In this document: positions 1-64,000 of the stretch, one piece after another | Layout: every line of letters starts with the position of its first letter | Numbering within the stretch: position 1 is the stretch's first letter | DNA from: an uncultured Gammaproteobacteria bacterium | Lineage (GTDB): Bacteria; Patescibacteriota; Microgenomatia; JAMCZE01 | NCBI GenBank assembly: GCA_964641255.1 | Contig: CAZXMM010000001.1 | Location: forward strand, 681,795 to 745,794 | DNA length: 64,000 bases | Direction of reading: 5' to 3' | Translations under genes and position numbers: made by a program | Notes under the pieces: generated by a model | Databases searched by the model: none | What the model saw: the letters and a program-made list of their open reading frames with translations, nothing else | Told to the model about the DNA's origin: nothing

Positions 1-9431: not shown

Positions 9432-11321
9432 ATGTCAAAACCCGAAGTTAAAGAAGTAAAAATCACCAAGACAGCCAGATATCAACCTTCAGAGCGTGAG
9501 CAGGAGCTTCTGACTAAATGGAAAGCTAGATTCAAACGTGCCAAGGAGTTTCGGGATCCGTATCAAGCCAAATGGCTACGGATGTACAGACTTTATCGAG
9601 CCTATCAACACAAACAAAACTACGCTTACAACACCCGTCTCATGCCTCCGATCGCTTTTGAAATAGTCAAAACTGTTGTATCCAGGCTGGCCACGGCAAA
9701 ACGCAAAACAAGAGTCATCCCAAGAGAAAAAGCAGATATTCAATCGACATCCCTCGGATCTTGGGCCGATTTAGTGAATTATGACTTTGACATCATCGAG
9801 TTAGCAAAGAAGCTGCCCAACTGGATTGAGTCATCAGTTTTGTACGGGAACGGGATAGTTAAGCTTGCTTGGAAAATAATTAACAGAAAACGGTCAAACG
9901 GCTCAATAAAAACTATTTACGATGACCCCACCATGATTCTCTGTGACTTGTGGGATTTTCTACCTGCTCCGGAAACTGAAGACCTCCAGGAAGGATGTCC
10001 CTGGCTTATTCACCGTATTGTTAAACCAAAAGAAAAGATTACTAAAGAAGAAGAAAAACGGGGTGATAACAAAATCTACAAGAATCTTGAGTTTTGTGAG
10101 CCTAAAGTAGTTGAGGACTGGAAGAAAGAGCGCTACGAGATTAACACCAAGAAAATGTCCCAAATTGATGGCGATATCAAAAAAGCTGAAACGGGCGAGC
10201 AAAAAGTGCTTCAGGTCAAAAATGATCAGGAAAAACAACTGGAACTCTGGGAGTGCTGGGACTACGAAGAGGATCAGCTGATAGTGATCGCCAATGGTGA
10301 AGTAGTTATTCGCGATGACGAGAATCCTTATCTTGATGTTAACAACGGCCACATTTTTGTGGATCTTCCTGATATGTCACTCCTTTGGGAATTCTGGGCA
10401 ACCGGCCACGTTGAACCCGTTGAAAGTACAATCATGGAAATTTCTGACCTACGGAACCAAAGAATGGATGATGTGGTGTTAATGCTCGACCCAGTGGTAA
10501 AAATCCGCAAGGATACCGGCATTACCAAAAATGACATCATTTTCTCTCCAGGGGCAGTTTGGGAACTACGAAAAATGGATGACGTGGTGATTGAACGACC
10601 GCCAGACATTAGCTTAATGGGCGTCAACGAAGACAAGTTGCTCCGTGATGAAATCTCAAGAACTCTTGCCCTAGGAGAATACTTGCAGGGATTACCACAA
10701 TCATCCGGTGAGCCACTTGGCAAAGTAGCAATGCTGTTAGGTCAGAGCAATCTAAGACTAAGCATGAATGCCCAAAACATTTCAAATGCTCTAACCGTTG
10801 TAGCAAACATTCTTATTCAGCTTAACCGTGAATTTATCGGAGAAGACAAACTCTATCGCATTGTTGGCAATAGTGTCGACTTTAAGGAGTTCAAGTCTGA
10901 GGATAAGAAAATCCAGGTAGACGCGATTGTTGAAGTTGAGCCGGTCATCCCACCGGATAAGCAGGCCAGACTTAACCAGATATTGCTTCTTTATGACAAA
11001 TTCATAGCTCAGGATAAACCTGATCCAAATAGTGTGGCTGATGTAAAACGTTGGTTAGTCCGCAAGCGTGCTCTACAGAAAATGATTCTGGAGGAACTCG
11101 ACCTCGACCAGTATGTCGACATTCTCCTTGGACCGGAAGTAGCTAAAATTGAGGAAGAAACCGAAGAAGTATTACCAAAAGGGGCGCCGGTAGCCCCTGT
11201 AGCGCCTTTTGAGAGGGATTTACCACCTCAGCCGACTAGTTCACCATCCAAATCAACAAACAACAAGATTCGGCAGTTAATAGGTAAAATTCCGCTCCTT
11301 GGCAAGGCATTGAGTTCTTAG
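9432..11321 (+). CDS. Phage portal (head-tail connector), T7-like
   Basis: 629 aa. N-terminal RDPYQAKW..YRLYRAY and LVNYDFDIIELAKKLPNWIESSVLYGNGIVKL resemble T7 gp8 regions (RAPYETRA..., NYIESNSYRVTLFEALKQLVVAGNVLL), recalled from memory. Confidence 0.55.
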   Translation: MSKPEVKEVKITKTARYQPSEREQELLTKWKARFKRAKEFRDPYQAKWLRMYRLYRAYQHKQNYAYNTRLMPPIAFEIVKTVVSRLATAKRKTRVIPREKADIQSTSLGSWADLVNYDFDIIELAKKLPNWIESSVLYGNGIVKLAWKIINRKRSNGSIKTIYDDPTMILCDLWDFLPAPETEDLQEGCPWLIHRIVKPKEKITKEEEKRGDNKIYKNLEFCEPKVVEDWKKERYEINTKKMSQIDGDIKKAETGEQKVLQVKNDQEKQLELWECWDYEEDQLIVIANGEVVIRDDENPYLDVNNGHIFVDLPDMSLLWEFWATGHVEPVESTIMEISDLRNQRMDDVVLMLDPVVKIRKDTGITKNDIIFSPGAVWELRKMDDVVIERPPDISLMGVNEDKLLRDEISRTLALGEYLQGLPQSSGEPLGKVAMLLGQSNLRLSMNAQNISNALTVVANILIQLNREFIGEDKLYRIVGNSVDFKEFKSEDKKIQVDAIVEVEPVIPPDKQARLNQILLLYDKFIAQDKPDPNSVADVKRWLVRKRALQKMILEELDLDQYVDILLGPEVAKIEEETEEVLPKGAPVAPVAPFERDLPPQPTSSPSKSTNNKIRQLIGKIPLLGKALSS

Positions 11322-11474
11322 TGGTAAATTTTTGCCTGAAGTCGTGTTACTTCTTTTGTATTTGTTTCCAGAGCCAAACACCCAAGAGTACTAAATCAAC
11401 CAAAACGATGATTGTAAAGAGACTTCCGAAAAGTCCGAATCCTCCCATCATACCTCCATATCGGCCAAAACCCA

Positions 11475-11699
11475 TCATAAATGGTCACCTCCTTTTATTA
11501 TTGCCTCCGTCTGTTTTGGAGGACATTTTGTATCTGCATAGGAACAAAAGACACAGCAAACACCTTCTTTGGGTTTCAACATGTCGCCGCAATTCTGACA
11601 TTTATAAAAATGCTGGCAGGCATCAGTTGGCATCTCGGCCTCCTGTGTCGTGTGGCAATTGGGACAAGTAAGATGTGCTTTTGTAACAACTTGATTCAT
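11475..11699 (-). CDS. GDCCVxC-domain small metal-binding protein
   Basis: 74 aa with CPNC, CQNCGD, GVCCVFC, a GDCCVxC-type cysteine pattern. Confidence 0.6.
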   Translation of the reverse strand: MNQVVTKAHLTCPNCHTTQEAEMPTDACQHFYKCQNCGDMLKPKEGVCCVFCSYADTKCPPKQTEAIIKGGDHL

Positions 11700-11711
11700 A
11701 AGCCAAGCAGA

Positions 11712-12176
11712 TCACTTCTGACTTTCCAAGTATATTTTCAAATTTATTCCCTCTTCCCGGATGTGCTTTCTGGCAGCAGCCGGTTCTACGAACAGGTTTG
11801 CAAGTCTATCAAGAATTCCGTATTTATCCCCATACTCGACATACGCAATCAGTCTCGATTTATTATCCGAAATTTTTTCTATCTGAAAATAGCCTTTTCC
11901 GGTTTTCAGTAGCGAGAAAGGGAAAGCCGGCTTATATTCTATATATTCGTTCGTCTTAATATCCGTAACTCTTGCAATCAGGTACAGGGGAAAGCCGCCG
12001 ATACGTTCCAGAAAATGAAATACACAACCCTTCTTTGATAATGTTCCTGAAATTGTTTTGCAGAAAACGTGGTCTTTGTGGTGCCATGTTTTGTAAAGCA
12101 GATCAATATGGGTTAAAAATCCGAAAACTGATTTGGCAGGAGCATTAATAAAAGTTTCTTCTTTTAGTGTAATCAT
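11712..12176 (-). CDS. SRPBCC (Bet v1/START-like) family protein
   Basis: 154 aa. Size and pattern fit a polyketide-cyclase/AHSA1-like fold. Weak call. Confidence 0.4.
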   Translation of the reverse strand: MITLKEETFINAPAKSVFGFLTHIDLLYKTWHHKDHVFCKTISGTLSKKGCVFHFLERIGGFPLYLIARVTDIKTNEYIEYKPAFPFSLLKTGKGYFQIEKISDNKSRLIAYVEYGDKYGILDRLANLFVEPAAARKHIREEGINLKIYLESQK

Positions 12177-12200
12177 ATTCTTATTTTCTCTTATCGGACA

Positions 12201-14420
12201 TTACTTTTGAATAGGTTCCGCGTTATTATCCGACGGTGCCTGTGGCTTGGGAATCTTTTTTAATGTTCTCGTATAAATCACCACTTTTGCATCCTTCATA
12301 AGTTTTGAGGAAAGCTGCTCGGAAAGCTGTGCGTGCTTCTCCTGAGTCAGACGTTCTTTAATAAATTCCTTCGAGTCTTCAAAGCTCAATTGTTCCGGCT
12401 CCGAACGGTCAAGGACTTCAACGATATAGATGTAGCCATTGGCCTCAAACGGCGTACCGATTTCTCCTTTGGGAATAGCCTGAACCTGCTCATGATATTG
12501 ATGTTTAACAATTTCTCCCATAAGATCCATTTCTTCCTCAACCCATTCTGTTACCTCGCCCCCCTTATCTTTGGTTTCTTCGTCTTCCGAATATTGCTTG
12601 GCAACAGAGGCAAAATCCTCTCCTTTTTTTAGTGGACCGGGAACGAGCTTTTTATATGCTTCGTTAGCTTTGTCGAAGGCTTTTTTATGCTCATCGTCGG
12701 TTGCGTTATCAGAGCCACCCGCACGGATGACAATCTGGCGGACTCTTGACTTAGCAGGTTTTATAAATTGTGATTTATTACGGTTGTAGTAATCCTCGAT
12801 TTCTTTATCTTCGATTTTAATTTTCTCATCGACTTCCTCCTGTTCAAGCATCTGAGCCAGGACTTTCAGGCGCATCTCATCTTTGCGCTCCTTTGTTTCA
12901 GTCTGGGATACCTGGCTTAAACTGTCTTCGTATAACAGCAGGCGCTCGATAATTTTCTCAACCAGTGCCTGCTTACCTTCAGTGCCGGCATATGAAGACA
13001 GAAACGAAAGCGGTAGTTCCTGATATTCTTCCCAGAATTCACCCAAAGTAAACCGTTTACCGTTGACGGTAAAGAGTGTCCTGTCGGCATTATCGGTATA
13101 GTATTTCTTTTCCGTCTCGATCAGGACTGCCGTTTGCACCTGTGAGCGGACTTCCTCAAAACTCTGCTGCCGTTCCGGCTGTTTGGAACTAAGTCTGGCA
13201 ATAACAAATGCGTCTTTGTCGGCAATAACATCGCTTATCTGCTCCGGATCCAGCCGGAAGATAGCTTCTTCATAACCAGGATCGTTTTCTCCTTTTGTCC
13301 TGGTTACTCCGGTCTGGGGAAGCGGAGAGCCGGTTATTTCCTGATACACCTGACCGAAGTCGCTTCCGGAGCGGATTTTGGATAAAGTCTGTTCGGCTTT
13401 TTCTTTAGCCTTCTTTTCATCAGTGCCTTTCGGAATGCGGATTTCGTAAACAACGGCTTGGGCTTTGACTAGATATTTATCTTTATTGGCATCATAGTAG
13501 TTACGCAGTTCCCAGTCGGCAGGGTCAGGAATAGCCAACACTGCCGGATCGCGGGTAATTGAGGCTCTATTTTTCAGGCCGGTAATGTAGTTCTGGACAA
13601 ACTGATCTTCCTTTTCGCTTTGCAGCTTCGTTTTTATTTCCTCACGTACGTCGGTCAGCGTTTTATCTCCGAAATCTTTTCTGTTGGCATCATAGTAGGC
13701 GCCGATATCACCCTCAGTTACTCCGAGTTGCCCTTTGTGCATCTGGGCATGAAGTTCATTCAGGTTTATTTCCTCAGTGATATGCTTCATCACATGGGAA
13801 AATTCTTTATCCTGGTCGGGTTTGCGGGTAGCCTGCCAGCGTTTGACGATTTCATCGGTGATCATTTCCTGGACGATCAGTGCATACCCTTGGGGAGACT
13901 TTAGCTGCTTTTGCGTTTCTTCGTCCTCAACAAGTGAAACCAGGTGTTTTTCAACATCTTCAATGGTGATTCTACCCCCGTCATATGCGGCAACGACGTC
14001 GGGAGCGGGCGGCCAGGGAGCAAAAATGTCTTCACGGAATCTGAAAACAAGGAAAGCGAGAACCACAATGACACCCAAAATAATTTTCTTCTTTTTAGAT
14101 AAGTGAATTTTGGGTAGAGGTAACCGTAATGGCTTACTTTCAGGCGGTTGCTCTCCGGCTTTTGTGGGTTCTATGGATTGTTCCGGATGAACTTCCTGAG
14201 GAGTAATTTCCTTCGGAATATCAACAACCTCCTTATCAAGTGTCTTTTTCCCGGATTGAATCCGCTCCGGTTTTTTTGGCAGAGGTTTCTGCTTCCGATC
14301 ACCACCGGAAAAACCCAGAGACTGCCGGATGTCAGTAAATACCTGACCCCAGCCCTCACCGGATTTGTCTTTAGCGGCTGCTTTCGGTTTGTGGTGGGAA
14401 GACATTGACTTTTGTTTCAT
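12201..14420 (-). CDS. Membrane-anchored periplasmic chaperone, PpiD/SurA-like (tentative)
   Basis: 739 aa, N-terminal TM helix (ILGVIVVLAFLVF), K/E-rich. Operon context with hflKC. Parvulin motif not clearly seen. Confidence 0.4.
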   Translation of the reverse strand: MKQKSMSSHHKPKAAAKDKSGEGWGQVFTDIRQSLGFSGGDRKQKPLPKKPERIQSGKKTLDKEVVDIPKEITPQEVHPEQSIEPTKAGEQPPESKPLRLPLPKIHLSKKKKIILGVIVVLAFLVFRFREDIFAPWPPAPDVVAAYDGGRITIEDVEKHLVSLVEDEETQKQLKSPQGYALIVQEMITDEIVKRWQATRKPDQDKEFSHVMKHITEEINLNELHAQMHKGQLGVTEGDIGAYYDANRKDFGDKTLTDVREEIKTKLQSEKEDQFVQNYITGLKNRASITRDPAVLAIPDPADWELRNYYDANKDKYLVKAQAVVYEIRIPKGTDEKKAKEKAEQTLSKIRSGSDFGQVYQEITGSPLPQTGVTRTKGENDPGYEEAIFRLDPEQISDVIADKDAFVIARLSSKQPERQQSFEEVRSQVQTAVLIETEKKYYTDNADRTLFTVNGKRFTLGEFWEEYQELPLSFLSSYAGTEGKQALVEKIIERLLLYEDSLSQVSQTETKERKDEMRLKVLAQMLEQEEVDEKIKIEDKEIEDYYNRNKSQFIKPAKSRVRQIVIRAGGSDNATDDEHKKAFDKANEAYKKLVPGPLKKGEDFASVAKQYSEDEETKDKGGEVTEWVEEEMDLMGEIVKHQYHEQVQAIPKGEIGTPFEANGYIYIVEVLDRSEPEQLSFEDSKEFIKERLTQEKHAQLSEQLSSKLMKDAKVVIYTRTLKKIPKPQAPSDNNAEPIQK

Positions 14421-15504
14421 TTCCTTCCAGTAATTTTAGATTAACCCGTTCTCCCGGTTTAACAATATACGTAACGATTCTGGGAAATATTTTCTCCATC
14501 CGTTCCAGGTACAGCCGGAAGCGAGTGACCTGCTCTCCGTAAATACTGCTGTTGGTTCTGTACTGCGTCAAAATCTCATTGAAGGCCACCGCTGAACCGC
14601 TGGCTTCATTGATTTGCGCAGTCGCTGAACTGCTGGCTTCGGTGATGAGCTTCTGCGCCTGACCACGGGCTTCCGGAATGACACTGTTTTTATACCCTTC
14701 GGCTTCATTGACAGTCTTGCTTTTATCCTCTCTAGCGCTTGAGACGTCACGGAACGCGTCAGCTACTTCGTCCGGCGGATAGGCCTTTTGAAAATTAACG
14801 CTGACCACAGCCAGACCGCTGTTATACCCGTCAAGCAGGGTCTGTGTCTCTTTCTGCAGCCGGTTCAAAACACTCTGGCGCTCCGAGGTAAGGATGTTAT
14901 CAACAGCTGTCTCTGCGCTCACTTTGGTCACTGCCGCCCGTACGGCATCCCGGACAATCTGATACGGCGCATAGTCAATATTAAACAAATAATCGGCGGG
15001 TTCCCTGATCTGGTACTGGACAATGACCTCGTAATCAACAATATTAGTGTCCCCGCTTAACACCTGCAATTTACCCGGTTGTTCGGGATGTTTGGGATGC
15101 TCCGGTTCGGGGCTCAGGAGGCCGACGCTTTCGCGTCTGACTTCGGAAACATTCACAATGGTTTCGCGGTCAACCGGCCACGGCAGACGATAATGCAGAC
15201 CTTCCGATACTTTGGGACTGACTACTTTGCCGAAACGGGTAACTACCGCCGCTTCTCCGGGTTTAACGATATAAATGCCGGAAAGAAAATAAACGGCCAC
15301 AATAATTTTGACAATATTCCCGGAAATATAGCGGGCATTGACGTGGGCAAAGGCCTGTTTGATGTCAGCCAGGGATGATGATCCGTCGGCTGACCGGATT
15401 TTGGCCATAACAGACTGAATCAACCGCACCAGTATACCGACAACCGTGAGTATGCGTTTGGTGATCTCTGCTAACAGTTGTTTTATTTTGTTCATTTGTT
15501 CCAT
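14371..15504 (-). CDS. hflK: HflK-like SPFH/band-7 protein
   Basis: TM helix then SPFH core (GEAAVVTRFGKV, DEVADAFRDVSSAREDK, YKNSVIPEARGQAQK). Confidence 0.75.
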   Translation of the reverse strand: MEQMNKIKQLLAEITKRILTVVGILVRLIQSVMAKIRSADGSSSLADIKQAFAHVNARYISGNIVKIIVAVYFLSGIYIVKPGEAAVVTRFGKVVSPKVSEGLHYRLPWPVDRETIVNVSEVRRESVGLLSPEPEHPKHPEQPGKLQVLSGDTNIVDYEVIVQYQIREPADYLFNIDYAPYQIVRDAVRAAVTKVSAETAVDNILTSERQSVLNRLQKETQTLLDGYNSGLAVVSVNFQKAYPPDEVADAFRDVSSAREDKSKTVNEAEGYKNSVIPEARGQAQKLITEASSSATAQINEASGSAVAFNEILTQYRTNSSIYGEQVTRFRLYLERMEKIFPRIVTYIVKPGERVNLKLLEGNETKVNVFPPQTESSR

Positions 15505-15568
15505 ATAAAGATACCGACACTTCTTTACTTATCTTTCTTCACGATTTCAGTGCTTCATCTCAATCCGC

Positions 15569-16501
15569 TTACGGATTGAGATATTTTAAGAGCTCTGAAT
15601 CTGAAGGAAGAATAAGCGTTGTGCCCTGATTTATGACCTTGTCGTATGACTCAAGCGTACGCAGGAACTGGTAAAATGCCGGATCCTTACCAAATGCCTG
15701 AGCATAAATCCGGATTGCCTGAGCCTCACCCTCTCCCTTAATCCGGTTTGATTCTTCCTGGGCTTTAGACAAAAGAGTGGTTTTCTCGGCATCTGCTTCG
15801 GCTCTGATCTTTGTTGCTTCTTCAGTACCCTCAGAGCGCAGCTGCCTGGCTATCTGCTGGCGTTCTGCGCGCATACGCTGAAATACGCTTTGTCTGTTTG
15901 CCTCAGGGAAGTTAAGCTGTTTGAGCCGCACATCGGCAACTTTAAAACCGTACGAGCGTGTACGCTCATCTGTTTGCTTGGTAAGACCCGCAAGCATTTC
16001 ATCCAGCTTCATCTGGCTTTGGTCGGTAGTGACCAGATTAGTCAACTCATACTGCGACAGTGCCACTCCGAGCTCGGACGTGAGAATATCGGATAGTCGT
16101 GATGATGCTCCCTGGGCATCTCTGACACTTTTGAAAAACTGTACCGGGTCATCTATCTGCCAGGTGGCATAGGCTTCTACTAAAATATTTTTCTTGTCCT
16201 TGGTCAGAAACTCCGTTTCGGTCAGATTATGGACCTGGATCCTTTTATCAAGTTTGATGAGATTTTGCAGCGGATCGGGAAGCTTGACATACAACCCCGG
16301 CTCTTTAATGGCGCGGACGGGACTGCCGAACTGTGAAACGATAGCGTATTGTGTCGCGTCTACCTGAAACGCAACCAAAGTTGAAAGAATCAGTAAAATT
16401 CCGACTCCTAAACCAATTAACATTTTCGGCTGACGCAGCATCTGCCAACTGATTCTGCTTCTTGCCTGATCTATGAATGATGATTGTGTTCTGTTTCTCA
16501 T
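15569..16501 (-). CDS. hflC: HflC-like SPFH protein
   Basis: Start moved to ATG at 16501 (GGAGGTG RBS, MRNRTQSS). The longer track ORF overlaps the upstream gene. YAIVSQFGSP and RIYAQAFGKDPAFYQFLRTLESY are HflC-like. Confidence 0.75.
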   Translation of the reverse strand: MRNRTQSSFIDQARSRISWQMLRQPKMLIGLGVGILLILSTLVAFQVDATQYAIVSQFGSPVRAIKEPGLYVKLPDPLQNLIKLDKRIQVHNLTETEFLTKDKKNILVEAYATWQIDDPVQFFKSVRDAQGASSRLSDILTSELGVALSQYELTNLVTTDQSQMKLDEMLAGLTKQTDERTRSYGFKVADVRLKQLNFPEANRQSVFQRMRAERQQIARQLRSEGTEEATKIRAEADAEKTTLLSKAQEESNRIKGEGEAQAIRIYAQAFGKDPAFYQFLRTLESYDKVINQGTTLILPSDSELLKYLNP

Positions 16502-16514
16502 AAATTCACCTCCT

Positions 16515-18068
16515 TTACGGCTGGGCAGTTTTTCCATTAGTAATCCACAAATCGGTGGAATTAGTTTCCACCCGCGGATCGAGAATGTATTTTTTAATGT
16601 TTGGCAATACTTTTTCCAGAGACTCAAGGTATAAGCGGGTACGGGTAACCTGGGGAGCATTCTGGTAGGCAGTGAGTTTTTTACTGAAACGTTCTGCTTC
16701 ACCGGTGGCAAGCGCGATCTTACTGGCTTTTTCCGCTTCTGCAGTGGTCACCTGTTTAGTAGCTTCTCCCCGGGCAACAGCGACTGTTTCGTTTTTATAC
16801 GCCAGGGCTTCATTCATATATGTGTTTTTGTCTTCTCTAGCACTGGCCACATCCAAAAATGCGTCAGCTACTTCGCCCGGCGGAGTCACCGAAAGCAGTT
16901 GAACATTGGTTACTTTTATTCCGGTGTTATGTTCTTTGAGTAAATTTTGCGTCCCGCTCGTAGTTTGTGCCAAGATCGCACTTCTTGAAGCGGTTAACAA
17001 ATCGTCGACACCTCTTTGAGCAACCGCGGCTCTAAACGCTGTTTCCGTCTCTTTGGCAAGTAAATTTTCCGGATTTTGGATGCTAAAAAGATAATCGGCG
17101 GGATTCGTAATCGTATACTGAACTGTTAATTTGGTATTAATAAGGTTCGTGTCACCGGTAAGCACTAAAGATGCGTCCGTCTGAACCTGGCGCACTTCGT
17201 CCACATTGACTCTGGCTATGGTATCAACCAGAGGAACCCGGGCATGCAGCCCTGGCCCGAACGAACCGACAACTTTTCCGAATCTGGAAACAACGGCCTG
17301 TTCGCCCATGGGAACGGTATAGACACCGGAAAGCAGGATAAAAAGAACCGCAATTCCTCCGAGGTACGCGAGCATCCGCTTATTATGCAAAAAGGCCAGA
17401 TGATGGTGTCCTTCAATATGATTGGGTAATGCCTGTTTGGTCCGCAGGGCATGAATGGCTGACTCGGCAATTTCCCAGCCGGAAGTAACGATCAGAACAA
17501 TCACAAATATCGCGGCCAGTTTATCCAGAGCAGGAAACCCAACGGCAGCAGCAATAAGCCCTACAACGACAAGAACCGAAGCATACAGATCCATCCGCGA
17601 ATGATATCCGCTGGCAATAAGGGAAAGGGAATTGGTGGCACGACCAACGAACTCTTTGTACCTTGCAGTGAAGTAGGTAATGGCTATAGTTAAAAATGCC
17701 CCGATGGTCACCAGCCAGATATTTCTGAGATCAGGTGTTTCTGAGGCGCCGGTTACTTCCCGGAAAATATCCAGCGCCGAGAAAAACATCAGACCGGAGA
17801 CGATCAGGGCAACGATATTTTCAATTGTTCCCGCCTGCAACCGACGTCTGGCTTCCCAGGCCGCAGATAAAAGCCCTAAAAGTACAAAGACGGAAACAAA
17901 GACATCCCCGACAGAATGCCAGGCACTGGCTTTAAGTGATAAACTACCCGATGAGGAAGCGAGGAAAAACTTGAGAAGGACGAGAATTACATTAGCAACA
18001 ATGGTGACGACAATGGTTTTTTCTTTCCGGTTCATAGTTAGGTAATATGAAATCTCTGGGCAGCACAA
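16515..18068 (-). CDS. Fusion: cation-diffusion-facilitator-like TM domain plus HflK-like SPFH domain
   Basis: N-terminal 6-TM region with CDF-like HxxxD motifs (AWHSVGD, SGYHSRMD). C-terminal GEQAVVSRFGKV...ADAFLDVASAREDK...YKNETVAVARGEATK is HflK-like. Confidence 0.6.
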   Translation of the reverse strand: MCCPEISYYLTMNRKEKTIVVTIVANVILVLLKFFLASSSGSLSLKASAWHSVGDVFVSVFVLLGLLSAAWEARRRLQAGTIENIVALIVSGLMFFSALDIFREVTGASETPDLRNIWLVTIGAFLTIAITYFTARYKEFVGRATNSLSLIASGYHSRMDLYASVLVVVGLIAAAVGFPALDKLAAIFVIVLIVTSGWEIAESAIHALRTKQALPNHIEGHHHLAFLHNKRMLAYLGGIAVLFILLSGVYTVPMGEQAVVSRFGKVVGSFGPGLHARVPLVDTIARVNVDEVRQVQTDASLVLTGDTNLINTKLTVQYTITNPADYLFSIQNPENLLAKETETAFRAAVAQRGVDDLLTASRSAILAQTTSGTQNLLKEHNTGIKVTNVQLLSVTPPGEVADAFLDVASAREDKNTYMNEALAYKNETVAVARGEATKQVTTAEAEKASKIALATGEAERFSKKLTAYQNAPQVTRTRLYLESLEKVLPNIKKYILDPRVETNSTDLWITNGKTAQP

Positions 18069-18083
18069 TAACTTATTATTTTA

Positions 18084-18096
18084 CTACAAATTGTAG
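18084..18096. promoter_or_regulatory. BlaI/MecI-family operator dyad CTACA-AAT-TGTAG
   Basis: Perfect 5+3+5 palindrome, identical 15-mer (TACTACAAATTGTAG) to the site at 31328..31342. Lies between the dsbA-like gene (18139) and the CDF-hflK operon start (18068). Confidence 0.45.
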
Positions 18097-18138
18097 GAGA
18101 TTTATCGGCTGAATTCAAGAGGTTGAAGTATCAGCAGT

Positions 18139-19071
18139 TTACCAAAATTTAAAACCCTTAAGTATCCGTTCATAAACCCGGTAGGGTTTGGGGCCGACTA
18201 AACCTTTACCGTTTATTAACACCAGCGGCGTGCCGTAGATATTGGTTTTCTCAAGCTCAATCCGTTGCGCAACGACGGCCGCCTGGGTTTGGGGAGACTG
18301 ACTGCAGGCATTGATTGCTGCCACATCATACCCCAACTCGCCAAGGATTTTTTCTACAAATTCTTTTTTGGAAATATCTTCCTTGGAGTTGGCAAAGAGT
18401 CTATCGTTTAACTGCCAGTATTTATTCTGATCCTGGTTATACGCACAGTAGCCGATCGGGAGGAGATACAGCATTTCCTCTTTGATGGGATAATGGGCAA
18501 AAGTGTAGTTAACCTGATTTTCAGAAATAAGTTTCTGGATAAGCGGGTATGCTTTTCTGGTATAGTCGCAGCTGTAACAACCAATGAGCACTACCGAATC
18601 CTTGACCCCTTTATCAACAGTTGGGAAAAGACTTAGATCAACGTTGGCAAGAGTCACCTTGCTCTCATCTCCAGCTCCGTCTACACAACTGCCGCCGGTC
18701 TGAGAAACTTTATTGTTTTCTCCTTTAGGATCCAGAGCGCAAAAGCCCGTTTTATTAAGTCCGTTACAGCTGCCGTACATGTAATAGTTGTACAATCCTT
18801 TGCCTGTCCAGAAAATGCTCGCAACGGTCGTGATAAACAAGATCCAGGAAAGCAACTCAAAGTGTCTGTTGACTATCCTGGCTGCAACAGCAGAACGGGA
18901 AAGTAGTGTCCCTACCAACTGTGCTTTCATCTTTTCTTTAAACCCTGTGGTGCAGGGACGAAGTGTGATCCGCCTAAAAACGCAATCAAAAGCCTCCCTG
19001 GCCAACCGCCGGTGAGAGGCGCTGAATATGCTGATAATTGATAAAGCGATAAACGCTAAAATACAAAACAT
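18139..19071 (-). CDS. Membrane-anchored thioredoxin-fold protein, DsbA-like
   Basis: Two N-terminal TM helices, CYSC (CxxC) motif, C-terminal YGTPLVLINGK cis-Pro loop region. Confidence 0.5.
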   Translation of the reverse strand: MFCILAFIALSIISIFSASHRRLAREAFDCVFRRITLRPCTTGFKEKMKAQLVGTLLSRSAVAARIVNRHFELLSWILFITTVASIFWTGKGLYNYYMYGSCNGLNKTGFCALDPKGENNKVSQTGGSCVDGAGDESKVTLANVDLSLFPTVDKGVKDSVVLIGCYSCDYTRKAYPLIQKLISENQVNYTFAHYPIKEEMLYLLPIGYCAYNQDQNKYWQLNDRLFANSKEDISKKEFVEKILGELGYDVAAINACSQSPQTQAAVVAQRIELEKTNIYGTPLVLINGKGLVGPKPYRVYERILKGFKFW

Positions 19072-19075
19072 AGGT

Positions 19076-20272
19076 TCAGAGAATGCTTATTACCTTCCGT
19101 AATTCCTTAACAAAAAGTTCAGCTTCTTCAAGCGTGTTATAAAAATAAACGGATGCCCGTACTGAACCGGGAATCTTTCTGTCCGCAAACCATGAATGGA
19201 CACAATGCTGACCCGAGCGAACCATAATCTTTGAGGAGGAATCAAGCATCAAAGCTATCTGATGGTGGTCAATGCCCGGAATATAAAAAGAAATAATCCC
19301 GCTTCTTTCTTTCGGGTCAGAAGGGCCCAGAATAACCAGGTTAGGAATTTTCTGCAGTTCCTCCGTTATGTAGCTATTCAGTGCATATTCCTGTTTCTGA
19401 ATTTCAGCAATGCCCACGCTTTCAAGATATGAAACGGCTTCGCCTAATCCGATAATGCCGGCATAATCCTGCAGCCCTGCCTCAAATTTTTCCGGCGGCG
19501 GAAGAAACTCGCACGATTCATACGTTGACGAAGAAACAGTATCACCCCCGACCAAAAACGGTGACAGTGTTTCCAAAAGTTTGTATTTACCATATAACAC
19601 CCCAGTGCCCGAAGGTCCCAGTATCTTATGACCGGAAAATGCCAGAAAATCAACATCCAGCTTCTGCACGCCAATTACCTGATGCGGAACCGCCTGGGCA
19701 GCATCAAACAACACGAGAGCTCCGTGTTGGTGAGCCAGACGGACAATTTCGTCAGCCGGAATCGTCACTCCGTCCAGGTTGGATGTCATGCCCAAGCTCA
19801 CCAGTTTTACGCCGTTACCTAACGCCTGTGTGTAGGCGTCCAGGTCAAACGTGTTATCGTCTCTCGATCGCACAATCCGGTGAATAATCCCTGCTTTATT
19901 GTGCAGCATCTGCCAGGGAACAAGGTTTGAGTTATGCTCTTTATCGGAAGTCAGGACTACGTCACCTTCTTTGAGATTTAAAGTGTTTGCTACGAGATTA
20001 ATTCCTTCGGTGGTATTTCTGGTAAAAACGATTTCTTCTTTCCGTTTGGCACGCAGGAATTTGGCAACTCTCGCCCGCGCATCATCACACTTTTGGGTAA
20101 CCTTGGCAGCCAAATGGTGGTTGCTTCTTCCTGCACAAGCAGAATACTCACGATAGTATTCTGTGACTGCATCAATCACGGATTGAGGACGCAGGCTCTG
20201 GCAGGCATTGTCAAAATAGACGCCCTTTTCTGAAAGCACCGGAAAATCGTGTCTGATTTTTGTTATATCCAT
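19076..20272 (-). CDS. sufS: Cysteine desulfurase, class V aminotransferase, group II (SufS/CsdA-like)
   Basis: PLP-lysine motif FSGHKILGPSGTGVLYG. Group-II signature RSGQHCVHSW. Confidence 0.8.
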   Translation of the reverse strand: MDITKIRHDFPVLSEKGVYFDNACQSLRPQSVIDAVTEYYREYSACAGRSNHHLAAKVTQKCDDARARVAKFLRAKRKEEIVFTRNTTEGINLVANTLNLKEGDVVLTSDKEHNSNLVPWQMLHNKAGIIHRIVRSRDDNTFDLDAYTQALGNGVKLVSLGMTSNLDGVTIPADEIVRLAHQHGALVLFDAAQAVPHQVIGVQKLDVDFLAFSGHKILGPSGTGVLYGKYKLLETLSPFLVGGDTVSSSTYESCEFLPPPEKFEAGLQDYAGIIGLGEAVSYLESVGIAEIQKQEYALNSYITEELQKIPNLVILGPSDPKERSGIISFYIPGIDHHQIALMLDSSSKIMVRSGQHCVHSWFADRKIPGSVRASVYFYNTLEEAELFVKELRKVISIL

Positions 20273-20274
20273 AA

Positions 20275-22179
20275 TTAGTTCTTTTGAGTATCGAAATTAA
20301 ATAATCGTAAACTGTTGGCCACAACCAGAACGGTAACCCCAACGTCAGCAAAAATGGCTAAGGCTAAACTACTCTTTCCTACCAGGGCCAGTGCCAGGAA
20401 TATTGCTTTAACCGCAATTGCCGCGCCGGTATTAATGCGGATCGTACTGCCCGAGACTCTGCCTAGTTTCACTAAGAAAGGAATGAGTCCGAGATTATTA
20501 TTCATGAGAGCAATATCGGCATTCTCGACTGCGACTTCTGAACCGATCGCTCCCATGGCGATACCGACAGAAGCGGTTGAGAGTGACGGCGCGTCATTGA
20601 CCCCATCACCGACCATGGCCACGTCTTTGTGTTTATTAACGAGGTTTTTCAATTGAATGACTTTCTCATCAGGCAAAAGCTTGGCGTGAACTTCATCAAT
20701 ACCGACTTCTTTGGCGACGTAGCCGGCAGCTGACGCATTGTCGCCGGTAAGAATAGCGGTCTTAACTTTCAGCTTATGCAATTCCCTGACAGCACCAGAA
20801 CTTTCCGGCCTGATCTCATCGACAATTCCTAAAATACCTTTGAGCTTTTTGTCATCGCTGATGATAATGGCGGTTTTCCCTTCTTTCTCAAACCGTTCCA
20901 CAATATCAACAGCCCGTTTATCTACCTTGTGTTCCTCCATCACAAACTGCAGCGTCCCTATACAGTGGTGTTTATCAACACAGACCAGACACTCACCGGA
21001 AATACCTTTGCCCAGGATTGCCTTGAAGTTAGCATATTCGTGATCTTTGATATCGGGGAAACTTTTTGAACTCTCAACAATACTTCTGGCAATCGGGTGT
21101 TCTGAGAAGGCCTCTGCTCCGGCCACACAGGCCAAAAGTTCACCTTTGGAATACCCGTTCAGGGGAATAACGTCAGAAACGATAGGCTCGCCTTTCGTGA
21201 GCGTTCTGGTTTTGTCAAAGGCAACAGCCTTAATTCTGCCCATTTCCTCCAGAAACTGACCGCCTTTAATCAGGATTCCGCGTTTGGTGGCGTTGCCAAT
21301 AGCAGAAAAGATTGTGATCGGGGTGGAAATAACCAGCGCGCATGGACAGGCAATCAGAAGTATGGTTAGGCTTTGGGCAAACCACGGGGTAAACGGCTGA
21401 CGTAAAAACAGTACAGGTATTACAGTCAGTAAAGCAGCAAAAACTAAGACCCCCGGTGTGTAGTAAGATGCGAATTTTTCGATAAACTTAGCGGCCTGGG
21501 ATTTCCGTTCTGCCGCCTGAAAGGTCAGATCCACGATTTTAGCCAGCGTCGTATCCTTGGAGGTTTTGGTGACTTTGATTTCCAGGTATCCCTGACTGTT
21601 TAAAGTTCCGGCAAATACCAATTCGCCCTCGTATTTATTTTTTGGCAGCGGCTCTCCGGTGATACTGCTTTCATCAACCAGGGATTCACCTTTTACTACC
21701 ACTCCGTCCAGTGGAATATAATCACCCGGTTTGACCACCACAATATCGTTGACCGTTATTTTTTCTATCGGCGTTTTAGTTTCCTGCCCCTTAAGTAACG
21801 CCGTTTTGGGAGCTTTCTCAACCAACTCTTCCAGGGCATTCTGGCTTCTTTCGATACCGAATTCTTCCAGAGCTTCACTAACGGCAAACAGAACGATAAT
21901 AATGACGGCTTCTTCCAGTTCGCCCAGGTAGACTGCCCCAAAGGTGGCTACAGTCATTAAGAGGTTAATATTGGAGAACCTGAGTCTGACCAGACTTTGC
22001 AGACCACCTACAATGACATCGCGGCCGAAAAAGAAAATGATGGCTGCAAACAGAGGATACTCGACAAATTTGGGCAGATGAACCGAAAAAAGTGATAGGA
22101 TTTCAAGAGGAATAATGAGAAGGAGAGTGGCTGCTAGCCGTCTGAATTTGGTTTCTTTGAGAATCTCTGATATAAGCAT
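20275..22179 (-). CDS. P1B-type heavy-metal (probably Cu+) translocating ATPase, no N-terminal metal-binding domain
   Basis: CPCALVISTP (CPC), phosphorylation motif present as DKTRTLT, TGDN, GDGVNDAP. Confidence 0.75.
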   Translation of the reverse strand: MLISEILKETKFRRLAATLLLIIPLEILSLFSVHLPKFVEYPLFAAIIFFFGRDVIVGGLQSLVRLRFSNINLLMTVATFGAVYLGELEEAVIIIVLFAVSEALEEFGIERSQNALEELVEKAPKTALLKGQETKTPIEKITVNDIVVVKPGDYIPLDGVVVKGESLVDESSITGEPLPKNKYEGELVFAGTLNSQGYLEIKVTKTSKDTTLAKIVDLTFQAAERKSQAAKFIEKFASYYTPGVLVFAALLTVIPVLFLRQPFTPWFAQSLTILLIACPCALVISTPITIFSAIGNATKRGILIKGGQFLEEMGRIKAVAFDKTRTLTKGEPIVSDVIPLNGYSKGELLACVAGAEAFSEHPIARSIVESSKSFPDIKDHEYANFKAILGKGISGECLVCVDKHHCIGTLQFVMEEHKVDKRAVDIVERFEKEGKTAIIISDDKKLKGILGIVDEIRPESSGAVRELHKLKVKTAILTGDNASAAGYVAKEVGIDEVHAKLLPDEKVIQLKNLVNKHKDVAMVGDGVNDAPSLSTASVGIAMGAIGSEVAVENADIALMNNNLGLIPFLVKLGRVSGSTIRINTGAAIAVKAIFLALALVGKSSLALAIFADVGVTVLVVANSLRLFNFDTQKN

Positions 22180-22220
22180 AATTTTATTGTACCGCGTATT
22201 GGTTTCATAGGTCTAAACTA

Positions 22221-22697
22221 TTATTGTTTTAAGTCGCCGATATAGAAACCTTTTAATAACTCTCTGGCCTGAGCCGGATGCGGACCTTTGTTATTGGTTG
22301 GGCGTTCGTTAAACAGTGTCGTAGCATCCTTCCCACAACCTCCGATTATTGCCTTGCCACCCGGGTGCTTCGGAATAAACTCAGTCACGTTATAGACTTT
22401 GCCCTCAATAGCTAACCAACAATCATTTTCAGAGTTATGAATTGCAATCTCCTCCAACGTGTATGTCTTTGCTGCTTGCGAAGGGCTGCCGGAAATCTGA
22501 GATTCCCCCTGAACAGCAGTCGTTGGTGAATTCTGTAAAGTTGAACCTTCAGGCTGAGGGGAAAATTTGGATGGTTTATTGGAAAATAGTGCATATCCAC
22601 CCAGAAGCAAAATACCGACTACTACTGCACCTATTATTAAAGGATTCGTCGGTTGTTTTGGTTGGTCTGGATTAGTGTTTATATCCATAATTTCCAC
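22221..22697 (-). CDS. Membrane-anchored cytochrome b5-like heme-binding protein
   Basis: N-terminal TM, then EEIAIHNSENDCWLAIEGKVYNVTEFIPKHPGG (HPGG motif). Confidence 0.6.
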   Translation of the reverse strand: MEIMDINTNPDQPKQPTNPLIIGAVVVGILLLGGYALFSNKPSKFSPQPEGSTLQNSPTTAVQGESQISGSPSQAAKTYTLEEIAIHNSENDCWLAIEGKVYNVTEFIPKHPGGKAIIGGCGKDATTLFNERPTNNKGPHPAQARELLKGFYIGDLKQ

Positions 22698-22703
22698 CTC
22701 CTC

Positions 22704-23624
22704 TCACAAAATCTCTTTCGGCGCCGAAATGAGAGATGAGATAGAATATTCACTGACAATAAATTGCTCGCCATCTGACTGGCGCTTCACCAGATAATCG
22801 GATGCACCTTTATAAAACTCGAGGGTTTCCATCTTACCGTCGTATTCAACTGTTAAAATCAGGTTGGGTTGTTTCGGATAGGTGTTTCCACCCGCAGCAT
22901 CATAAAGAGACTGCGCGGTTAGGCTACTAATTTGAGAAAGAATGGGGTCCACCTTATCTTTTCCGACTTCTTCATTTTTAGAGCCGCCTTTCCATTTATC
23001 TCCTTCTTTAGTGAGTATGGTTATCGAGTTTCCTTCTCTGAAAGTAATTTTCGTGGCTTTAGTCTGATCGAAAGCAAGAATGGTTTTGTCGTACCACTCG
23101 GATACAGTTGAAGTAACTGACGGATTGTTTTTAAGAAGGTACACAGCGGGGTCATTATCAAACCGGGTATAAATTCCTGATCCGGCGGTTTTTCCGGTAA
23201 GCAAGGTGAGCTTGTTATCAAGCTTTATTTGAGTGGCCGTGTCGTCGGTCAGTTCTAATTCTTTGTGGCGCTTATCTGTCTGAGCAATTTGTTCGGGGGC
23301 AATTTCGGGAAGCAGGGATGAGAGAAGGCTGTTTACTTTAGCGGTATCTGCCTTTTTGCCGTTTACTTTCCAGGCGTCTCCCTCCTTTTTTAGCTGCACG
23401 GATCCGGAGGAATTGCTGATTTCAATTGCAGAAACGGTCTTAGCGCTTACGTCTTTCGTTTTTTGGGCATAGGCTGAAGTCGGCTGCGATAAAGAGGGCG
23501 CATACTGTTTAAAAGCCAAAAGGCCTATGAGAACAACAAAAACCGCCAGTAGTAATTTAATATTTTTATTTGACATAGGTTCTTTGTGTGAGTAATTTTC
23601 TTCTCCTGAGGTAATAAACGGCAA
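22704..23624 (-). CDS. DUF4340-like secreted protein (accessory to ABC/GldG transporter)
   Basis: N-terminal signal anchor. Position downstream of the GldG-like gene. Weak call. Confidence 0.4.
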   Translation of the reverse strand: MPFITSGEENYSHKEPMSNKNIKLLLAVFVVLIGLLAFKQYAPSLSQPTSAYAQKTKDVSAKTVSAIEISNSSGSVQLKKEGDAWKVNGKKADTAKVNSLLSSLLPEIAPEQIAQTDKRHKELELTDDTATQIKLDNKLTLLTGKTAGSGIYTRFDNDPAVYLLKNNPSVTSTVSEWYDKTILAFDQTKATKITFREGNSITILTKEGDKWKGGSKNEEVGKDKVDPILSQISSLTAQSLYDAAGGNTYPKQPNLILTVEYDGKMETLEFYKGASDYLVKRQSDGEQFIVSEYSISSLISAPKEIL

Positions 23625-25749
23625 AGCCGATCACTAGAACCGGAGGAATGAGTAGGTTCCCGTACTGGACAAATAAAACATCAGTAGGCGACCTAAACTC
23701 AAAGACTGCCCGCCCTGAAGATTTACTCGGTATTGCTGCCAGGTCCTTGTCGGTAGCCAGATAATCGATGGTGTTTGACAGGAAGGCTACATTGTCGCGG
23801 TTGTTGCCCAGGAACTGATCGTCTGCCAGAGTACTGGAACCCACCACAACCAGACGGGTGTCTCCTTTTTCAGCAAGTGCGGCAAGAGTCACTTCCTTGG
23901 CATTCGGCTTCAGGCTTGCTACCATCTGCGGGGAGATATTAAAACTTCCTTCTGTTTTTCCCGCATTCGGACCGGTCGCAAGAAGTTTCTTCTGGGTTAT
24001 TCCGTCTTTTGTCTCAAGCGTGACGGAGCTTGGCCAGCCCAAACTGATACTCTTGACCGTTGCCAGTGGTGAAAAATTAGTATCCGCCGGAAGAGCCCGC
24101 AACCAGTAGGGATACTGAGCCAGATAGCGCTGACCACCCTGCCCTCCGAAAGCCAGGGTTTCTGAAAGCTGCAGGTCATATACCAAATCGGTATTAACGG
24201 TGAGGCCATACTCTTTAAGTACCCCTAACATCGGTGAAGTGCTGGCTTGAGCCGAAAGAGTCTGCTGGCTGACATTCACACCGCTGACCATTACCAGAGC
24301 TTTTCCGCCGTTATTCAAATATTCCTTAAGGGTGGCGGAAGCAGTACTTTGGTTTTGACTGCTGCCGTCATCTATGACCAACAAAGCTGATACATCTTTG
24401 ACAGCTGCCGCATCTCCTTCCGAAATAGTTTTAGTCTGGTATTGTGTTGAAAGCAGTTCATTTAATATCTGATTCTGCGAGTATCCGCCTTGCATGATAC
24501 CAATCGTCTGCTCTTTCTCGTTTGTCAACTTTCTGATCCTGCGGGTCAACTGATATTCAAGGTCCGAAGAATCCGACACAAAAGGAATGCTTTCGGTTTT
24601 GTCACCGTAACGCACGGCAATTCCCAGAACTCCTGCCTGGACTTCAAATTTTCCCGAACCAACGCTATTGAACTGCACTTCCCTGATACCCGCTGATTGA
24701 GCTTCGGAAATGTCCTGGCTGCTTTCGGGATAAACCACACGCGTTTTAACGTTCCGGCTCAATTTTTCATAATCCTTCAGAAGATCAGTAATGTCCCTGG
24801 CAACCAGCTGGATCTGAGCGGGTAACTCACGGGATTGATAAACCGTAATAGTGACAATGTCCGGCAGGTTCCTGATGGTCTGCCTGGTGCCGGCCGACAA
24901 AGTGAAAAGTCTGGCCTGGGTAATATCCAGACGGATCGGATACGAAGACAAAAGAATGTTAGAGACAATACCGATGCCTGCGATAAGCCCGAATGCAAAA
25001 TTCAGTTTTCTCTTTTCAGCAGGATTTTCCAGCGTCTTTCTTTCGGAAAGCTTGGTGACAGCGGCTGCTAAGAATAAACCGGTTATGGTAAGAAAATAAA
25101 AAACGTCACGGATGTCCAAAAGTCCCCGGGCAATGTTTTCTCCATGGGTTAATACTGACAATTCCGCCGCAATTCTGCTGAAAGGAAACGGCAGCATCTG
25201 GGTGACAAAATCCAGTCCGATAATAATGAGTACAAACCCGACTGCAGCCGAAAGTAGAAAGCTGCTGATGGCGTTTTTAACATAGGCTGAAGCAGCAATG
25301 CCGATGGATAAGAATGTAGCCCCGATGAACAACGCACCTATATACTGTCCGGCAATCTGTCCAATATCCGGCCGGGAGTAGGCTACTAGGGTCAGCGGTA
25401 AACCAATAGTTGTCAGCAGTATGATGATATAAAAAGAAAGCGCGCCGAAGAATTTTCCCAGGACAATTTCCAGCTCCGAGATCGGGTGAGCAAACAAAAG
25501 CTCCAGCGTCTCAGAGCGGTGCTCGTCGGTCAGAAGCTTCATTGAGAGGGCAGGTGCCAGAAGCAGTAAAAACCAGGGTAGGAGTTCAAAGTAAGGCCGC
25601 AAACTTGCCTCGCCTCCGACTAAAGCAGTACGGGTATAAATAAATATCGAAAGCAGTAAAAACGGCACGATTACCGTGTACGCCAACGCGCTGTTAACGT
25701 AACCGAGAAATTCTTTTTTGGCAATTCTTTTAATCAGATTTAGTTTCAT
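23566..25749 (-). CDS. ABC-2 permease fused to GldG-like auxiliary domain
   Basis: Six N-terminal TM helices, large extracytoplasmic domain, C-terminal TM. Follows the ABC ATPase gene with a 4-nt gap. Confidence 0.5.
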   Translation of the reverse strand: MKLNLIKRIAKKEFLGYVNSALAYTVIVPFLLLSIFIYTRTALVGGEASLRPYFELLPWFLLLLAPALSMKLLTDEHRSETLELLFAHPISELEIVLGKFFGALSFYIIILLTTIGLPLTLVAYSRPDIGQIAGQYIGALFIGATFLSIGIAASAYVKNAISSFLLSAAVGFVLIIIGLDFVTQMLPFPFSRIAAELSVLTHGENIARGLLDIRDVFYFLTITGLFLAAAVTKLSERKTLENPAEKRKLNFAFGLIAGIGIVSNILLSSYPIRLDITQARLFTLSAGTRQTIRNLPDIVTITVYQSRELPAQIQLVARDITDLLKDYEKLSRNVKTRVVYPESSQDISEAQSAGIREVQFNSVGSGKFEVQAGVLGIAVRYGDKTESIPFVSDSSDLEYQLTRRIRKLTNEKEQTIGIMQGGYSQNQILNELLSTQYQTKTISEGDAAAVKDVSALLVIDDGSSQNQSTASATLKEYLNNGGKALVMVSGVNVSQQTLSAQASTSPMLGVLKEYGLTVNTDLVYDLQLSETLAFGGQGGQRYLAQYPYWLRALPADTNFSPLATVKSISLGWPSSVTLETKDGITQKKLLATGPNAGKTEGSFNISPQMVASLKPNAKEVTLAALAEKGDTRLVVVGSSTLADDQFLGNNRDNVAFLSNTIDYLATDKDLAAIPSKSSGRAVFEFRSPTDVLFVQYGNLLIPPVLVIGFAVYYLRRRKLLTQRTYVK

Positions 25750-25753
25750 AACT

Positions 25754-26662
25754 TTAATTACTGGTTAGTTGGCTAAAGACATCCTCAATAGCCCGCTCTT
25801 TGGCCACGAGGGTCAAAAGCGTCCATTTATTTTTAACGGCCAATTTATAAAGCTTTTCGCGGATATCCAGCTTCTTTTCAACTTCGACCACGAAGTAATC
25901 CTTTTTGGTTTCGTGAACATCAATAACTCCGTCAACCTTTTTCAGAGTCGACAAAACATGGTTTCCCTTAACTTCCATTTCAACGGTTTGAGACGAACTG
26001 CCCAGGCGACGCAGATTATCCGGTGTTTCATCGGCTACAATAGCGCCTTTATGGATAATAACCATCCGGTTTACGATTTTGGCCAGCTCACTTAAAACAT
26101 GGGAAGAAATAATAACGGTGCGCTCTTTTCCCAGGTCGCGGATAAGTGCGGCTATATCCTGGCGCTGATTGGGATCCAATCCTTCGGTCGGCTCATCCAG
26201 AATCAGAATATCTGGTTTCGTCAGAATTGCCTGAGAAAGCCCGACCCGTTGGCGGTATCCTTTGGAAAGCTCGGAGATCGGACGGTAATACACCTCTGCG
26301 ATTCCGCAGCGGTCGACCACAAAATCAATTGCCTCCTGCCGCTCACTTTTAGGAATCTCCTTCATGTCCGACCAAAATGATAGGTATTCCTCAACCGTCA
26401 GTTCCTCATATAACGGATTATTTTCCGGTAAAAATCCGATCCGCTTTTTAACGATTCCGTCTGTCTCGATATTCGTCTCATCAATAACGACCGTGCCCTT
26501 TGACGGAGGCAGGACTCCGGCGACCATCCGTAAGGTGGTTGTTTTTCCCGCACCGTTTGGTCCCAGAAGTCCAACAATTTCCCCTTGTTTTATTTTGAGG
26601 TTGACATCACTGACAACAAACTGCCTGTCAAACCGCTTTGATAATTTTGTCAATGTAATCAT
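25754..26662 (-). CDS. ABC transporter ATP-binding protein
   Basis: Walker A GPNGAGKTT, signature LSKGYRQRV, Walker B ILILDEPTEGLD. Confidence 0.85.
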   Translation of the reverse strand: MITLTKLSKRFDRQFVVSDVNLKIKQGEIVGLLGPNGAGKTTTLRMVAGVLPPSKGTVVIDETNIETDGIVKKRIGFLPENNPLYEELTVEEYLSFWSDMKEIPKSERQEAIDFVVDRCGIAEVYYRPISELSKGYRQRVGLSQAILTKPDILILDEPTEGLDPNQRQDIAALIRDLGKERTVIISSHVLSELAKIVNRMVIIHKGAIVADETPDNLRRLGSSSQTVEMEVKGNHVLSTLKKVDGVIDVHETKKDYFVVEVEKKLDIREKLYKLAVKNKWTLLTLVAKERAIEDVFSQLTSN

Positions 26663-26667
26663 ACGTT

Positions 26668-27795
26668 TTAATCACAATCTGTTCCTAATCCTCCGACACA
26701 GTTTTCTGTCGGCGGTTTACCCCGCTCGGGACATTTTTCAGAATAAATACACGCTCTGTCCGTTACTTCCGAAAGCTGTTTGCCTGAGATTTCGGCAGCC
26801 GCAGTATTAAAGCTCATAACAATTCTGTCCAGGTCCTTAAACTCGTACTCCCTCCAATTACCGGTTTGTTTATCTCCGTTTACATACCAACTGACTTCGG
26901 ATGGCAAGTTTGCCTTCCAGGAGTCAATAAGCTGACCCAGGGTGACGCCGGTTTTATGCTTATGGATTACTTCTTCAGTGTCTTTGTGCGAATGAATATC
27001 GGGGTCTTTTTCAAAATATTCCGGGCGATCCTGAAGCAGAACTCTTTTCCCATTCACATATAAAGCAAGGTCTGCGTGTTCATGAACTTTTTCACCAGTT
27101 GATTGCCCGGAGGGCTTCGGAGCTTTAAGAATGGCGGCATTGATAAAGGTTTTAAAGTCCTCAGGAGTTTTGGGATTAGGAATTTTGTCACCGTTGAGAA
27201 AGAAGGTCGGCGTACCGGAAACGCCTAGCCTGGTACCCGAGTTTTTATCCCGTTCAACCCTGTCTTTTACCTCTTTTGAAGCCACATCCTTTTTAAATTG
27301 GTCCATATTAAGTCCGATTGCTTGGGCATAACCTTCGAATATTTTCGGATCGGCGGCTGGTTTCTCGCCCCAATTTTTCTGTTCATTAAATAGCTTGTCA
27401 TGCATCTCCCAGTATTTACCCTGCCTGGCAGCGGCTTCAACGGCAAGGGCGGCCGGCAGACCGTTTTTGTGTCCGGGGAGCGGGAAATAGCGATTGACAA
27501 AACGGACATCGGTCTTAAACTCCTCTGCCAGTTGTTTTATGAGAGGGTAATATGCACCGCAGGCCTCACATTCAAAATCCAGATACTCAACCAGAGTTAC
27601 AGAAGCTTCCTTGTTACCTTTAATATAATCGTCAGATACTACTTCAAGTAACTTTTTCTGCTCATCGGAAACGGGCGTGGAGTTATTCGTGGCGGAGGAT
27701 GGTGACGAACCCATTTTGCTGGCAAAAAATACTCCGCCCACCAAAACAACAACTGTAACGAGCATTATTCCTAATACAAATTTATCCTTAAACAT
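26668..27795 (-). CDS. Membrane-anchored DsbA-like thioredoxin with C-terminal Cys-rich extension
   Basis: CEAC active site, GTPTFFLNG cis-Pro region. About 140-aa C-terminal extension ending CVGGLGTDCD. Confidence 0.6.
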   Translation of the reverse strand: MFKDKFVLGIMLVTVVVLVGGVFFASKMGSSPSSATNNSTPVSDEQKKLLEVVSDDYIKGNKEASVTLVEYLDFECEACGAYYPLIKQLAEEFKTDVRFVNRYFPLPGHKNGLPAALAVEAAARQGKYWEMHDKLFNEQKNWGEKPAADPKIFEGYAQAIGLNMDQFKKDVASKEVKDRVERDKNSGTRLGVSGTPTFFLNGDKIPNPKTPEDFKTFINAAILKAPKPSGQSTGEKVHEHADLALYVNGKRVLLQDRPEYFEKDPDIHSHKDTEEVIHKHKTGVTLGQLIDSWKANLPSEVSWYVNGDKQTGNWREYEFKDLDRIVMSFNTAAAEISGKQLSEVTDRACIYSEKCPERGKPPTENCVGGLGTDCD

Positions 27796-27841
27796 ATTTT
27801 GTTATTTTACTATGTTTTGTAGTAATTTTTAAACCCTTTAT

Positions 27842-28057
27842 TTATGAGGCGACTTTCACCTCATATTCCAGTGATTTAATAACTTCAATAATTTTTCCCA
27901 GGTTAACCACATTCGGGTCAAAGGTAACGACTGTTTTTTGCTTGGCGTAATTTGTACTGGCCTCTTTGACACCTTTTAAGTCTTCCAGCTCAAAGTCAAT
28001 ATTCATGGCACAGCTCGTGCAATGCATACCGACAATTTTTAATGTTACTGTCTTCAT
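27842..28057 (-). CDS. copZ: CopZ-like heavy-metal-associated (HMA) copper chaperone
   Basis: 71 aa, GMHCTSCA (MxCxxC) ferredoxin-like HMA fold pattern. Confidence 0.8.
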   Translation of the reverse strand: MKTVTLKIVGMHCTSCAMNIDFELEDLKGVKEASTNYAKQKTVVTFDPNVVNLGKIIEVIKSLEYEVKVAS

Positions 28058-28065
28058 AGTTTTTA

Positions 28066-29100
28066 TCAGATGACGTTAATGTTTCCTTTAAACATGCCCA
28101 TGCTGCACATAAAGGCAAGCGGTCCCGGTGTTGTCGGTGCTGTAAATTCAATTACGTCAGACTGGCCGATCGGCACAACCCTTTGCAGTCCCAGCTTGGG
28201 AATCGTAAGCGACTGAGCACAGCCACCACCGCCCTGGTTAACAATCTTAAATTTTATTTTAGAACCAGCTCTGACATTGACAATTCCCGGATCCGTACTG
28301 TAGCCGTTTCTGGTAATAAAAATCGTCGCCTCCTTAACCGCCGTGGTGGTAGCTCCGGCCACTTTCCCTTCATCACAAAAACTAATCGTGCAGTTAATAC
28401 CCGTTAAAATACCATCAAGGGTAAAACTGCTGCCGCTTAGCGCTAACGCGCCGTTAAAGTTATACACGGCGACTAAAATAATTGCTCCGGCAGCAACCCG
28501 ATTAAACGTTCCGCTTAAAGTACTACCAAGCTTTCGGGCGGCGTAGCCGAGAAGAAAAAATAAAGGAGACGTCCCCAGCATAAAGACAAACATGGTGGTA
28601 GCTCCGGCAAGAGCAGATCCGGTTGAGATGGCATATGCCATCATCGCCTGCGTCGCTCCGCAGGGTATAAACACAGTCATGGCCCCGAGAAGTGCCGGAC
28701 CAAAAACAGCCTTACTCTTTGACTGGTTGCGCACCAATCGGGTGAGAAATTTTGGTGGTTGAATGACAAAGTAGCGGAATATCGGGTGAACCTGAAGTAA
28801 ATTCAGCGCCGTGCCGACCATAAATACAACCGCTGCAAATTGCAGAAAAACGCGGGCAGAAAGTGAAAGTTGGAACACTGATCCGAGTGATCCTAATAGT
28901 AATCCAAGCAGGGTGTATGCAATCAGCCGTGTGAACAGAAATGAAACTATCGGGAGAAGGTGACCAAACCGCTTGGCTTCCTCCTCAAGTTTATTCTCTG
29001 TCTGTTGGGCAACTGAGGTAGCGAGAAGTCCTCCCTGAACTGCCAGACAGGTAAGCCCGCCTGCAAATAATCCGGTGACAAATATTGTAGTTATATCCAT
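28066..29100 (-). CDS. DsbD_2/CcdA-like thiol-disulfide membrane protein fused to C-terminal cupredoxin-like domain
   Basis: TM region with GGLTC and IPCG cysteines. The C-terminal FMCSMGMFKGNINVI resembles the type-1 copper loop C-x-x-H-x-x-M with Met substitutions. Confidence 0.45.
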   Translation of the reverse strand: MDITTIFVTGLFAGGLTCLAVQGGLLATSVAQQTENKLEEEAKRFGHLLPIVSFLFTRLIAYTLLGLLLGSLGSVFQLSLSARVFLQFAAVVFMVGTALNLLQVHPIFRYFVIQPPKFLTRLVRNQSKSKAVFGPALLGAMTVFIPCGATQAMMAYAISTGSALAGATTMFVFMLGTSPLFFLLGYAARKLGSTLSGTFNRVAAGAIILVAVYNFNGALALSGSSFTLDGILTGINCTISFCDEGKVAGATTTAVKEATIFITRNGYSTDPGIVNVRAGSKIKFKIVNQGGGGCAQSLTIPKLGLQRVVPIGQSDVIEFTAPTTPGPLAFMCSMGMFKGNINVI

Positions 29101-29120
29101 AGTTCATATTTCAAGTTAGC

Positions 29121-29900
29121 TTACGATTGAAGTGCCTTGTCAATCATCGGCTTGATCTGATCGAAAGGCAAAGCACCGGGAACGAGCTGGGTATCACCTT
29201 TGGCGTCAATAATAATCGTACCCGGCGTACCCGTTACCCCTTCTTCTGATCCTTTAGCCATCTGATCTTTAACTTTCTGTGCCATTTCGCCGGAGTCCAG
29301 ACATTGCTTAAACGATGACTCGTTTAGTCCCAACTCCTTCGCCAACGGTACTAGCTTGTCCAGCGCAAACCCTGTGCCATTCCCTGATGTACGGGAAAAT
29401 ATCGCGTCTGCATATTTCCAGAACGACTCGTTTCCACCAAGTTTGCCGGCACATTCAGCCGCTTCGGCTTCTTTTTGAGCGTTAGCATGGAAAGAAAGCG
29501 GATAATGACGATATACCCATTTTACTTTATCTCCATACTCTTTCATGACTTGTTGCATTGTGGGGTGAAACCTAATACAAAATGGGCATTCTAAATCAGA
29601 ATATTCCACCATTACGACTTTGGCATTTTTGTTACCCCGATACCAGTCAGCATTGGTTACTTCCGGTTTCTTGGCTGCAGCTTGGGGTTGGGGTGCGCCT
29701 GCAGCAGCCGGAGCACCGGCAGCCTGATTGGTACCTGTCGTGGTTGTTCCAGCCACCGCAGCGCCCTTTTCAAGATACTTAACTTTGGTATACAGAGATC
29801 CGATGACAAACGAGGCAACTATGAGGATAAGTACCAGAACAATATTAAAATTACCGGAAAGTACATTTTTTAGGGGAGATAAGTTTTTTTCTTCTGTCAT
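29121..29900 (-). CDS. Membrane-anchored DsbA-like thioredoxin
   Basis: CPFC active site, VTGTPGTIIID cis-Pro region, N-terminal TM, Ala/Pro linker. Confidence 0.65.
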   Translation of the reverse strand: MTEEKNLSPLKNVLSGNFNIVLVLILIVASFVIGSLYTKVKYLEKGAAVAGTTTTGTNQAAGAPAAAGAPQPQAAAKKPEVTNADWYRGNKNAKVVMVEYSDLECPFCIRFHPTMQQVMKEYGDKVKWVYRHYPLSFHANAQKEAEAAECAGKLGGNESFWKYADAIFSRTSGNGTGFALDKLVPLAKELGLNESSFKQCLDSGEMAQKVKDQMAKGSEEGVTGTPGTIIIDAKGDTQLVPGALPFDQIKPMIDKALQS

Positions 29901-29921
29901 AGTAAAAGTATAAACTAATAT

Positions 29922-29940
29922 TACTACAAAGTGTAGTAAA
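29922..29940. promoter_or_regulatory. BlaI-family operator dyad TTACTACA-AAG-TGTAGTAA
   Basis: Perfect 8+3+8 palindrome with TACA/TGTA core. Lies between blaR1-like (29956) and dsbA-like (29900). Confidence 0.45.
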
Positions 29941-29955
29941 GTGTTATACCAATTG

Positions 29956-30960
29956 TCAATAGGAAACTGAAGTGAATATCACGGGGCTATAGAGGCGGGA
30001 AGACTGCGGGGATAAATCTTTTGAAGAAGCGTTCTGCTGACACGCATTGGAACAACTACCTGAACTAAAACAGGCCATTACCGCATCCTGACCGGATTGA
30101 TGGTATTCGACAGCCTGAACCGGAGCCATAGCCAAACTGCCCAGGACCATTACGGATAACGCACTGATGATGACATTTTTAACTGAAAGGCGGGGTGTTA
30201 AAGAGGTTTTTTGAATGAGAGTGTTGATTCTGGTTTCCAGCGTGTGGGTATCGGCAAAACCTGGTGCAGTTACATAAGCGGGGTATATATCATGGCGCAG
30301 AAGTTTAACTAAAATAGATCTAAGATGATCTTTACCCTGCTCCATTGCCATGATTGCACTCTTATCTGCCTGTAATTCTCTATGAGTTTGGTAATGAGAA
30401 ATAAAATCAGTTAGTAAGGGGAAGAACGGAAAGAGAGATTCGGTAAAAACTGCAAAGAGCATCACCAAAGTATCATTGTTTTCCAGGTGATATTTTTCGT
30501 GCCGGAGCACCGCTTCTATCTCAGATGATGTGGCCAGTGAGATCATCTGTGTAGAGATATATATTTTAGGTTTAGAAATCCCGAAACAAAATGCACCCAT
30601 CCGTTTGTCTTTAATAACACAGACTTTATGTTGCAGATCGAGTTTATTAATTATCGGGAGAATGGCACGATTATCCGTTAGCTTTTGTTCCAGCTCTCTT
30701 CTTTGCTGAACTATCCGCCAGGCTGTCAGAAGAACTTTTATCACTATATATAAGGCCAGGGCAGCTAACCCCCACAGGGTAAATTGCTTCATATTTAACT
30801 GAATCGCTTGGGGTGAAACAGATTGAATAACCTGCCTGCAGTAATAAACCGTGTTATGGAGAAAAAAGGGGATGTATTTGGCGCAGGCATTGTATGAGAG
30901 CGTTGCGAGTACAAGAAAGATTCCGGCAAAGATCCATAAAAATTTATTTGTTTTTATCAT
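29956..30960 (-). CDS. BlaR1/MecR1-like M56 metalloprotease (sensor-transducer) lacking the C-terminal penicillin-binding domain
   Basis: 4 TM helices. HEKYH zinc motif. 334 aa with Cys-rich tail (CFSSGSCSNAC). Overlaps blaI-like by 17 nt. Confidence 0.7.
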   Translation of the reverse strand: MIKTNKFLWIFAGIFLVLATLSYNACAKYIPFFLHNTVYYCRQVIQSVSPQAIQLNMKQFTLWGLAALALYIVIKVLLTAWRIVQQRRELEQKLTDNRAILPIINKLDLQHKVCVIKDKRMGAFCFGISKPKIYISTQMISLATSSEIEAVLRHEKYHLENNDTLVMLFAVFTESLFPFFPLLTDFISHYQTHRELQADKSAIMAMEQGKDHLRSILVKLLRHDIYPAYVTAPGFADTHTLETRINTLIQKTSLTPRLSVKNVIISALSVMVLGSLAMAPVQAVEYHQSGQDAVMACFSSGSCSNACQQNASSKDLSPQSSRLYSPVIFTSVSY

Positions 30961-31324
30961 ATTCGTGTAAGAGCTTTAGGAAATACTCTTTCTTTTCCTT
31001 CGGTAAACGGTCAATAGACTGGGCAAATGAAGCAAGCGCCGCATCCCCGAACGTCCCGAAAAATCTGTCCAACAATGTTCTGGCCATTTTCCGGCTGAAT
31101 TCCTCTTTAGTCTGCTTTGGAACAAAAACAACGGTGAATGCAGAAGTATCTTTATTTACTAACCCCTTATCGTGCAACCGTTCTAAAATCGTGGCTATTG
31201 TCGTATAAGCAAGATTCTTTGTTTTGTTTGTCTCTTCCACCACTTCGCGGATGGTACATTTTCCCAATGCCCATACAACATCCATAACTTCCTGTTCGAG
31301 CTCGCTTAAGGTTTTAGTCTTCAT
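30944..31324 (-). CDS. BlaI/MecI/CopY-family winged-helix repressor
   Basis: LSELEQEVMDVVWALGKCTIREVVE...AYTTIATILERLHDKGLV. No C-terminal CxC metal motif, so not CopY-type. Confidence 0.8.
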   Translation of the reverse strand: MKTKTLSELEQEVMDVVWALGKCTIREVVEETNKTKNLAYTTIATILERLHDKGLVNKDTSAFTVVFVPKQTKEEFSRKMARTLLDRFFGTFGDAALASFAQSIDRLPKEKKEYFLKLLHEYDKNK

Positions 31325-31329
31325 AGCTA

Positions 31330-31342
31330 CTACAAATTGTAG
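31330..31342. promoter_or_regulatory. BlaI-family operator dyad CTACA-AAT-TGTAG immediately upstream of the blaI-like start
   Basis: Perfect palindrome 6 nt from the blaI ATG (31324). Same 15-mer as at 18082..18096. Confidence 0.5.
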
Positions 31343-31448
31343 ATAAATTGTTGATAAATTTCAATGCTTTGTAAATCACCACAAAGTTACAGAAACTTTA
31401 TTGAGAACTATTTTCCCCTTTACTAGACTGTAGCTATTAGGAAGTAAA

Positions 31449-31525
31449 GCCTAACGAAACAATCGGGGCTGTGACTTCTGGATATACGCATAATCGCGTG
31501 TGTTTAGAAGTTGCAGCCCTCTTTT
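31449..31525 (+). promoter_or_regulatory. Conserved phage leader element, copy 2
   Basis: GCCTAACGAAACAATCGGGGCT at 31449..31470 (20/22 identical to 9347..9368). CGGGGCTG pairs with CAGCCCT at 31514..31520, followed by CTTTT. AGAAGTTG block at 31506..31513 matches AGAAGTAG at 9388..9395. Lies 16 to 92 nt upstream of the first structural gene. Confidence 0.4.
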
Positions 31526-31540
31526 AGTTACTAAGAAGAA

Positions 31541-31939
31541 ATGAAAACACTTAATCAGAATATCCATCCGGCAACTCTCCTCCCCATTGGAGTAATTACT
31601 GAAACGACTCAAGGTTCAGCAGTTGATAGTTATCTCTCCGGCCGACCGGCTTATGACTCCGGTCTTATCGACGTCGCCATCGGGAACCTCGGCGATCAAA
31701 CCTCTACCAAAGTAAAGATTGAAGAATCAGATGCTTCCGATTTTTCTTCAGGAGTAACTTTGGCCAAAGGCGGAGAGGAAATCACTGTTGCGGCAGACAC
31801 CGGCTACAAGATGCAGATTGAACGGAAGAAAAGATATCTCCGGGCAGTTGTAACTATTACTGCGGGCTCCGCTCCATCTGCTGAAGCATATGTCGGAGCA
31901 TTACTGTGGGACGCGCAAAGACCGTTCCCAATTACTTAA
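31541..31939 (+). CDS. Hypothetical phage protein
   Basis: 132 aa, first ORF of the co-directional structural block. Confidence 0.4.
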   Translation: MKTLNQNIHPATLLPIGVITETTQGSAVDSYLSGRPAYDSGLIDVAIGNLGDQTSTKVKIEESDASDFSSGVTLAKGGEEITVAADTGYKMQIERKKRYLRAVVTITAGSAPSAEAYVGALLWDAQRPFPIT

Positions 31940-31948
31940 AGGAAAACT

Positions 31949-32275
31949 ATGGAACCAGATCAAAACAAACAACCAAAAGTACCAACACAGGATCCAAATC
32001 CTGCGGACAAAAAACCTGAAGCTGGTGCATCAGCTCAACCCAATGAAGCTCAAATGTGGGACAAGGTTGACTCCCTATTCACAGTCGCCCGTAACACATT
32101 TTTTCAGGGCAATTCCACCTTTGTAGAAGTGCTGGATAGCTTAATCGCTACCTTGCAGGACATGAAGGAAAACGAGGTACGCCCTCTTGGTGGGTTAACT
32201 CAGAAAAACAAAATGAAGTTAGAAGATCAGGAACAGCCGGAGAAAGAAGAAGAACCGGCTAATCCGAACTTATAA
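31949..32275 (+). CDS. Hypothetical phage protein
   Basis: 108 aa, 9-nt gap to the previous ORF. Confidence 0.4.
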   Translation: MEPDQNKQPKVPTQDPNPADKKPEAGASAQPNEAQMWDKVDSLFTVARNTFFQGNSTFVEVLDSLIATLQDMKENEVRPLGGLTQKNKMKLEDQEQPEKEEEPANPNL

Positions 32276-32279
32276 AACT

Positions 32280-32534
32280 ATGGCAAGCAGTATTGACGAA
32301 AAACTTGATCAAGGCCGGGCAGTTTGGGAAATGACCCAAACTGAAGGATGGCAAATCATCAAAGGCCTAATCGACCAGGAGTTAGAAATTGAAAGCAAAG
32401 ACTTACTCGACTGCCCTATAGAAGAAGATCTTGAGCATAAACAAATGATCAAGGCTTACAGAAAAGTTTTGAGCATGGTCGACAGCGTTATTAAAGAGCG
32501 CGACGAAACTGCTCAGGATTTACGAAAGGAATAA
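32280..32534 (+). CDS. Hypothetical phage protein
   Basis: 84 aa, tightly packed. Confidence 0.4.
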   Translation: MASSIDEKLDQGRAVWEMTQTEGWQIIKGLIDQELEIESKDLLDCPIEEDLEHKQMIKAYRKVLSMVDSVIKERDETAQDLRKE

Positions 32535-32538
32535 ACAT

Positions 32539-33411
32539 ATGGACGAAGAACTACTGAAACAAAAAGAGCAGGAAGAATTACGAGCCCTTCTTGATGCACC
32601 GGATGAGGAGGAGTCTTCTGATGCCAATAAAGACACGACTCAGCCGACTGAAGATATCGATAAAGATAAGGACAAAAAACCGGAACCTGGCAAAGACGAG
32701 AAACCTAACACCGAAAATGCTGAGGATGAGTCAGGTAAAGATGCTAAAGACAAAGATAAGGATAAAGATAATAAAGACCGCTGGAATGGCAAAAGCCGTG
32801 AAGAAGTAATTAAAGAATACGAAACTTTGGAGAGTCGTGTCGCTGCACTGGAAAACAAAGACCCTGACAAAAAAGATCAGCTGGAAGATGGCAAGACCAA
32901 AGACAAAGAGGAAGAAAACTTAAATCTTCCTTCAGCAGATGAACTTCAGAAAATGACTCCTTCTGATTTTGCTAAATGGGTTATTTCCCGAATTGACGAT
33001 GGTGTCAAAAAAACCATTGAGACTCAGGAAAAGATCCGTGAGTCAGTTCGCAAAGAAATTGCAGAAGCCAAAAAAGATCATCCGTTGCAGGATCCTGATT
33101 ATCGCAAGATGGTGCAAACCATCATGGATGCTGCCAGTGCTAAAGGAACCACGATTTCTCTAAAAGAAGCATGTGTCCAAGTAGATGCTTTCCTCGGCAA
33201 GCATAAAGCCAAAGACACAGTCGAGAACAACGATGGATCTGAGGAATTATCAGATGAAGAAAAGAGCAGGCTCAAAAAAGCCAAAGCTCAAGTTGAGAGT
33301 GGAGCGGGCGCTCCGACTCAACCCGACGGCTCGGATGCCGAAACAAAACGCATCCAGAAAGCCCTCGCCGGAAGCGGGTCAAAAAGCCCCTTAGGAGGGT
33401 TAGGAATCTAA
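32539..33411 (+). CDS. Scaffolding-like protein (acidic, K/D/E-rich, coiled-coil)
   Basis: 290 aa, low-complexity KDKDK stretch, immediately precedes the capsid gene as in T7 gp9/gp10. Confidence 0.45.
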   Translation: MDEELLKQKEQEELRALLDAPDEEESSDANKDTTQPTEDIDKDKDKKPEPGKDEKPNTENAEDESGKDAKDKDKDKDNKDRWNGKSREEVIKEYETLESRVAALENKDPDKKDQLEDGKTKDKEEENLNLPSADELQKMTPSDFAKWVISRIDDGVKKTIETQEKIRESVRKEIAEAKKDHPLQDPDYRKMVQTIMDAASAKGTTISLKEACVQVDAFLGKHKAKDTVENNDGSEELSDEEKSRLKKAKAQVESGAGAPTQPDGSDAETKRIQKALAGSGSKSPLGGLGI

Positions 33412-33450
33412 CTCCCTACGTTATTAAAAGAAGGGAGGTGAAAAAAATAT

Positions 33451-34620
33451 ATGCCAGCATCAGCAACAGGAATCAGAGGTTCAGGTAATCTAGGGGCAAC
33501 CCGAAAGTATGACGTCGCAGACGTTGTATCGCTATTGGATGTCAACCGATATCCATTGATGGCGATATTAACAAACGCTGGTAAAGACCCAGCAACCGGC
33601 GAGGGCGAAGCACTTAAAAAGAAAGAGTCTACTGACCCGGAATTTAAATGGTTTGAAGATGAGTTTGGAAAGCGACAGCTTACCGGCTCAAGCACTGTCG
33701 ATCCTGATGGCGGTAACTTAACTGTCACAGGGCAATCGCAGTATCTTCAAGTCGGCGACATCATCTTGGTGTCCTCACAGAAGTGGGTCTTTCAGGTAAC
33801 CGCTATCGTAGACGCAAACACAGTAACAGTTGGTCCCGAACTCGGCGGTGCAACGGGCTCGGCTGCGTCAGCAGTCGGAGACGTCTGGCTCATTGGTAAC
33901 GCCAATGAGGAAGGTGCAGGTTTGCGAGATATCAAATCGACCACCATTGCCGAAGTGTCCAACTACTGTCAGATTTTCAGAACTCCAGTCGGTATCACTG
34001 AAACTGCCCGAAATACTCAAGGATGGGTGAAAGAAAATGACTTTGATTACCAGAGGCGCAAAAAAGGTATTGAGCACTATGTTGATATCGAGCGCACATT
34101 TATCTTTGGTAAGAAAGGAATCATCACTTCCGGAACTCACCCCAAGAGGTTTACAAGCGGAATTCTAGGAAGGATTGCTACTTACGCAACTGCCAACGTT
34201 GACACCGAGTCTGAGTTTGACTCATGGCTTGAAAGTCTCTTTGCGCACGGCAACACAGAAAAGTATCTCTTCGCTTCAGCTTCGGTCGTTTCGATGATCA
34301 ATGGCTGGGCAAAAGGGAAACTCCAGGTAGTCAATCCAACTAAAGCCTACGGGTTAAGAATCGTTACTTACGACTCTCCACACGGCACTCTGCACATCAT
34401 CAAGCATCCACTATTAATTGGAACAACCTATGGTAACTACGCCATCGGTTTAGATATGGAAGCTTTGACATACCGCTATCTGACCAATCGTGACACCAAG
34501 CTTTTGACTAACCGTCAAAATCCAGGTGAAGACAGTCAGGTTGATGAGTATCTAACCGAGTGTGGATTACAGATGGAACAAGAGCAACGCCACGCCATCA
34601 TGAGTATCGGCTCGCTCTAA
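33451..34620 (+). CDS. Major capsid protein (putative)
   Basis: 389 aa, strong RBS AAGGGAGGTG, position after scaffold-like gene, followed by a hairpin cluster. Confidence 0.5.
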   Translation: MPASATGIRGSGNLGATRKYDVADVVSLLDVNRYPLMAILTNAGKDPATGEGEALKKKESTDPEFKWFEDEFGKRQLTGSSTVDPDGGNLTVTGQSQYLQVGDIILVSSQKWVFQVTAIVDANTVTVGPELGGATGSAASAVGDVWLIGNANEEGAGLRDIKSTTIAEVSNYCQIFRTPVGITETARNTQGWVKENDFDYQRRKKGIEHYVDIERTFIFGKKGIITSGTHPKRFTSGILGRIATYATANVDTESEFDSWLESLFAHGNTEKYLFASASVVSMINGWAKGKLQVVNPTKAYGLRIVTYDSPHGTLHIIKHPLLIGTTYGNYAIGLDMEALTYRYLTNRDTKLLTNRQNPGEDSQVDEYLTECGLQMEQEQRHAIMSIGSL

Positions 34621-34672
34621 ACCGGAGTGCATTACTGAAACCTATGACTAACAAAGCAAAACAACGAAAGTC

Positions 34673-34748
34673 ACTACACACTTTCTTACTCAGTGTAGTC
34701 GCCTAGGAAGGGGTGAGCGTTATCACCCCTTCAACCCAATCTGGGGTT
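34673..34748 (+). terminator. Cluster of three stem-loops downstream of the capsid gene
   Basis: ACTACAC/GTGTAGT (7 bp, 13-nt loop), AGGGGTGA/TCACCCCT (8 bp, 6-nt loop), AACCC/GGGTT. No strong U-tract. Confidence 0.3.
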
Positions 34749-34774
34749 GTTAATCAGATAAAAAAGAAAGCGAG

Positions 34775-35395
34775 GTGAAAAACATGACAGACGAAAGAAT
34801 TACAAAATCAGTAGACGAAATGTCAATGGCAGAGCTTTGGAGTGTTGCCAAGCTACTCGGCATTTCAAAAGACGGCAAGCGGGATGAACTGATTGCCCGA
34901 ATCAAAGAAGCACAGGAACAGCAAGGAAACGCTGGTTCAGAACCAACGCAGCCTGAACAGCCCAAAGCAACTAAGAAACAAGTCACGAAAGAGGCAGTCT
35001 ATATCTCCCGTTATTACGAGCTTAAGTTGGTAATGGCTTCCTCCTATCTGAAAGAGGTTGGTGGCAAGGTGTTAATCATCCGAGGTTCATATATTCAATT
35101 CCATGACGGTGTGTACAAAACGGCAAATCCTGAAGAAATCGAGTATCTCGACAACCATCCAAACTTCGGTAGCGTCTTTAGAAAAGTTGAGACTTCCGAC
35201 TTAAAAGGAGGTAAAAGTGTCGACCAAATCTATCAGGATAAATTCAAAACTCTTGAAGAACGCGAAAAAGAAATTGAGGCCCGAGAAGCAACACTTCGCA
35301 AGAAAGAAATTGAGCTGAACGGATCAGCAGAAGGAGCTACCCAGCCAAAAGCAACAACAGGAATTAGAAGTACGGCCGACCAGCCGAAGTTTTAG
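34775..35395 (+). CDS. Hypothetical virion protein with N-terminal SAP/Rho-N-like motif
   Basis: MSMAELWSVAKLLGISKDGKRDELIARIKEA resembles a Rho_N/SAP helix-extension-helix. RBS AGCGAGGTG. Confidence 0.4.
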   Translation: MKNMTDERITKSVDEMSMAELWSVAKLLGISKDGKRDELIARIKEAQEQQGNAGSEPTQPEQPKATKKQVTKEAVYISRYYELKLVMASSYLKEVGGKVLIIRGSYIQFHDGVYKTANPEEIEYLDNHPNFGSVFRKVETSDLKGGKSVDQIYQDKFKTLEEREKEIEAREATLRKKEIELNGSAEGATQPKATTGIRSTADQPKF

Positions 35396-35403
35396 AAAAC
35401 CAT

Positions 35404-35700
35404 ATGTCCAGCAATAGCAGACCGACATTTACCACGGCCCAGGTGACTATAACCAACGCCGACACCTGGTATCCGCTACCGGATATCAAAGTCGGTGAAG
35501 GTTGTGAAGTGGTTATTAAAAGTAAGGTTTCAAATACAGCAGCTATTAAGGTGGCTCACGACGATACTGACAGTAAGAATGCACCGTTGATGCTGGATAA
35601 CCCTGGTGACAGTGTTTCCCTGCGTATAAAAAACACGGCACAGATTGTAGTTAGTTCAGTAACTACCGGACAGGTTGTTGAAGTTATTACTGAGTTGTAA
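35404..35700 (+). CDS. Hypothetical phage protein
   Basis: 98 aa. Confidence 0.35.
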   Translation: MSSNSRPTFTTAQVTITNADTWYPLPDIKVGEGCEVVIKSKVSNTAAIKVAHDDTDSKNAPLMLDNPGDSVSLRIKNTAQIVVSSVTTGQVVEVITEL

Positions 35701-35705
35701 ATATA

Positions 35706-36292
35706 TGGCTAAATTCAAACCATCACAAGCGAATATCAAAAGAATGTTTACGAAGCTGAGAATTATCGTTAACACTGATGATGGCGAGGAAGACTATGAT
35801 ACAACCTGGTATCCGAACGGATTTGCCAGTAACCAGATATCAATCGGCCATGACGGCACGGGAAGCAATGATGCCGGATTAAGATTTTTACGACCACTTC
35901 TCCCTAATAACATCAAGATTACGAAGGCCATCCTGCGGGTAAAGTCTGCCGTCAACTCCACAAAACGTCCCGTCTGGGTAATAAAGGGTATTAAGCAACC
36001 CAGCACTCTGAGTTTTGACTCAACCCATAGACCCTCCCAGCAGCCAAAGACGACAGCTACTGTTGCCTGGGTGCCGGGAGCCGATTGGGTACTTAATACC
36101 TGGTATGAAAGCCCTGACATAAAATCAATCATTCAGGAAATTATCGACCAAACAGAGTTCACCAATAAAGCGATTGGCATAGCGATTGAAGACAATGCCA
36201 GCCCATCCAATAACTATGAAAACATCTGGGACTTTAACAGTGGTGCTGCAAATGCTCCACAACTCATATTAACTATAGAACCGGATTTATAA
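35706..36292 (+). CDS. Hypothetical virion protein carrying one copy of a repeat domain shared with the 36541 gene
   Basis: Start set at ATG 35706 (MAKFKPSQ). The DDGEEDYDTTWYPNGFASNQISIGHDGTGSNDAGLRF domain recurs twice in the next large ORF. Confidence 0.4.
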
Positions 36293-36296
36293 GGAG

Positions 36297-36617
36297 GTGA
36301 AAACTATGCAAGAAAGCGATGTAGCACTACTAGAACAAATCATAAAAGCCATAGTCGCAAAGCCAGAGAAAGTTGTTATCGAAAGAAAAGTAGACGAAAT
36401 GGGAGTCCTGTTATCAGTTCGACTAGATGACAAAGACGCGGGTGCATTAATCGGCAGAGGCGGAGAAACCATAGCAGCAATTCGAAGAATTATGAAGCTC
36501 GTAGGGGTCAAAGCCAATGCCCGAATAAACATCAAGTTAGATGTTCCGCGCAGAAGCAAAAACGACTATGAAAAACCAAGTATTGAAGATCAAAGTAACA
36601 ATCCAAGAGAACTCTGA
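36297..36617 (+). CDS. KH-domain RNA-binding protein (UPF0109/YlqC-like)
   Basis: 106 aa. GXXG loop in DAGALIGRGGETIAAIRRI. RBS AAGGAGGTG. Confidence 0.6.
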   Translation: MKTMQESDVALLEQIIKAIVAKPEKVVIERKVDEMGVLLSVRLDDKDAGALIGRGGETIAAIRRIMKLVGVKANARINIKLDVPRRSKNDYEKPSIEDQSNNPREL

Positions 36618-38232
36618 TGATGGCAGAGAAGCTGGGTCTTCGACTTGGAATAAAGATGGTAATGCGTCAAACGTTATAACTTTGGGAAACTTCACCGGCG
36701 CTCAAACCGGTGCATTGCGATTTCGTGCTATCGATATTCCAAAGTTTTCAAAAGTTCTCCTGGCCAGGCTTCGTCTTCGCCCTGCAATCACCGATGAAAC
36801 TGACTTTACAGTTAACCTGAAGATTAAGGGAATTAAAGAACCAGACCCTGCCCCATTCAAACCAAACGGCTCAAATCGTCCATCCACTAGAACCAAAACA
36901 ATCAACGCAGTCGATTGGGACATTATCAGAAAATGGAACGTCCACGAATGGGTTCAAACACCAAACTTGAATCTAATCGTGGAAGAACTCATTTCTCAAA
37001 GTGGCTGGAAGCCAGGTAATTCATTAGCCTTTGTCATTGAGGATGATGGTAGCCCAGCCGATCAATCAAAAACCTGTTATGACTCCAGCAAAGGTGAAGG
37101 TTACCAGGCAGAACTTGAAATCTATTATCTACCTCAAGGACTACATGAACAAATCACGATCGGATTAATCCAAGGCAACGATCGGGATGGTGAAGAAGAT
37201 TATAAAAGCACTTGGTATCCCGGTGGTTTTCAGAACAACATGACCACCTTTGGAGATGACGGCAGTCTGGATCCAGAGCAGTCACCTAACGATGCCGGTT
37301 TTATTTTCAGTCCGATCGCCATTCCCAAAAGAGCCGAAATCATCTCAGCAAAGATATTAGTAACTAGCCCTTTCCAAAACAACGGCATGCCGAATGTTTT
37401 GATTAAGGGACTAGCTGAAGATGATGCTGCAGTCTTTGCCTCCAATGGATCAAATCGTCCTTCGCTACGCAATAAGACGAACGCAAAGGTTCAGTGGAAC
37501 TTAGGACATGCCGAAGCAGGTGTGCTTATAGGAGATCACTGGACTGCAGAAAGTGCCTACGAATCACCAGAGCTCAAAGATATTATTCAAGAAATTGTTG
37601 ACCGCCCAGGTTGGGCAGAAAGCAAGCTTGGACTTGTGCTGGAGAACTATAACTCCGGACACGGAAACACAAAATACATTTGGGACTATAACCAAGATTC
37701 AGGTAAATACGCTCCCCGACTACTTATAGCCTGGACAAGAGAACGCAGAGTAACTAACAGGGATAAAGACACGGAAGTCTTCAACAAAGCCAACTATCCA
37801 GAGTTTATTATCGTCCACCATTCAGCCACTCCCCGGGATAACACCCGTTTTGAAACCATCAAGAAGGCACATATCGGCTTTGGTTGGGATGATATCGGGT
37901 ACCACAAATGGATAGCCGGAGCACTAGATGGAGATGGGATACTTATCTTAGGCCGACCAGACAACGTCATAGGAGCTCACACTGACAGCAACAAGATGAA
38001 CTATCGCTCCCTAGGAGTTGTTCTCTGCGGCAGCTTTCATAACAGCGAGACTCCGACATCAGCCCAATTAACCACCCTTCAGAAAGTTCTCGATGACCTG
38101 CGTCAGGAAAGAAGCATTCCCAAAGAACGTGTCTTTGGTCATGGGGAAGTTCCTGAATCAGCAACAGACTGTCCGGGTAACGCCATCTTGCCTTATGTCC
38201 AGAGATATAGAGCAACAGGGAGTTTGCAATAA
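36541..38232 (+). CDS. Virion-associated peptidoglycan hydrolase: two N-terminal repeat domains plus C-terminal N-acetylmuramoyl-L-alanine amidase (Amidase_2/PGRP)
   Basis: C-terminal FIIVHHSATPRDN...GWDDIGYHKWI...ATDCPG are PGRP motifs. N-terminal DGREAGSSTWNKDGNASNV and DRDGEEDYKSTWYPGGFQNN repeats. True start may be ATG 36568. Confidence 0.65.
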   Translation: MFRAEAKTTMKNQVLKIKVTIQENSDDGREAGSSTWNKDGNASNVITLGNFTGAQTGALRFRAIDIPKFSKVLLARLRLRPAITDETDFTVNLKIKGIKEPDPAPFKPNGSNRPSTRTKTINAVDWDIIRKWNVHEWVQTPNLNLIVEELISQSGWKPGNSLAFVIEDDGSPADQSKTCYDSSKGEGYQAELEIYYLPQGLHEQITIGLIQGNDRDGEEDYKSTWYPGGFQNNMTTFGDDGSLDPEQSPNDAGFIFSPIAIPKRAEIISAKILVTSPFQNNGMPNVLIKGLAEDDAAVFASNGSNRPSLRNKTNAKVQWNLGHAEAGVLIGDHWTAESAYESPELKDIIQEIVDRPGWAESKLGLVLENYNSGHGNTKYIWDYNQDSGKYAPRLLIAWTRERRVTNRDKDTEVFNKANYPEFIIVHHSATPRDNTRFETIKKAHIGFGWDDIGYHKWIAGALDGDGILILGRPDNVIGAHTDSNKMNYRSLGVVLCGSFHNSETPTSAQLTTLQKVLDDLRQERSIPKERVFGHGEVPESATDCPGNAILPYVQRYRATGSLQ

Positions 38233-38237
38233 AACAT

Positions 38238-38942
38238 ATGCAATTACAGGAATTTAGACAAGATTTAAACGCCAGAATGACAGCCGCAAAAATAAGCGGT
38301 TTCTGGAAGGATGCTGATAAAGATCGTTGGATTAACAAAGCGATAGTACGCGCGTGCAATTTTGCCCGTTTTAAGTTCCTCAGCAAACACGCCAGTCAAC
38401 TCACAGAACTAAATCCCGATGGCTCGGGGAAAGAGTCATACTTTCTTCCCTTTGACTTTAAGCCGGGTGGCATGGTTTTCCTCTCCGTAGATGGCGAGGA
38501 GCATCACAAGGCTTCCGAGAACCAATATTTAAGCCGTAAATCAGATAACAAGATAGCTCCTACTTTTCATCCCTCTCTCGACATAGTTCACCCCTCTCTT
38601 CATACAGACTGGCGATGGCAAAAAATCTATGCCGTAATCGGAGATCAATATTTTATAGATCCTCCGGCTGATGTGGCTGGCAAAGTAATCGACCTCTTTT
38701 ATAAACGCCGCCCGGTTCGACTGGTTGAAGAAACCGATGAACCAATTACTCCGGAAGAACTTGATGAACCTATCTTGAAACTGGCATTAGCCACCTGCCT
38801 TGCAAAAGAGCCAGGGAGAAAAAACGAAGCAGAAAAAGAAGTTATTGAAGCTCACGCCTTATTACAACAAACCAAAGACCGCGAGGACGAGGAACCATCG
38901 GCCGTCTTCGTGGGACAGGCAAAAAGCACCCGATGGTCATAA
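38238..38942 (+). CDS. Hypothetical phage protein
   Basis: 234 aa. Confidence 0.4.
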   Translation: MQLQEFRQDLNARMTAAKISGFWKDADKDRWINKAIVRACNFARFKFLSKHASQLTELNPDGSGKESYFLPFDFKPGGMVFLSVDGEEHHKASENQYLSRKSDNKIAPTFHPSLDIVHPSLHTDWRWQKIYAVIGDQYFIDPPADVAGKVIDLFYKRRPVRLVEETDEPITPEELDEPILKLALATCLAKEPGRKNEAEKEVIEAHALLQQTKDREDEEPSAVFVGQAKSTRWS

Positions 38943-38946
38943 ATAT

Positions 38947-40392
38947 ATGAACGCATACAGAATACAAGGATTTCGAGGAGGAATAGCCGATGACCCATTC
39001 CAAGGGGTCAGAGAGGCTTTCCGTTTCGGCTATGGCTTAAATATCCGAGGCGAAGAAAACACTCTTAAATGCAACCAACGATTAAAAGAAGATCTCGGTA
39101 GCGATACAGTTATCACAGACCTCATTCTCTTCTATGTTCCAGCTTCAAACGGCAATTTATATGGTTTTGGTGACACAGGCAAGATTTATCGAAAAGTTGG
39201 TGGAGCTAGTGCATGGGAGCTGGTCTATACCGACCCAAATGGCAAAATCACCGGAGCGGCTGAGTACACCAACAATGATGGCAGTGACAACTATATCCCT
39301 TACCTCTATTGGGCGACTGAAACAAAAGTCAGCAGAATTAAACTTTCCGGTACATGGCCGACTGACGTAGAACATGATTGGCAGACTCTGGATGGTGACC
39401 CGGCATGGCACACAATGGCTGAAGCTTTGGGAGTGTTGCTTATCTGCGACAGCAAAGATTTAGCGATGGTCGACTTCGAAGGAGGATTTAATCGGGATGC
39501 CATTGATCTGCCTCGAAGCCATAGAAACAAATGCTTACTAGGACTGGATCAGTTAGTTGTATTCGGCTCTACCAAAGGTGACAAAGTCGAGGAAGGCTGG
39601 CTCTGGACTTGGGACAAGATCCAACCCTCTTGGATCCAAAGAAGAATGGTCGCCGAAAGAGGCATAAACGCCCTTCTGCAAGGCGAATTCTTAATGATCC
39701 AAGCAGGAGTGCGCGGTGGTCTCTACTTCTGGGATACCTCCAACTTACTGAGGATAAAAAAGCTTCCTGGTGAGTTTGGGTGGGTAAACCCTGGCGGTGT
39801 CACTATTATGGGAGGTTTACCTTTGTTAGGAGTAAATGGAAGCGATAAATGCGGCATTTACTCTTACGGCCGACTGAACAAAAACGAACCCTATGCTCTA
39901 AACCTTGAGCACATTCCTTCTCACGGCAAAATGGAAAATGTCCTCATCGGGGCTTTAACCATGTATGAGGACAAAATCTACTGCTCCTGGAAAGACGGAA
40001 CTACTTTTGGAACGGATGTCATCGATCCAGATAACAAAGCAGAAGCCCGCTATGAAGGCTTGGTGTTTGATGGTGGTGAATCATTTACCCAGAAGGGATT
40101 CAGACATATCAAGCTGGTCACAAAACCTCTCCCCAAAGACTGCACGATAGAAGTTTTCTACAAAGTGAATCAACAAGCGGAGTGGCAACTGGCCACTATG
40201 CAGGATGGCTCAGAGCTATTTGACCAAGAAGGAAGATCAAAGGCAATTTTTACCATCGAAACCGGTGGAGACGAAGATGACCCAGGTACTGGAGAGGAAT
40301 ACGAATTGGCAATGAATCTACACCCCAATGGGAATGACACTCCGGAAGTTATCTCAGCAACAACTTATTTCGAGCCTTTAGGAGTCTTATAA
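38947..40392 (+). CDS. Hypothetical tail-associated protein
   Basis: Start trimmed to ATG 38947 (MNAYRIQGF) to remove overlap. 481 aa. Confidence 0.4.
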   Translation: MNAYRIQGFRGGIADDPFQGVREAFRFGYGLNIRGEENTLKCNQRLKEDLGSDTVITDLILFYVPASNGNLYGFGDTGKIYRKVGGASAWELVYTDPNGKITGAAEYTNNDGSDNYIPYLYWATETKVSRIKLSGTWPTDVEHDWQTLDGDPAWHTMAEALGVLLICDSKDLAMVDFEGGFNRDAIDLPRSHRNKCLLGLDQLVVFGSTKGDKVEEGWLWTWDKIQPSWIQRRMVAERGINALLQGEFLMIQAGVRGGLYFWDTSNLLRIKKLPGEFGWVNPGGVTIMGGLPLLGVNGSDKCGIYSYGRLNKNEPYALNLEHIPSHGKMENVLIGALTMYEDKIYCSWKDGTTFGTDVIDPDNKAEARYEGLVFDGGESFTQKGFRHIKLVTKPLPKDCTIEVFYKVNQQAEWQLATMQDGSELFDQEGRSKAIFTIETGGDEDDPGTGEEYELAMNLHPNGNDTPEVISATTYFEPLGVL

Positions 40393-40396
40393 ACCT

Positions 40397-41731
40397 ATGT
40401 TGACCAAAGATATTAAAAAAATATTAACAAACAGAGAGGTTGAAGACCAACCGTTTCCTGAGGTGATCCCTCATTCTCACAATGGCATGGACTCACCATT
40501 GTTAGCCCCGAACTCTGTCGATACTGTCAATATCAAACCTGGTGCAGTTGGCGATAACGAACTGGATGACTTCTCCGTAACTGAACAGAAACTGGCTGAT
40601 GCTGCAGTAGCCACTGGCAAAATCAAAGAAGATGCTGTCACCGCCGCAAAGGTGTACAAAGCAGGATCTGTTATCACCCTCTCAGCTCAGATCGCAGAAG
40701 CAATTATTCTGACGGCTCATATCGGACTTGCCCAAATTACTAACTCCCGAATAGGAAACGCCGCTATCTCCACAGCAAAAATCCAGACAGCCGCAATCAC
40801 AAATGCAGAAATAGCAGATGCAGCGATTACGAATGCAAAAATAGGAGCTTTAGAAGTCGGTAACTCACGAATAGCCAATGCTGCTATCAGCACTGCCAAA
40901 ATTCAAGATGCAGCCGTGACAAATGCCGAAATTGCTGACGCGTCTATCACTAATGCCAAAATTGGTGCGCTAGAAGTTGGCAACTCTCGCATTGCAAACG
41001 CAGCCATAAGCACAGCCAAGATTCAGGATCTGGCAGTTACAGATGCCGAAATCAACGACTTAAACGCTGGGAAGATCACTGCTGGCTCAATGAGCGCTGA
41101 ACGTATTTACGGAGGGACCGGATACTTCACCAGAATTAACATCTTGATGTCGGGATTAGAAGCGTTGAATGTGGCTGGAAATATAAATAAATCCGGAACA
41201 TCAAACTTCTCAATTCCTCATCCATTGAAAAAGGGCCATAGATTGGTTTATACTGGTATTGAGGCAGCAGAAGTTCTCCTCGTTCATCGAGGAACAGCCA
41301 CTCTACGTAACGGACAGACACGAATTGACTTCCCAGACCACTTCATAGCGGTCAGCGATCCCAGAAACATTACCGCATATCTGACTCCCAAGCAAAACTG
41401 CAACGGACTTTTCATTGTCGAAGTAACAAACGACCATCTTGTCGTGCAAGAACTGCAAGGAGGAATATCCTCCGCTCAGTTTGATTACATGGTCGTAACA
41501 GTCCGTGATAAATTCTTCGACTTTGACTTTGAACCAGAAGGTGAAATCGCCATCAAACGTAATGACGAAGACGAGGAAACTTTCAAGCAACGCTATCTGG
41601 AACACAGAATAAACGAGATCACCAAAAAAGGTGGTCCCAAAGTCCAGGAGCAAATTGACCAACTGCGGAGTGAATTTATCACCTCAGTTGGCAGAAAGGA
41701 GGTCACAGGCAATGTCAAAAAAACAAACTAA
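40397..41731 (+). CDS. Tail fibre/spike protein with tandem 40-aa repeats
   Basis: NAEIADAAITNAKIGALEVGNSRIANAAISTAKIQDAAVT repeated, beta-helix-like 10-aa periodicity. Confidence 0.5.
   Translation: MLTKDIKKILTNREVEDQPFPEVIPHSHNGMDSPLLAPNSVDTVNIKPGAVGDNELDDFSVTEQKLADAAVATGKIKEDAVTAAKVYKAGSVITLSAQIAEAIILTAHIGLAQITNSRIGNAAISTAKIQTAAITNAEIADAAITNAKIGALEVGNSRIANAAISTAKIQDAAVTNAEIADASITNAKIGALEVGNSRIANAAISTAKIQDLAVTDAEINDLNAGKITAGSMSAERIYGGTGYFTRINILMSGLEALNVAGNINKSGTSNFSIPHPLKKGHRLVYTGIEAAEVLLVHRGTATLRNGQTRIDFPDHFIAVSDPRNITAYLTPKQNCNGLFIVEVTNDHLVVQELQGGISSAQFDYMVVTVRDKFFDFDFEPEGEIAIKRNDEDEETFKQRYLEHRINEITKKGGPKVQEQIDQLRSEFITSVGRKEVTGNVKKTN
40706..41100 (+). repeat. Intragenic tandem repeats (~120 bp unit, about 3 copies) in the tail fibre gene
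   Basis: Amino-acid repeats nearly identical, nucleotide copies diverged at synonymous sites. Confidence 0.6.
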
Positions 41732-41945
41732 ATTAGATAAGTCAGATTTAAAAGAGCTGCAATTAAGAAAGCAGATGATTAAGCAACATCAGCTGACAAT
41801 CCAAGCGCTTGATTCTCAGTTAGTCATGTGGCTTCTCGGCAAGTTTTTCAAATACGGCTTGGATAGTCAGAAAGAATACAACTTTGATGCTGTAACCGGT
41901 GAAATAACTGAAGTTACACAGTCCCAGAAAGGAGGTGGCTCCTAA
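41712..41945 (+). CDS. Hypothetical small phage protein
   Basis: Start at ATG 41712 after AGGAGGTCA. 77 aa. Confidence 0.3.
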   Translation: MSKKQTKLDKSDLKELQLRKQMIKQHQLTIQALDSQLVMWLLGKFFKYGLDSQKEYNFDAVTGEITEVTQSQKGGGS

Positions 41946-43012
41946 TGGCGACAAAACAATACGGCGGTTGGTATTGGCAACCTGATCAAAATAAAGCTCT
42001 CAGATGGTGGGGTACTGATTCTTCCGGCAAAGACATTTACACAACCGGCGATGAACCAGGCAAGCAACAATCCGTCAGCAATTTAAGTAGCGGTCTTTCT
42101 CAGGTTGGTGGTTCTAGTATCTTGGGTTTTGATGTAGGAACGCTCAATACTCGATTTCAAGACACTTATAAACAAGCTCAAGATTTATCATCAGATCTCG
42201 AAACCTATCAAACAAGGCGCTACGACGAAGAATATGGCAAAGCGGAACTTGGCAAACTTAAAGATACCATTAGCTCTTTGGATACAAGTATCGCAAGTGA
42301 AAAAAATGTTCGTGATGAGTCAGTCAGCAAGATCCGCAAAAATCCGGGCTATTCCGCAGCCACAATAACCGGTGAATCCGGAGAGGTTCAACGACTTGCC
42401 AATGCAAAAATTGGAAATCTCATTGAAGAACGCAATGCAAAAGCTGAAGATTACAACGCCCGCCTCGGAGAAATAACACGCAAAGTAACATCTGAAACTC
42501 AAGGCAAAGAAGCCAAACTTAACAATCTGCGCTATGACCTTCAATTTTTAGGTGGACTCCTCAATACATACAACCAGATTCGATCTTCCGAACTTTCCTC
42601 CGCCAAAGAGGATGAACGCTGGGAGCGGGAATTTGAACTCAAACTCTATGACGCTCAAACAAGCAGGTTAAGAGCTGGTGAAGGCGGTAGCGGAACTTAC
42701 GCTAAACAACAAGTCAAAGATGCATTTGGAAATGTGGTTGGTTTCTTCGACCCAACTTCGGGCAAGACTAATCTTTATGAGCAACCCTCGAGTCAATCAC
42801 AAACGACCACTGTAAATGAAGGCGACCTAAGAACAGAAATTAGATCTGCTTGGAAGCAGGGTTATAACGCTGACCAGCTCAAAACAAATCTCTCAGGAGT
42901 AAGTACAGATAAAGGAAAGAGTGCCACACAAATTATAGATGAAGAATGGCAACTCAAAAATCAACCAGGTGTGATGGGATTCTTAAGACGCTTATTTACA
43001 CCTGGAGTTTAA
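41945..43012 (+). CDS. Hypothetical internal virion protein
   Basis: 355 aa, coiled-coil-rich. Position matches the T7 gp14/gp15-like internal proteins. Confidence 0.35.
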   Translation: MATKQYGGWYWQPDQNKALRWWGTDSSGKDIYTTGDEPGKQQSVSNLSSGLSQVGGSSILGFDVGTLNTRFQDTYKQAQDLSSDLETYQTRRYDEEYGKAELGKLKDTISSLDTSIASEKNVRDESVSKIRKNPGYSAATITGESGEVQRLANAKIGNLIEERNAKAEDYNARLGEITRKVTSETQGKEAKLNNLRYDLQFLGGLLNTYNQIRSSELSSAKEDERWEREFELKLYDAQTSRLRAGEGGSGTYAKQQVKDAFGNVVGFFDPTSGKTNLYEQPSSQSQTTTVNEGDLRTEIRSAWKQGYNADQLKTNLSGVSTDKGKSATQIIDEEWQLKNQPGVMGFLRRLFTPGV

Positions 43013-43017
43013 TGCAT

Positions 43018-46000
43018 ATGGACAATTTTTTATCACAAATTAAGAAAAACATAACCTCGTCAATTCAAAATACGAGTCAAACTCTTGGTGGTATTTTTGG
43101 GAAATCGCAACAAGCAGCTTCCTCTCTAGTACGTTCTGGCTCTGAAAAAATTCAGGATATTCTAAAACCGCTCGAAAAACTAAAGCCTGAACAATACGAC
43201 ATCGCCATTCCAGGTCCCACAACCGGCTCCTACAAACCATTCAAAAATCTGTATGTAGAAGCGGCAGCACAAACACTTGGATTGGGTGCTAGAGATACAG
43301 ATGTACTTGAGCGATTGCCAAGTGCAACAATCGGAGCATTAAAAGGTGCCGGAGATGGTCTTGCCCAAGCCTTAACTTTTGGCTGGTGGAATCCGGAAAT
43401 AAAGTACGCCAATGACATCGAAAAAATGGCCGGTGACATGACGGAGGTGGAGTTTAATGTTTTAGGAACAATAGGAACTTTTGTGGTAGGAGGAGGTCTA
43501 GTTCAAGGAGCACTCAAAGGTGTTCCACTTCTTGGAAGAGTTGCTACAGTTGCTCCAAGAACATTTAGTCTACTTTCGAATGGACTTACTTTTGCAGGGT
43601 TAACCCAACTGCAAAAAGAAGAATCCTACAAAGATGCGCAGCAACGCGCCAAAGATTTTGTAAGCGATTTTGCCTTAGGTGGAGCTTTCTCCATAGCCGG
43701 AATGAAACCTTCATTTCTTAAATCCTCTGCGATTATCGGGCCAGCGACTTACGTTACTTCACTTATTAAAGGTGACTCCAATGAAGATGCTCTCAAAAAC
43801 ACCGCAGCAATGATTGGACTTCACTCACTTAACTTTGCCGTAGCAAAATACTTACCCAACAAATCTGCGGTAGAAAGTCAGATAGAAAAAGCGGCCAGTG
43901 AACAACTCAAAATAACCAAAAAACAAGCTCTCGAGTATCTTGGAGTAAATGAGACAGCAACTGCAGAGCAGGTCAAGCAAGCATGGAAAAATAAAGTAGT
44001 CGGTATTACTAAACAGTTTCCAGCTCAAGCCAACCAAACACCACAAGAAATGGGTCAATTTAATCAAGCTTGGAATACAGCCAATAGAGCCTATGAGTTT
44101 TTAGCAAAGGTAAGCAATCCCACTGGATATACTGGCAAGTCTTTCAGACAAGAATTTCAAGACCTTTACTACGACCTCTGGAAAAATGTTCCTGACAAAA
44201 GAGCATTGGTCATCAAAGCAGTTCGCAATATGCCTGCAGGGCTCTCAATCAGAGCCACACTCAACGAGGCCCAGAGAAGCGAAATTGTCACAGCTCTTGG
44301 AGGGCAAGAAACAAAAACCAGACTCGGCCGTGTTGCAGAATTAACTGATGCCGATTTGGTAACAGTAGCGATGGAAAACAAAATACCGGTTACTCCTTCA
44401 AAACAATCAACTCAACCAACTATTCAGAAAGAATCGATAATTCCTTCTGAACTAAAATTAAGTAGTCAAGAGCAAAAAGCTTTCAAAGCTACAGAGATTC
44501 GAGATAAATATCGAAGTGATGGTGAAATTGAACTAGAAAAGATTGAGCGAACGAACAAAGATGTATCACAGACAACTCTCATTCAAAAACGGCGCCAAGG
44601 TCAAATAGTTGCACCGGAGCAACCGCGAGCGGATGAGGCGAAAGATCCACCGCCTGGTAGTCCTCCTAGACCTCCCCAGGAAACACCTATTGGTTCTGAT
44701 TCACCACCGCCGGAAGGGAGTGCTTTAAGCCAGATCGATGCGATGGTTGGAAAGCTTTCTCCTGCCGCAAACCTCTTGGACAAGGCTAAAAAAGCAATTC
44801 AGGTTTTCCCACGTCTTTTTACTGACCGCTTCGCTCCTATTCGGGAGTTTGAAAACAAAGTAAGTAAACTGCAAGGCAAGCCTATCGATATCAACTCCAG
44901 TCCTTATGTGGGCGCCCGAATGTACGCGGGACGTTTTGGTATTGTTGAGGGTAGTTTCCGGGATCTGTATACCGCACTTCAACCTGTCAGAAAATTGCGG
45001 GCAGACTTTACCCGCTATGTACTTGCTCAAAGAACGGCTGAAAGAGCCGCCAGAGGTGTTGAAAATCCACTTGAGGTAACTCAAGAAACTGCAGAGAAAG
45101 CACTCCAGGAACTAAAAACTAAAGTGGGCGACAAAGCATTTAAAACATTTGAGCAGGTTGGTAACGGCATGCAAAATTGGGCAGTTAAAGCAATTCTCGA
45201 ACCCATGAGAGATGCTGGGATTTTAAGCAATAAAGCCTTCAACGCTGTTGTTGAGAAAAATAAGAACTGGCTTCCATTCCATGTTTTGGAATACATACCT
45301 ACGCTGGAAGAAGCAGACAAGATGGCGGTCGGCTCCGAAACATTTTCAGTGAGTAAACAAGGCGTTGTGAGTGCTCTTGAAGGAACAGACAAGGTCATTC
45401 GGGATCCATTTATCTCCGTAATAGACAACCTCACAAAAGCGGTCAGTCTTGTTGAACGAAATAAAGTAGCCTTGAAACTGGTAGAGCTTCGCAAGACTCA
45501 CCCTGATGCAACTAAAGGGTTGATTAGATTCTTACCCACCAAAGAAAATGCTCCGCAAGATTGGGAATCAATTAGCGTATTTATCGACGGCAAGGTAACG
45601 CGCTGGGCTGTGCCAAAAGAATTATCTGAAGCCATGCACGCCATGAGCCCTGCAGAGTCAGGTTTGATGGGTAAGTTAGTAATGATGTCTTCAAAAGCAT
45701 TTAAGGCAGGTACAACTACGCTCTATTTTCCATTCACCCTTTCCAATGCAGTACGGGACTATCAAACCGCAACAATGGTTTCCAAATATGGCTTTAATCC
45801 TGCAGTATGGCTATCAGGATTTAAAGACGGCTTCCGCTCGGCGTTTAAATGGGAATCCAAAGCCTATGACGAATTTATGAGAAATCAAGGTGGCTATGGG
45901 AGCTACATTGAATCAACCAAAGGTTTGTCAGTTGCCTCTGATCAATTATTCCGACCCAGATGGATGGAAAGAACGAAAGCTGTTCTTAATCCCTTTGAGT

Positions 46001-47259
46001 TAATAGGTAACTTCTCTGAAGCCATAGAACTTGCTCCGAGACTTGGAATCTATAAAAAAGCGCTCAGTAAAGGAGCCAGTCCTTTGGAAGCAGCATTTGA
46101 AGCACGAAACGTGACGGTCGACTTTGCTAAAGCAGGAGTTGAAGCCCGACTGATTAATATGTGGGTTCCGTTTGTAAATGCACGATGGCAAGGTTTACTA
46201 AATGTCACCCGTGTCATGAAAGACAATCCCGTCCGGACTGCTGCCAGAGCTCTTGCAATGACTGTTCTTCCCGGAATTGCTACTTACTTTTACAACGTTA
46301 TGAATCATGAAGACCTTTGGGACGATATTCCTCAGTGGGCAAAGGATACCTACTTCATCATTATTGTAGGTGAGGAAAAAGATGAAGATGGTAATAAACT
46401 TCCAAAAGTAATCCAGATCCCTAAAGGTGACGTAGGAACAATTTTCTTCAACCCTCTGATGTATTCGTTTGAGTATGTCCGTAAACAAGAACCTCAAAAC
46501 CTCTTCAAGCTCGGTCTGGAGTGGATGAGTCAGTTAGCTCCGGTTCCGTTTACAAGAGATGGTGAATTATCAGCTCAGGCCTTCTTCTCAGGAGCTTTGC
46601 CGCCAATTATTCGCACCCCTTTGGAAATAGCGACAAATACAAACTTCTTTACTGGATTTCCGGTTGTCCCAAGAAAACTGGAGAAGGTTGCCCCGTCAGA
46701 GCAATACGATAGGAGAACACCTGATTTGGCAATCACAATCGGCCGCGCTTTAGGAGTAAGTCCTATGAAACTAACCCATGCTGTCTATGGATTAACCGGA
46801 AGCTTGGCCAGAGAGCTTCTTAGTCCTGCTGATGTGCTAGGACTGACAATGGATCGTTTTTACCGAACTCAGGGCGGTGAGAAGCAACGTAGGGCCTGGG
46901 ACATCAAATATGAAGCAGAGGTAGGCTACAACACCACCCGACTGCAAATGAAGAAGCTGGTCGAAGCAGGTGACCTTCAGGGGGCACAGCAAATGGCACT
47001 AAGATGGAATGAGGAAGCAGAAAAACTAATTCCCCAAGTTGTTCCGCTTCTGATGAAAGATGATCCCAAAGAAGCATCGCTCTTCCAAAGCAGCATAACT
47101 TTTAACGCCAGCGATTTGCAACGCTTATTAAAAACAACTCTTCCTGGTGGTATTCCTCAGGAAACTGACAATGATGAACAGAAATCAACACTAATTCCAT
47201 TGAAGAATGGGTCCAATTCCACAGACAATCAAAGTATTAAGAGTTTGATTTATAGATAA
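43018..47259 (+). CDS. Large internal virion/core protein, 1413 aa, gp16-like by position
   Basis: Largest ORF of the module, before the lysis genes. Contains a J-domain-like segment without an HPD motif. Start trimmed to ATG 43018. Confidence 0.45.
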   Translation: MDNFLSQIKKNITSSIQNTSQTLGGIFGKSQQAASSLVRSGSEKIQDILKPLEKLKPEQYDIAIPGPTTGSYKPFKNLYVEAAAQTLGLGARDTDVLERLPSATIGALKGAGDGLAQALTFGWWNPEIKYANDIEKMAGDMTEVEFNVLGTIGTFVVGGGLVQGALKGVPLLGRVATVAPRTFSLLSNGLTFAGLTQLQKEESYKDAQQRAKDFVSDFALGGAFSIAGMKPSFLKSSAIIGPATYVTSLIKGDSNEDALKNTAAMIGLHSLNFAVAKYLPNKSAVESQIEKAASEQLKITKKQALEYLGVNETATAEQVKQAWKNKVVGITKQFPAQANQTPQEMGQFNQAWNTANRAYEFLAKVSNPTGYTGKSFRQEFQDLYYDLWKNVPDKRALVIKAVRNMPAGLSIRATLNEAQRSEIVTALGGQETKTRLGRVAELTDADLVTVAMENKIPVTPSKQSTQPTIQKESIIPSELKLSSQEQKAFKATEIRDKYRSDGEIELEKIERTNKDVSQTTLIQKRRQGQIVAPEQPRADEAKDPPPGSPPRPPQETPIGSDSPPPEGSALSQIDAMVGKLSPAANLLDKAKKAIQVFPRLFTDRFAPIREFENKVSKLQGKPIDINSSPYVGARMYAGRFGIVEGSFRDLYTALQPVRKLRADFTRYVLAQRTAERAARGVENPLEVTQETAEKALQELKTKVGDKAFKTFEQVGNGMQNWAVKAILEPMRDAGILSNKAFNAVVEKNKNWLPFHVLEYIPTLEEADKMAVGSETFSVSKQGVVSALEGTDKVIRDPFISVIDNLTKAVSLVERNKVALKLVELRKTHPDATKGLIRFLPTKENAPQDWESISVFIDGKVTRWAVPKELSEAMHAMSPAESGLMGKLVMMSSKAFKAGTTTLYFPFTLSNAVRDYQTATMVSKYGFNPAVWLSGFKDGFRSAFKWESKAYDEFMRNQGGYGSYIESTKGLSVASDQLFRPRWMERTKAVLNPFELIGNFSEAIELAPRLGIYKKALSKGASPLEAAFEARNVTVDFAKAGVEARLINMWVPFVNARWQGLLNVTRVMKDNPVRTAARALAMTVLPGIATYFYNVMNHEDLWDDIPQWAKDTYFIIIVGEEKDEDGNKLPKVIQIPKGDVGTIFFNPLMYSFEYVRKQEPQNLFKLGLEWMSQLAPVPFTRDGELSAQAFFSGALPPIIRTPLEIATNTNFFTGFPVVPRKLEKVAPSEQYDRRTPDLAITIGRALGVSPMKLTHAVYGLTGSLARELLSPADVLGLTMDRFYRTQGGEKQRRAWDIKYEAEVGYNTTRLQMKKLVEAGDLQGAQQMALRWNEEAEKLIPQVVPLLMKDDPKEASLFQSSITFNASDLQRLLKTTLPGGIPQETDNDEQKSTLIPLKNGSNSTDNQSIKSLIYR

Positions 47260-47265
47260 ACAGCT

Positions 47266-48333
47266 ATGGCAGATATAACAAGACCAATCGAACCATTTGA
47301 ACTCAATCAAGGCTTTGGAGAAAATCCTGCAGACTATGCCCGATTTGGACTCAAAGGGCATAACGGCTGGGACTTAAAAACAAAATTCCCCGATACACCC
47401 CAAGGCTTCCGCAACATTCTCTCTTCTTGGGCTTCTAAATTTTATGCACAGGGCAACGAAGGCAATGACGGCTTCGGGCTTTACTTTGAAGTTATCGTAC
47501 AGCTCTATAACAGCTACAAACTGACCTATGCCCACTGTAAATCCATTGAGAGTTTTGAAAATAAAAACGAAGGTGACACGATGGCTATCAGCGATAACAC
47601 CGGCAATAGTACCGGCAGCCACCTGCACCTTACGGTAAAACGTGGCCAACTCCAAAACGGAAAGTTTGTAAGTGACAACTATAACAATGGATATTTTGGA
47701 GCAATTAATCCTCAGGAGTTCTTTGATGAACTCAGAAAATATAAGAAAGAAAAAGGGACAGCTTCCGCTCCAGAAGGTTGCTTGGTACCAAACACACCCG
47801 AATGGCGAACCAAGTATGAGCAGGTAGTCTTTTCCGCAACTAAATGGGCCGATACTCTCAAGATTTTAGAGATCGCAGACGACCCTAACACTACCCCCAG
47901 CGACAGAATTAAAAGTGTAGTCGGAGGGTATAAAAGCAGAGAAACTGACCTATCTAACAAGCTAAATGAGAAGTCTATTGAAGTCAGTAAAGCCACCCAG
48001 GAGATAACCAATAGAGTCGAACAAGTTGGCAGACTTGAGAAGGATTTGCTAGAGAAGGATAAATACTATAAAGCCCTGATTGACGCACTGAATAAACAGC
48101 TCAAACACGGCTCAGATGCACTCCCCTTAGCTCAGGCTCGCATAGGGGTACTGGAAGACCAGCTGGACGAGGCAAACAAAGCCAAAGGCAGAGCACTTAA
48201 TGATGCTCAGGAAGCCAAGAGTCAGCTTGATGCGTGCCAAAAAGGTACGCTTGTTCCGACTCCTCAACTCATTTTCTCTCTCGTTGTTCAGTACTTCGGC
48301 AATAAATTACATAAAGGAGGTGACAAGGTATGA
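47266..48333 (+). CDS. M23-family peptidase-domain lysin with C-terminal coiled coil
   Basis: HNGWD (HxGxD) and GSHLHL (HxH) motifs. Confidence 0.65.
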   Translation: MADITRPIEPFELNQGFGENPADYARFGLKGHNGWDLKTKFPDTPQGFRNILSSWASKFYAQGNEGNDGFGLYFEVIVQLYNSYKLTYAHCKSIESFENKNEGDTMAISDNTGNSTGSHLHLTVKRGQLQNGKFVSDNYNNGYFGAINPQEFFDELRKYKKEKGTASAPEGCLVPNTPEWRTKYEQVVFSATKWADTLKILEIADDPNTTPSDRIKSVVGGYKSRETDLSNKLNEKSIEVSKATQEITNRVEQVGRLEKDLLEKDKYYKALIDALNKQLKHGSDALPLAQARIGVLEDQLDEANKAKGRALNDAQEAKSQLDACQKGTLVPTPQLIFSLVVQYFGNKLHKGGDKV

Positions 48334-48593
48334 ACGACTTTTACCCTGAATGGAAAAAAGTAATCTGGCGTTTTGTCAGAATTTTCATTTCCTCATTTCT
48401 ATTTACCGGATCGCTCGTGCTGGTAAACGCCCAACCGGAATCCTTATCCAGTTGGAATAGCTTCCTAAACACTCTGGTAGTGCCATTTGCAGTCTCTGGT
48501 GGAATTGCAGGACTCAATGCGGTAGGGAAGCTTCTACGAGACGTTTTCGGCTCAGAAGATAAAGACAGCCTTATTGATAAATTGATCTTTTAA
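48330..48593 (+). CDS. Holin-like two-TM protein
   Basis: 87 aa, two hydrophobic helices, overlaps the lysin stop (ATGA). Confidence 0.4.
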   Translation: MNDFYPEWKKVIWRFVRIFISSFLFTGSLVLVNAQPESLSSWNSFLNTLVVPFAVSGGIAGLNAVGKLLRDVFGSEDKDSLIDKLIF

Positions 48594-48597
48594 ACCT

Positions 48598-48849
48598 ATG
48601 ACGGAAAACGAGCCAGTAGATACTGTCAAAATGCTTGAGCGCGTAGCCAAACTCGAAGAACGGGTCGATGGCGGGTTTGGCTATGTAAACAAGGAATTGA
48701 AAGAGATAAAAGAAAATCATCTCCACCAACTTCAGGCTGACGTGAGCGATCTGAAAGTAAAAGTGAGTACCTTGGCGGTGAAGATTAGTATTGCGGCTGC
48801 AATAGCGACAATAGCAGGAGACTTTGTTTTTCGCCTTATATTTAAGTAG
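48598..48849 (+). CDS. Small coiled-coil protein with C-terminal TM (spanin/holin-accessory-like)
   Basis: 83 aa, C-terminal ISIAAAIATIAGDFVF. Confidence 0.3.
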   Translation: MTENEPVDTVKMLERVAKLEERVDGGFGYVNKELKEIKENHLHQLQADVSDLKVKVSTLAVKISIAAAIATIAGDFVFRLIFK

Positions 48850-48870
48850 GGTTACTTCTTACCCTTTTTA
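48848..48870. terminator. Bidirectional intrinsic terminator candidate between convergent genes
   Basis: AGGGT-TACTTCTT-ACCCT followed by TTTTT. Overlaps the last codons of the minus-strand AbrB-like gene. Confidence 0.3.
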
Positions 48871-49127
48871 TCAGAATCTTCTTCAGATTTGTTATTGAAC
48901 ACAAGATTATTTAAGTCATCTGTAAAACCTTTAAAGGAGTTGGCATTCAAGACATGGAAATATCCGGATTCCGGATTACCGGTAAAAATCAGTGTGTCGC
49001 CGGGTTGAATGTTCTGAGCTTTACGCAATTTGGCAGGTATAACGATTTGACCGCGCGAGCTTACAGGAGCGGTCCCGAACACTGTCATTTTTGATTGTGG
49101 CTTCTTGCCTTTATTTTTCATAGTCAT
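48852..49127 (-). CDS. AbrB/SpoVT (swapped-hairpin) family DNA-binding protein
   Basis: SSRGQIVIPAKLRKAQNIQPGDTL matches the SpoVT_AbrB domain pattern. Confidence 0.55.
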   Translation of the reverse strand: MTMKNKGKKPQSKMTVFGTAPVSSRGQIVIPAKLRKAQNIQPGDTLIFTGNPESGYFHVLNANSFKGFTDDLNNLVFNNKSEEDSDKKGKK

Positions 49128-49377
49128 CTAAAACGGCAACTACTCTTCCGAGAAATTTATTCCTACAATAAAGAAAAATCTTTAATGTAGGTTACAGGTA
49201 TTATACAATATATCTTACTCGAGATCTTCGCAACATCAGAAAATGACAGAAACAACCTTGTATCCACAGGGGTAAAAGAAGTAAAATGTACTGGTGTTAG
49301 CAAGATAGTGTCATAAAAGATTTGACACCTATGTGTTCTTTAAGAGAATCAAGCTGGAGTTCCAAACTAGGCTCAAC

Positions 49378-49406
49378 AAGAGGTCTTAGGTTCGAGCAAA
49401 GTACGG
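49378..49406 (+). repeat. 29-nt direct repeat, copy A: AGGTTCGAGC-n4-TACG-n4-CCAGCTC
   Basis: 20/29 identical in blocks to copy B at 50061..50089. The two copies flank the HIT-like gene. Confidence 0.35.
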
Positions 49407-49454
49407 TGACCAGCTCCATATGACAATTAAGTACAGAAATGTACACAAAGTTAC

Positions 49455-49952
49455 TTGACAAATAAAAATATTATGGCTGAGCAAGAAATATCTTTTTACA
49501 AAAATGTCTATTCAGAAGGTTGTCCTGGTTGTAATCGCACAGAGCCACAACCCGAAGGATTGGATATTGTCTTGGAAACAGGTAATTTTAGAGTTCATCA
49601 AGATTATGCATTACCCATTCCAGGAATGATGGTTGTTGAAGTAAAAAGACACGTTAGAAGTATGACGGAGTTTACGGCTGGCGAATCAAATGAATTGGTG
49701 AGTGTTTTGATGAGGACTCGAGAGGCCATGAGAAATGCGGGTATTGAAGAGGCTACTTTAGTACAAGAAGAGCGAAGTTCTCATTTTCATGCTTGGTGGT
49801 TGCCAATATATCCTTGGATGAAAGATGCCACAGATGGAAAGATTAGGAATATTCAATTTATCTTCAATCATGCCAAAGAAAATATGGTTACGGAAAGTAG
49901 TATTAAAGAAGTCGAAGACATCACAGGGCGAATTAAACTTTCATTGACGTAA
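49455..49952 (+). CDS. HIT-like superfamily protein
   Basis: CPGC near the N-terminus, VKRHV, and SSHFHAWW resembling the HxHxHxx histidine triad region. Confidence 0.45.
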   Translation: MTNKNIMAEQEISFYKNVYSEGCPGCNRTEPQPEGLDIVLETGNFRVHQDYALPIPGMMVVEVKRHVRSMTEFTAGESNELVSVLMRTREAMRNAGIEEATLVQEERSSHFHAWWLPIYPWMKDATDGKIRNIQFIFNHAKENMVTESSIKEVEDITGRIKLSLT

Positions 49953-50060
49953 GTCTTTGAAACTTCGAATACCAAGTCGGCATTTTAACAAATTTAGTTT
50001 TAAAATAAGATCTGGAGTTATCAGACGGTATAAGTTTAGAAAAAGCCATAATGGTAATGG

Positions 50061-50089
50061 TAGGTCCGAGCTGGTTACGCTCCCCAGCT
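50061..50089 (+). repeat. 29-nt direct repeat, copy B: AGGTCCGAGC-n4-TACG-n4-CCAGCTC, with internal hairpin GAGCTGG/CCAGCTC
   Basis: See copy A. Confidence 0.35.
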
Positions 50090-50121
50090 CAAAATAGACT
50101 CGGCCCGAAGGTAAATTACTA

Positions 50122-50868
50122 ATGAATAAGAAGCAAGGAAATACATTAGTTGTTATTCTCGGAGGGTTATTGGTTGTTACCACTGTTCTGGCTGGGTATT
50201 TTTATTGGCAAACCCAACAGTTACAGCCACGCCAGACGGTGGAAATTTCACCTAAAATAGCCCCGGCACCGAGCCCAAATAGTCCAGCAGAAACTAAAGA
50301 AGCTACAGCTACTCCTAGCGTTCCAGCTAAAAACATACCCCAAGCTGAAGACTTACCCCAATTGAAAATTGCCTATGCTCCTAAGGCCGATTGGGCAACC
50401 TACACCGCAGAAGATCTCAGGCTGACTTTTCAGTACAAGATTGAGTCCAGCAGTGAATTCTCTTATCGTCAGATGGTTCAACCACGCGAATCGGGACAAA
50501 GTATTAACGTCTCAACCTGCAGTATTCCGACCACTGGACCAACAGCTGGTCAAGAGTTCTGCTTACCGTTTTATAGTTATAAACTATATGATAATTATAC
50601 TGGTGGGTCTAGACGTGTTTGGTTTAACACCTACATGAGCTCTTTAAACCATTGCCCCAGGTACTACGCTGACGTTGCTCTCGCTGGAAAAAAGGCGCTT
50701 TTGGTAACCAGTGACTGTTCCTCTTTTGGTGAAACATTCGTACTTATCCCGAGAGTACCACACATGGTAGTGTTTTCCACTTTTGGCTATATTAGAGACC
50801 CACAATCAGGCAAAATTACTTTGCCAGATTACGCATCAGAGGTACTGGCAACACTTAAATTCCTCTAG
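50122..50868 (+). CDS. Membrane-anchored secreted hypothetical protein
   Basis: N-terminal TM, Pro/Ala-rich linker, Cys-containing globular domain. Confidence 0.45.
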   Translation: MNKKQGNTLVVILGGLLVVTTVLAGYFYWQTQQLQPRQTVEISPKIAPAPSPNSPAETKEATATPSVPAKNIPQAEDLPQLKIAYAPKADWATYTAEDLRLTFQYKIESSSEFSYRQMVQPRESGQSINVSTCSIPTTGPTAGQEFCLPFYSYKLYDNYTGGSRRVWFNTYMSSLNHCPRYYADVALAGKKALLVTSDCSSFGETFVLIPRVPHMVVFSTFGYIRDPQSGKITLPDYASEVLATLKFL

Positions 50869-50916
50869 TGTTGACCACAGAGGCTACCTCTCGTATCATC
50901 CAGTAGAGGTTTTTGT

Positions 50917-51627
50917 ATGAATTCGAAAAAATTAGCTTCTAAACCCTTGCCCAAACACGTAGCTATTATCATGGACGGTAATCGGCGCTGGGCTCGGGGC
51001 AAAGGACTGCCAGAGCTACTGGGACACAAGTACGGTGCCGATGCCCTAGAAAAGGTCATCGAGGCCGCCGCCCAGATGGGGCTTAAAACTTTGACTGTCT
51101 TTGCTCTCTCCACCGAAAACATCGTCGAACGCACCCCGGAAGAAATAGCGGCCCTCTTTAAGCTCCTGGATTCGCTTTTTTACGAGCGGTCTAAAGAGCT
51201 CTCGGAAAAAGGCGTCAGAGTCCAAGTTTTAGGAGAAAGAGTGGGACTACCCAGTAATATCACCGAGATCATCGACCGCATCCATGCTATTACTGTCAAG
51301 AAAGAAGTGATCCATGTTAATGTCTGTCTAAATTACGGCGGCAGAGCGGAAATCTTAAGAGCGGTAAAAAATCTTCTCCAGCAGGGGATAAGGGCGGATA
51401 AAGTCACGGAGGAAGTGTTCTCAAGGAATCTTTTTACAGCCGGCCAGGCGGACCCAGATCTGATGATTAGAACCGGGGGACGAAACAGGCTGTCCAACTA
51501 TCTGCTCTGGCAAACCTCTTACGCCGAGGTGTTTTTTACTCCTACCCTCTGGCCTGATTTTGACGGCCGGGGACTCAAGGAGGCTATTACCTGGTTTCAA
51601 AATCAAACCAGAAACTTCGGGAAATAA
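50917..51627 (+). CDS. uppS: Undecaprenyl-diphosphate synthase (cis-isoprenyl transferase)
   Basis: HVAIIMDGNRRWAR, FALSTENIVERTPEE, LMIRTGGRNRLSNYLLWQTSYAE. Confidence 0.9.
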   Translation: MNSKKLASKPLPKHVAIIMDGNRRWARGKGLPELLGHKYGADALEKVIEAAAQMGLKTLTVFALSTENIVERTPEEIAALFKLLDSLFYERSKELSEKGVRVQVLGERVGLPSNITEIIDRIHAITVKKEVIHVNVCLNYGGRAEILRAVKNLLQQGIRADKVTEEVFSRNLFTAGQADPDLMIRTGGRNRLSNYLLWQTSYAEVFFTPTLWPDFDGRGLKEAITWFQNQTRNFGK

Positions 51628-51677
51628 GTTCCCTGGGGACAGGAGAGGTAAATTTGTTAAAATAGCTCTAGAGTTTA

Positions 51678-51751
51678 GCTCCCGTAGCTCAACTGGATAG
51701 AGCAAGTCGGTTCTAACGATTAGGTTCCGTGTTCGAGTCACGGCGGGAGCA
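51678..51751 (+). tRNA. tRNA-Arg (anticodon TCT)
   Basis: Hand-folded: acceptor GCTCCCG/CGGGAGC, D-arm GCTC..GAGC, anticodon stem AGTCG/CGATT (one G-U), loop GTTCTAA, T-arm CCGTG-TTCGAGT-CACGG. Position 32 is G, which is unusual. No encoded CCA. Confidence 0.65.
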
Positions 51752-51756
51752 CCTCA

Positions 51757-52001
51757 TGTGGACAGTCTATATCCTTGAGTGTGCCGACCACTCTCTTTAT
51801 ACCGGCATTGCCCTTGACCCCGTTAAACGCCTGGCTGCTCACAATCAGGGTAGGGGAGCCAAGTATGTCCGTAGTAAACTGCCAGTTAGATTGTTGTATC
51901 AAGAAATTTGCTTAACCAAAAGCTCGGCCCTAAGACGTGAGGCCGTGATTAAACAGCTATCTCGAAGTAGTAAACTAGCTTTAATCACCACACAAACCTA
52001 A
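51757..52001 (+). CDS. GIY-YIG nuclease-superfamily small protein (UPF0213-like)
   Basis: WTVYILECADHSLYTGIALDPVKRLAAHNQG. Start set at ATG 51757 just after the tRNA. Confidence 0.7.
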
Positions 52002-52032
52002 GCGTAGATACTTGTTATAATGTGCTATCCAT

Positions 52033-52105
52033 GGTGGCTGTAGCTCAGTGGTAGAGCGTTAGATTGTGGATCTAAAAGTCGCGGGTTCGATCCCCGTCAG
52101 CCACC
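52033..52105 (+). tRNA. tRNA-His (anticodon GTG) with encoded G-1
   Basis: G-1 pairs with C73. Acceptor GTGGCTG/CAGCCAC, D-arm GCTC-AGTGGTA-GAGC, anticodon stem TTAGA/TCTAA, loop TTGTGGA, T-loop TTCGATC. Confidence 0.75.
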
Positions 52106-52180
52106 CTATAGTATTTTATGGGCACTGGGGGCTAGGTTCATCAATTGTACATCCAACCCGCCCAATGAATTTTTGTCCTT

Positions 52181-52960
52181 ATGGCCTACTTTAAATCACA
52201 TGCAGGGCAGGTTTATTTCGACGAAGCAGGTCAAGGGGAGACCATAGTTTTTGTCCACGGCAGAACACTTGATTCTCGCATGTGGCAACCCCAAGTCGAT
52301 TATTTCAAATCAAAGTTTAGATGTATCATATATGATCTCAATGGATTTGGCAGGTCTGAGGTTCCCAAAGATGAGTACGACCCATCGAGAACATTAAAGG
52401 AATTGATTGATCATGTGAGCCTTAAGAAAACTTTTATTGTGGGGCTATCATTAGGAACATATTTTGCTATAAATTTCGCTCTGGATTATCCAGAATATAT
52501 CAAAAAATTAGTACTTATGTCCGGCGCCGTTCCCGGGACTACATTTAAATTCGAATTTAAGAAGGAATGGCAACGGGTCGCCGATGCTGGTCAAGCAGGC
52601 AACTTCGATTTAGCAAAAAACCTATGGTTGTCCGGAACTGCTTTTAAAACCCTTCCTACTAACAATCTCGAGAACTATAAATTATTTAAATTAATGGTTG
52701 ATGAGTATACGTGCTGGGACCTCAATAATCCGCCGACACAAAGGTCGAGAAAGAATGATGTCAGCAACCTTAAAAAAATTACGGCGCCGACTTTAGTCAT
52801 TTCTGGCAAAAAAGATGCAACTGACTTTGTGAACAATGGCAGGCTGCTAAAAACGTATTTACCAAATGCTAGGTTAGTGGAGATTGAGGATGCTGGTCAC
52901 ATGGTTAACCTAGAATTTCCTGATAAAGTTAACCACGTGGTTGATGAATTCCTAACCTAA
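52181..52960 (+). CDS. Alpha/beta-hydrolase fold protein
   Basis: VFVHGRT, GLSLGT (GxSxG), EDAGHM. Confidence 0.7.
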   Translation: MAYFKSHAGQVYFDEAGQGETIVFVHGRTLDSRMWQPQVDYFKSKFRCIIYDLNGFGRSEVPKDEYDPSRTLKELIDHVSLKKTFIVGLSLGTYFAINFALDYPEYIKKLVLMSGAVPGTTFKFEFKKEWQRVADAGQAGNFDLAKNLWLSGTAFKTLPTNNLENYKLFKLMVDEYTCWDLNNPPTQRSRKNDVSNLKKITAPTLVISGKKDATDFVNNGRLLKTYLPNARLVEIEDAGHMVNLEFPDKVNHVVDEFLT

Positions 52961-53071
52961 GTGTCCTGGACAATCCCACCCCATTCTTGTCTCTCGCCAC
53001 TACACTTGTGCGTAAATCGTCCAACCGGCCACCCTTACAATCCCATAGTTAGTTGACTCTATTAACTTTTC

Positions 53072-53412
53072 GTGCTTAAATACAGCATGGTTGAGGTGTC
53101 CACAGCTATCGATACGCTCAGTTATACAATGCCAATATTGGGGTTACTTCTTTTGGGAGTTACCAGGGCGGTGAGACGGGAAATAATTGCAAGACAACGT
53201 GGAACCTGTTTTGATTGTTATGTTGAGGCTGGAAATCAACTTGAGATTCACCATATCATCCCACAGTCAGCTGGGGGGGGAACGGTCATAATCTTTCTAA
53301 CCTTATAGCACTTTGTGGCTCAAAATATCGGGACTGCCATGAAAGGTGGGATTTAGCAGCTCAAAAAGGGGTTTTTCCGGATGGAACTCCTTTACCGCGT
53401 AGGAGCGGGTAG
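53072..53412 (+). pseudogene. HNH endonuclease disrupted by a -1 frameshift in a G8 homopolymer
   Basis: Upstream frame RGTCFDCYVEAGNQLEIHHIIPQSAGG. After the G8 tract at 53273..53280, the next frame reads NGHNLSNLIALCGSKYRDCHERWD, completing the HNH motif. Confidence 0.55.
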
Positions 53413-53472
53413 CATTCAGTAATTATGTACTCGGTCATCAGGGATTTATAGTCGAAATAACTAGTAAGTAGA

Positions 53473-54369
53473 CTACGAATAAAGTTTACTGAAAAAATTG
53501 GCTACCTCGACTGAGACTCGGTCTTCTGCTCCAAAATAGGTATGTCCTGATCCTGGAATAATTACCGTTTCGCAGTCTTTAAGATACTTTTTTAGCGTGG
53601 CCATATTTCCTTCAACACTCGTACCAAATTGCGAATAGGCAATAAAGGGGTCGTTCTCGCCGATAATTACTTTAACGGGCACCAAAATCTGCGAAAGAAT
53701 GGGGAAATTATAGTCCGGCCGATAAAAATCAAAAACACAACTTAGGTCACTCTGCTCATACCAGGAATAAAATGTTTCATAACTCATGGCGAAGTCTTCC
53801 CACTCGGGAACTGGCACTATCTCTCGGCCCTTTCCTTCCTCAACCTTTTTCTGGGCAATTGTTAGAAATTCTTTCCACTTACGGGGAGCTTTGGCCTCAA
53901 TAAAAGCATTCTTATCAAAAGGGGCTAGGAGTACTAATTTAGAAACTCTGTCTTTATATTTACCCTCAAACAGATATCTGACAGCTTTAATTGTTCCCAG
54001 TGAATGACCAATAAGGGCTATGTCCTTATAGCCGTCTTGTAAAAGAAAGTCGATAAAGCAACTAAGGTCTAAGTGGGCATCGTCTAATTTCTCATAGTAG
54101 GAACCCAAAAAAATCCCCTCTCCGTCAGTCTTCAAAAATTCAGTCACCACACCGGTCCCCCTGGTTTGAGCAAGAATAACGGCGTTTCCCTTATCCCTAA
54201 GAGCGGTTGTTACCTGGTGGTAGAAATCGTGCGAGTAGAAGTCGGTGGTAAAGCCATGGATGAAAATTGAGGCTGTTTTAGACTTGTCACCAGGAGCGAA
54301 CAGCCCGGTCAATTTTAACCCATCAGAGGTGAACCTCTGGATTAAGTTATATGAATTAGTTGTTTGCAC
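53473..54369 (-). CDS. Alpha/beta-hydrolase fold protein
   Basis: IHGFTTD, GHSLGT nucleophile elbow. Confidence 0.6.
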   Translation of the reverse strand: MQTTNSYNLIQRFTSDGLKLTGLFAPGDKSKTASIFIHGFTTDFYSHDFYHQVTTALRDKGNAVILAQTRGTGVVTEFLKTDGEGIFLGSYYEKLDDAHLDLSCFIDFLLQDGYKDIALIGHSLGTIKAVRYLFEGKYKDRVSKLVLLAPFDKNAFIEAKAPRKWKEFLTIAQKKVEEGKGREIVPVPEWEDFAMSYETFYSWYEQSDLSCVFDFYRPDYNFPILSQILVPVKVIIGENDPFIAYSQFGTSVEGNMATLKKYLKDCETVIIPGSGHTYFGAEDRVSVEVANFFSKLYS

Positions 54370-54450
54370 TCTAGGGAATTATAAGCCCGCAGCGTAATTT
54401 AGAAAAGGGCACTTAGCCGCTAGCCCTCAAATTGCTGCTATAATAGTGGT

Positions 54451-55992
54451 ATGGCTCAAGCACCCCTGAAGATTTTGTTTGTTTCGGCTGAAGTGGCGCC
54501 GTTTTCCTCAGTCGGGGGATTGTCCCAAGTCTCCTATTTTTTACCTAGAGCCCTGCTAAGACTGGGGCTAGACGTGCGAATTTTTACTCCCAAATACGGC
54601 ACCATTGACGAGGGTAAATTCCCGATGAAAATGGTTAAAGAGGGGCTACTGGTCCCAACTGGAGAGAAGGAAGCCACTCAGTACCCCAGCGAGTTAGTCT
54701 GTAATGTCAAAATATTTGGCGAGGTAAAAAAATCCGAACCTACCGTCTATTTTCTTGAGAACATGGAATACTATGAAAAGCGGGCCAATGTCTACCGCTA
54801 CGCCGACGACCACATCCGCTTTGGGCTGCTATCCAGAGGGGCACTCGAATTTATGAAACAGGACTACTTTGTCCCCGACGTGGTTCACGCCAACGACTGG
54901 CACACCGGCTATCTGCTCAATTATTTACGTCAGGCTTACGGACAGAGCTCAGAACTAAAACGGATTGCGGCTCTTTTTTCTATCCATAATCTGTACCAGG
55001 GTAATTTTGATTTTGAACACGCTTCAGAAATGGACTTTGACGATGGAAAGAGCAGCTTAGCGCCCTTTTTCTCTGACCGCTTTTTAAAACAAAATCCCCT
55101 CAAAAGGGGAGTGATTAATGCGGATCTCGTCAATACGGTGTCAGAAACTTACGCCCGGGAAATTATGACCGATGAATACGGTCGGGGACTGCAAAGACTC
55201 TTCAAAGAGCTTCGAGGTAAGTTTTATGGCGTCCTAAACGGCCTGGATTACACCGATTTTAATCCCGCGACAGATAAAATCATCAAAAAGAATTTTAATC
55301 AAAATTCCATTTCGGCTCGCAGCGAGAATAAGGCCGATTTGCAACGAGAGTTTGGCCTTAAACTTGAACCCCGAACCCCACTGCTAGCTTACTGGGGCCG
55401 GATGGACTGGCAAAAGGGGATTGACCTGATGATGGATACTTTTGGCTTTATCCTCTCTGAAATGGATATTCAGCTAATTGTGATGGGAGAACCCAGCGAC
55501 GACAAATACCGTGCTTACTTTACGGAGCTAGAGAAAAAATATCCTGGTAAAGTAGGTGCCCACCTGATGGCCAATTTTACTTTGCCTAGGCGCTTAGCCT
55601 CAGGAGCGGATATGTTTATTCTCCCCAGCCGCTACGAGCCAGGAGGGATAGTAGCCATGGAAGCTATGCGCTACGGCTGCGTTCCAGTGGTGCGGGAAAC
55701 AGGTGGACTAGGTGATATTGTCTCTGACTATAATCCCGGAAAAAACACTGGCACTGGTTTTACCTTTAAATCATTTGCCAAGGAGAATTTTTTGGTGGCA
55801 ATTGTGCGAGCACTGGAAACTTACCGTAATGAGGATGCTTGGCGCCGGATTATCAGACGCGGCATGGATCAAGATTATTCCTGGGGCAGCGTCGCCAAAA
55901 AATATCTTGACCTCTATAACCGAGTGGTAGAGTTTAGAAAAGAAGCCCTCCTGGAAAACCCTCCTGAAGCTTTCAAACAAACGGTGAGCTAG
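54451..55992 (+). CDS. glgA: Glycogen/starch synthase (GT5)
   Basis: N-terminal KILFVSAEVAPFSSVGGLSQV signature, C-terminal EPGGIVAMEAMRYG. Confidence 0.8.
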   Translation: MAQAPLKILFVSAEVAPFSSVGGLSQVSYFLPRALLRLGLDVRIFTPKYGTIDEGKFPMKMVKEGLLVPTGEKEATQYPSELVCNVKIFGEVKKSEPTVYFLENMEYYEKRANVYRYADDHIRFGLLSRGALEFMKQDYFVPDVVHANDWHTGYLLNYLRQAYGQSSELKRIAALFSIHNLYQGNFDFEHASEMDFDDGKSSLAPFFSDRFLKQNPLKRGVINADLVNTVSETYAREIMTDEYGRGLQRLFKELRGKFYGVLNGLDYTDFNPATDKIIKKNFNQNSISARSENKADLQREFGLKLEPRTPLLAYWGRMDWQKGIDLMMDTFGFILSEMDIQLIVMGEPSDDKYRAYFTELEKKYPGKVGAHLMANFTLPRRLASGADMFILPSRYEPGGIVAMEAMRYGCVPVVRETGGLGDIVSDYNPGKNTGTGFTFKSFAKENFLVAIVRALETYRNEDAWRRIIRRGMDQDYSWGSVAKKYLDLYNRVVEFRKEALLENPPEAFKQTVS

Positions 55993-55996
55993 TTGG

Positions 55997-56707
55997 CTAA
56001 CGTTTCTTGGGGTCATAACCCAGTTCTTCCTGGGCATTTTGTAAACTTAAAAAACGTCCGGGATTATCAGACACCGCAAAATAGATACCAAAACTAACCT
56101 TGGCCGTCAAACTTTTTTGGGTAAGGCTAACTAAGTCCTCCTCGTACAGCTCGATTTTATCAAGACTGGGATCTCTTTGAGTGTTGCCGGTAGTGTGTCC
56201 GATACGCAAATTGATGGAGGCTATTCCATGCAGATCGCTATACAGCCGCCCAATTTCTTCCCCCACCACTTTTGATAAAGCATAGAAGCCATCGGGTCGA
56301 GTCGGCTCAGCAGTGGTTATTTCCACTTTCCCCGTAATGCCAGCTGGATAACCCGGATAGCTGCCAATCACGTGAGTGGAGCTGGCGAAAATTACCTTGG
56401 GTACTTTAAAAATTCGCGCGCATTCATAAATATTGGCGGTACCATCAATATTGTGCCTAGATACTAGTTCCCAAGAGGCAAAGGGATAGGGGTCAGCGCC
56501 AAAGTGGACAATAGCATCAAGTTTGGGAAGTTTAGCAAAAGCCCCTTTTAAAGCATTAAAGTCAGACAGATCTACTGCCTGGTGGTGGCCACTCAACGCC
56601 TCACTCTTAACGTCAAAGTTCCAAACAGAGTAGTGGGGCATAAGCCCCCTAATAAGCATTTGTCCCAGTTGCCCGGAACCACCGGTGATAAGTAAATTGG
56701 ATGTCAC
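55997..56707 (-). CDS. NAD-dependent epimerase/dehydratase family protein
   Basis: LLITGGSGQLGQ Rossmann motif, YALSK. Confidence 0.7.
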   Translation of the reverse strand: MTSNLLITGGSGQLGQMLIRGLMPHYSVWNFDVKSEALSGHHQAVDLSDFNALKGAFAKLPKLDAIVHFGADPYPFASWELVSRHNIDGTANIYECARIFKVPKVIFASSTHVIGSYPGYPAGITGKVEITTAEPTRPDGFYALSKVVGEEIGRLYSDLHGIASINLRIGHTTGNTQRDPSLDKIELYEEDLVSLTQKSLTAKVSFGIYFAVSDNPGRFLSLQNAQEELGYDPKKR

Positions 56708-57765
56708 TAGAGCAGTGTTTGATAAAAGTCTACATAATTTTTGGCCATGATTTCGTTACTGAAGCGACTGACTACATCGTCACGGCAATCCTGTCTAAAA
56801 AGTGAAGAAGCTTTGGCAACCGCGTCTATTAGTCCGTCTTCGTCTTCAGCTAGAAACCCAGTTTGGCCGTTTTTAACAATTTCTGGCAACGCGCCCTGTT
56901 TTAGGGCAATTACAGGCGTGCCACAAGCCAGGGATTCTATAGCTACTAAGCCAAAGGGCTCGGACCAACGGACCGGCATAAGAGTAGCTTTGGCCTGGGC
57001 GTACTTTTTGATTAACTCGGCCTTAGTTAGTGCACCGGCGTAAGTGATCTGGTCGGATAAAAATGGGGCGATAGTCTTATCAAAAAAAGCCTGATGCTCC
57101 GGGTAGATCGTGCCACAAATAATCAGAGGTAACTTACTCTTGAGAGCTACCTGGACGGCCGTGTCGACTCCTTTTTCTGGCATGATCCGGCCCGAATAAA
57201 GTAGGTAGTCCCCACTACTCTTAGTAAAGGGATATTTGCTCAAATCAAGGCCGTGATAAATCGTTTCTTGCCAACTAAGTCCTGGACAGGTAGCTCTTTG
57301 GGCGTTTGAGATCGAGATAAAGTGGAGATTAGTAAACTGATTAAACTCGGAAAGAATCGCAAAGGCACTATCGGTTAGGGGGTCATGGACAGTAATCACT
57401 ACCGGCAGCGAAACTTTTAAAGCCGCCGGACTAACTATAGACAAAGGACGGGTGTGTGACTGAAAGATATCAAAATGCTGATCCTGCGCCAAATTAAGGG
57501 CTTTGACTAACATAATATTTTCATACTGATAACTTGAGCCCGGGTGCGGATATCGCTTGTAGACTGTGGGGTCTGAGAAGGGGAGCATCCCAAATGATTC
57601 TAGTTTAGCTGTAGTCTTGGTTCCCTCGGGGGCAAAAAAAGTGACATCGTGTCCCAGGGCAGTAAGAGCCTCAGCCTGATTGGCCGCGACTTCCATGTTG
57701 GCATAAATCTGGCCACTGGGAAGGGGGTAAGCAAGATTATTAGTACAGTAAATTCCTATTTTCAT
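56707..57765 (-). CDS. Glycosyltransferase family 4
   Basis: EPFGLVAIESLACGTPVIA. Confidence 0.75.
   Translation of the reverse strand: MKIGIYCTNNLAYPLPSGQIYANMEVAANQAEALTALGHDVTFFAPEGTKTTAKLESFGMLPFSDPTVYKRYPHPGSSYQYENIMLVKALNLAQDQHFDIFQSHTRPLSIVSPAALKVSLPVVITVHDPLTDSAFAILSEFNQFTNLHFISISNAQRATCPGLSWQETIYHGLDLSKYPFTKSSGDYLLYSGRIMPEKGVDTAVQVALKSKLPLIICGTIYPEHQAFFDKTIAPFLSDQITYAGALTKAELIKKYAQAKATLMPVRWSEPFGLVAIESLACGTPVIALKQGALPEIVKNGQTGFLAEDEDGLIDAVAKASSLFRQDCRDDVVSRFSNEIMAKNYVDFYQTLL

Positions 57766-64000: not shown

Follow-up and report, generated by a model that had tools for sequence, protein, structure and literature searches.

Two cargo islands flanking the portal gene in a probable temperate podovirus prophage of Patescibacteria

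Gene content of the locus

The DNA analyzed here (the window) is a 64,000-nucleotide stretch of contig CAZXMM010000001.1; its proteins were found on a 950-kb NCBI contig. A portal gene (9432 to 11321, plus strand) is split from a head, tail, and lysis module (31541 to 48849) by a 20.2-kb block of genes of cellular type on the opposite strand. The 629-aa portal protein is of the SU10/P22 type, as judged from Pfam, PHROG, a PDB profile match, and synteny. On its own it scored 25.8 bits against Pfam SU10_portal, under the cut-off of 30, and matched PHROG 332 and 156. At the level of the portal family, 10 of the 21 members matched P22_portal and 17 matched SU10_portal (PF23899; best E value, 1.6e-9), and the family profile matched a solved "Portal protein" (9k09_D; E value, 1e-4). 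Relatives carry this gene between TerL and the gene for the capsid. A tblastn search of the portal against cultured phages gave no match, and an AlphaFold2 model from the 21-sequence alignment reached a mean pLDDT of 46.8, too poor for a fold search. The original prediction, made from the letters alone, had called this protein a portal, and the Pfam, PHROG, and PDB matches bear that out.

The same prediction had the structural genes restarting at 31541, and profile matches along the plus strand agree with it (SU10_MCP, SU10_adaptor, Amidase_2, tail fiber, LPD38, M23, and two small membrane proteins). The module opens with three conserved small proteins of the virion module (132, 108, and 84 aa), followed by a 290-aa protein that, by position only, is a candidate scaffold (31541 to 33411); the 132-aa protein matches PHROG 5707, and relatives hold orthologs of all four in the same order. 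The major capsid protein (389 aa; 33451 to 34620; PF17236 SU10_MCP, 152 bits) matches capsid genes of cultured phages and two PDB entries, 9in6_M (E value, 8e-20) and SU10 7z45_A (E value, 0.0035). Proteins of 203, 98, and 195 aa, a 103-aa KH-domain protein (36306 to 36617), and a 554-aa protein with a C-terminal Amidase_2 domain follow at 34784 to 38232. The next segment (38238 to 43012) encodes a 234-aa SU10_adaptor head-to-tail adaptor (PF24175), a 481-aa tail protein with no PDB match by sequence search, a 444-aa tail fiber recognized by tail-fiber PHROGs, and proteins of 77 and 355 aa. A giant LPD38-domain protein of ~1,413 aa (43018 to 47259; PF18857, 86.7 bits; PHROG 9854) is likely an internal or ejection protein. 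The lysis end (47266 to 48849) encodes a 355-aa M23 peptidase with a coiled-coil tail, an 87-aa protein with two hydrophobic, membrane-span-like stretches, and an 83-aa protein with a C-terminal hydrophobic anchor, with holin and spanin roles predicted from sequence alone. An HK97-type major capsid protein together with a portal marks the element as a tailed phage.

To the right of the portal lies a minus-strand island of ~20 cellular-type genes (11347 to 31324), identified by Pfam and gene calls and in agreement with the cellular block originally predicted at this place. From left to right, it contains a 43-aa membrane peptide, a Cys-rich GDCC-like open reading frame (11478 to 11702), a 154-aa protein, and a PPIase; two SPFH proteins, a CDF-SPFH fusion, a DsbA, and a class V aminotransferase; a P-type ATPase (20275 to 22179), a cytochrome b5, and a DUF4340 protein; a GldG-like ABC auxiliary protein, an ABC ATPase, a DsbA, and an HMA protein (27842 to 28006); and a DsbD-cupredoxin, a DsbA, a BlaR1-like M56 peptidase, and a BlaI-like repressor (30944 to 31324). 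With three SPFH proteins (one of them the CDF transporter fusion) and three DsbA-like proteins in all, slot R is, by predicted gene content, a 20.2-kb metal-efflux, thiol-redox, and membrane-quality island with its own BlaI/BlaR1-like regulator pair.

The left island (slot L; 1 to 9017, minus strand) is a class 2 DISARM system, identified by PADLOC and Pfam DrmE_C and NERD. A partial DrmB gene runs off the window start and is followed by DrmA (1386 to 4727), a NERD-helicase (4741 to 6456), and DrmE (6459 to 9017), with DrmMII and Vsr just left of the window. PADLOC recovered DrmA (752 bits), DrmB (257 bits), DrmE (40 bits), and DrmMII (376 bits), the four class 2 components, at one locus, along with Vsr, and Pfam matches to DrmE_C and MZB agree. 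With Vsr, the system spans ~11.4 kb on the strand opposite to the phage module. At the right edge of this cargo, divergent from the portal, is a 61-aa HTH_17/MerR-like gene (9036 to 9221, minus strand); PF12728 appears in the gene calls of L107 and L108, and L013, despite its different cargo, has a copy (80% identical) at this position.

Variable slots and paired leader elements

In ~35 relatives whose portals are at most 72% identical to that of the window, the portal-to-scaffold gap is 0.1 to 1.3 kb, while each of the 13 informative loci whose portals are at least 83% identical has a gap of at least 6.3 kb. Comparison of these genomes indicates that the ancestral order is one in which portal and scaffold/capsid are contiguous. 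All close relatives carry variable cargo on both portal flanks: defense systems in slot L and 3 to >20 kb of other genes in slot R. Alternatives in slot L are a PLD-SNF2 helicase with a type IIG enzyme, type I restriction-modification with SIR2-HerA, and a type III restriction enzyme. Both left and right of the portal, unrelated gene sets thus occupy the same position in related elements, which defines an accessory-gene hotspot.

The slot R block recurs at 61 to 92% amino acid identity in a prophage setting in L104 and L042 and in a nonphage setting in L103. In L103 the island is bordered by GreA plus a transposase on one side and by a two-component system on the other, and its presence in a related genome without surrounding phage genes indicates that it is captured cellular cargo. 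The original prediction held that such a block, found elsewhere without flanking phage genes, would speak against an interrupted phage locus. Such a block does exist and reveals the origin of the cargo; the split nevertheless stands, since in distant relatives the ancestral, unsplit order is seen. Since the data are metagenome assemblies, an assembly chimera or a chromosomal rearrangement could in principle mimic an insertion. The junctions recur in separate assemblies, however: portal to PPIase in SRR14932608 and Amesbacteria L042, and BlaI to the 132-aa gene in SRR14932608 and groundwater L104. The two halves are also co-oriented, unlike the outcome of a single inversion, and we consider the probability of such an artifact close to negligible.

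Both halves of the phage module had been predicted to carry the same upstream leader motif. This was confirmed: GCCTAACGAA-N3-ATCGGGGCT was found at exactly two places, 9347 and 31449, versus 0.02 occurrences expected by chance. Leader 1 (9347 to 9420, plus strand) consists of the box (9347 to 9368), a hairpin (9363 to 9410), and a U-run, and ends 11 nt before the portal ATG. Leader 2 (31401 to 31529, plus strand), upstream of the ATG at 31541, has a sigma-70-like promoter match (31401 to 31429), the box (31449 to 31470), a 20-bp hairpin (31466 to 31519), and a U-run. Folding z-scores were -4.8 for leader 1 and -7.9 for leader 2, and 9 of 19 hairpin pairs covary across 20 sequences; Rfam gave no match at either leader. 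The leader is kept at both sites in relatives, including those with contiguous portal and capsid genes. Canonical sigma-70-type hexamers precede the box. The phage sigma-like factor was considered as the reader of the invariant box, a candidacy weakened by four loci (L004, L020, L037, and L055) that have the box but in which no sigma gene was detected between TerL and portal.

We propose that the portal and the remaining structural genes would each be served by a separate leader, laid out as a sigma-70-like promoter, ~20 nt, the invariant 22-nt box, and a terminator-like hairpin. Because each half would have its own leader, the ~65- to 70-nt spacer directly upstream of each leader could accept foreign DNA without breaking late gene expression. 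Recombination in the conserved flanks would let related phages swap cargo. The cargo would presumably be expressed in, and benefit, the lysogen, through phage defense and tolerance of metal or envelope stress. The original view of a phage late module interrupted by cargo thus holds for both halves and for the leader they share.

Extent and integrity of the element

The original prediction found no terminase or integrase. The first statement is correct inside the window but not for the contig, where inspection of the flank, as had been recommended, located TerL (GpA_ATPase, 524 aa) ~8.4 kb left of position 1. Also encoded left of the window on this contig are a sigma-like factor and YceG. The missing integrase is probably a window-edge effect: seven related elements have a large serine recombinase at the left end, together with an ImmA/XRE module, and a 58,954-bp relative with a 92% identical portal runs from serine recombinase, DUF3800, ImmA, and XRE through to a MazE-like gene. 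By comparison with these relatives, the window's own prophage would have an integrase and a similar left end. The C terminus of the contig's TerL was unmatched among the listed members of either 90% cluster. The terminase on the contig, with the serine integrase and ImmA/XRE repressor in close relatives, argues for a temperate prophage.

On the right, a MazE/AbrB-like gene (48852 to 49127, minus strand; PF04014) and the last conserved DNA occupy 48852 to 49447. Homology to related elements stops at ~49,420 to 49,447 (blastn end points versus L073 and L074), and this loss of homology suggests that the prophage ends there. Beyond it the DNA differs from element to element, and housekeeping genes begin at ~50.9 kb. 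No att sites or terminal repeats were found at the locus, and direct terminal repeats were absent from five IMG/VR contigs, with a 60,421-bp contig examined up to 167 bp from one end. Long repeats are not expected after integration by a serine integrase. Portal homologs (57 to 96% identity) are nearly all from Patescibacteria, on contigs of up to 0.9 Mb, and we infer a prophage of ~69 kb in a host chromosome of ~0.95 Mb.

Pieced together from the window's contig and its relatives, the backbone would read serine integrase, DUF3800, and ImmA/XRE repressor pair; early genes, Dcm methylase, and ParB-methylase; probable TerS and TerL; sigma-like factor and several unknown proteins; slot L, portal, and slot R; small proteins, scaffold, capsid, tail, and LPD38 giant protein; and M23 peptidase and holin-like proteins. 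We consider it probable that the window holds the right two-thirds of a temperate podovirus integrated in a Patescibacteria (Microgenomates-type) chromosome, with cargo slots L and R around its portal. Of the three options originally put forward, the best fit is a phage with an unusually large host-like island. A second option, a degraded prophage, is contradicted by the state of the virion genes: no structural gene contains a stop codon, and dN/dS is 0.01 to 0.11 at a dS of ~1, near or at saturation. Intact genes under such strong purifying selection argue against a decaying remnant.

A related possibility is that cargo made the genome unpackageable, leaving an immobile island retained for its cargo with virion genes that have merely not yet decayed. 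The inferred ~69 kb is 1.7 to 1.8 times the cargo-free backbone of ~38 to 40 kb, so that packaging in the same capsid is doubtful, and the failure to find att sites or terminal repeats would also fit. Phages with related capsid proteins have genomes of 39 to 58 kb, and that of SU10 is 77 kb. Against this stands the fact that the cargo-bearing state is common to the whole clade, yet the compared structural genes are intact and constrained although synonymous sites are saturated, so that a short decay time is no explanation. Cargo also differs between clade members, which indicates that the slots are still active. We regard such an immobile island as improbable, and the large version may still be inducible and packaged.

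The remaining option was a GTA- or tailocin-like locus. A tailocin is ruled out by the presence of capsid, portal, and TerL. A domesticated particle system kept by the host, whether GTA-like or a protein/DNA delivery device, could account for purifying selection on virion genes despite very large inserts, for a portal unusually conserved across Candidate Phyla Radiation (CPR) classes, and for the LPD38 polyvalent protein. The distribution is patchy, however (37 loci in a scan of 185,579 species genomes), relatives have a full temperate toolkit of serine integrase, ImmA/XRE, TerL, and lysis genes, and the DNA beyond the right end varies between elements. Patchiness and the integrase/repressor modules of relatives likewise rule against a gene transfer agent, and we find domestication very improbable.

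Within the preferred reading of a temperate prophage, we also entertain, as an unlikely but conceivable extension, that cargo-laden members (54 to 70 kb versus ~38 to 40 kb) have changed head size, or that their particles are vehicles transducing 10- to 25-kb defense and metal-resistance islands between ultrasmall CPR genomes without packaging themselves whole; either way, antitermination at the shared promoter-box-terminator leader would join late expression across inserts. The prolate SU10-type capsid hints at a head-size change. Cargo-laden genomes may exceed the ancestral capsid capacity, and all virion genes are still under strong purifying selection.

CPR phages are barely characterized, and their hosts, with genomes of ~1 Mb, have little spare room. 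Here, one prophage would make up ~7% of the chromosome and brings a complete DISARM system plus a 20-kb metal/redox/envelope island that a related genome also carries free in its chromosome. Temperate phages may thus rank among the main means by which CPR bacteria acquire large sets of adaptive genes and exchange them. The portal-flanking slots and conserved leader offer a concrete, testable model of a late operon that tolerates large inserts, and metagenomes could be screened for this phage family and its cargo with the leader as a simple sequence marker.

Comparison with known systems

We assign the phage to a widespread and apparently undescribed CPR phage family with SU10/Kuravirus-like capsid, portal, and adaptor proteins, as predicted from profile matches. 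The initial label, T7-like, does not hold. The portal matches the SU10 and P22 portal families and not PF12236 of the Autographiviridae, and no single-subunit RNA polymerase was found in the window or in the fetched, annotated stretches of related elements. Instead, the Kuravirus set is present (PF17236 capsid, PF24175 adaptor, and PF23899 in 17 of 21 relatives), which places the phage, by protein family, as a distant structural relative of Kuravirus, outside the genus. phiEco32 encodes a sigma-like factor, as does the phage here. Shared with SU10/Kuravirus and phiEco32 (PMC9509320) are the SU10 Pfam capsid, portal, and adaptor and a virion module with a short tail. The resemblance is remote (E value for the SU10 capsid, 0.0035), and no match to an SU10-type nozzle or tail needle was found in this phage. 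SU10 is lytic, whereas this phage, probably temperate with a serine integrase, has a GpA-type terminase and a host in a different phylum.

Our literature search found general CPR phage papers and no description of this phage family, of portal-flanking slots, or of the leader element. A 2025 survey (PMC12911398) reports that most phages of groundwater Patescibacteriota are temperate and that such phages carry genes for ABC and P-type transporters. Reported CPR prophages resemble this one in being temperate Caudoviricetes in Microgenomates, but the Roizmanbacteria (pro)phages among them measure 27 to 31 kb, one with a siphovirus-type tail, unlike the phage here (PMC6509639, PMC12911398). As in other class 2 DISARM systems, DrmA, DrmB, DrmE, and DrmMII are all present and adjacent, but here they sit in a prophage slot with an extra NERD-helicase and Vsr embedded.

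The P2 and P4 hotspots and the lambdoid morons are accessory-gene (moron/defense) hotspots of temperate phages. They share with our slots variable, independently transcribed genes at fixed positions between core genes, one slot holding different defense systems in different relatives, and cargo presumably expressed in the lysogen. The present case differs in that the slots flank the portal within the late structural region, cargo extends to 20 to >21 kb and, over both slots, ~45% of the element, and the host is a CPR bacterium with a ~1-Mb genome. This prophage with two cargo islands is a large case of a known phenomenon rather than a new type of element.

Organization of the window and identity of the portal protein

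ORF listing combined with Pfam, PHROG, and PADLOC scans split the window into five parts. Minus-strand genes of a class 2 DISARM system (a DrmB truncated at the window edge, then DrmA, a NERD-helicase, and DrmE; Pfam and PADLOC) occupy positions 1 to 9017, followed on the plus strand by the gene for a portal-like protein of 629 amino acids (9432 to 11321; Pfam and family evidence). Next come about 20 cellular-type cargo genes on the minus strand (11347 to 31324; Pfam and gene calls) and a plus-strand phage head, tail, and lysis module (31541 to 48849; Pfam and PHROG). Ordinary chromosome begins at ~49.5 kb, with UppS, tRNA-Arg, tRNA-His, hydrolases, glycogen synthase, glycosyltransferases, and GH57. 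The original prediction of a portal gene, a minus-strand cellular block, and a resumed structural module was thus correct. The structural module opens with three small proteins and a scaffold-position protein, and its major capsid protein matches SU10_MCP (Pfam; 152 bits). Its middle part encodes a KH-domain protein, an Amidase_2 protein, an SU10_adaptor, a 481-amino-acid tail protein, and a tail fibre, and it closes with a giant LPD38 protein of ~1413 amino acids, an M23 peptidase, and a pair of small membrane proteins. The SU10_MCP, SU10_adaptor, and SU10_portal matches indicate structural likeness to SU10/Kuravirus and not to T7, with which the module had been compared.

By itself, the window portal scores 25.8 bits against SU10_portal, compared to a Pfam cutoff of 30. 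Within its family, however, 17 of 21 members match SU10_portal (best E value, 1.6e-9) and 10 of 21 match P22_portal, the family profile matches the solved portal protein 9k09_D (E value, 1e-4), and the gene is flanked in relatives by TerL and scaffold/capsid genes. Based on these matches and this position, we accept the 629-amino-acid protein as a portal; an AlphaFold2 model (pLDDT, 46.8) was too low in confidence for use. More than 170 portal homologs (57 to 96% identity) were found on contigs of up to 0.9 Mb, and the informative names of the genomes bearing them all belong to Patescibacteria/CPR (Woese-, Davies-, Gottesman-, Roizman-, Shapiro-, Ames-, Beckwith-, Levy-, Moranii-, and Parcubacteria). 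An NCBI contig of 950,062 bp carries the window's own proteins. No portal homolog was detectable in cultured phages, and capsid relatives in such phages show at most 31% identity. Portal identity between Microgenomates-type and Parcubacteria-type elements is 57 to 60%, a high value for a structural protein of phages whose hosts are so divergent. Some portal-carrying GTDB records are labeled Gammaproteobacteria or Pseudomonadales; these are probably mislabeled CPR bins.

Two smaller features lie near the right end. A MazE/AbrB-like antitoxin-fold gene (48852 to 49127, minus strand), for which no partner toxin was evident, is the element's last conserved gene in the window and in two related loci (L073 and L074). 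Farther along, ARAGORN calls a tRNA-Arg(TCT) at 51678 to 51753 that is absent from Rfam at the gathering threshold; the tRNA-His at 52034 is the sole tRNA on which both agree.

Variable slots on either side of the portal gene

We compared synteny by tblastn over about 70 related loci. Where portal identity is ≤72% (about 35 loci), the portal lies 0.1 to 1.3 kb from the next structural gene. This gap is 0.33, 3.3, 5.6, 5.9, or >10 kb at 74 to 75% identity; 6.4, 8.9, 9.2, 9.2, or >10 kb at ≥83% identity (13 loci with enough sequence); and 20.2 kb in the window itself. The unsplit relatives show that the phage module began as a single piece, and the split is an insertion at a hotspot. The contents of this right slot vary among relatives and include a diversity-generating-retroelement-type reverse transcriptase with Avd, a 1530-amino-acid protein, a 1403-amino-acid protein, and an ABC transporter accompanied by a P-type ATPase and DsbD. 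The left slot, directly upstream of the portal, varies as much and is occupied by defense systems: a PLD-SNF2 helicase with a type IIG enzyme and DUF4365 in some relatives, and type I restriction-modification with SIR2-HerA, or a type III restriction enzyme, in others. When empty, it leaves ~150 nt between the upstream gene and the portal. In the window's element, it holds a complete class 2 DISARM system (DrmA, DrmB, DrmE, and DrmMII; window 1 to 9017 and, leftward on the same contig, L044:13409-16683), in which the NERD-helicase and a Vsr nicking endonuclease are embedded.

Retroelement parts (bAvd and reverse transcriptase) were also located in the right slot or the region upstream of the portal at L011:14301-16072, L013:18882-20291, and L006:2145-3581. 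A 61-amino-acid HTH_17/MerR-like gene (9036 to 9221, minus strand) is divergent from the portal leader, and L013, despite its other defense cargo, has an 80% identical copy at the same place; this gene may represent the slot boundary rather than cargo.

The portal-proximal cargo of the window comprises two small Cys-rich or membrane peptides, a 154-amino-acid protein, and a double PPIase. The cargo also encodes three SPFH/Band-7 proteins (one fused to a CDF cation exporter), three DsbA-like thioredoxins, a cysteine-desulfurase-type class V aminotransferase, cytochrome b5, DUF4340, a GldG-like ABC auxiliary protein, and an ABC ATPase. It further includes a P-type ATPase (Cd/Zn type according to one source) with many close CPR homologs, an HMA metallochaperone, a DsbD-cupredoxin fusion, and a BlaR1-like M56 sensor-protease with a BlaI/CopY-family repressor. 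At the portal-proximal edge is an uncalled Cys-rich ORF of 74 amino acids (11478 to 11702, minus strand) with a GVCCVFCSY motif, which we take to resemble that of metal-associated GDCCVxC proteins.

We fetched three further contexts of this island (L103, L104, and L105). In L103, which lies on a 508-kb contig, the same island runs from BlaI to PPIase at 61 to 92% amino acid identity (most genes, 81 to 92%). GreA and an rve_3 transposase border it at one end, a two-component system borders it at the other, and no phage genes are present around it. In L104 (groundwater, Beckwithbacteria type), the island adjoins orthologs of the 132- and 108-amino-acid phage genes, as in the window, and the cargo exceeds 21 kb owing to extra genes; in the Amesbacteria locus L042, the portal is followed by the PPIase and SPFH genes, again as in the window. 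Because the island is found both without phage genes (L103) and beside them (L104 and L042), it is independently existing cellular or mobile DNA captured in a phage slot. The occurrence of the cellular block without flanking phage genes had been named as an observation that would refute the original reading; it shows the origin of the cargo and leaves the split standing. A more distant copy (L105:17985-19952) adjoins a second serine recombinase, of 437 amino acids, and a homolog of the phage gene usually preceding the left slot, a possible sign that the metal island has further mobile contexts.

A leader shared by the two halves

The leader motif said to be common to both halves is real: the invariant 22-nt box GCCTAACGAA-N3-ATCGGGGCT has exactly two copies in the window (9347 and 31449), compared to 0.02 expected by chance. 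Relatives carry it at both positions, including contiguous ones whose copies are only 2 kb apart. Each box leads into a long hairpin and then a U-run (folding z-scores, −4.8 and −7.9), and 9 of 19 hairpin pairs show compensatory changes across 20 sequences. Sigma-70-like hexamers lie ~20 nt upstream of the box (TTGACA-18-TACAAT in contiguous relatives; TTGAGA-17-TAGACT at 31401 to 31429 in the window). The leaders, within 9230 to 9431 and 31380 to 31540, had no Rfam match; they also occur in L004, L008, L013, L017, L020, L035, L037, L047, L049, L055, and other related loci.

With one leader ahead of the portal and the other ahead of the structural gene that follows it, the portal gene and the rest of the structural module form separate units, each with its own promoter, invariant box, and terminator-like hairpin. 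The cargo occupies the place of a ~65- to 70-nt spacer between the preceding stop codon and the promoter. The leader looks like an antitermination or attenuation leader, through which conditional read-through of the hairpin would coordinate late transcription in trans, much like antitermination of the lambda type; such coordination would explain why the units tolerate 20 kb of intervening foreign DNA. The sigma-like factor of the phage is less likely to be the box reader, as four relatives have the box and no detectable sigma gene. The KH-domain protein of the structural module (36306 to 36617, plus strand) is KhpA-like (RNA binding), and its homolog adjoins a ParB-methylase gene in other subfamilies (L021, L028, L069, and L092); it is a possible candidate partner for the RNA leader.

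Extent, constraint, and relation to known phages

The 10 kb to the left of the window (L044) contain the remaining DISARM genes (DrmB, DrmMII, and Vsr) and, beyond them, phage genes oriented as the portal, including YceG, a sigma-70 r2/r4 protein, and several proteins without known function. This run extends up to a GpA-type large terminase (TerL) ~8.4 kb left of window position 1, so the reported absence of a terminase held inside the window only. In a close relative, IMG/VR 3300038436_000160 (58,954 bp, with ~5 kb of structural module unfetched; portal 92% identical), the left end carries a large serine recombinase, DUF3800, an ImmA-like M78 peptidase, and an XRE repressor on the minus strand. 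Early genes, Dcm, ParB-methylase, a probable TerS, TerL, a sigma-like factor, and unknowns come next, and then 9 to 10 kb of cargo, the portal, 8.9 kb of cargo, structural genes, the M23 peptidase, and the MazE-like gene. This gene order reads as a temperate-phage layout, and seven related elements share the lysogeny block at their left ends. In one Woesebacteria genome (L019:3154-6755), the serine integrase, DUF3800, ImmA, and XRE genes lie ~3 kb upstream of the portal without an intervening TerL, which reflects either a different layout or rearrangement of the element.

On the right, nucleotide similarity with related elements is lost at ~49,420 to 49,447. By analogy with the 58,954-bp relative, the window's element would consist of a left arm (~18 kb), DISARM (11.4 kb), the portal (1.9 kb), the cargo (20.2 kb), and the structural genes (17.9 kb), and would span ~69.5 kb, or ~7% of the chromosome.

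Pairwise Nei-Gojobori comparison of the window with other cargo-bearing elements gave dN/dS values of 0.01 to 0.11 for the portal, capsid, adaptor, tail proteins, and M23 peptidase, with dS at ~1 or saturated, and no internal stop codons were found in the compared virion genes. These data indicate that the clade carried cargo through a long divergence with every compared virion gene under strong constraint, and they exclude a slowly eroding remnant, contrary to the degraded prophage that had been considered. The cargo-free backbone is ~38 to 40 kb, compared to the ~69 kb of the window's element; related capsid proteins occur in phages of 39 to 58 kb and in SU10, whose genome is ~77 kb. Capsid capacity does not follow from sequence.

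Taken together, the predicted gene content supports a CPR prophage with unusually large cargo in two hotspots around the portal gene. The original observation of a split module stands, as does the suggestion of a cargo-carrying phage; its T7-like, terminase-lacking, and degraded aspects do not. SU10 has a prolate head, and SU10/Kuravirus is a distant structural relative of the window's phage (PMC9509320). Microgenomates prophages have been known since 2019 (PMC6509639), and a 2025 survey found groundwater Patescibacteriota phages to be mostly temperate and to carry ABC and P-type transporter genes (PMC12911398). Our literature search found no prior description of the phage family, the portal-flanking slots, or the leader, which are apparently undescribed; CPR prophages and accessory hotspots as such are already known. 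P2/P4 and lambdoid phages carry accessory-gene hotspots, and the slots resemble these temperate-phage hotspots in function, with one of the two here filled with defense systems.

Follow-up and report, generated by a model that had tools for sequence, protein, structure and literature searches.

A putative BlaI/BlaR-type switch and its candidate operators in a predicted metal and thiol stress island of Patescibacteria

Gene content and layout of the island

The block at positions 11347-31345 of the window, by which is meant the whole 64-kb stretch of DNA that was analysed, belongs to a WWE3 (Patescibacteria) bacterium and is probably a mobile stress island, predicted to be directed against thiophilic metals and envelope thiol damage. 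It appears to consist of four co-directional transcription units, which together span ~20 kb and carry genes for metal export, disulfide handling and membrane quality control (Table 1). An earlier note on this DNA had counted nineteen genes; all nineteen exist on the minus strand, but a twentieth, the 43-aa Gly/Met-rich ORF, had been overlooked. The families claimed for the nineteen agree with Pfam and NCBIfam with the sole exception of the 154-aa ORF, which has no match in either. The same note let the block end with the blaR1-like and blaI genes, which has to be turned around, as in the direction of transcription blaI-blaR is the first unit.

The families found are Penicillinase_R, M56/M48, three DsbA-like/Thioredoxin_4 proteins, DsbD_2 with Cupredoxin_1, HMA, ABC_tran (GldA-like), a GldF/GldG-like fusion, DUF4340, Cyt-b5, a P1B ATPase, SufS, a CDF and Band_7 fusion, HflC, HflK, a PpiD-like triple rotamase and GDCCVxC. 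Relatives of the 43-aa ORF adjoin metal genes in other loci. The translation of the ATPase holds IACPCALV (CPC, TM4), AIAVKAIFL (Lys, TM5) and FADVGVTV (ADVG, TM6), and the Lys in TM5 together with the DxG motif in TM6 are, from the ZntA literature, what we take to be the signature residues of P1B-2 pumps. A copper pump was ruled out as the identity of this CPC ATPase, since it scores higher with TIGR01512 (503 bits) than with the copper subfamily model (359 bits) and the P1B-2 motifs are present. The cargo is mixed, with a Zn/Cd/Pb-type ATPase, a CDF transporter, an HMA protein, a cupredoxin domain and proteostasis genes, and with M23 peptidases in some loci; hence, no single inducer is pinned down by it.

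As to its surroundings, the island sits in a cargo hotspot between prophage portal and capsid genes. This location suggests a route for the horizontal spread of metal tolerance.

Table 1. Predicted features of the island in the direction of transcription (positions in the window)
Feature	Position	Strand	Remarks
Promoter P1	31336..31364	-	TTGAAA-17-TACAAT, 10/12 matches; -10 is the O1 left half-site
Operator O1	31327..31345	-	Gene strand TATCTACAATTTGTAGTAG; ends 2 nt before blaI ATG
blaI-like repressor, 126 aa	30944..31324	-	PF03965, E 1.1e-25 over residues 6-104
blaR-like M56 membrane metalloprotease, 334 aa	29956..30960	-	PF05569, E 2.8e-16, M56/M48
Promoter P2	29930..29959	-	TTGACA-18-TACACT; -35 overlaps blaR stop codon, -10 inside O2
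Operator O2	29921..29939	-	TTACTACACTTTGTAGTAA, perfect 8+3+8 palindrome
DsbA-like thiol-disulfide oxidoreductase 1 (dsbA1)	29121..29900	-	Membrane-anchored, active site CPFC, Rcas_1661 family
DsbD_2 (CcdA-like) membrane thiol reductase fused to cupredoxin-like domain with C...CxMxM	28066..29100	-	
CopZ-like HMA metallochaperone, MHCTSC	27842..28057	-	
Promoter-like site P3	27804..27833	-	TTTAAA-18-TAAAAT, 9/12 matches; spacer filled by O3
Operator O3	27807..27825	-	Gene strand TTACTACAAAACATAGTAA; asymmetric, one perfect half-site
DsbA-like protein 2 (dsbA2), CEAC, His/Cys-rich C-terminal extension	26668..27795	-	
ABC exporter module	22704..26662	-	GldA-like ATPase 25754-26662
GldF/GldG-like permease-auxiliary fusion, ABC exporter module	23566-25749	-	
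DUF4340 protein, ABC exporter module	22704-about 23576	-	
Cytochrome b5-like haem protein, membrane-anchored	22221..22697	-	
P1B-2 (Zn/Cd/Pb-type) ATPase, without N-terminal HMA domain	20275..22179	-	
SufS-family cysteine desulfurase	19076..20272	-	
DsbA-like protein 3 (dsbA3), CYSC, Cys-rich membrane N-terminus	18139..19071	-	
Promoter P4	18090..18118	-	TTGAAT-17-TACAAT; -10 inside O4
Operator O4	18081..18099	-	Gene strand CTCCTACAATTTGTAGTAA
Membrane proteostasis and efflux module	12201..18035	-	CDF-HflK fusion 16515-18035, ATG start
HflC, proteostasis/efflux module	15569-16501	-	
HflK, proteostasis/efflux module	14371-15504	-	
PpiD-like protein, proteostasis/efflux module	12201-14420	-	
Tail of last unit	11347..12176	-	154-aa protein 11712-12176, then GDCCVxC protein, then 43-aa ORF
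GDCCVxC protein	11475-11699	-	NF041374, E 5e-27, 93.9 bits vs curated cutoff 40
Gly/Met-rich membrane ORF, 43 aa	11347-11478	-	ATG overlaps GDCCVxC stop codon

Candidate operators and the repressor-protease pair

The operator consensus is TACTACA-N3-TGTAGTA, a palindrome of 17-19 bp. The near-identical dyads reported earlier are found again, as TACANNNTGTA has exactly three copies in 64 kb (0.65 expected), at 18085, 29925 and 31331, and the extended 13-mer core CTACANNNTGTAG is matched exactly in the window at these same three dyads. Together with the degenerate dyad at 27807-27825 (TTACTATGTTTTGTAGTAA), which is borne out and has one perfect half-site, they are the only four matches to TACTACANNNTGTAGTA at <=2 mismatches in the window; at <=3 mismatches there are six, a number reached by 0/100 shuffles. 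The claim that the dyads stand at operon heads also holds, since all four lie in the only sizeable run-heading intergenic gaps and each overlaps a sigma-70-like promoter. One half-site of O3 is weak, and at outer positions O1 and O4 depart from the consensus. As the -10 of P1 is the left half-site of O1, the blaI mRNA would be leaderless or nearly so.

The consensus dyad was not found at the other promoters of the 64-kb window, and no intergenic terminators are predicted between the units. The 41-nt gap 5' of the P1B-2 ATPase gene contains no dyad, though a TACAAT promoter-like site is present, and the 64-nt gap 5' of hflK has none either. Hence, control of the P1B-2-sufS-dsbA3 sub-block, which has no operator of its own, would hang on read-through, and that of hflK would rest on it likewise.

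The window contains just one blaI/blaR pair, whose genes overlap by 17 nt, and the two are adjacent in every related locus with enough sequence. The BlaI-like protein has the family's winged-helix domain at its N-terminus and can be aligned with S. aureus BlaI (1sd4) across residues 6-113 (phmmer, E 1e-8), and an ‘SFA’ that is invariant in 38 homologues aligns with the S. aureus cleavage site N101|F102, where it reads S|F. Its best NCBIfam match, TIGR02698, reaches 47 bits, well under the cutoff of 122. A direct copper sensor of the CopY/CopR type was considered and rejected, as the C-terminal CxC-x4/5-CxC is absent and the only Cys, C23, is N-terminal.

The BlaR homologue carries the HExxH core as HEKYH and has three Cys in its last 40 residues. 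It lacks the beta-lactam sensor domain, as had been stated before: the protein stops ~50 residues past its last membrane helix, neither PF00905 nor any other domain was found there, and NF000326 scores 36.7 bits, far under the cutoff of 400. The transpeptidase domain is carried by only about 6% of M56 proteins (PMC13492132). The Cys-rich tail, likewise pointed out earlier, reads VEYH...DAVMAC-x5-C-x3-C in the window protein and is conserved family-wide; the motif E-x-H...D-x-x-M-x-C-x5/6-C-x3-C is visible in >100 homologues and, with the loop cysteine, is kept down to ~35% identity. Seven residues (H154, E155, H158, E195, D199, C41 and C297) are invariant, and H287, D292, C303 and C307 are nearly so. 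Candidate ligands are the H/Y/Y/C41 of the loop and, in the tail, E285, H287, D292, M, C297, C303 and C307. The last two tail cysteines are missing from ~10% of the family, where gene order and operators are unchanged. A profile match to the solved BlaR1 8exp covers residues 56-273 (E 5e-8), and in the AF2 model the core has pLDDT >90 while the tail and first loop stay at <50, without confident structure. We infer that the tail is extracytoplasmic and that it may form a metal site near the loop.

Related loci and alternative explanations

The comparison set consists of 44 non-redundant loci that were found via BlaR homologues of 27-87% identity. Within these loci, all chosen for encoding BlaR and with local flanking DNA as the motif background, the 17-bp palindrome at <=1 mismatch gives 80 sites in 729 kb against 0.28 expected. 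The majority (64/80) lie <=60 nt 5' of blaI (25), dsbA1 (34), dsbA2, dsbD-cupredoxin or P1B ATPase genes, and the remaining ones head multicopper oxidases, cupredoxins, CsoR-like repressors, a YtkA-like gene and M23 peptidases. In 23 of 25 loci, the distance between the blaI site and its ATG is -1 to +7 nt, with the -10 within the operator conserved. Similarly, in 34 loci an equivalent of O2 follows the blaR stop codon and precedes the dsbA-like gene, and TTGAC/A occurs in the -35 zone of the dsbA1 promoter in 34/34. The palindrome positions are shared by dozens of loci in which BlaR is merely 33-41% identical, and the flanking intergenic DNA is unconserved. In L045 and L046, whose BlaI is ~33-35% identical to that of the window, the operator variant is CACTACA...TGTAGTG; as far as these sequences go, the operator co-varies with the BlaI clade. 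The order blaI-blaR-dsbA1 is seen in nearly all loci, often with dsbD-cupredoxin, copZ, P1B ATPases and GDCCVxC, and the proposed circuit is shared by WWE3, Gottesman-, Woese-, Levy-, Roizman- and Collierbacteria.

The probability that the dyads are BlaI operators co-regulating the four units may be put at about 85%. Dyad position, promoter overlap and conservation across loci all support the earlier proposal that one repressor/sensor-protease pair governs the whole block, and the dyad at blaI's own promoter is as autoregulation would predict. The proposed redox or metal signal also gains support. Family-wide, the operator-headed genes are thiol-disulfide and copper/heavy-metal genes; hence, a metal or redox signal would fit and an antibiotic would not. 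The inducer is, with modest confidence, taken to be a thiophilic metal or the thiol stress caused by such a metal.

A general envelope or protein-folding stress switch, similar to CenIR of C. difficile, is a rather unlikely alternative. The metal genes would then be part of a wider envelope-repair regulon, and the signal for the pair would be misfolded or mis-oxidised exported proteins or damage to the cell wall rather than metals. The near-universal partner of the pair is a DsbA-like oxidoreductase and not a metal pump, the regulon in the window includes HflK/HflC and a PpiD-like chaperone, and M23 peptidase genes are headed by perfect operators in L016, L023, L026 and L047. CenIR itself controls a peptidoglycan hydrolase, and its inducer is not known (PMC13492132). 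However, copper and heavy-metal functions dominate among the operator-headed genes (multicopper oxidases, cupredoxins, CopZ, P1B ATPases, CsoR-like), GDCCVxC genes lie mid-operon in related loci, and the conserved E/H/D/M/C cluster of the tail resembles a soft-metal ligand set. Moreover, this alternative overlaps with the metal reading, because soft metals cause this very thiol damage.

It is a little less probable still that BlaI/BlaR governs the proximal units only, namely its own operon and dsbA1, dsbD-cupredoxin and copZ. O3 and O4 would then be weak sites or remnants, expression of the ABC, ATPase, SufS and HflKC genes would be constitutive or under another regulator, and the island would be a mosaic of modules. 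This would agree with the near-universal sites across the family being those of blaI and dsbA1 only, with the degenerate half-site of O3, with the P1B-2 ATPase and hflK genes being preceded by no operator, and with the dyad-free CDF-HflK, HflC, HflK and PpiD operon in more distant, higher-GC genomes. The cargo is also far better conserved between loci than BlaR (82-84% vs 38% in L008), which implies that modules have been shuffled. Nevertheless, O3 is kept with its exact asymmetry in four relatives: in L001 and L005 its end stands 12 nt ahead of the dsbA2 ATG, and in L003 and L004 it occupies the equivalent position. Moreover, dsbA2 of L008 and L013 is preceded by good palindromes, better than O3. 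Likewise, O4 is retained 5' of the CDF-HflK gene in six relatives (L051-L054, L060, L067) despite varying ATG distances, altered upstream genes and rearranged surroundings. Both O3 and O4 overlap promoter-like sites, and the lack of predicted terminators between the units also speaks against proximal control only.

That the dyads are not BlaI sites at all but a conserved promoter or initial-transcribed element, the site of another regulator encoded elsewhere or the ends of a small mobile element is very improbable: the left half-site is a -10 hexamer (TACAAT or TACACT), so promoter function explains some of the conservation, yet the right half TGTAGTA, which has no promoter role, is equally conserved and symmetric, and the motif is missing from the window's other promoters, is found together with blaI in almost all loci (its own promoter included), is built of the known family half-site TACA/TGTA (PMC7253601), stands in single copies at fixed distances to start codons and not as paired element ends, and varies with the BlaI clade.

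The proposed circuit and its known relatives

The sequences themselves show the dyads with their non-random occurrence, promoter overlap and conservation, the kept gene order, and the domains and conserved residues of BlaI and BlaR. From these we infer that BlaI binds and is cleaved, and what kind of signal is sensed, and the following circuit may be proposed as the likely explanation of the island. In the off state, a dimeric BlaI-family repressor would sit on the operators and occlude the -10 or the spacer. This would silence blaI-blaR itself, dsbA1 with dsbD-cupredoxin and copZ, a third unit from dsbA2 to the ABC exporter and cytochrome b5 (with the P1B-2 ATPase, sufS and dsbA3 probably via read-through), and a fourth unit of CDF-HflK, HflC, HflK, PpiD, the 154-aa protein, GDCCVxC and the small membrane ORF. 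BlaR would be a membrane M56 zinc protease with a short extracytoplasmic tail instead of a penicillin-binding sensor, the tail being close to the conserved loop with its His, Tyr-Tyr and Cys. The Cys/His/Met cluster may bind a soft metal (Cu(I)/Ag, Cd, Zn or Hg) or shift its thiol-disulfide state, upon which the cytoplasmic protease domain would be activated. Activated BlaR would then cut BlaI at the conserved S|FA, within the dimerisation helix, and all four units would be derepressed.

A further, tentative possibility is that the BlaR cluster (loop C41 and tail) is a new kind of direct sensor, whose thiols would be held oxidised by the co-regulated DsbA-like protein and become reduced or metal-bound under soft-metal attack, closing a homeostatic proteolytic feedback loop, and that the whole 20-kb island is cargo in the portal-capsid hotspot of a temperate phage of candidate-phyla-radiation bacteria. 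If this is true, phages carry a complete inducible heavy-metal defence between tiny-genome organisms.

The closest precedent is the cyanobacterial PetR/PetP. In Synechocystis sp. PCC 6803, as here, a two-gene operon contains overlapping repressor and protease genes; the signal is copper, and the repressor is removed by proteolysis (10.1101/2020.07.31.226407; PMC7896320). By its published description, PetP resembles the BlaR of the window as an M48/M56 protease without a penicillin-binding domain. The PetR operator GACA-N3-TGTC (10.1101/2020.07.31.226407) has the same xACA-N3-TGTx geometry, with G instead of T as the outer base, and the PetR/PetP targets include a cupredoxin (plastocyanin), as the island includes a cupredoxin domain. 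However, three N-terminal TM helices are predicted for PetP, with conserved Met in its TM2-TM3 loop as proposed ligands, whereas in the BlaR described here two N-terminal helices are combined with a conserved H..YYC loop and with a Cys3 tail at the C-terminus. PetR acts as activator and repressor of a small photosynthetic switch (petJ/petE), whereas the predicted target here is a 20-kb mobile resistance/repair island with promoter-occluding sites only.

With BlaI/BlaR1 and MecI/MecR1 of staphylococci and Bacillus, the pair shares the Penicillinase_R repressor, the M56 HExxH core, the adjacent, putatively autoregulated genes, the TACA/TGTA dyads on promoters and a residue pair aligned with the N|F site. 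Unlike in those systems, there is no transpeptidase sensor and no beta-lactamase or PBP2a target, the operator has N3 in a 17-bp palindrome, the predicted regulon comprises ~20 genes, and the putative cleavage site is S|F and not N|F. CopY/CopR of Firmicutes belong to the same repressor family, and their targets, a CopZ-type chaperone and a P1B ATPase, have counterparts in the predicted regulon. CopY is itself the Cu(I) sensor, by means of a C-terminal CxC...CxC, whereas in the proposed model sensing falls to the membrane protease; the cop box is KACA-NN-TGTA (PMC7253601), that is, a spacing of N2 against N3 here. Similarly, CenI/CenR of Clostridioides difficile and the mycobacterial BlaI/BlaR have a BlaR with no transpeptidase domain and a short C-terminal region, and a regulon that serves the envelope or physiology and not beta-lactam resistance (PMC13492132). 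In tail and regulon they bear no relation to the island, and metal/thiol gene content is not reported for them.

Scs (suppressor of copper sensitivity) and the CcdA/DsbD-DsbA modules pair a DsbA-like CxxC protein with a DsbD/CcdA-like membrane reductant transporter and have a link to copper tolerance. The Salmonella Scs is under Cpx control and not under a BlaI/BlaR switch. In contrast to Scs, the DsbD_2 of the island carries a fused cupredoxin-like domain, and CopZ comes next to it in gene order.

To our knowledge, gene regulation in candidate-phyla-radiation bacteria, which do not grow in isolation, is almost entirely unexplored. The circuit proposed here for them is complete, with a repressor, a protease sensor, a 17-bp operator, sigma-70-like leaderless-looking promoters and a defined regulon, and its small proteins and simple operator make the mechanism approachable without culturing the organism. 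It would extend the emerging view of BlaI/BlaR pairs as general signal-to-proteolysis switches and not antibiotic sensors, by way of a candidate ligand-binding tail found family-wide and a metal/thiol regulon. Cytochrome b5 and a blue-copper protein of a WWE3 genome were previously read as electron carriers (PMC3812714); they may instead be the cargo of such a stress island.

Candidate operators and the genes behind them

The region 11475-31324 holds 19 co-directional genes of the minus strand separated by short gaps, and the names proposed for them in an earlier note, which read the whole block as one BlaI/BlaR1-controlled regulon, are borne out by Pfam and NCBIfam matches (Table). A further ORF of 43 aa, absent from the gene list, begins with an ATG that overlaps the GDCCVxC stop codon; since its relatives are found between metal genes in other genomes (the related loci L024, L026, L023, L019, L016, and L025), the block is counted here as 20 genes.

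Table. Genes of the island, promoters at the four dyads (O1 before blaI, O2 before dsbA1, O3 before dsbA2, O4 before CDF-HflK), and neighbouring genes.
Feature	Position	Strand	Match or sequence	Remark
blaI-like gene		minus	PF03965, E 1e-25	
blaR-like gene		minus	M56/M48	
DsbA-like gene 1 (dsbA1)		minus	Rcas_1661 family	
DsbD_2 + cupredoxin domain fusion		minus	Pfam/NCBIfam	
HMA/CopZ gene		minus	Pfam/NCBIfam	
DsbA-like gene 2 (dsbA2)		minus	Pfam/NCBIfam	
GldA-like ABC ATPase, GldF/GldG-like fusion, DUF4340 protein		minus	Pfam/NCBIfam	
Cytochrome b5 gene		minus	Pfam/NCBIfam	
P1B ATPase gene		minus	Pfam/NCBIfam	
SufS gene		minus	Pfam/NCBIfam	
DsbA-like gene 3 (dsbA3)		minus	Pfam/NCBIfam	
CDF-HflK fusion, HflC, HflK, PpiD-like rotamase		minus	Pfam/NCBIfam	
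154-aa protein		minus		no hit
GDCCVxC gene		minus	Pfam/NCBIfam	
43-aa Gly/Met-rich membrane ORF	11347-11478	minus	MMGFGRYGGMMGGFGLFG	then one membrane helix
O1 promoter	31364-31336		TTGAAA-17-TACAAT	left half-site is the -10
O2 promoter	29959-29930		TTGACA-18-TACACT	left half-site is the -10; blaR stop codon within the -35
O3 promoter	27833-27804		TTTAAA-18-TAAAAT	spacer filled by the dyad
O4 promoter	18118-18090		TTGAAT-17-TACAAT	left half-site is the -10
SU10-type major capsid gene	33451-34620		E 3e-44	
DISARM DrmE C-terminal domain protein	6459-9017	minus		
NERD/helicase protein	4741-6456	minus		
Large DEAD/Helicase_C protein	1386-4727	minus		

The sequence TACANNNTGTA occurs exactly three times in the 64 kb (18085, 29925, and 31331), and at each of these positions the match to the longer CTACANNNTGTAG is also exact. 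The four dyads noticed earlier are indeed present, and they are the sole matches to the 17-mer TACTACANNNTGTAGTA in the window when up to two mismatches are allowed; with up to three mismatches the matches number six, a count reached by none of 100 shuffles. Weak matches at 60280, 62217, 50756, and 31804 are taken as chance rather than as extra operators; they carry 1-3 mismatches, and the first lies inside an ORF (60092-61639). No dyad was found in the 41-nt gap upstream of the P1B ATPase or in the 64-nt gap upstream of hflK.

All four dyads overlap sigma-70-like promoters on the gene strand. The ATG of blaI lies only 2 nt past the end of O1, which implies that its transcript would be leaderless or nearly so. 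No convincing intergenic terminators are predicted between the units of the island; the P1B ATPase, sufS, and dsbA3 would depend on read-through from P3, the promoter-like site at O3, or else on a TAGACC-18-TACAAT site that is unregulated. Across the hflC stop codon (15540-15580, minus strand) lies a perfect 11-bp stem, ATCTCAATCCG / CGGATTGAGAT, with no T-run after it; it may serve in transcript processing or stability inside the last unit.

The ATPase carries CPC in TM4, Lys in TM5, and ADVG in TM6, and its top-scoring subfamily is Cd/Zn/Pb; by these residues and this score it is classed as a P1B-2 enzyme and not as a copper pump. A purely copper island is thus rejected for the window, where a CDF transporter is also present; the related loci, however, are copper-rich. 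Cytochrome b5 and a blue-copper protein have been treated as electron carriers in the genome paper of RAAC2 (PMC3812714).

Conservation of the operator among related loci

In 46 genome loci, a DsbA-like gene follows blaI-blaR almost without exception, often with dsbD-cupredoxin, copZ, P1B ATPases, and GDCCVxC in the vicinity. Conservation of the palindrome is seen at two fixed positions, one immediately 5' of the blaI start codon and one in the gap from the blaR stop codon to the DsbA-like gene; at the latter, TTGACA always stands upstream and TACACT or TACAAT always in the left half-site. The local DNA around the BlaR genes of 44 non-redundant loci (729 kb) contains 80 sites with at most one mismatch against 0.28 expected from base composition, and 64 of them lie within 60 nt upstream of blaI, dsbA1, dsbA2, dsbD-cupredoxin, or a P1B ATPase. 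The intergenic DNA flanking the palindromes is not conserved among loci, which marks the palindrome as a genuine footprint. In two loci whose BlaI is only about 33-35% identical to that of the window (L045 and L046), the operator takes the variant form CACTACA...TGTAGTG, as would be predicted if BlaI is the binding protein.

The weaker and the more distant dyads of the window recur as well. O3, including its asymmetry, is found again before dsbA2 in L001, L003, L004, and L005, and palindromes better than O3 precede this gene in L008 and L013. O4 is kept before CDF-HflK in six relatives (86-93% protein identity) in which distances and upstream genes vary; it is absent from genomes that are more distant and higher in GC, where only the operon of CDF-HflK, HflC, HflK, and PpiD is shared.

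Other sites head genes for multicopper oxidases, plastocyanin-like cupredoxins, a YtkA-like protein, and CsoR-like repressors. The last, of the CsoR/RcnR type (PF02583), are preceded by a BlaI-type operator in L012 (14784-15065), L036 (3704-3976), L037 (~4380), and L040 (~3270), which suggests a regulatory cascade that links a sensor in the envelope with one for metals in the cytoplasm. Perfect operators are also located 13-22 nt 5' of genes for EnvC-like coiled-coil M23 peptidases in four loci (L016, 18734; L023, 17491; L026, 9575; L047, 9280), so that the regulon may reach cell-wall remodelling in some genomes; CenIR likewise controls a peptidoglycan hydrolase.

Regulators are far less conserved than cargo proteins between the window and L008, L009, L001, and L004. 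For example, L008 is 82% identical to the window in dsbA1, 84% in dsbD-cupredoxin, and 82% in the ABC ATPase, as against 38% in BlaR, which suggests that the sensor module has been exchanged, or is evolving fast, on a conserved cargo.

The putative sensor protease, the repressor, and their precedents

The blaR product (BlaR, 334 aa) is an M56 protease homologue without a penicillin-binding domain. BlaR proteins lacking a transpeptidase domain are the majority, as CenIR shows, and only ~6% have one (PMC13492132). An alignment of 36 homologues holds H154, E155, H158, E195, and D199, the zinc site, invariant, and C41, C125, and C297 as well; H287, D292, C303, and C307 are nearly invariant. C41 belongs to a conserved H..T.YYC loop that follows the first helix. 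The tail pattern A-[IV]-E-x-H-x4/6-D-x-x-M-x-C-x5/6-C-x3-C recurs in more than 100 sequences, with the last two cysteines missing in ~10% of BlaR sequences. On the cytoplasmic side, the helices are bordered by positive residues, and the BlaR profile aligns to residues 102-324 of the solved BlaR1 (8exp), ending just short of the extracellular sensor domain. From these we infer an outward orientation for both the first loop and the tail, the latter standing in place of the penicillin-binding domain. The AlphaFold model is confident for the protease core but uninformative on clustering of the loop and tail cysteines, as both regions (38-54 and 285-334) have pLDDT <50.

The 126-aa BlaI aligns with BlaI of S. 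aureus; at the N101|F102 cleavage position of the latter it has S|F, part of an 'SFA' that does not vary among 38 homologues. BlaI most probably represses the four promoters by occupying the -10 element or the spacer. We infer that BlaR would sense a soft metal, or thiol damage caused by it, through the outward-facing Cys/His/Met cluster, and that activated BlaR would cleave BlaI and derepress the island.

Among known systems, PetR/PetP of Synechocystis comes closest: a BlaI-type regulator with the operator GACA-N3-TGTC is degraded when copper is present, and this degradation needs a sensor-less M48/M56 protease (10.1101/2020.07.31.226407; PMC7896320). CopY belongs to the same repressor family as BlaI and binds a similar box, KACA-NN-TGTA, but copper is sensed by CopY itself (PMC7253601); such direct sensing is ruled out here, BlaI having no CopY-type CxC motif. 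Our literature search found no report on Patescibacteria in which BlaI/BlaR is tied to thiol or metal genes, or which describes this BlaR family, its tail, or its regulon.

Carriers of the island and its phage setting

BlaR homologues (n=153 at E below 1e-5) are all of ~300-340 aa, and the named ones all come from Patescibacteria (Microgenomates, Gottesmanbacteria). Among genomes, candidate division WWE3 bacterium RAAC2_WWE3_1 (complete, CP006914.1) matches best, with 87% identity in BlaR and 94-99% in the cargo proteins, and further loci belong to Woese-, Gottesman-, Levy-, Roizman-, and Collierbacteria; other taxon names, borne by several assemblies with automatic labels among the loci, are judged untrustworthy. 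An origin in Bacteroidetes, suggested by the GldA/F/G-like names and the abundant M56 proteins, is rejected on the BlaR homologues and the best genome, which are of Patescibacteria/WWE3.

The island (11347-31345) sits inside an SU10-like phage structural module, with the portal/adaptor gene (9432-11321) on one side and phrog_5707, three small genes, the capsid, amidase, tail fibre, and LPD38 giant protein genes, and an endolysin-like gene on the other (31541-48333). More than 30 IMG/VR contigs have this module. In relatives of 33-39 kb, phrog_5707 follows the portal within ~0.1-0.3 kb, whereas in the window's closest relatives (54-62 kb) this very point is filled by 6-20 kb of other cargo (DNA methylase, HerA-like ATPase, signal-peptidase-like proteins, methyltransferases). 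Homology to the phages ends at ~11208-11293 and starts again at ~31367-31374, and that to RAAC2_WWE3_1 begins within O1, at 31342. The portal gene also follows ppiD in L051 and L053, and in L007 a different blaI-blaR pair (50% and 37% identical) adjoins this same phage junction. The cargo that relatives carry at one spot, together with these borders, identifies the island as mobile cargo at a phage hotspot. No convincing att-like direct repeats were found at its borders. No BlaR relative was found in the IMG/VR viral contigs, so phages do not commonly carry this island.

To the left of the portal, a defence-like cluster occupies 1386-9017 on the minus strand, and its proteins have no relatives in the related viral contigs. 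The 216 bp that separate blaI from the phage gene at 31541 contain a long terminator-like hairpin on the plus strand (31469-31516), with a stem of 20 pairs and a T-rich tail after it; since it falls within a stretch homologous to related phage contigs, the hairpin is probably part of the phage. Host genes and two tRNAs start near 50.9 kb: tRNA-Arg(TCT) (51678-51753) and tRNA-His(GTG) (52034-52106), beside uppS and just right of the phage-like region, are possible landmarks of the prophage integration site.

Follow-up and report, generated by a model that had tools for sequence, protein, structure and literature searches.

The window, by which we mean the whole 64,000-nucleotide stretch of DNA that was analyzed, encodes a protein in which the transmembrane domain of a cation diffusion facilitator (CDF) runs, within one reading frame, into HflK. 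This fusion protein crosses the membrane seven times, with the N-terminus inside and the C-terminus outside, and its SPFH domain and coiled coil lie on the outer side. Together with HflC and a second HflK it makes up an accessory, horizontally mobile unit found among metal-resistance islands. We consider it probable, though well short of assured, that this unit serves in envelope and metal stress and tethers an active CDF exporter, lacking the C-terminal domain (CTD) of its family, to an HflK/C-type cage. Below, K1 is the CDF-HflK fusion and K2 is the second, plain HflK.

Table 1. Features of the fusion gene, its module and its upstream neighbors in the window, in order of position
Feature	Position	Strand	Support or remark
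Membrane-anchored PPIase, two parvulin domains (PpiD/PrsA-like), module gene 4	12201..14420	(-)	Rotamase_2/Rotamase_3 matches
Second, unfused hflK paralog (K2), 377 aa	14371..15504	(-)	TIGR01933 229 bits
hflC, 310 aa from ATG 16501	15569..16501	(-)	TIGR01932 211 bits (cutoff 134)
hflC Shine-Dalgarno sequence, AAGGAGGTG	16507..16515	(-)	Shares last base of fusion stop codon
CDF-HflK fusion gene (K1)	16515..18035	(-)	506 aa from ATG 18035; TAA stop 16515-16517
HflK SPFH domain (aa 238-384), coiled-coil helices (387-476) and C-terminal tail	16518..17327	(-)	Outer membrane face; TIGR01933 240 bits
Seventh TM helix, aa 219-236, native HflK membrane anchor	17328..17381	(-)	AF2 helix 219-236
Cytoplasmic linker, aa 200-218, basic, His-rich (KQALPNHIEGHHHLAFLHN)	17382..17438	(-)	Replaces CDF C-terminal domain position
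CDF transmembrane domain, aa 1-199	17439..18035	(-)	Pfam/NCBIfam, AF2 model, YiiP fold match
TM5 HxxxD (H145, D149), transport site A, second half	17589..17603	(-)	Aligned to YiiP H155/D159
TM2 HxxxD (H40, D44), transport site A, first half	17904..17918	(-)	Aligned to YiiP D47/D51
Membrane-anchored DsbA-like thioredoxin-fold protein, immediately upstream	18139..19071	(-)	Thioredoxin_4/DSBA matches
P1B-2 heavy-metal P-type ATPase (Zn/Cd/Pb class), without N-terminal HMA domain	20275..22179	(-)	TIGR01512 503 bits (cutoff 313)

Domain structure of the fusion protein

The longest form of the open reading frame (16515..18068, reverse strand) begins at TTG 18068 and encodes 517 aa, 11 more than the form that begins at ATG 18035. 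The ATG is the likely start, because in CP006914.1, a complete WWE3 genome, the ortholog begins at the equivalent position and because the N-terminal sequence MNRKE is kept across the fusion family (R3 is invariant, and K4 and E5 are conserved in at least 90%).

The initial annotation had proposed a CDF-type N-terminus of six helices with HxxxD motifs, joined to a complete HflK-like band-7 domain, and profile searches bear out both halves, with Cation_efflux and Band_7 each above their curated cutoffs. In the 517-aa numbering, Pfam Cation_efflux (PF01545) covers aa 20-208, or positions 2-197 of the 198 in the profile (E 4e-25; 89 bits, cutoff 26.6), and Band_7 covers aa 251-426 (E 2e-24). The NCBIfam models for HflK (TIGR01933; 240 bits, cutoff 159) and for CDF proteins (TIGR01297; 93 bits, cutoff 82.35) both match as well. 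An AF2 model of the fusion (pLDDT 85) has six transmembrane helices, a linker, TM7, the SPFH domain and the coiled coil in that order. The loop charges follow the positive-inside rule, with 10 K+R in the predicted cytoplasmic loops versus 1 in the outer loops, which places the SPFH domain on the outer side, as in HflK. The protein therefore combines the six-helix membrane domain and above-cutoff family profile of a CDF with the features that define HflK, namely an N-in membrane helix that leads to an SPFH domain and coiled coil outside the membrane, again with the profile above cutoff.

The six helices of the CDF half span residues 3-29, 32-60, 62-95, 106-133, 137-164 and 169-199 in the 506-aa numbering. 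A fold search matched this domain to the transmembrane domain of YiiP (8f6k_B) with an rmsd of 4.4 A over 205 columns; similarity to YiiP in sequence is weak (E 1.6e-4). Transport site A is intact. In an alignment of 119 family sequences, which share 43-92% identity with the window protein, H40, D44 and H145 are each present in 119/119 and D149 in 111/119, and the other CDF hallmarks are conserved to the same degree or nearly so (E72 in 118/119, D171 in 119/119), as are G/S/A positions. Both halves are under purifying selection, with dN/dS at 0.026 for the CDF half versus 0.039 for the HflK half, and across phyla conservation of the CDF half equals or exceeds that of the HflK half. That the N-terminal domain is a generic transmembrane anchor can be rejected from its match to the profile, from site A being invariant and from the dN/dS value.

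The CTD of CDF proteins is thought to trigger or regulate family members and to dimerize them. Whether it is missing here was a question raised by the initial annotation, and it is indeed gone, along with site C: a Pfam search of the fusion gave no match to ZT_dimer (PF16916, the CDF C-terminal domain), and TM6 is separated from the HflK helix, TM7, by only some 20 residues. The linker that takes its place has low pLDDT at residues 206-211 in the AF2 model. The region aa 197-220 contains 4 K+R and 5 His, and H212 is found in 76 of the 119 family sequences. Site B of YiiP (D70/H73/H77) corresponds to gap/R/A in the fusion, and the interlock Lys K79 to T70. The closest stand-alone relatives of the CDF half are CDFs that carry a ZT_dimer domain and a Nitro_FeMo-Co domain. 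The fusion would represent a CDF that works, or that is at the least kept under strong selection, without the regulating and dimerizing CTD.

Alignment of the fusion to E. coli HflK begins within the TM7 helix. The HflK half matches E. coli HflK in a phmmer search (7vhp; E 9e-52) and in a Foldseek search (7vhq_E; E 1e-21, 36% identity).

Gene order, metal context and mobility of the module

The initial annotation was also right that a separate hflC and a second hflK follow the fusion, both being recognized by their NCBIfam models (Table 1); the partner gene expected of an HflK thus adjoins the fusion in the window. The overlap of the hflC Shine-Dalgarno sequence with the fusion stop codon suggests that the two genes are translationally coupled. 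K2 and the HflK half of the fusion are 45% identical, and each has clade-specific signatures. This arrangement is widely kept: hflC comes directly after the fusion in 72/73 loci, the order fusion-HflC-K2 is preserved in 64/65, and the HflC and K2 genes overlap by 4 bp in loci L006, L008, L009 and L012. The PPIase gene follows K2 in 38 of 50 loci. DegP/HtrA occupies its slot in L053 and L064, and in divergent loci the fourth gene is a different one (Rieske/cyt b, ECF sigma or LolA-like). A promoter and terminator scan of the region from 11.3 to 19.2 kb yielded counts not above those of shuffled sequence. Upstream of the fusion, TTGAAT-17-TACAAT (18118-18090) is a candidate promoter only.

The link between the module and metal is strongly supported by context, both by the islands in many phyla and by the Zn/Cd-class ATPase in the window. 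In 28/37 loci a P1B ATPase is encoded within 10 kb of the module, and in 18/37 DsbA-like genes are. Other recurring neighbors in related loci are DsbA/DsbB, SCO1, PCuAC, MerR, CsoR, ArsR, Nramp and multicopper oxidase. The P1B-2 ATPase of the window is about 2 kb upstream of the fusion. A response regulator-histidine kinase pair (RR-HK) stands immediately upstream on the same strand in 25 of 65 loci; an RR-HK pair of heavy-metal type is absent from the window itself. The upstream pairs of the four loci that were typed fall into two lineages, and none scores above the cutoffs of the heavy-metal two-component models TIGR01386/TIGR01387. For L011 and L013 these models are nevertheless the best or near-best matches (HK 244 and 232, cutoff 292; RR 216 and 200, cutoff 279), while the pairs of L009 and L012 are nearest to EnvZ/OmpR and CpxA. 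The comparison is suggestive of heavy-metal sensing by the upstream pair in two of the four loci.

The architecture, which had been taken to be uncommon, proved not to be so: it occurs in hundreds of metagenomic loci from many phyla. Among the matches listed, full-length fusions make up all 120 of 120 clusters at 90% identity and 72 of the best 150 representatives at 50% identity, and relatives of the fusion are encoded on 521 metagenome stretches. Named hosts include CPR, Chloroflexota, Alphaproteobacteria and Spirochaetota, among others. Cultured carriers are Kouleothrix aurantiaca and Aquibium oceanicum B7, the latter with the module on a conjugative plasmid. HflC of the WWE3-like window is 65-67% identical to that of loci labeled Saccharibacteria, Spirochaetae and Anderseniella, and transposases or integrases are found near the module in some loci. 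Only one contig in IMG/VR carries the module, which is therefore not typical of phages. The metal island in the window is flanked by phage-like genes.

All annotation sources label the fusion simply as "HflK" ("FtsH protease activity modulator HflK"), and hundreds of proteins under this label are in fact two-domain transporter-scaffold proteins encoded in a module of 3-4 genes. We found no prior description of an HflK-CDF fusion in the literature searched, which covered only a minority of subscription journals.

Possible functions of the module

The model of the module that we favor is as follows. The fusion would be a divalent-metal/H+ exporter of the CDF family, minus the cytoplasmic regulatory and dimerization domain, whose TM6 is connected, by a short cytoplasmic linker rich in His, to the membrane helix native to HflK. 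An SPFH ring or cage of HflK/C type would be assembled from the fusion, HflC and K2, with K1 and K2 presumably mixed in it, and metal exporters would thereby be held in the membrane patch that the cage organizes. The module usually comes with a membrane-anchored PPIase chaperone, sometimes with DegP/HtrA, and often with a two-component sensor upstream, and it may be induced by metal. Its proposed role would be to clear the cytoplasm of surplus Zn2+-type metal and at the same time, under metal or envelope stress, to support the folding and quality control of proteins that are exported or reside in the membrane, and it would probably draw on the host's own FtsH.

The near-invariant site A and the very low dN/dS of the CDF half would be explained by an active exporter no less well than by a sensor. 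Counting against an exporter are the absent CTD, the lack of conservation at site B of YiiP and at the interlock Lys, and the homodimeric state of canonical CDFs (PMC10617992). A class of CDFs that lacks the CTD does exist, its members being stand-alone proteins whose N-terminal tail, which chelates metal, has been suggested as a substitute (PMC8341793), so loss of the CTD by itself does not imply loss of transport. The fusion differs from that class in having only about 2 residues at its N-terminus and in having its C-terminus joined to an SPFH scaffold.

As to the metal, the cues diverge: the HD-HD quartet points to Zn and MamB, as the top-scoring model, to Fe, while both Zn/Cd and Cu genes are found among the neighbors. 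Site A does not by itself determine metal selectivity in CDFs (PMC8341793), and Zn2+, Cd2+, Co2+ and Fe2+ are inseparable on present evidence. That many neighbors are copper genes fits poorly with the zinc-suggesting HD-HD site and is a point against the favored model.

Two alternatives would deprive the fusion of any metal function or of its existence. An artefact that joins a CDF gene to a neighboring hflK has nothing in its favor except the unusual architecture, and its probability is negligible. Errors of assembly, frameshift or gene calling are excluded by the recurrence of one unbroken reading frame: the complete genome CP006914.1 has it, a RefSeq plasmid has it (WP_072608301.1), and so do 89 of 95 independent loci, the other 6 being truncated at contig ends or below tblastn thresholds. 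Furthermore, the CTD is cleanly absent and the junction is conserved, and the identical unbroken architecture in more than 100 independent protein clusters argues that the fusion is not a product of chance or frameshift. The CDF half might also be a degenerate relic that merely adds membrane mass or a surface for oligomerization, as the loss of the CTD, site B and interlock Lys and the weak similarity to YiiP could indicate. We regard this as very improbable, given a site A quartet that is near-invariant across so diverse an alignment, a dN/dS below that of the HflK half, a full-length Pfam match and a consistent metal-island context.

The remaining alternatives keep a role for metal and turn largely on FtsH. 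One, which follows the initial annotation, is that the CDF domain is a sensor rather than a pump. On binding cytoplasmic metal it would change conformation, TM6, the linker and TM7 would relay this change to the HflK ring, and the cage would open or close, tuning FtsH proteolysis of membrane proteins to the metal load, with net transport incidental or lost. The losses from the CDF half could mean that the normal transport cycle is gone, the short, direct connection of TM6 to TM7 suits mechanical coupling, the partly conserved linker H212 could form a sensing site, and HflK/C cages do open and close (9cz2, 9paw; PMC12048511). We nonetheless think a sensor rather improbable. The binding quartet would be kept either way, but the whole transmembrane domain, including E72 and D171, is conserved at very low dN/dS; the islands already hold dedicated sensors (two-component pairs, MerR, CsoR and ArsR); and no link to FtsH was found. 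Another alternative is a chamber that is independent of FtsH. A self-contained cage of K1, HflC and K2 on the outer face of the membrane would receive, within its lumen or next to it, metal released by the CDFs, to be sequestered locally or used in the metalation and folding of newly exported proteins that PPIase or DegP handles. The module moves between phyla without an ftsH gene, the partner conserved with it acts in folding or quality control outside the cytoplasm (PPIase in most loci, DegP in 2), the neighbors DsbA/DsbB, SCO1 and PCuAC act on exported metallo- or disulfide proteins, and CDFs export metal toward the side on which the cage lies. A further point in favor is that other SPFH cages hold channel or transporter clients (stomatin with aquaporin-1, 9zd2; the flotillin-rhodopsin operon, PMC10308929). 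On the other side, both HflK paralogs and HflC score at equivalog level as HflK/HflC, which to our knowledge is the partner of FtsH wherever it has been studied. Such a chamber is unlikely in our estimation, if less so than a sensor. Its strictest form, a self-contained, FtsH-free SPFH cage of fusion, HflC and K2 ringed by CDFs that pump metal into or beside the lumen, we would put among the outside chances; if true, it would give the first example from nature of an SPFH cage equipped with its own transporter and would define what such a cage contains.

The preferred reading, a tethered exporter that probably calls on the host's FtsH, has the location of ftsH against it. The gene is absent from the 64-kb window and was not found within 8-10 kb of the module in ten loci with Pfam or RefSeq annotation. 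It is not adjacent to hflK/hflC in E. coli either. A statement in PMC12048511, citing Qiao 2022, names HflK Arg191 as an FtsH contact, a number that does not agree with the E. coli HflK sequence used here, in which residue 191 is Ala. The equivalent of R193 is invariant in the fusion and Thr in K2, and the equivalent of R185 has the reverse pattern. These reciprocal Arg patterns and the mismatched numbering of the published contact make the comparison of FtsH-contact residues ambiguous. Also counting against the preferred reading are the two lineages and below-cutoff scores of the upstream RR-HK pairs and the differing fourth gene of divergent loci.

Relation to known CDF and SPFH systems

The fusion shares with YiiP/FieF, CzcD/ZitB and ZnT8 the six-helix fold, site A in TM2 and TM5, the Glu at the start of TM3 and the Asp at the start of TM6. 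Its site A is of the HD-HD type, as in ZnT8, rather than the DD-HD type of YiiP (PMC8341793), in which the residues are D47/D51/H155/D159 (PMC10617992). Unlike the YiiP-type CDFs, it has no CTD or site C, no site B and no interlock Lys, and its C-terminus runs on into HflK. As for MamB/MamM, MamB NF033616 is the best-scoring named CDF equivalog model for the fusion, at 90 bits. Membership in that group is excluded by the cutoff of 350, by the missing CTD and by the absence of mam genes from the window.

On the scaffold side, the C-terminal 280 residues resemble the subunits of the E. coli HflK/HflC-FtsH cage (PDB 7VHP, 7WI3, 9CZ2), with 36-38% identity and the same TM/SPFH/coiled-coil fold, and the adjoining hflC gene, in the fusion locus apparently translationally coupled, is likewise shared. 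E. coli HflK begins with a cytoplasmic N-terminal tail of ~78 residues, whereas the fusion has the six-helix transporter domain there. The fusion operon also differs in having two HflK paralogs per HflC plus a PPIase, and in being accessory and mobile.

Stomatin with aquaporin-1 (9zd2) and the flotillin-associated rhodopsin operon (PMC10308929) likewise combine an SPFH oligomer with a polytopic transport protein, the bacterial pairing being known from a conserved operon. In those systems the partners are separate polypeptides, whereas the fusion links the transporter covalently to the SPFH subunit. Both the stoichiometry and the position of the client are fixed in this way, which should suit study by cryo-EM and genetics. 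A widespread fusion of transporter and HflK argues that SPFH cages organize transport proteins. The PDB fold search returned SPFH cages throughout (HflK/C, stomatin, prohibitin, flotillin and erlin), with release dates of 2022-2026.

Architecture and conservation of the fusion protein

Translation of the CDF-HflK fusion gene likely begins at the ATG at 18035, giving a protein of 506 aa, because the complete genome of candidate division WWE3 bacterium RAAC2_WWE3_1 has an ortholog with this start and because the N-terminus (MNRKE) is conserved family-wide. Profile searches identified the N-terminal half as a CDF domain (Pfam Cation_efflux, profile positions 2-197 of 198, E 4e-25; NCBIfam superfamily model TIGR01297, 93 bits against a cutoff of 82), followed C-terminally by Band_7 (E 2e-24) within a half that matches the HflK equivalog TIGR01933 (240 bits against a cutoff of 159). 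The initial annotation, which had described a CDF domain joined to an HflK domain and followed by a separate hflC and a second hflK, was thus correct, since both halves are confirmed by profile and the two downstream genes score above their equivalog cutoffs. The CDF C-terminal domain, whose possible absence it had raised, is indeed missing, with no ZT_dimer match in the fusion by Pfam profile search; this apart, both halves fall clearly within known families.

Coordinates of features in the window, in the fusion protein and at other fusion loci
Feature	Location	Coordinates	Strand	Remark
Fusion ORF	window	16515-18068	minus	517 aa counting from TTG
hflC	window	15569-16501	minus	start ATG 16501; above equivalog cutoff
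Second hflK (K2)	window	14371-15504	minus	above equivalog cutoff
Position matching extra gene of L001	window	18036-18138		only ~100 bp
SufS-like cysteine desulfurase	window	19076-20272	minus	between Zn/Cd ATPase and DsbA-like gene
DsbA-like gene	window	26668-27795		adjoins DsbD_2-cupredoxin fusion
DsbD_2-cupredoxin fusion	window	28066-29100	minus
DsbA-like gene	window	29121-29900		adjoins DsbD_2-cupredoxin fusion
BlaR1/Penicillinase_R pair	window	29956-31324	minus	upstream end of island
Metal/redox island	window	12.2-31.3 kb	minus	~19 kb
Phage-like ORF, upstream	window	9432-11321	plus
Phage-like genes, downstream	window	31541-48333	plus
End of homology to RAAC2_WWE3_1	window	12039
Possible DISARM-like cluster	window	1386-9017	minus
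Six CDF helices	fusion protein	aa 3-29, 32-60, 62-95, 106-133, 137-164, 169-199		AlphaFold2
Low-confidence stretch of short linker	fusion protein	aa 206-211		AlphaFold2, low confidence here
Seventh membrane helix	fusion protein	aa 219-236		AlphaFold2
SPFH domain	fusion protein	aa 238-384		AlphaFold2
Long coiled-coil helices	fusion protein	aa 387-476		AlphaFold2
Extra 255-aa gene	L001 (WWE3 reference genome)	7137-7904	minus	between DsbA-like gene and fusion
DegP/HtrA in PPIase slot	L053	13673-15121
DegP/HtrA in PPIase slot	L064	5293-6771
Apparently split hflC/hflK2/PPIase	L014	3278-7130		several short ORFs

An AlphaFold2 model built on 54 family members was confident (mean pLDDT 85.2). Its top Foldseek match in the PDB was E. 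coli HflK (7vhq_E, E 1e-21, 36% identity), with further HflK matches to 9cz2 and 7wi3, and the N-terminal half resembled the transmembrane domain of YiiP (8f6k_B, rmsd 4.4 A over 205 columns). The distribution of Lys and Arg, with 10 on the N-terminus, loops 2-3 and 4-5 and the linker and 1 on the other loops, points by the positive-inside rule to an N-in, C-out protein of seven helices. Both parents demand this topology, since the chain of a CDF leaves TM6 on the cytoplasmic side and that of HflK enters its single helix from the cytoplasmic side. The CDF transmembrane domain in effect takes the place of the cytoplasmic N-terminal tail of HflK, and HflK takes the place of the CDF C-terminal domain.

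The HxxxD-type motifs noticed initially fall on a known transport site: H40, D44, H145 and D149 of the fusion align with D47, D51, H155 and D159 of Shewanella YiiP, the four ligands of site A (PMC10617992). The quartet is HD-HD, as in ZnT8, whereas that of YiiP is DD-HD (PMC8341793). Among 119 fusion proteins, 43-92% identical to the query, the first three residues are invariant (119/119 each) and D149 is found in 111; the fusions also retain two family-wide residues, a Glu where TM3 begins (E72, 118/119) and an Asp where TM6 begins (D171, 119/119). Both halves are under purifying selection, with dN/dS between the window and the WWE3 genome of 0.026 for the CDF half, 0.045 for the linker and TM7 and 0.039 for the HflK half, and in comparisons between phyla the conservation of the CDF half equals or exceeds that of the HflK half. 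The CDF half therefore retains its transport site and core and has lost every known regulatory or dimer-locking element, since the site B loop of YiiP (D70, H73, H77) is matched by a gap, Arg and Ala, and the interlock Lys K79 by Thr70. The linker is His-rich in the window protein (HIEGHHH) and only partly conserved (H212 in 76/119). The dS of the fusion gene, comparing window 16515-18035 with positions 8001-9521 of L001, the WWE3 locus, is 0.49 in the CDF half and 1.84 in the HflK half, a sharp difference, suggesting that a breakpoint of recombination between the two strains lies close to where the domains join.

Distribution and synteny of the module

The initial annotation suggested that this architecture might be uncommon, a view that the searches do not support. 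A word-indexed search of 5.8 billion proteins returned 380 matches to the fusion at E <= 1e-10, and among the matches listed all 120 clusters carried both Pfam domains; 118 of these were 480-640 aa long and covered 98-100% of the query, the shorter P0005 and P0040 covering 89% and 80%. With the CDF half as query in an exhaustive HMMER search, 72 of the top 150 representatives at 50% identity had an HflK-like C-terminal half. In a metagenome scan, at least 521 of the 600 candidate stretches listed encode relatives, down to ~31% identity. The named sources include Microgenomates/WWE3, Kouleothrix aurantiaca, Caldilineaceae and other Chloroflexi, Entotheonellia, Alphaproteobacteria (Oceanicaulis) and Thermodesulfobacteriota, though taxon labels of metagenome bins may be wrong, one 88%-identical copy being labelled 'Gammaproteobacteria'. 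By identity (93% at the protein level, ~86.5% for nucleotides over 13 kb) the genome closest to the window is CP006914.1, which makes the source of the window a related WWE3 (CPR) bacterium. A cultured carrier is Aquibium oceanicum B7, which encodes the fusion (WP_072608301.1, annotated 'FtsH protease activity modulator HflK') on a 166-kb conjugative plasmid. The only IMG/VR contig with the fusion, the putatively viral IMGVR_UViG_2751185592_000002, has by ORF sizes the layout RR-HK-fusion-HflC-HflK2-PPIase-P-type ATPase.

These proteins are already in public databases, and every one listed bears the plain source name 'HflK'. No description of the CDF-HflK combination or of the K1-HflC-K2(-PPIase/DegP) module, where K1 is the HflK half of the fusion, was found in the literature searched, which left out most subscription journals and does not prove absence. 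The nearest non-fused relatives of the CDF half are ordinary CDFs with ZT_dimer, often followed by Nitro_FeMo-Co. Among P0124, P0153, P0158, P0178, P0190 and P0226, near relatives with unusual architectures, P0124 joins a CDF transmembrane domain to a rhodanese domain and lacks ZT_dimer, and there are proteins with CDF, ZT_dimer and Nitro_FeMo-Co (NifX/NifB-like) domains.

Neighbors were classified by tblastn over 95 loci, with our own reference set and thresholds. HflC directly follows the fusion in 72/73 loci with sufficient flank, and the order fusion, HflC, K2 holds in 64/65. In the window, the hflC Shine-Dalgarno sequence (AAGGAGGTG) overlaps the stop codon of the fusion; the HflC and K2 genes overlap by 4 bp in several loci. 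K1 and K2 are paralogs of long standing: in the window they share 45% identity with one another and ~37% each with E. coli HflK, and their group-specific signatures persist in eight loci of different phyla. The fourth gene encodes a double-parvulin, membrane-anchored PPIase in 38/50 loci, and one of the other 12 has a frameshifted PPIase. Two divergent loci have DegP/HtrA (Trypsin_2 plus two PDZ) directly after K2, and the slot otherwise holds an ECF sigma factor (L049), Rieske/cytochrome b (L040-L042), a LolA-like protein, a response regulator or an Fe-S protein. The short ORFs of L014 and L029, which belong to one lineage, may stem from frameshifts, from errors of assembly or from an alternative genetic code. 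The product of the extra L001 gene is undecaprenyl-diphosphatase-like by motif.

An OmpR-family regulator and HisKA kinase lie directly upstream of the fusion, on the same strand, in 25/65 loci; of four pairs compared with NCBIfam models, two were nearest the CopRS/CzcRS heavy-metal subfamily and two EnvZ/OmpR-CpxA, none reaching a curated cutoff. Within 10 kb, the 37 loci with full flanks contain a P1B heavy-metal ATPase (28), a DsbA-like protein (18), SCO1 (12), PCuAC (10), a separate full-length CDF (7) and MerR (7). Annotated loci also carry CsoR, ArsR, Nramp, NicO, CopD, multicopper oxidase, DsbB, transposases and integrases. No ftsH (Peptidase_M41) was found in the annotated module loci or within the 64-kb window.

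Possible roles of the module

The most economical reading is an active, tethered exporter in a mobile K1-HflC-K2 module. The fusion would export a divalent metal of the Zn2+ type, and K1, HflC and K2 would build an HflK/HflC-type assembly that holds it. The three genes, joined by a factor for folding or quality control outside the cytoplasm, would serve metal-homeostasis islands as a mobile accessory and under stress tie the efflux of metal to proteostasis of the envelope and membrane. The data establish the domain architecture and topology, the integrity and invariance of the transport site, purifying selection, and the synteny, genomic context and mobility of the module; transport, the metal, the cage and its composition, a response to metal and any part played by FtsH are presumed. 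Published work supports the general frame only: HflK/C encloses FtsH and has ties to the quality control associated with YidC/Sec (PMC7618853, PMC12048511), and CDFs are homodimers that exchange metal for H+, with transport regulated by the C-terminal domain (PMC10617992, PMC3962391). The closest functional parallels are SPFH assemblies with a channel or pump as client: stomatin with aquaporin-1 (9zd2, from the fold search) and the operon of the flotillin-associated rhodopsin (PMC10308929). In both, unlike the fusion, the partner is a separate protein.

The conservation data disfavor a CDF half reduced to a degenerate anchor. The CDF half may instead be a sensor gating the cage, but against this the entire transmembrane domain is conserved and the islands already carry dedicated sensors. 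An FtsH-independent chamber for metal sequestration or metalation has its appeal, given that the module passes from phylum to phylum with an extracytoplasmic folding or protease partner (PPIase in 38 of the 50 loci, DegP/HtrA in two) and without ftsH. The fusion gives natural and genetically tractable access to the question of what SPFH cages organize. It also shows a CDF maintained under strong selection in the absence of the regulatory domain.

The island within the window

The module belongs to a 19-kb run of minus-strand genes that also encodes a Zn/Cd-class P1B-2 ATPase (TIGR01512, 503 bits against 313), a SufS-like cysteine desulfurase, three DsbA-like proteins, a fusion of a DsbD_2 membrane thiol-reductant transporter domain to a C-terminal cupredoxin-like domain, and a BlaR1/BlaI-like pair. 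The desulfurase scored 431 bits against a SufS cutoff of 475 and, in its catalytic part, 387 bits with the encapsulin family 2A cargo cysteine desulfurase model (cutoff 800). The last pair consists of a BlaR1/M56-M48 membrane peptidase and a Penicillinase_R (BlaI/MecI/CopY family) repressor. It may regulate the island, since CopY-type repressors are copper-responsive in some bacteria.

Phage-like genes lie on both sides, so that head genes of a prophage, or of what remains of one, appear to flank the island. The upstream ORF is portal/adaptor-like (phrog_332, E 1e-13; SU10 portal 25.8 bits, below cutoff), and the downstream genes encode an SU10-type major capsid protein (E 3e-44), an SU10 adaptor, a tail-fibre protein, an amidase and a 1437-aa phrog_9854 protein. 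The possible DISARM-like defence cluster includes an 852-aa protein with a DrmE C-terminal domain (E 2e-16), a NERD plus ResIII/UvrD-like helicase and a 1113-aa DEAD/Helicase_C protein.

Follow-up and report, generated by a model that had tools for sequence, protein, structure and literature searches.

A putative promoter-proximal RNA attenuator repeated before the virion operons of Patescibacteria prophages

A prophage of the Patescibacteria (CPR) carries two copies of a short RNA leader, each placed directly before the first gene of a block of virion genes. On balance, this leader is probably a promoter-proximal attenuator of the virion operons, which would be read through when a factor holds a small hairpin, P1, and prevents the formation of a longer, terminator-like hairpin, P2. 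The leaders were analysed in a 64-kb stretch of DNA, called the window hereafter. Copy 1 is of type A and precedes the portal gene; copy 2 is of type B and precedes the head/tail module. A preliminary description of the sequence had recognized the second copy as a repeated leader at the boundary between cargo and structural genes, and had linked it to a BlaI operator nearby; the repeat, the leader and the boundary all stand, whereas the functional connection with BlaI is unsupported. Absent from that description were three points: the box shared by the two copies forms a hairpin overlapping with a terminator, a promoter-like site is present upstream, and the element is a family widespread in Patescibacteria prophages. 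The repeat, both helices and their overlap, the strand specificity, the fixed distance between promoter-like site and box and the distribution among relatives are directly supported by the analyses below, which refer to the following features.

9036..9221, minus strand: gene for a 61-aa HTH_17/MerR-type protein (Pfam HTH_17, E = 1e-9, residues 4-54)
9300..9328, plus strand: type-A promoter-like site of copy 1, TAGAGT-17-TACCCT, a putative site assigned by alignment alone
9347..9368, plus strand: box of copy 1, predicted to form P1 (nascent-RNA fold and pair counts)
9362..9419, plus strand: P2 and U-run of copy 1 (hairpin 9362-9411, U-run TTTTTGTT at 9412-9419)
9432..11321, plus strand: portal gene (Pfam SU10_portal, 25.8 bits against a cutoff of 30; PHROG head-tail adaptor/portal families)
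31368..31400, plus strand: left end of the conserved phage block, including the palindrome AAAGTTACAGAAACTTT (31383-31399), immediately adjacent to the -35 hexamer
31401..31429, plus strand: type-B promoter-like site of copy 2, TTGAGA-17-TAGACT (consensus scan; position conserved in relatives)
31449..31470, plus strand: box of copy 2, predicted to form P1, the putative antiterminator (nascent-RNA fold and pair counts)
31449-31452, plus strand: 5' strand of P1 in copy 2, GCCU
31465..31525, plus strand: P2 and U-run of copy 2 (stem 31465-31489 / 31496-31520, loop 31490-31495, U-run 31520-31525)
31541..31939, plus strand: first gene of the head/tail module, 132 aa, phrog_5707
33451-34620, plus strand: SU10-type major capsid gene
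36297..36617, plus strand: gene for a 106-aa KH-domain (KhpA-like) RNA-binding protein (Pfam KH_KhpA-B, E = 1.6e-15; GxxG loop)

Both copies begin with the same 22-nt box, GCCTAACGAANNNATCGGGGCT, located on the plus strand at 9347-9368 and 31449-31470. A search of the 64-kb window allowing up to three mismatches returned only these two matches, against a chance expectation of 0.02, and none of 100 shuffled controls contained two or more. With filters off, a covariance model constructed from relatives gave exactly two sites in the window, with scores of 90.9 and 85.0 bits, and its best unrelated match there reached 12 bits. The same model, again with filters off, returned no third copy of the leader in the window or in the related loci. 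One weak additional leader match was noted in locus L080. The box search and the covariance model thus bear out the proposal that 31449..31525 repeats the element at 9347, and the interval is accurate, with box, hairpin and T-run all falling inside it. The term leader is also apt: copy 2 ends 15 nt ahead of the start codon at 31541, and copy 1 ends 12 nt ahead of the portal start codon at 9432.

The box is predicted to fold into P1 through the pairs G1-C21, C2-G20, C3-G19, U4·G18, C7-G17, G8-C16 and A9-U15, leaving a bulge (A5A6) and a 5-nt loop (positions 10-14) unpaired. P1 is the predicted fold of the RNA that precedes the 3' arm of P2, at -7.6 kcal/mol in copy 2 and -8.0 kcal/mol in copy 1. 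Its 3' strand (box positions 15-21) doubles as the base of P2, the overlap covering 31465-31469 in copy 2, and P1 and P2 are therefore mutually exclusive. In predicted folds and pair counts, the leader has the RAT-like architecture of an antiterminator/terminator attenuator, in which the antiterminator shares bases with the 5' arm of the terminator.

Comparison of relatives supports the pairing. Among 21 distinct short-form variants, part of them collected with patterns that fix several box positions and inflate the apparent conservation, 100% of the cells in P1 are paired, compared with at most 64% in control registers slid by 1-3 columns. Double-sided changes are seen in three of the seven pairs (1:21, G-C to A-U; 2:20, C-G to U-A; 9:15, A-U to G-C), to be read with the reservations that P1 is short and weak (-8 kcal/mol), that most of its pairs are invariant and that positions 16-21 are also constrained by P2. 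The loop takes the form ANNNA, with three free positions. In L074, G18 is replaced by A, which makes a better pair with U4 in P1, and P2 shows the corresponding change of C to U; the base at position 18 therefore serves both helices.

Relatives with 57-62% portal identity carry a long form of the box, in which CCUGACGG...CGGGGCU is kept and an extra helix is inserted inside the P1 loop. Five of the six pairs of this inserted helix are compensatory, and the sequences of its internal loops are conserved (UAAACGAGA). Across the forms, the insert inside the box ranges from 4 to ~27 nt; such variation in length is typical of RNA structure and would be a poor fit to a two-part DNA site. Four distant relatives (L085, L086, L088 and L094) have unrelated small hairpins with UACG or CACG (YACG) loops, again overlapping the 5' arm of a terminator.

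Other readings of the box were considered and rejected. The MFE fold of copy 1 pairs the box with the U-tail, an arrangement that neither type-B copies nor distant relatives conserve. K-turn and boxB-like motifs were dismissed because the sequence does not fit their consensus. The leader is not likely to encode a leader peptide, having no plus-strand ORF of at least 20 aa. A GTG-initiated frame of 18 codons does lie inside P2, with no Shine-Dalgarno sequence seen before it. A conserved 22-bp box ending in GGGG could also be taken for a phage RNA-polymerase promoter, a reading at odds with a covarying RNA helix located downstream of a sigma-70-like site. It was rejected also because the 1437-aa ORF of the prophage, a polyvalent LPD38 protein, matches no PDB chain, RNA polymerases included.

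P2 follows directly from P1 and has the features of a strong terminator hairpin. In copy 2 it comprises 25 pairs (-41.6 kcal/mol, z = -7.0), with a GGG/CCC base followed by UCUUUUAGUU as a U-rich run; the T-run TCTTTT occupies 31520-31525, and the stem is followed by TCTTTTAGTT. In copy 1, the 88-nt segment folds at -31.5 kcal/mol (z = -5.7), and the hairpin at 9362-9411 is followed by UUUUUGUU. A simple terminator scan flagged copy 2 and missed copy 1 because of two internal mismatches in its stem. As judged from sequence and fold, both copies possess the G+C-based stem and U-rich run of an intrinsic (Rho-independent) terminator. The U-run columns are conserved across 45 aligned elements, and the same alignment gives P2 as 21 pairs, 8 of them with compensatory changes and many of them G·U. 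The double-sided changes mostly distinguish type A from type B, for example G-C/U-A/A-U at one position.

The abundance of G·U pairs gives the element a strand. At four positions the P2 pair is mostly G·U, which corresponds to A·C on the complementary strand, and because such pairs are many, only the plus strand pairs well: copy 2 folds at -41.6 kcal/mol on the plus strand versus -24.8 kcal/mol on the minus strand, and the covariance-model scores are 85-91 versus 23-34 bits. These comparisons indicate that the element acts as RNA, made from the plus strand. The P2 stem is further conserved in sequence beyond what pairing alone would demand, for example at GACUUCUG. Stems of 21-25 pairs with conserved sequence are unusual for a plain terminator, and hint at RNase III processing or protein binding as another or an additional role.

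Promoter-like sites are found at a fixed place upstream of the box. For copy 2, the type-B site would set the start of transcription near 31436. The type-A site in the window has poor hexamers by the E. coli rules used for scoring, from which the uncharacterised promoters of CPR may differ, and was missed by the consensus scan. Its aligned counterparts read TTGCAT-18-TAGAAT in L005, L021 and L028, and TTGAAA-17-TAGCAT in L052. The type-B site in L005 (TTGACA-18-TACAAT) is near consensus, and the group with 59-62% portal identity has TTGACA-17-TAAAAT in the equivalent place. The distance from the -10 to the box is a constant 18-20 nt in every lineage examined. The box would then begin at about +13 (and extend to +34), and a terminated RNA would measure ~85-90 nt. 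Neither copy leaves room for a further promoter between the U-run and the ATG. The sequence between -35 and -10 is not conserved across lineages, and A-rich, -10-like strings at +3 to +10 are indistinguishable from background. The dyad at the -35 is maintained in relatives through swapped bases, as AAAGTT..AACTTT or AAACT..AGTTT.

The element is common among prophages of the Patescibacteria. An exact-pattern scan located the box in 14 stretches of 8 IMG/VR viral contigs and in 30 further stretches of genome contigs, essentially all of them Patescibacteria MAGs, for a total of 44 further loci besides the window, usually with the box as a pair. Every one of these matches proved to be a true element with hairpin and T-run. 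The lineages represented are Woese-, Davies-, Gottesman-, Shapiro-, Collier-, Roizman- and Nomurabacteria and WWE3. Several of the TPA records that carry the element under the label Pseudomonadales or Gammaproteobacteria are probably mislabelled. Some contigs reach 0.3-1.1 Mb, and the prophages bearing the element are therefore integrated. Most genomes have two copies, with type A before the portal gene and type B before a head module that does not open with the same gene in every lineage; L005, a compact relative, has its type-B element directly after the portal gene.

A retrieval based on the portal protein only, which is unbiased as to the RNA, returned relatives with 42-95% identity and found the motif in 73 of 86 distinct upstream regions. 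The regions without it belong to distant portals (at most 50% identity), where TerL abuts the portal gene or a different leader is present, and to a few special cases: the box is lost in L083, the copy in L156 is truncated, and L135, whose box has A in place of G20 and so escaped the search pattern, is really a 74th carrier. Within one genome, the type-A and type-B copies vary together. L128 and L130 have G5 in both copies, and the loops of the two types are identical within L005, within L020/L028 and within L021/L036. This concerted variation suggests a trans-acting factor shared by the two leaders; gene conversion could give the same pattern.

Searches of databases and literature found no described counterpart. 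Neither leader region had a DNA match in 50,697 deposited phage genomes. At gathering thresholds, Rfam 15 returned only a tRNA for the whole window, and permissive searches with both copies and the four distant relatives (E up to 5-10) gave only generic long-hairpin (miRNA-type) matches far below threshold. A literature search on CPR phage regulation or antitermination found nothing relevant.

The genes around the two leaders form separate blocks. The head/tail module runs on the plus strand from 31541 to ~48849 and includes an SU10 adaptor, a tail fibre, the polyvalent LPD38 protein, an amidase and an M23 peptidase. Between the copies lie 20 kb of host-type genes on the minus strand, encoding a PPIase, three SPFH proteins, a cation-efflux protein, a cysteine desulfurase, a P-type ATPase, an ABC transporter, three DsbA-like proteins, one DsbD-like protein and a BlaR1-like/BlaI pair. 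The junction between cargo and phage is at about 31367-31375, where blastn alignments with more than 20 related loci begin and run into the head module; leftward of this point nothing is shared at the DNA level, as expected from the earlier placement of copy 2 at the cargo/structural boundary.

The palindrome CTACAAATTGTAG at 31330-31342 is a TACA..TGTA dyad located 6 nt from the blaI start codon, and it overlaps the -10 of the minus-strand promoter-like site of blaI (31364..31336); for these reasons, it is plausibly the operator of blaI itself. It lies 107 nt upstream of the box, in agreement with the spacing of about 110 nt given in the preliminary description. A functional link between BlaI and the leader is unsupported, with the palindrome 58 nt upstream of the leader -35 hexamer, at about -100 from the predicted start, and with other cargo beside the leader in most relatives. 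There, the neighbouring genes are a reverse transcriptase with XRE, an ArsR/ArsC/P-type ATPase set or the portal gene itself. The association of BlaI/BlaR1 with the leader does recur in L029 and L023, where a diverged pair (34-45% identity) is found with CCTACAAGTGTAGG in the equivalent position, and this recurrence is unexplained.

Among known systems, the closest match to the probable working of the leader is the RAT of the BglG/SacY/LicT family. RAT is an imperfect leader hairpin with conserved bulges that is bound by a protein; on its 3' side it shares sequence with the 5' arm of a terminator, and its stabilization blocks that terminator. The leader likewise has a small bulged hairpin overlapping a terminator. 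However, it does not resemble RAT in sequence, it precedes phage virion operons rather than a sugar operon, and its terminator stem is much longer (21-25 pairs). The nearby CAT-PRD protein that marks this family was not found among ~55 window ORFs scanned with Pfam and PHROG, which also contained no ANTAR or Q protein; no N-like protein was seen in the same general scans.

Phage lambda (nutL/nutR, recognized by N) and HK022 (putL/putR) also have two promoter-proximal RNA elements with a small hairpin, in two operons, and the leaders resemble them in being two such elements per phage genome. The nut and put elements belong to early operons and act processively on terminators further downstream without being part of a terminator, whereas the leader is part of its terminator and stands before virion operons. 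Lambda nut sites combine a linear boxA with a boxB hairpin that has a GNRA-like pentaloop, and they are served by an arginine-rich N protein; the P1 loop, a variable ANNNA, is not of the boxB type. ANTAR targets consist of two tandem hairpins, the second overlapping a terminator, with hexaloops that have A1 and G4. The distant relatives approach these targets and the guanidine-II (mini-ykkC) RNA in having two tandem small hairpins with identical ACG-containing loops, one of which overlaps a terminator. Their loops are UACG/CACG tetraloops, unlike AxxGxx hexaloops or ACGR tetraloops, and have no Rfam match; the window copies each have a single bulged hairpin.

Two further systems involve small phage proteins. 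Com of phage Mu binds a short hairpin, with CC(N)2-3GAG in its loop as the target, and remodels an inhibitory structure in the mom mRNA, thereby acting on translation (PMC6483171). The leader is similar in placing a small hairpin next to an inhibitory structure, and in L085, L086, L088 and L094 a gene for a 56-63-aa zinc-ribbon protein lies between TerL and the leader, directly upstream of the latter. The CC(N)2-3GAG motif is absent from P1, and the zinc-ribbon proteins were rejected as Com homologues, with Pfam Zn_ribbon_Com at only E = 0.06-0.25 (cutoff 22.9 bits) and no informative phage match. No homologue of the zinc-ribbon protein was found in the window or in close relatives. In the Q (lambda PR'-qut-tR') and AlpA (P. 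aeruginosa PalpB-tB) systems, the protein binds an element that lies between the -35 and -10 hexamers, and a -10-like sequence located at about -1 to +5 serves as a pause element; AlpA has an N-terminal segment, which forms a ring in the RNA exit channel, and a C-terminal HTH (PMC9371919). These systems share with the leader late or lysis genes behind a promoter-proximal terminator, the need for read-through and a small regulator gene nearby. They differ in relying on DNA recognition, a sigma-dependent pause (about +1 to +5) and processive blocking of hairpins, as opposed to an RNA helix that overlaps one terminator. The 61-aa HTH protein does not have the layout of an N-terminal segment followed by a C-terminal HTH.

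The leader is an undescribed RNA motif, most likely with the working principle of known antiterminator/terminator attenuators. From its layout we infer a start site, a termination event, a direction of regulation and a kind of factor, as follows. Transcription would start near 31436 from the sigma-70-like promoter at 31401-31429, and from about +13 the RNA would fold into P1, the small conserved bulged hairpin. P2 and the U-run would then act as an intrinsic terminator 15-20 nt before the start codon, the G+C-rich base of P2 being the 3' strand of P1. By default, the far more stable P2 would displace P1, and transcription would end after ~85-90 nt. A factor bound to P1 would block the bottom 5-7 pairs of P2; the remainder of P2 would be too distant from the U-run, and RNA polymerase would continue into the portal gene from copy 1 or into the head/tail genes from copy 2. 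Most likely, this factor would be a phage-encoded protein that recognizes the invariant bulge and stem, and the two leaders would constitute a two-operon regulon through which particle production is switched on jointly.

Two genes in the window deserve attention as possible regulators. The gene for the KH-domain protein is present in all related loci whose sequence extends ~4.8 kb beyond the type-B leader, and also in contigs of the long-form and distant leader groups. The KH protein is a speculative candidate for the trans-acting factor of P1. The idea that it, or some other small phage protein, is a hairpin-clamping antiterminator with the paired leaders as its RNA targets is a bold one and rather unlikely. 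The KH gene sits inside the head operon that its product would control, a point against this role; if the KH protein is the factor, positive feedback and an all-or-none late switch would follow. The gene for the 61-aa HTH protein is divergent from the copy-1 leader and has its own promoter-like site (9278..9250, minus strand). It is conserved in place in ~24 loci with 82-88% identity and is not adjacent to the leader in L005, L006, L041 and L052. This protein would more plausibly act on DNA, as a regulator of the weak type-A promoter, than on P1. In the distant relatives alone, the zinc-ribbon protein encoded between TerL and the leader is a further putative candidate.

Several alternatives to an attenuator were weighed. 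The leader may be fixed and unregulated, with P2 stabilising the 5' end, undergoing RNase III processing or terminating leakily to set the level of expression or insulate the operon from the cargo, and with P1 incidental or a folding aid. Such a leader would agree with a P2 of 21-25 pairs, a length that suffices for RNase III and exceeds that of typical terminators, with the conservation of the stem sequence itself and with the position of the leaders beside a hot spot of cargo insertion; the type-B element after the portal gene of L005 would also end portal transcription. We grant this explanation only a small chance, as it leaves unexplained the invariant 22-nt box, the compensatory changes at positions 1, 2 and 9, outside P2, the conserved inserted helix and the concerted change of types A and B. 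A slighter chance attaches to processive antitermination of the Q/AlpA type, in which a DNA-binding protein, such as the 61-aa HTH protein, would load on a paused polymerase and the box would be a DNA or pause signal. The order of promoter, terminator and late genes is that of lambda PR'-tR' and P. aeruginosa PalpB-tB (PMC9371919), the box keeps a fixed distance from the -10, and a small HTH gene is conserved beside copy 1. Against this, the conserved element is transcribed (+13 to +34), forms a helix supported by covariation and overlaps the terminator, and the insert within the box varies from 4 to ~27 nt. The HTH protein itself is also a poor match, since its HTH at residues 4-54 of 61 leaves no N-terminal segment like the ring-former of AlpA, and its gene is away from the leader in the four loci named above.

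The terminated transcript of ~85-90 nt could itself be the product, a small RNA acting as antisense, protein sponge or decoy, with the downstream genes expressed by leak-through. Classic bacterial sRNAs have a layout of this kind, with a conserved 5' part ahead of a strong terminator hairpin and U-tail, and very high sequence conservation across host lineages and two paralogous copies per genome are in keeping with this reading. It is nevertheless very improbable, given that the element is always co-oriented with, and immediately upstream of, a virion operon that has no other promoter, that no complementary target occurs in the window at up to three mismatches and that the conserved 5' part is paired rather than free. 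Least probable of the four is a cis-acting RNA that senses a ligand or binds the polymerase, P1 (45 nt in the long form) being a riboswitch aptamer or a put-like RNA. It would account for highly conserved internal loops and bulges flanked by covarying helices and for two promoter-proximal copies per genome, as with putL/putR of HK022. No Rfam family was matched, however, even at permissive thresholds; the ~7 unpaired conserved bases of the short form are very few for a ligand pocket; virion genes are not an obvious target of metabolite control; and put elements are not terminators.

Read as an attenuator, the leader looks like an on/off switch for the production of virus particles. To our knowledge, almost nothing is known about gene regulation in CPR/Patescibacteria and their phages, because neither is grown routinely. 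The motif is short, sharply defined and found in multiple lineages, and it shows where the portal and head operons begin. It provides a testable model of when particles are made, a sequence signature by which such prophages can be found and oriented in metagenomes, and a defined RNA bait for identification of the regulator. The leaders also bracket a hot spot for unrelated host-type cargo of 2-22 kb, which bears on how prophages carry genes for metal resistance, redox functions and defence. If a KH protein were indeed to clamp the hairpin, the paired leaders would represent an undescribed type of phage late-gene control and an undescribed role for KH proteins, common to a large group of Patescibacteria phages.

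The interval that separates the portal gene from the type-B leader, the leader copy ahead of the head/tail module, is an insertion hot spot for cargo; it spans 11322-31367 in the window, and the regions for comparison in two related loci are 496-2520 (L005) and 5879-14095 (L006). The window has 20 kb in this interval, against about 6 kb in L006 and about 0 kb in L005. The cargo is unrelated in content from one relative to another:

11322-31367, window: metal, redox and envelope genes
Other relatives: reverse transcriptase with XRE and a small ABM-like protein, or ArsR/ArsC/P-type ATPase

A BlaI/BlaR1-like pair immediately adjoins the type-B leader in three lineages:

29956-31342, window
61-1450, related locus L029 (reverse complement)
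1-260, related locus L023

These proteins share only 34-45% identity among the three lineages, and each lineage has its own TACA..TGTA palindrome shortly ahead of the blaI start, with a spacer of 3 nt in the window and 2 nt in L029 and L023. Another palindrome, AAAGTTACAGAAACTTT (window 31383-31399), borders the -35 of the type-B promoter-like site. Its counterpart in relatives is AAACTGACAGAAAGTTT, in which the swapped bases preserve the dyad. The palindrome may be the site for a dimeric DNA-binding regulator.

The type-A leader, the copy ahead of the portal gene, lies back-to-back with the following gene in a conserved arrangement:

9036-9221, minus strand: HTH_17/MerR-type gene, 61 aa

Most leaders adjoining this gene have a non-consensus -35 (CTAGnnT), and several leaders without it carry TTGCAT or TTGAAA at that position. 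The leaders of three distant relatives (L085, L088 and L094) sit about 150 nt 5′ of portal genes and carry a tandem pair of small hairpins, both capped by the same UACG tetraloop, before or within the terminator. Directly 5′ of these leaders is a zinc-ribbon gene (56-63 aa, CxxC...CxxC), the 3′ end of which overlaps the leader promoter. A gene for a KH-domain (KhpA-like) RNA-binding protein is located in the middle of the head/tail module (36297-36617) and is kept across these phages; a phage head/tail module is an unusual location for such a gene.

The prophage-like block is flanked by the following features, those on the right being succeeded by host genes:

1386-9017, minus strand: three large genes directly to the left, for proteins of 1113 aa (helicase), 571 aa (NERD + helicase) and 852 aa (DrmE C-terminal domain)
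48852-49127, minus strand: MazE-like antitoxin gene, next to the right end
50917-51627: undecaprenyl-diphosphate synthase gene
51678-51753: tRNA-Arg
52034-52106: tRNA-His

The left-hand trio looks like a DISARM-type defence cluster, and the two tRNA genes may be attachment-site markers. No terminase large subunit (TerL) was recognised in the whole 64-kb window. The TerL of relatives lies a few kb 5′ of the type-A leader or directly abuts it (L021, 1740-3296; L028, 6271-7788; L085-L094). The window prophage may be rearranged, reach past the window or be defective.

The long-form relative L080, which has an extra helix in the loop of the box hairpin, contains a weak second match to the leader covariance model (1913-1980, 21 bits), 360 nt 5′ of its main leader. 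Elsewhere, one leader is partial and another has altered surroundings. In L156 (1240-1500), the type-A leader is without its left part, and only the 3′ arm of the terminator hairpin and the U-run remain, behind unrelated sequence. In L019 (270-420), the leader is whole, but unrelated sequence replaces the usual promoter region 5′ of the box. Recombination has therefore taken place inside or immediately beside the leader.

Follow-up and report, generated by a model that had tools for sequence, protein, structure and literature searches.

CPR bacteria, which make up a large and uncultured portion of the tree, have tiny genomes, and gene gain and loss in these organisms are little understood. Several described systems share features with the pair of direct repeats that is the subject of this report. 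Like the repeats described here, those of integron cassettes and of CALINs, the latter being clusters of attC sites without an integrase, are co-oriented and alternate with single, unrelated accessory genes that are themselves mostly co-oriented, with the repeat positioned at the 3'-end of the gene. In both cases homology breaks at one edge of the repeat, and the genes tend to travel with their 3' repeats. A complete integron must have an IntI adjacent to its array, whereas a CALIN can do without one. Tandem integrative elements at one att site, such as tRNA islands or IMEX at dif, are similar to the present arrangement in that each segment brings its own site, direct repeats mark the seams, and phages and small elements adjoin one another. 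The pdif modules of Acinetobacter likewise are small gene modules bounded by 28-bp sites, with the recombinase encoded elsewhere. Rickettsia palindromic elements (RPEs) resemble the elements considered here as short, dispersed repeats of a reduced genome that are open in one frame without start or stop codons of their own. Type I TA systems (hok/sok, ldr, ibs/sib) share with them the multi-copy ORFs of 40-80 aa, often in tandem and on prophage ends, and a possible opposite-strand promoter over the 5'-end of the ORF. A search of the full-text literature revealed no description of integron-like arrays or att sites of such kind in CPR bacteria.

The window, namely the whole stretch of 64,000 nucleotides that was analyzed, contains exactly two occurrences of the pattern AGGTYCGAGC-n4-TACG-n4-CCAGCTC, located at 49388-49416 and 50062-50090, respectively, and both on the plus strand. 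They were noted in a first-pass annotation as a direct repeat flanking a single HIT-like gene, and a pattern search of the window recovers both copies. Copy A had been placed 10 nt too low, at 49378 rather than 49388, and the 49 nt given as its distance from the gene are actually 38 nt to a TTG codon at 49455 or 59 nt to the ATG at 49476. Copy B indeed begins 109 nt past the HIT stop codon. An unbiased count of pairs having at least 21 of 29 matches within 1 kb yielded 25 in the real window versus 2-8 in Markov-1 simulations, and with so many such pairs in the real window, the window alone is no proof of significance. A shuffle test of the pattern (0 of 100 shuffles) is post hoc, because the pattern was derived from these same two copies. 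The significance of the repeat rests on external homology, and not on the match count inside the window. Although the pairs found in simulated windows speak for a chance similarity between two short stretches, that explanation has a negligible probability and is already refuted by the match of a family HMM to both copies (E-values of 1e-13 to 1e-18) and by the hundreds of homologues.

Each of the two repeats is the invariant 28-bp end, here termed the core, of a modular element of ∼110-145 bp that is present in two diverged copies. A copy comprises this core and the body of a small helical ORF that is read on the minus strand. Core A, at 49389-49416, reads GAGCTGGTCACCGTACTTTGCTCGAACC on the minus strand and corresponds to copy A without its leading A at 49388. 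The accompanying minus-strand small ORF (49297-49419) encodes 40 aa, MELVTVLCSNLRPLVEPSLELQLDSLKEHIGVKSFMTLSC, with its ATG at 49419-49417 and its stop codon at 49299-49297, and lies inside an ORF delineated by 49297 and 49461. The family-homologous span, hereafter element A, extends from 49303 to 49416 on the minus strand (HMM E-value of 1.5e-18, model positions 1-38), and near-identical copies of it are present at L016, L036, L047, L058, L061, L128, L202, L239, and L242. Between core A and the ATG of the HIT-like gene lies a 59-nt leader (49417-49475), which falls in a recurrent module rich in GTAAC, TGTACA, and TGTCAC. At other loci this module occupies the gap from the core to the start of the divergent neighboring gene. 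The HIT-like gene (49476-49952, plus strand) encodes 158 aa from the ATG, with the TTG at 49455 as an alternative start. Its stop codon overlaps, tail to tail, the 3'-end of element B (49947-50090, minus strand), which is a diverged copy, ELGSVTSSDLPLPLWLFLNLYRLITPDLILKLNLLKCRLGIRSFKDLRQ, that has a 10-aa insertion and also matches model positions 1-38 (E-value of 2.5e-13). Element B has no start codon in that TTT precedes its GAG, whereas copy A has ATG at this position. Its subtype is that of the copies in L006, L083, L125, and L221. Core B, at 50063-50090, is the copy B of the first-pass annotation; its minus-strand sequence is GAGCTGGGGAGCGTAACCAGCTCGGACC, which departs from that of core A at eight positions. 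The order in the window is core A, leader, HIT-like gene, body B together with core B, and, after 31 nt, the next gene. The leader, the HIT-like gene, and element B form a separate unit between two core edges, and these 674 bp (49417-50090, plus strand), comprising leader, gene, body B, and core B, constitute the proposed cassette. What the first-pass annotation had overlooked is that a conserved small ORF runs on the opposite strand and has the motif as its 5'-end.

The possibility, allowed for at the outset, that the motif is absent elsewhere can be set aside. With the relaxed search pattern GGTYCGAGYNNNNTRCGNNNNCYAGCTC, the core was found in 108 stretches of a species-representative genome collection and in more than 120 metagenome contigs. 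The contexts of 233 of the 245 core-pattern matches are low in GC and typical of Microgenomates/Patescibacteria, the other 12 being high-GC chance matches. Most of the 233 come from MAGs labeled as Microgenomates/Patescibacteria, namely Woese-, Shapiro-, Davies-, Levy-, Ames-, Gottesman-, and Roizmanbacteria, and WWE3. Near-identical copies also occur in some low-GC MAGs labeled Gammaproteobacteria or Pseudomonadales. Two related phage contigs match the core pattern as well, and several dispersed copies per genome are observed, for example, on contigs of JBDTME01, LCET01, and JAQUSJ01. The family is thus dispersed, often in multiple copies per genome, across the genomes of Microgenomates (CPR/Patescibacteria) and their phages. 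When the window was searched with a protein HMM made from the small ORFs, exactly two copies were recovered, each of them on the minus strand and matching the model over its full length. The proteins of this family predicted by gene callers number 235; most are ∼60-120 aa long, and all are unnamed and devoid of Pfam domains.

In the opposite-strand reading the core is GAG CTG GTN ACC GTA NTT NGC TCG RAC C and supplies the first nine codons, E-L-V-T-V-L/I-x-S-N/D, of the minus-strand small ORF; the plus-strand motif is their reverse complement. The ORFs fall into two length classes, ∼37-40 aa and ∼75-80 aa, with the long form equivalent to the short form plus ∼37 residues after S-N/D-L. The sense frame is the sole open frame of the six through the element. 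Variation within the body at codon positions 1, 2, and 3 amounts to 46, 32, and 61% in the short form and to 36, 27, and 49% in the long form, and pN/pS is lowest in the sense frame (0.55 versus 0.66-1.25). For the core, codons were counted in 52 secondary copies from multi-copy loci, which were not ascertained via the pattern and whose genomes have a GC content of ∼42%. Glu 1 is encoded by GAG in 50 copies and by GAA and AAG in one each. Leu 2 is encoded by CTG in 40 copies and by no other leucine codon, with CGG or CGA (arginine) in the rest; indeed, the commonest core variant, CTG to CGG, is non-synonymous. The codons at Val 5 are GTA (46 copies), ATA (5), and GTG (1), and those at Ser 8 are TCG (48), TCT (2), and TTG (2). 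Asn 9 is AAC in 40 of the 52 copies, and AAT is never used. Immediately past the core the families diverge strongly. The core is constrained as DNA and is frozen even at synonymous sites, whereas the body evolves like coding sequence.

The codon that precedes the GAG is ATG, TTG, or GTG in 64 of 214 distinct copies and CTG in 28. The remaining copies have TTT, ATT, TGT, and so forth, or even a stop codon there, and many are without any in-frame start; about half of the copies lack a start codon. No family match for the small ORF was found in Pfam, NCBIfam, or PHROGs. The AlphaFold model of the long form is helical with a mean pLDDT of 73, and the nine residues encoded by the core are predicted to be disordered (pLDDT <50). 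A Foldseek comparison of this model with the PDB gave no meaningful neighbor, with all matches having E-values above 4. In 109 of 220 copies, neither window copy among them, the opposite strand carries an extended -10-like motif immediately ahead of the core, and a promoter and terminator scan of 48800-50300 performed no better than with shuffles. Some copies carry, in addition, a structured module of roughly 95 nt.

Two to five copies of the element are present at 44 of 213 loci, always in one orientation and typically 480-1100 bp apart. The 43 gaps between them hold 51 genes, usually one gene per gap, and 43 of these genes are on the motif strand, opposite to the small ORF. The stop codon of an array gene abuts or overlaps the 3'-end of the small ORF, and its start is positioned 20-80 nt past the previous core. 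The genes are mutually unrelated and include those for HIT, NUDIX, APH-like, and PEMT proteins, for secreted proteins, and for unknowns. In the orientation of the motif, the repeating unit is accordingly a short leader, a gene, a body, and a core, and positions 49417-50090 of the window fit this description.

The linkage of the core to its surroundings was measured as the ratio of within-family to total entropy, with body families defined by at least 85% identity. This ratio is 0.89-0.96 in the flank, 0.64-0.85 at core positions 5-12, and 0.34-0.56 at core positions 16-25. The coupling of the core to the body family rises from its outer to its inner half, and the flank is unlinked, a gradient consistent with an exchange that takes place within, or close to, the outer half. 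When homologous genes at different loci are compared, the elements at their 3'-ends show a median body identity of 0.74 (n = 46), with 54% above the 95th percentile of the background. The corresponding median for the elements on the 5'-side is 0.56 (n = 15), where high values derive mostly from syntenic duplicates, and that of the background is 0.51. These values weakly favor the gene and its 3' element as a travelling unit.

Where homology starts and stops was addressed by an all-against-all blastn comparison of the loci, in which alignments of at least 300 bp between different loci were considered. In 184 locus pairs, 356 alignments have their start between -6 and +1 nt relative to the first base of the core and extend inward from there, and only nine pairs have alignments that end at the core edge from the outside. 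In 237 of the 356 cases the shared block is the element alone, 300-350 bp in its long form, and the DNA to either side is unrelated. For the prophage-like block and the single-gene units alike, a recombination seam lies at the outer edge of the core.

The prophage-like structural and lysis block of the window (31541-49287, plus strand) contains a SU10-type capsid and adaptor, an amidase, an LPD38 giant protein, an M23 lysin, and small membrane proteins, and element A lies at its right end. From core A onward this side is 90% identical to two metagenome contigs, L202 and L239, along an aligned stretch of 4.4-4.7 kb that covers an AbrB/MazE-like gene, small membrane proteins, and the M23 lysin; the DNA beyond the core is unrelated. 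The same holds for L016, L058, L061, and L128 over 1.4-3 kb. The homology of the prophage-like block ends exactly at the outer edge of core A (49416|49417). The last gene of the block, at 48852-49127 on the minus strand, has the AbrB/MazE fold (Pfam PF04014, E-value of 1.2e-7). It is the only recurrent partner of the element: in the 17 copies listed, the window's included, it follows the small ORF on the downstream side at a distance of 137-242 nt. These 17 phage-end copies belong to four small-ORF subfamilies, and their outer flank, where available, differs at each locus. Note that the codon before the GAG is ATG, TCT, TTG, CTT, or TTT at phage junctions that are otherwise 80-90% identical.

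A portal of the same phage type is found at 9432-11321 and is shared with two IMG/VR contigs of 54-59 kb (L242 and L244). In these contigs, which also share the lysis end, 100-210 nt separate the element from the end of the contig. L244 runs on into a tRNA fragment and carries a different small-ORF family at the phage end, and its homology to the window begins only at 49287, just past the stop codon of ORF A. It follows that the element has a seam at its inner end as well. The only two cores in the window are both at the right end of the prophage, and thus the repeats are probably not its classical attL and attR remnants; no second core at the other prophage end was found within the window. 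Given that this phage type spans more than 50 kb, the left end is probably outside of it. In 18 related phage loci no core lies closer than 10 kb to the portal, the IMG/VR contig of L242 showed no terminal repeat, and half-core scans of viral contigs gave chance matches only. Pfam scans of nearly all large ORFs revealed no recombinase in the window, and a regular-expression search for tyrosine and serine recombinase motifs, admittedly a crude test, gave none in 1206 ORFs of related loci. Neither an empty site nor a circular junction was encountered, and an exact look-up of the window's 248-aa protein, undertaken to locate the empty site in a sister strain, returned nothing on record.

The HIT-like protein contains a CxxC motif and a variant H-F-H-A-W triad. 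A Pfam scan of its gene gave no match, so that it is a remote, variant member of the HIT superfamily. Indeed, a profile of 18 homologues matches PDB entries 2oik (E-value of 4e-7), 6d6j (1e-5), and 1y23 (4e-5); among the homologues His 103, His 105, and the CxxC motif are invariant, and the third histidine is replaced by a tryptophan. Homologues in other Microgenomates lie in unrelated contexts. At L007, the order of core, leader, HIT gene, and element is identical to that in the window at 86% identity, with the proteins 89% identical. This contig begins at a core, and its second core is followed by another leader module and another gene. The blastn alignment of the window with L007 stops at 50070, inside core B; the similarity ends with core B, and on direct reading the sequences past each core are unrelated. 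At L006, where the HIT protein is 85% identical, a B-type element directly precedes the gene and none follows it; the leader is missing, and the core is only 9 nt from the HIT ATG. In L001-L003 the gene is without an element and follows a tRNA-Gly(TCC), directly so in L001. These different arrangements indicate that the modules have been reshuffled between lineages. Of the three readings put forward in the first-pass annotation, the related notions of an att-like remnant and of a mini-cassette boundary are thus favored, in that homology breaks at the outer edge of the core, co-oriented arrays alternate with single genes, and the HIT unit recurs at L007. The third, a pair of regulatory RNAs, found no support.

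With respect to the latter, the proposal that the repeats are att remnants derived from a tRNA or paired small structured RNAs on the plus strand has in its favor the resemblance of GGTTCGA to a T-loop, the 7-bp hairpin of copy B (GAGCTGG/CCAGCTC), which was confirmed, a tRNA gene that starts 3-24 nt after the core on the same strand at 14 loci, and the HIT homologue of L001 next to its tRNA-Gly. The likeness to a T-arm is superficial, however, for the bases after TTCGAGC are unable to close a T stem. ARAGORN finds in the window only tRNA-Arg at 51678 and tRNA-His at 52034; no tRNA or tmRNA lies at either copy, as had been surmised, and Rfam gives no match there, tRNA included, even at E-values up to 10. 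The hairpin of copy B is lost in copy A, where, as in the family, four pairs only (GAGC/GCTC) are kept. Across 55 diverse short-form copies, RNAalifold detects on neither strand any conserved pairing or covariation beyond these four invariant base pairs, and plus-strand frames hold stops in most copies. An origin of this kind is very improbable. Two further candidates were rejected. An attC-like hairpin or other structured RNA was considered in view of the good minus-strand fold of copy A (z = -3.1), but this pairing is not conserved in the family. A plus-strand ORF of 46 aa over copy B, considered as ribosomal protein L36, has no match in Pfam or NCBIfam, and its frame has stops in relatives.

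When the element is compared with the systems introduced above, its behavior would seem closest to that of integron cassette arrays without an integrase, and yet the tests for attC structure, IntI, dif symmetry, tRNA origin, and Rfam membership all fail. At least two co-oriented sites that alternate with single ORFs and lie at their 3'-ends, the arrangement expected of an integron or CALIN array, are present at 44 loci, and in the window the HIT-like gene lies between two such sites. Unlike attC, the element has no R''/L''-L'/R' boxes, no GTTRRRY, and no conserved imperfect hairpin; on reading the sequences, neither GTTRRRY nor RYYYAAC was seen at its ends. It differs from integrons further in that no IntI is nearby, the site is a 28-bp non-palindromic core attached to a coding-like ORF on the opposite strand, and a whole prophage uses the same seam. 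In contrast to tandem att arrays and IMEX, the site is neither part of a tRNA nor dif-like (there is no 11-6-11 dyad), the units can be a single gene of ∼0.5-1 kb without an integrase, and there are several dispersed loci per genome. The pdif sites are dyad-symmetric XerC/XerD sites of alternating orientation, whereas the cores are asymmetric, always direct, and joined to an ORF body. Xer/dif sites have two partly symmetric 11-bp arms around a 6-bp center; when the left arm of the core is compared with the right arm in reverse complement, 4 of 11 positions agree, and the orientation is direct only. Beyond the four-base pair GAGC/GCTC match the dyad symmetry is weak, and it is unlike that of typical tyrosine-recombinase sites. 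RPEs are palindromic and lie inside host genes; the present elements are intergenic and non-palindromic, and are found in co-oriented arrays at phage and cassette seams. Lastly, in contrast to type I TA systems, the peptides are not hydrophobic membrane peptides, and many copies are without a start codon.

The reading preferred here, to which a probability of roughly 45% is assigned, is that the core serves as a crossover site for the tandem insertion of phage and cassettes, in an integron-like manner but without attC or a nearby integrase. A site-specific recombinase acting in trans, encoded elsewhere (possibly at the far end of the phage or by the host), would cross over at the core. Circular DNA with its own core and body, be it a phage or a one-gene cassette, would insert at a resident core, and head-to-tail arrays of leader, gene, body, and core would result from successive rounds of insertion. 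Its working mode would be like that of integron cassettes or of tandem islands at one att site. Since the seam falls between the start codon and codon 2, each insertion would decide by chance whether the displaced copy keeps its start codon. More tentative still is the broader proposal of an independent integron-like cassette and integration system of Microgenomates (CPR) and their phages, having as its site the 28-bp asymmetric core at the 5'-end of the small ORF and served by a putative recombinase; it would be a platform for shuffling genes with an origin of its own in ultra-small bacteria. The missing recombinase, the weak symmetry, the lack of an attC-like fold, of a second core at the prophage within the window, and of an empty site or circular junction, and the blocks consisting of the element alone keep two rival explanations alive. 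The HIT gene of L006, which has no element downstream, and the different small-ORF family at the phage end of L244 likewise speak against the preferred reading.

According to one of these, the element is a self-mobile, non-autonomous repeat, MITE-like or derived from an IS, that inserts by gene ends and tRNA genes and moves neither the HIT-like gene nor the phage. The arrays would then be repeated insertions into a permissive region. The 237 blocks in which the element alone is shared between unrelated flanks, the several dispersed copies in the genomes of JBDTME01, LCET01, and JAQUSJ01, and the absence of a nearby recombinase are all in keeping with such a repeat, as are an element B that follows the HIT-like gene in the window but not in L006 and the different element families of L244 and the window at the same phage end. 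Set against these are the absence of terminal inverted repeats and of a conserved hairpin, and the failure to notice a target-site duplication in the flanks inspected, although the inner boundary of the element is not fixed at single-base resolution. Array copies are, moreover, always co-oriented with one gene per gap, the body is under protein-coding constraint, and genes tend to share their 3' element across loci. On balance such a repeat is considered unlikely.

The other rival, judged equally unlikely, holds that the copies are ordinary paralogues of a small gene, for example, one for a regulator of the divergent neighbor or one that pairs a type I toxin-like peptide with an antisense RNA in cis, and that the 28 nt are conserved for expression or antisense control. 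The single open frame, the codon-position variation (position 2 < position 1 < position 3), the pN/pS of the sense frame, the 235 gene-caller proteins, and the helical AlphaFold model are what such a gene would be expected to show, and an operator-like TGTACA/GTAAC module lies upstream of some copies, window copy A included. Half of all copies have, in addition, the extended -10-like motif on the opposite strand. A protein-coding gene does not, however, fit well with a core whose synonymous sites are frozen but whose commonest variant, CTG to CGG, changes the amino acid, with the predicted disorder of the nine core-encoded residues, or with only 64 of 214 copies having ATG, TTG, or GTG before the GAG, several having stops there and many being without an in-frame start. 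No Pfam, NCBIfam, PHROG, or PDB-fold relative is found. The start codon varies among otherwise conserved phage junctions, non-syntenic homologous genes do not share the divergent element on their 5'-side, and paralogy accounts poorly for seams between the start codon and codon 2.

If the crossover-site reading is correct, the core would represent a new type of recombination site to look for, and it would provide a concrete mechanism of gene flux by which prophages and single accessory genes (HIT, NUDIX, APH-like, and methyltransferase) are joined into arrays in CPR bacteria. It could serve as a marker for prophage ends and variable regions in Microgenomates genomes. Should the small ORF be a functional gene instead, it would define a large uncharacterized family tied to the ends of phage lysogeny. 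Hundreds of "hypothetical" proteins of ∼40-100 aa would, in addition, find an explanation in the crossover-site reading, as would some of the contig breaks seen in MAGs of Microgenomates; the contigs L007, L048, L067, and L211 start within ∼40 nt of a core.

The space between the core (the 28-nt repeat) and the start of the divergent neighboring gene is occupied by a recurrent module of ~45-60 nt with GTAAC…TGTACA…TGTCAC repeats, which is found at 49417-49475 in the window and at many of the related loci. It looks like an operator or a compact divergent promoter region. On the motif strand, namely that opposite the small ORF of the element, 109 of the 220 elements of the related loci contain an extended -10-like motif, TGnTAnnnT, that ends either 6 or 15 nt ahead of the core; neither of the window copies has it. 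Transcription from this motif would start at the core or immediately ahead of it and would proceed outward, into whichever gene or tRNA comes next. Note that the motif overlaps conserved Tyr-Ile codons and thus does not constitute independent evidence. An intrinsic terminator lies immediately past the core, on the motif strand, in a few of the related loci (L034, L035, L067, L215, and L223).

In other genomes, genes for tRNA-Arg(TCT), tRNA-His(GTG), and tRNA-Thr(CGT) begin just 3-24 nt past the outer edge of the core, and all 14 such cases are on the motif strand. The window contains a tRNA-Arg(TCT) gene at 51678-51753, the 3' end of which is overlapped by a GIY-YIG ORF (51729-52001). These are followed by tRNA-His(GTG), which starts at 52034, the entire region extending from 51678 to 52106.

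A conserved module of ~90-95 nt (…GTACCGAATGATCTCTGCGG…CCGCAGAGACC…) comes after the long-form and some of the B-type elements, the latter resembling window element B. Examples are located at ~6225-6330 (-) in locus L034, 7306-7400 (-) in L106, and 4390-4481 (+) in L221. Its closing stem displays UA/CG/UG covariation, and covariation in the inner stems, as judged by eye, includes GATGG/CCATC, GACAG/CTGTC, and GGCTA/TAGTC. There are 71 nhmmer matches across the related loci and none in the window, and no Rfam family matches the module. The module may represent a novel element-linked motif of structured RNA or of ssDNA.

Several metagenome contigs (L007, L048, L067, L081, and L211) start within ~40 nt of a core, with L007 beginning exactly at one, which suggests that the repeat breaks short-read assemblies of the genomes carrying it.

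Within the window, the SU10-type portal gene (9432-11321) is positioned 20 kb from the SU10-type capsid/adaptor/lysis block (31541-48849). The two are separated by host-like genes encoding a PPIase, three Band-7 proteins, a cation efflux protein, a class-V aminotransferase, a P-type ATPase, an ABC transporter, DsbD, thioredoxins, and BlaR/BlaI. IMG/VR contigs of 54-62 kb contain the lysis end together with the portal, and therefore the phage may carry a large accessory region, or else the prophage may be interrupted. Adjoining the portal gene are three large genes (1386-9017, minus strand) with DrmE C-terminal, DEAD/Helicase_C, NERD, and ResIII-like domains, which look like a DISARM-like defense cluster. 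The pair count of near-repeats also gave a 30-nt period at 40737-40916, inside the phage gene at 40397-41731, and a period of ~159-162 nt at 61698-62060, in or near the ORF at 61671-62213.
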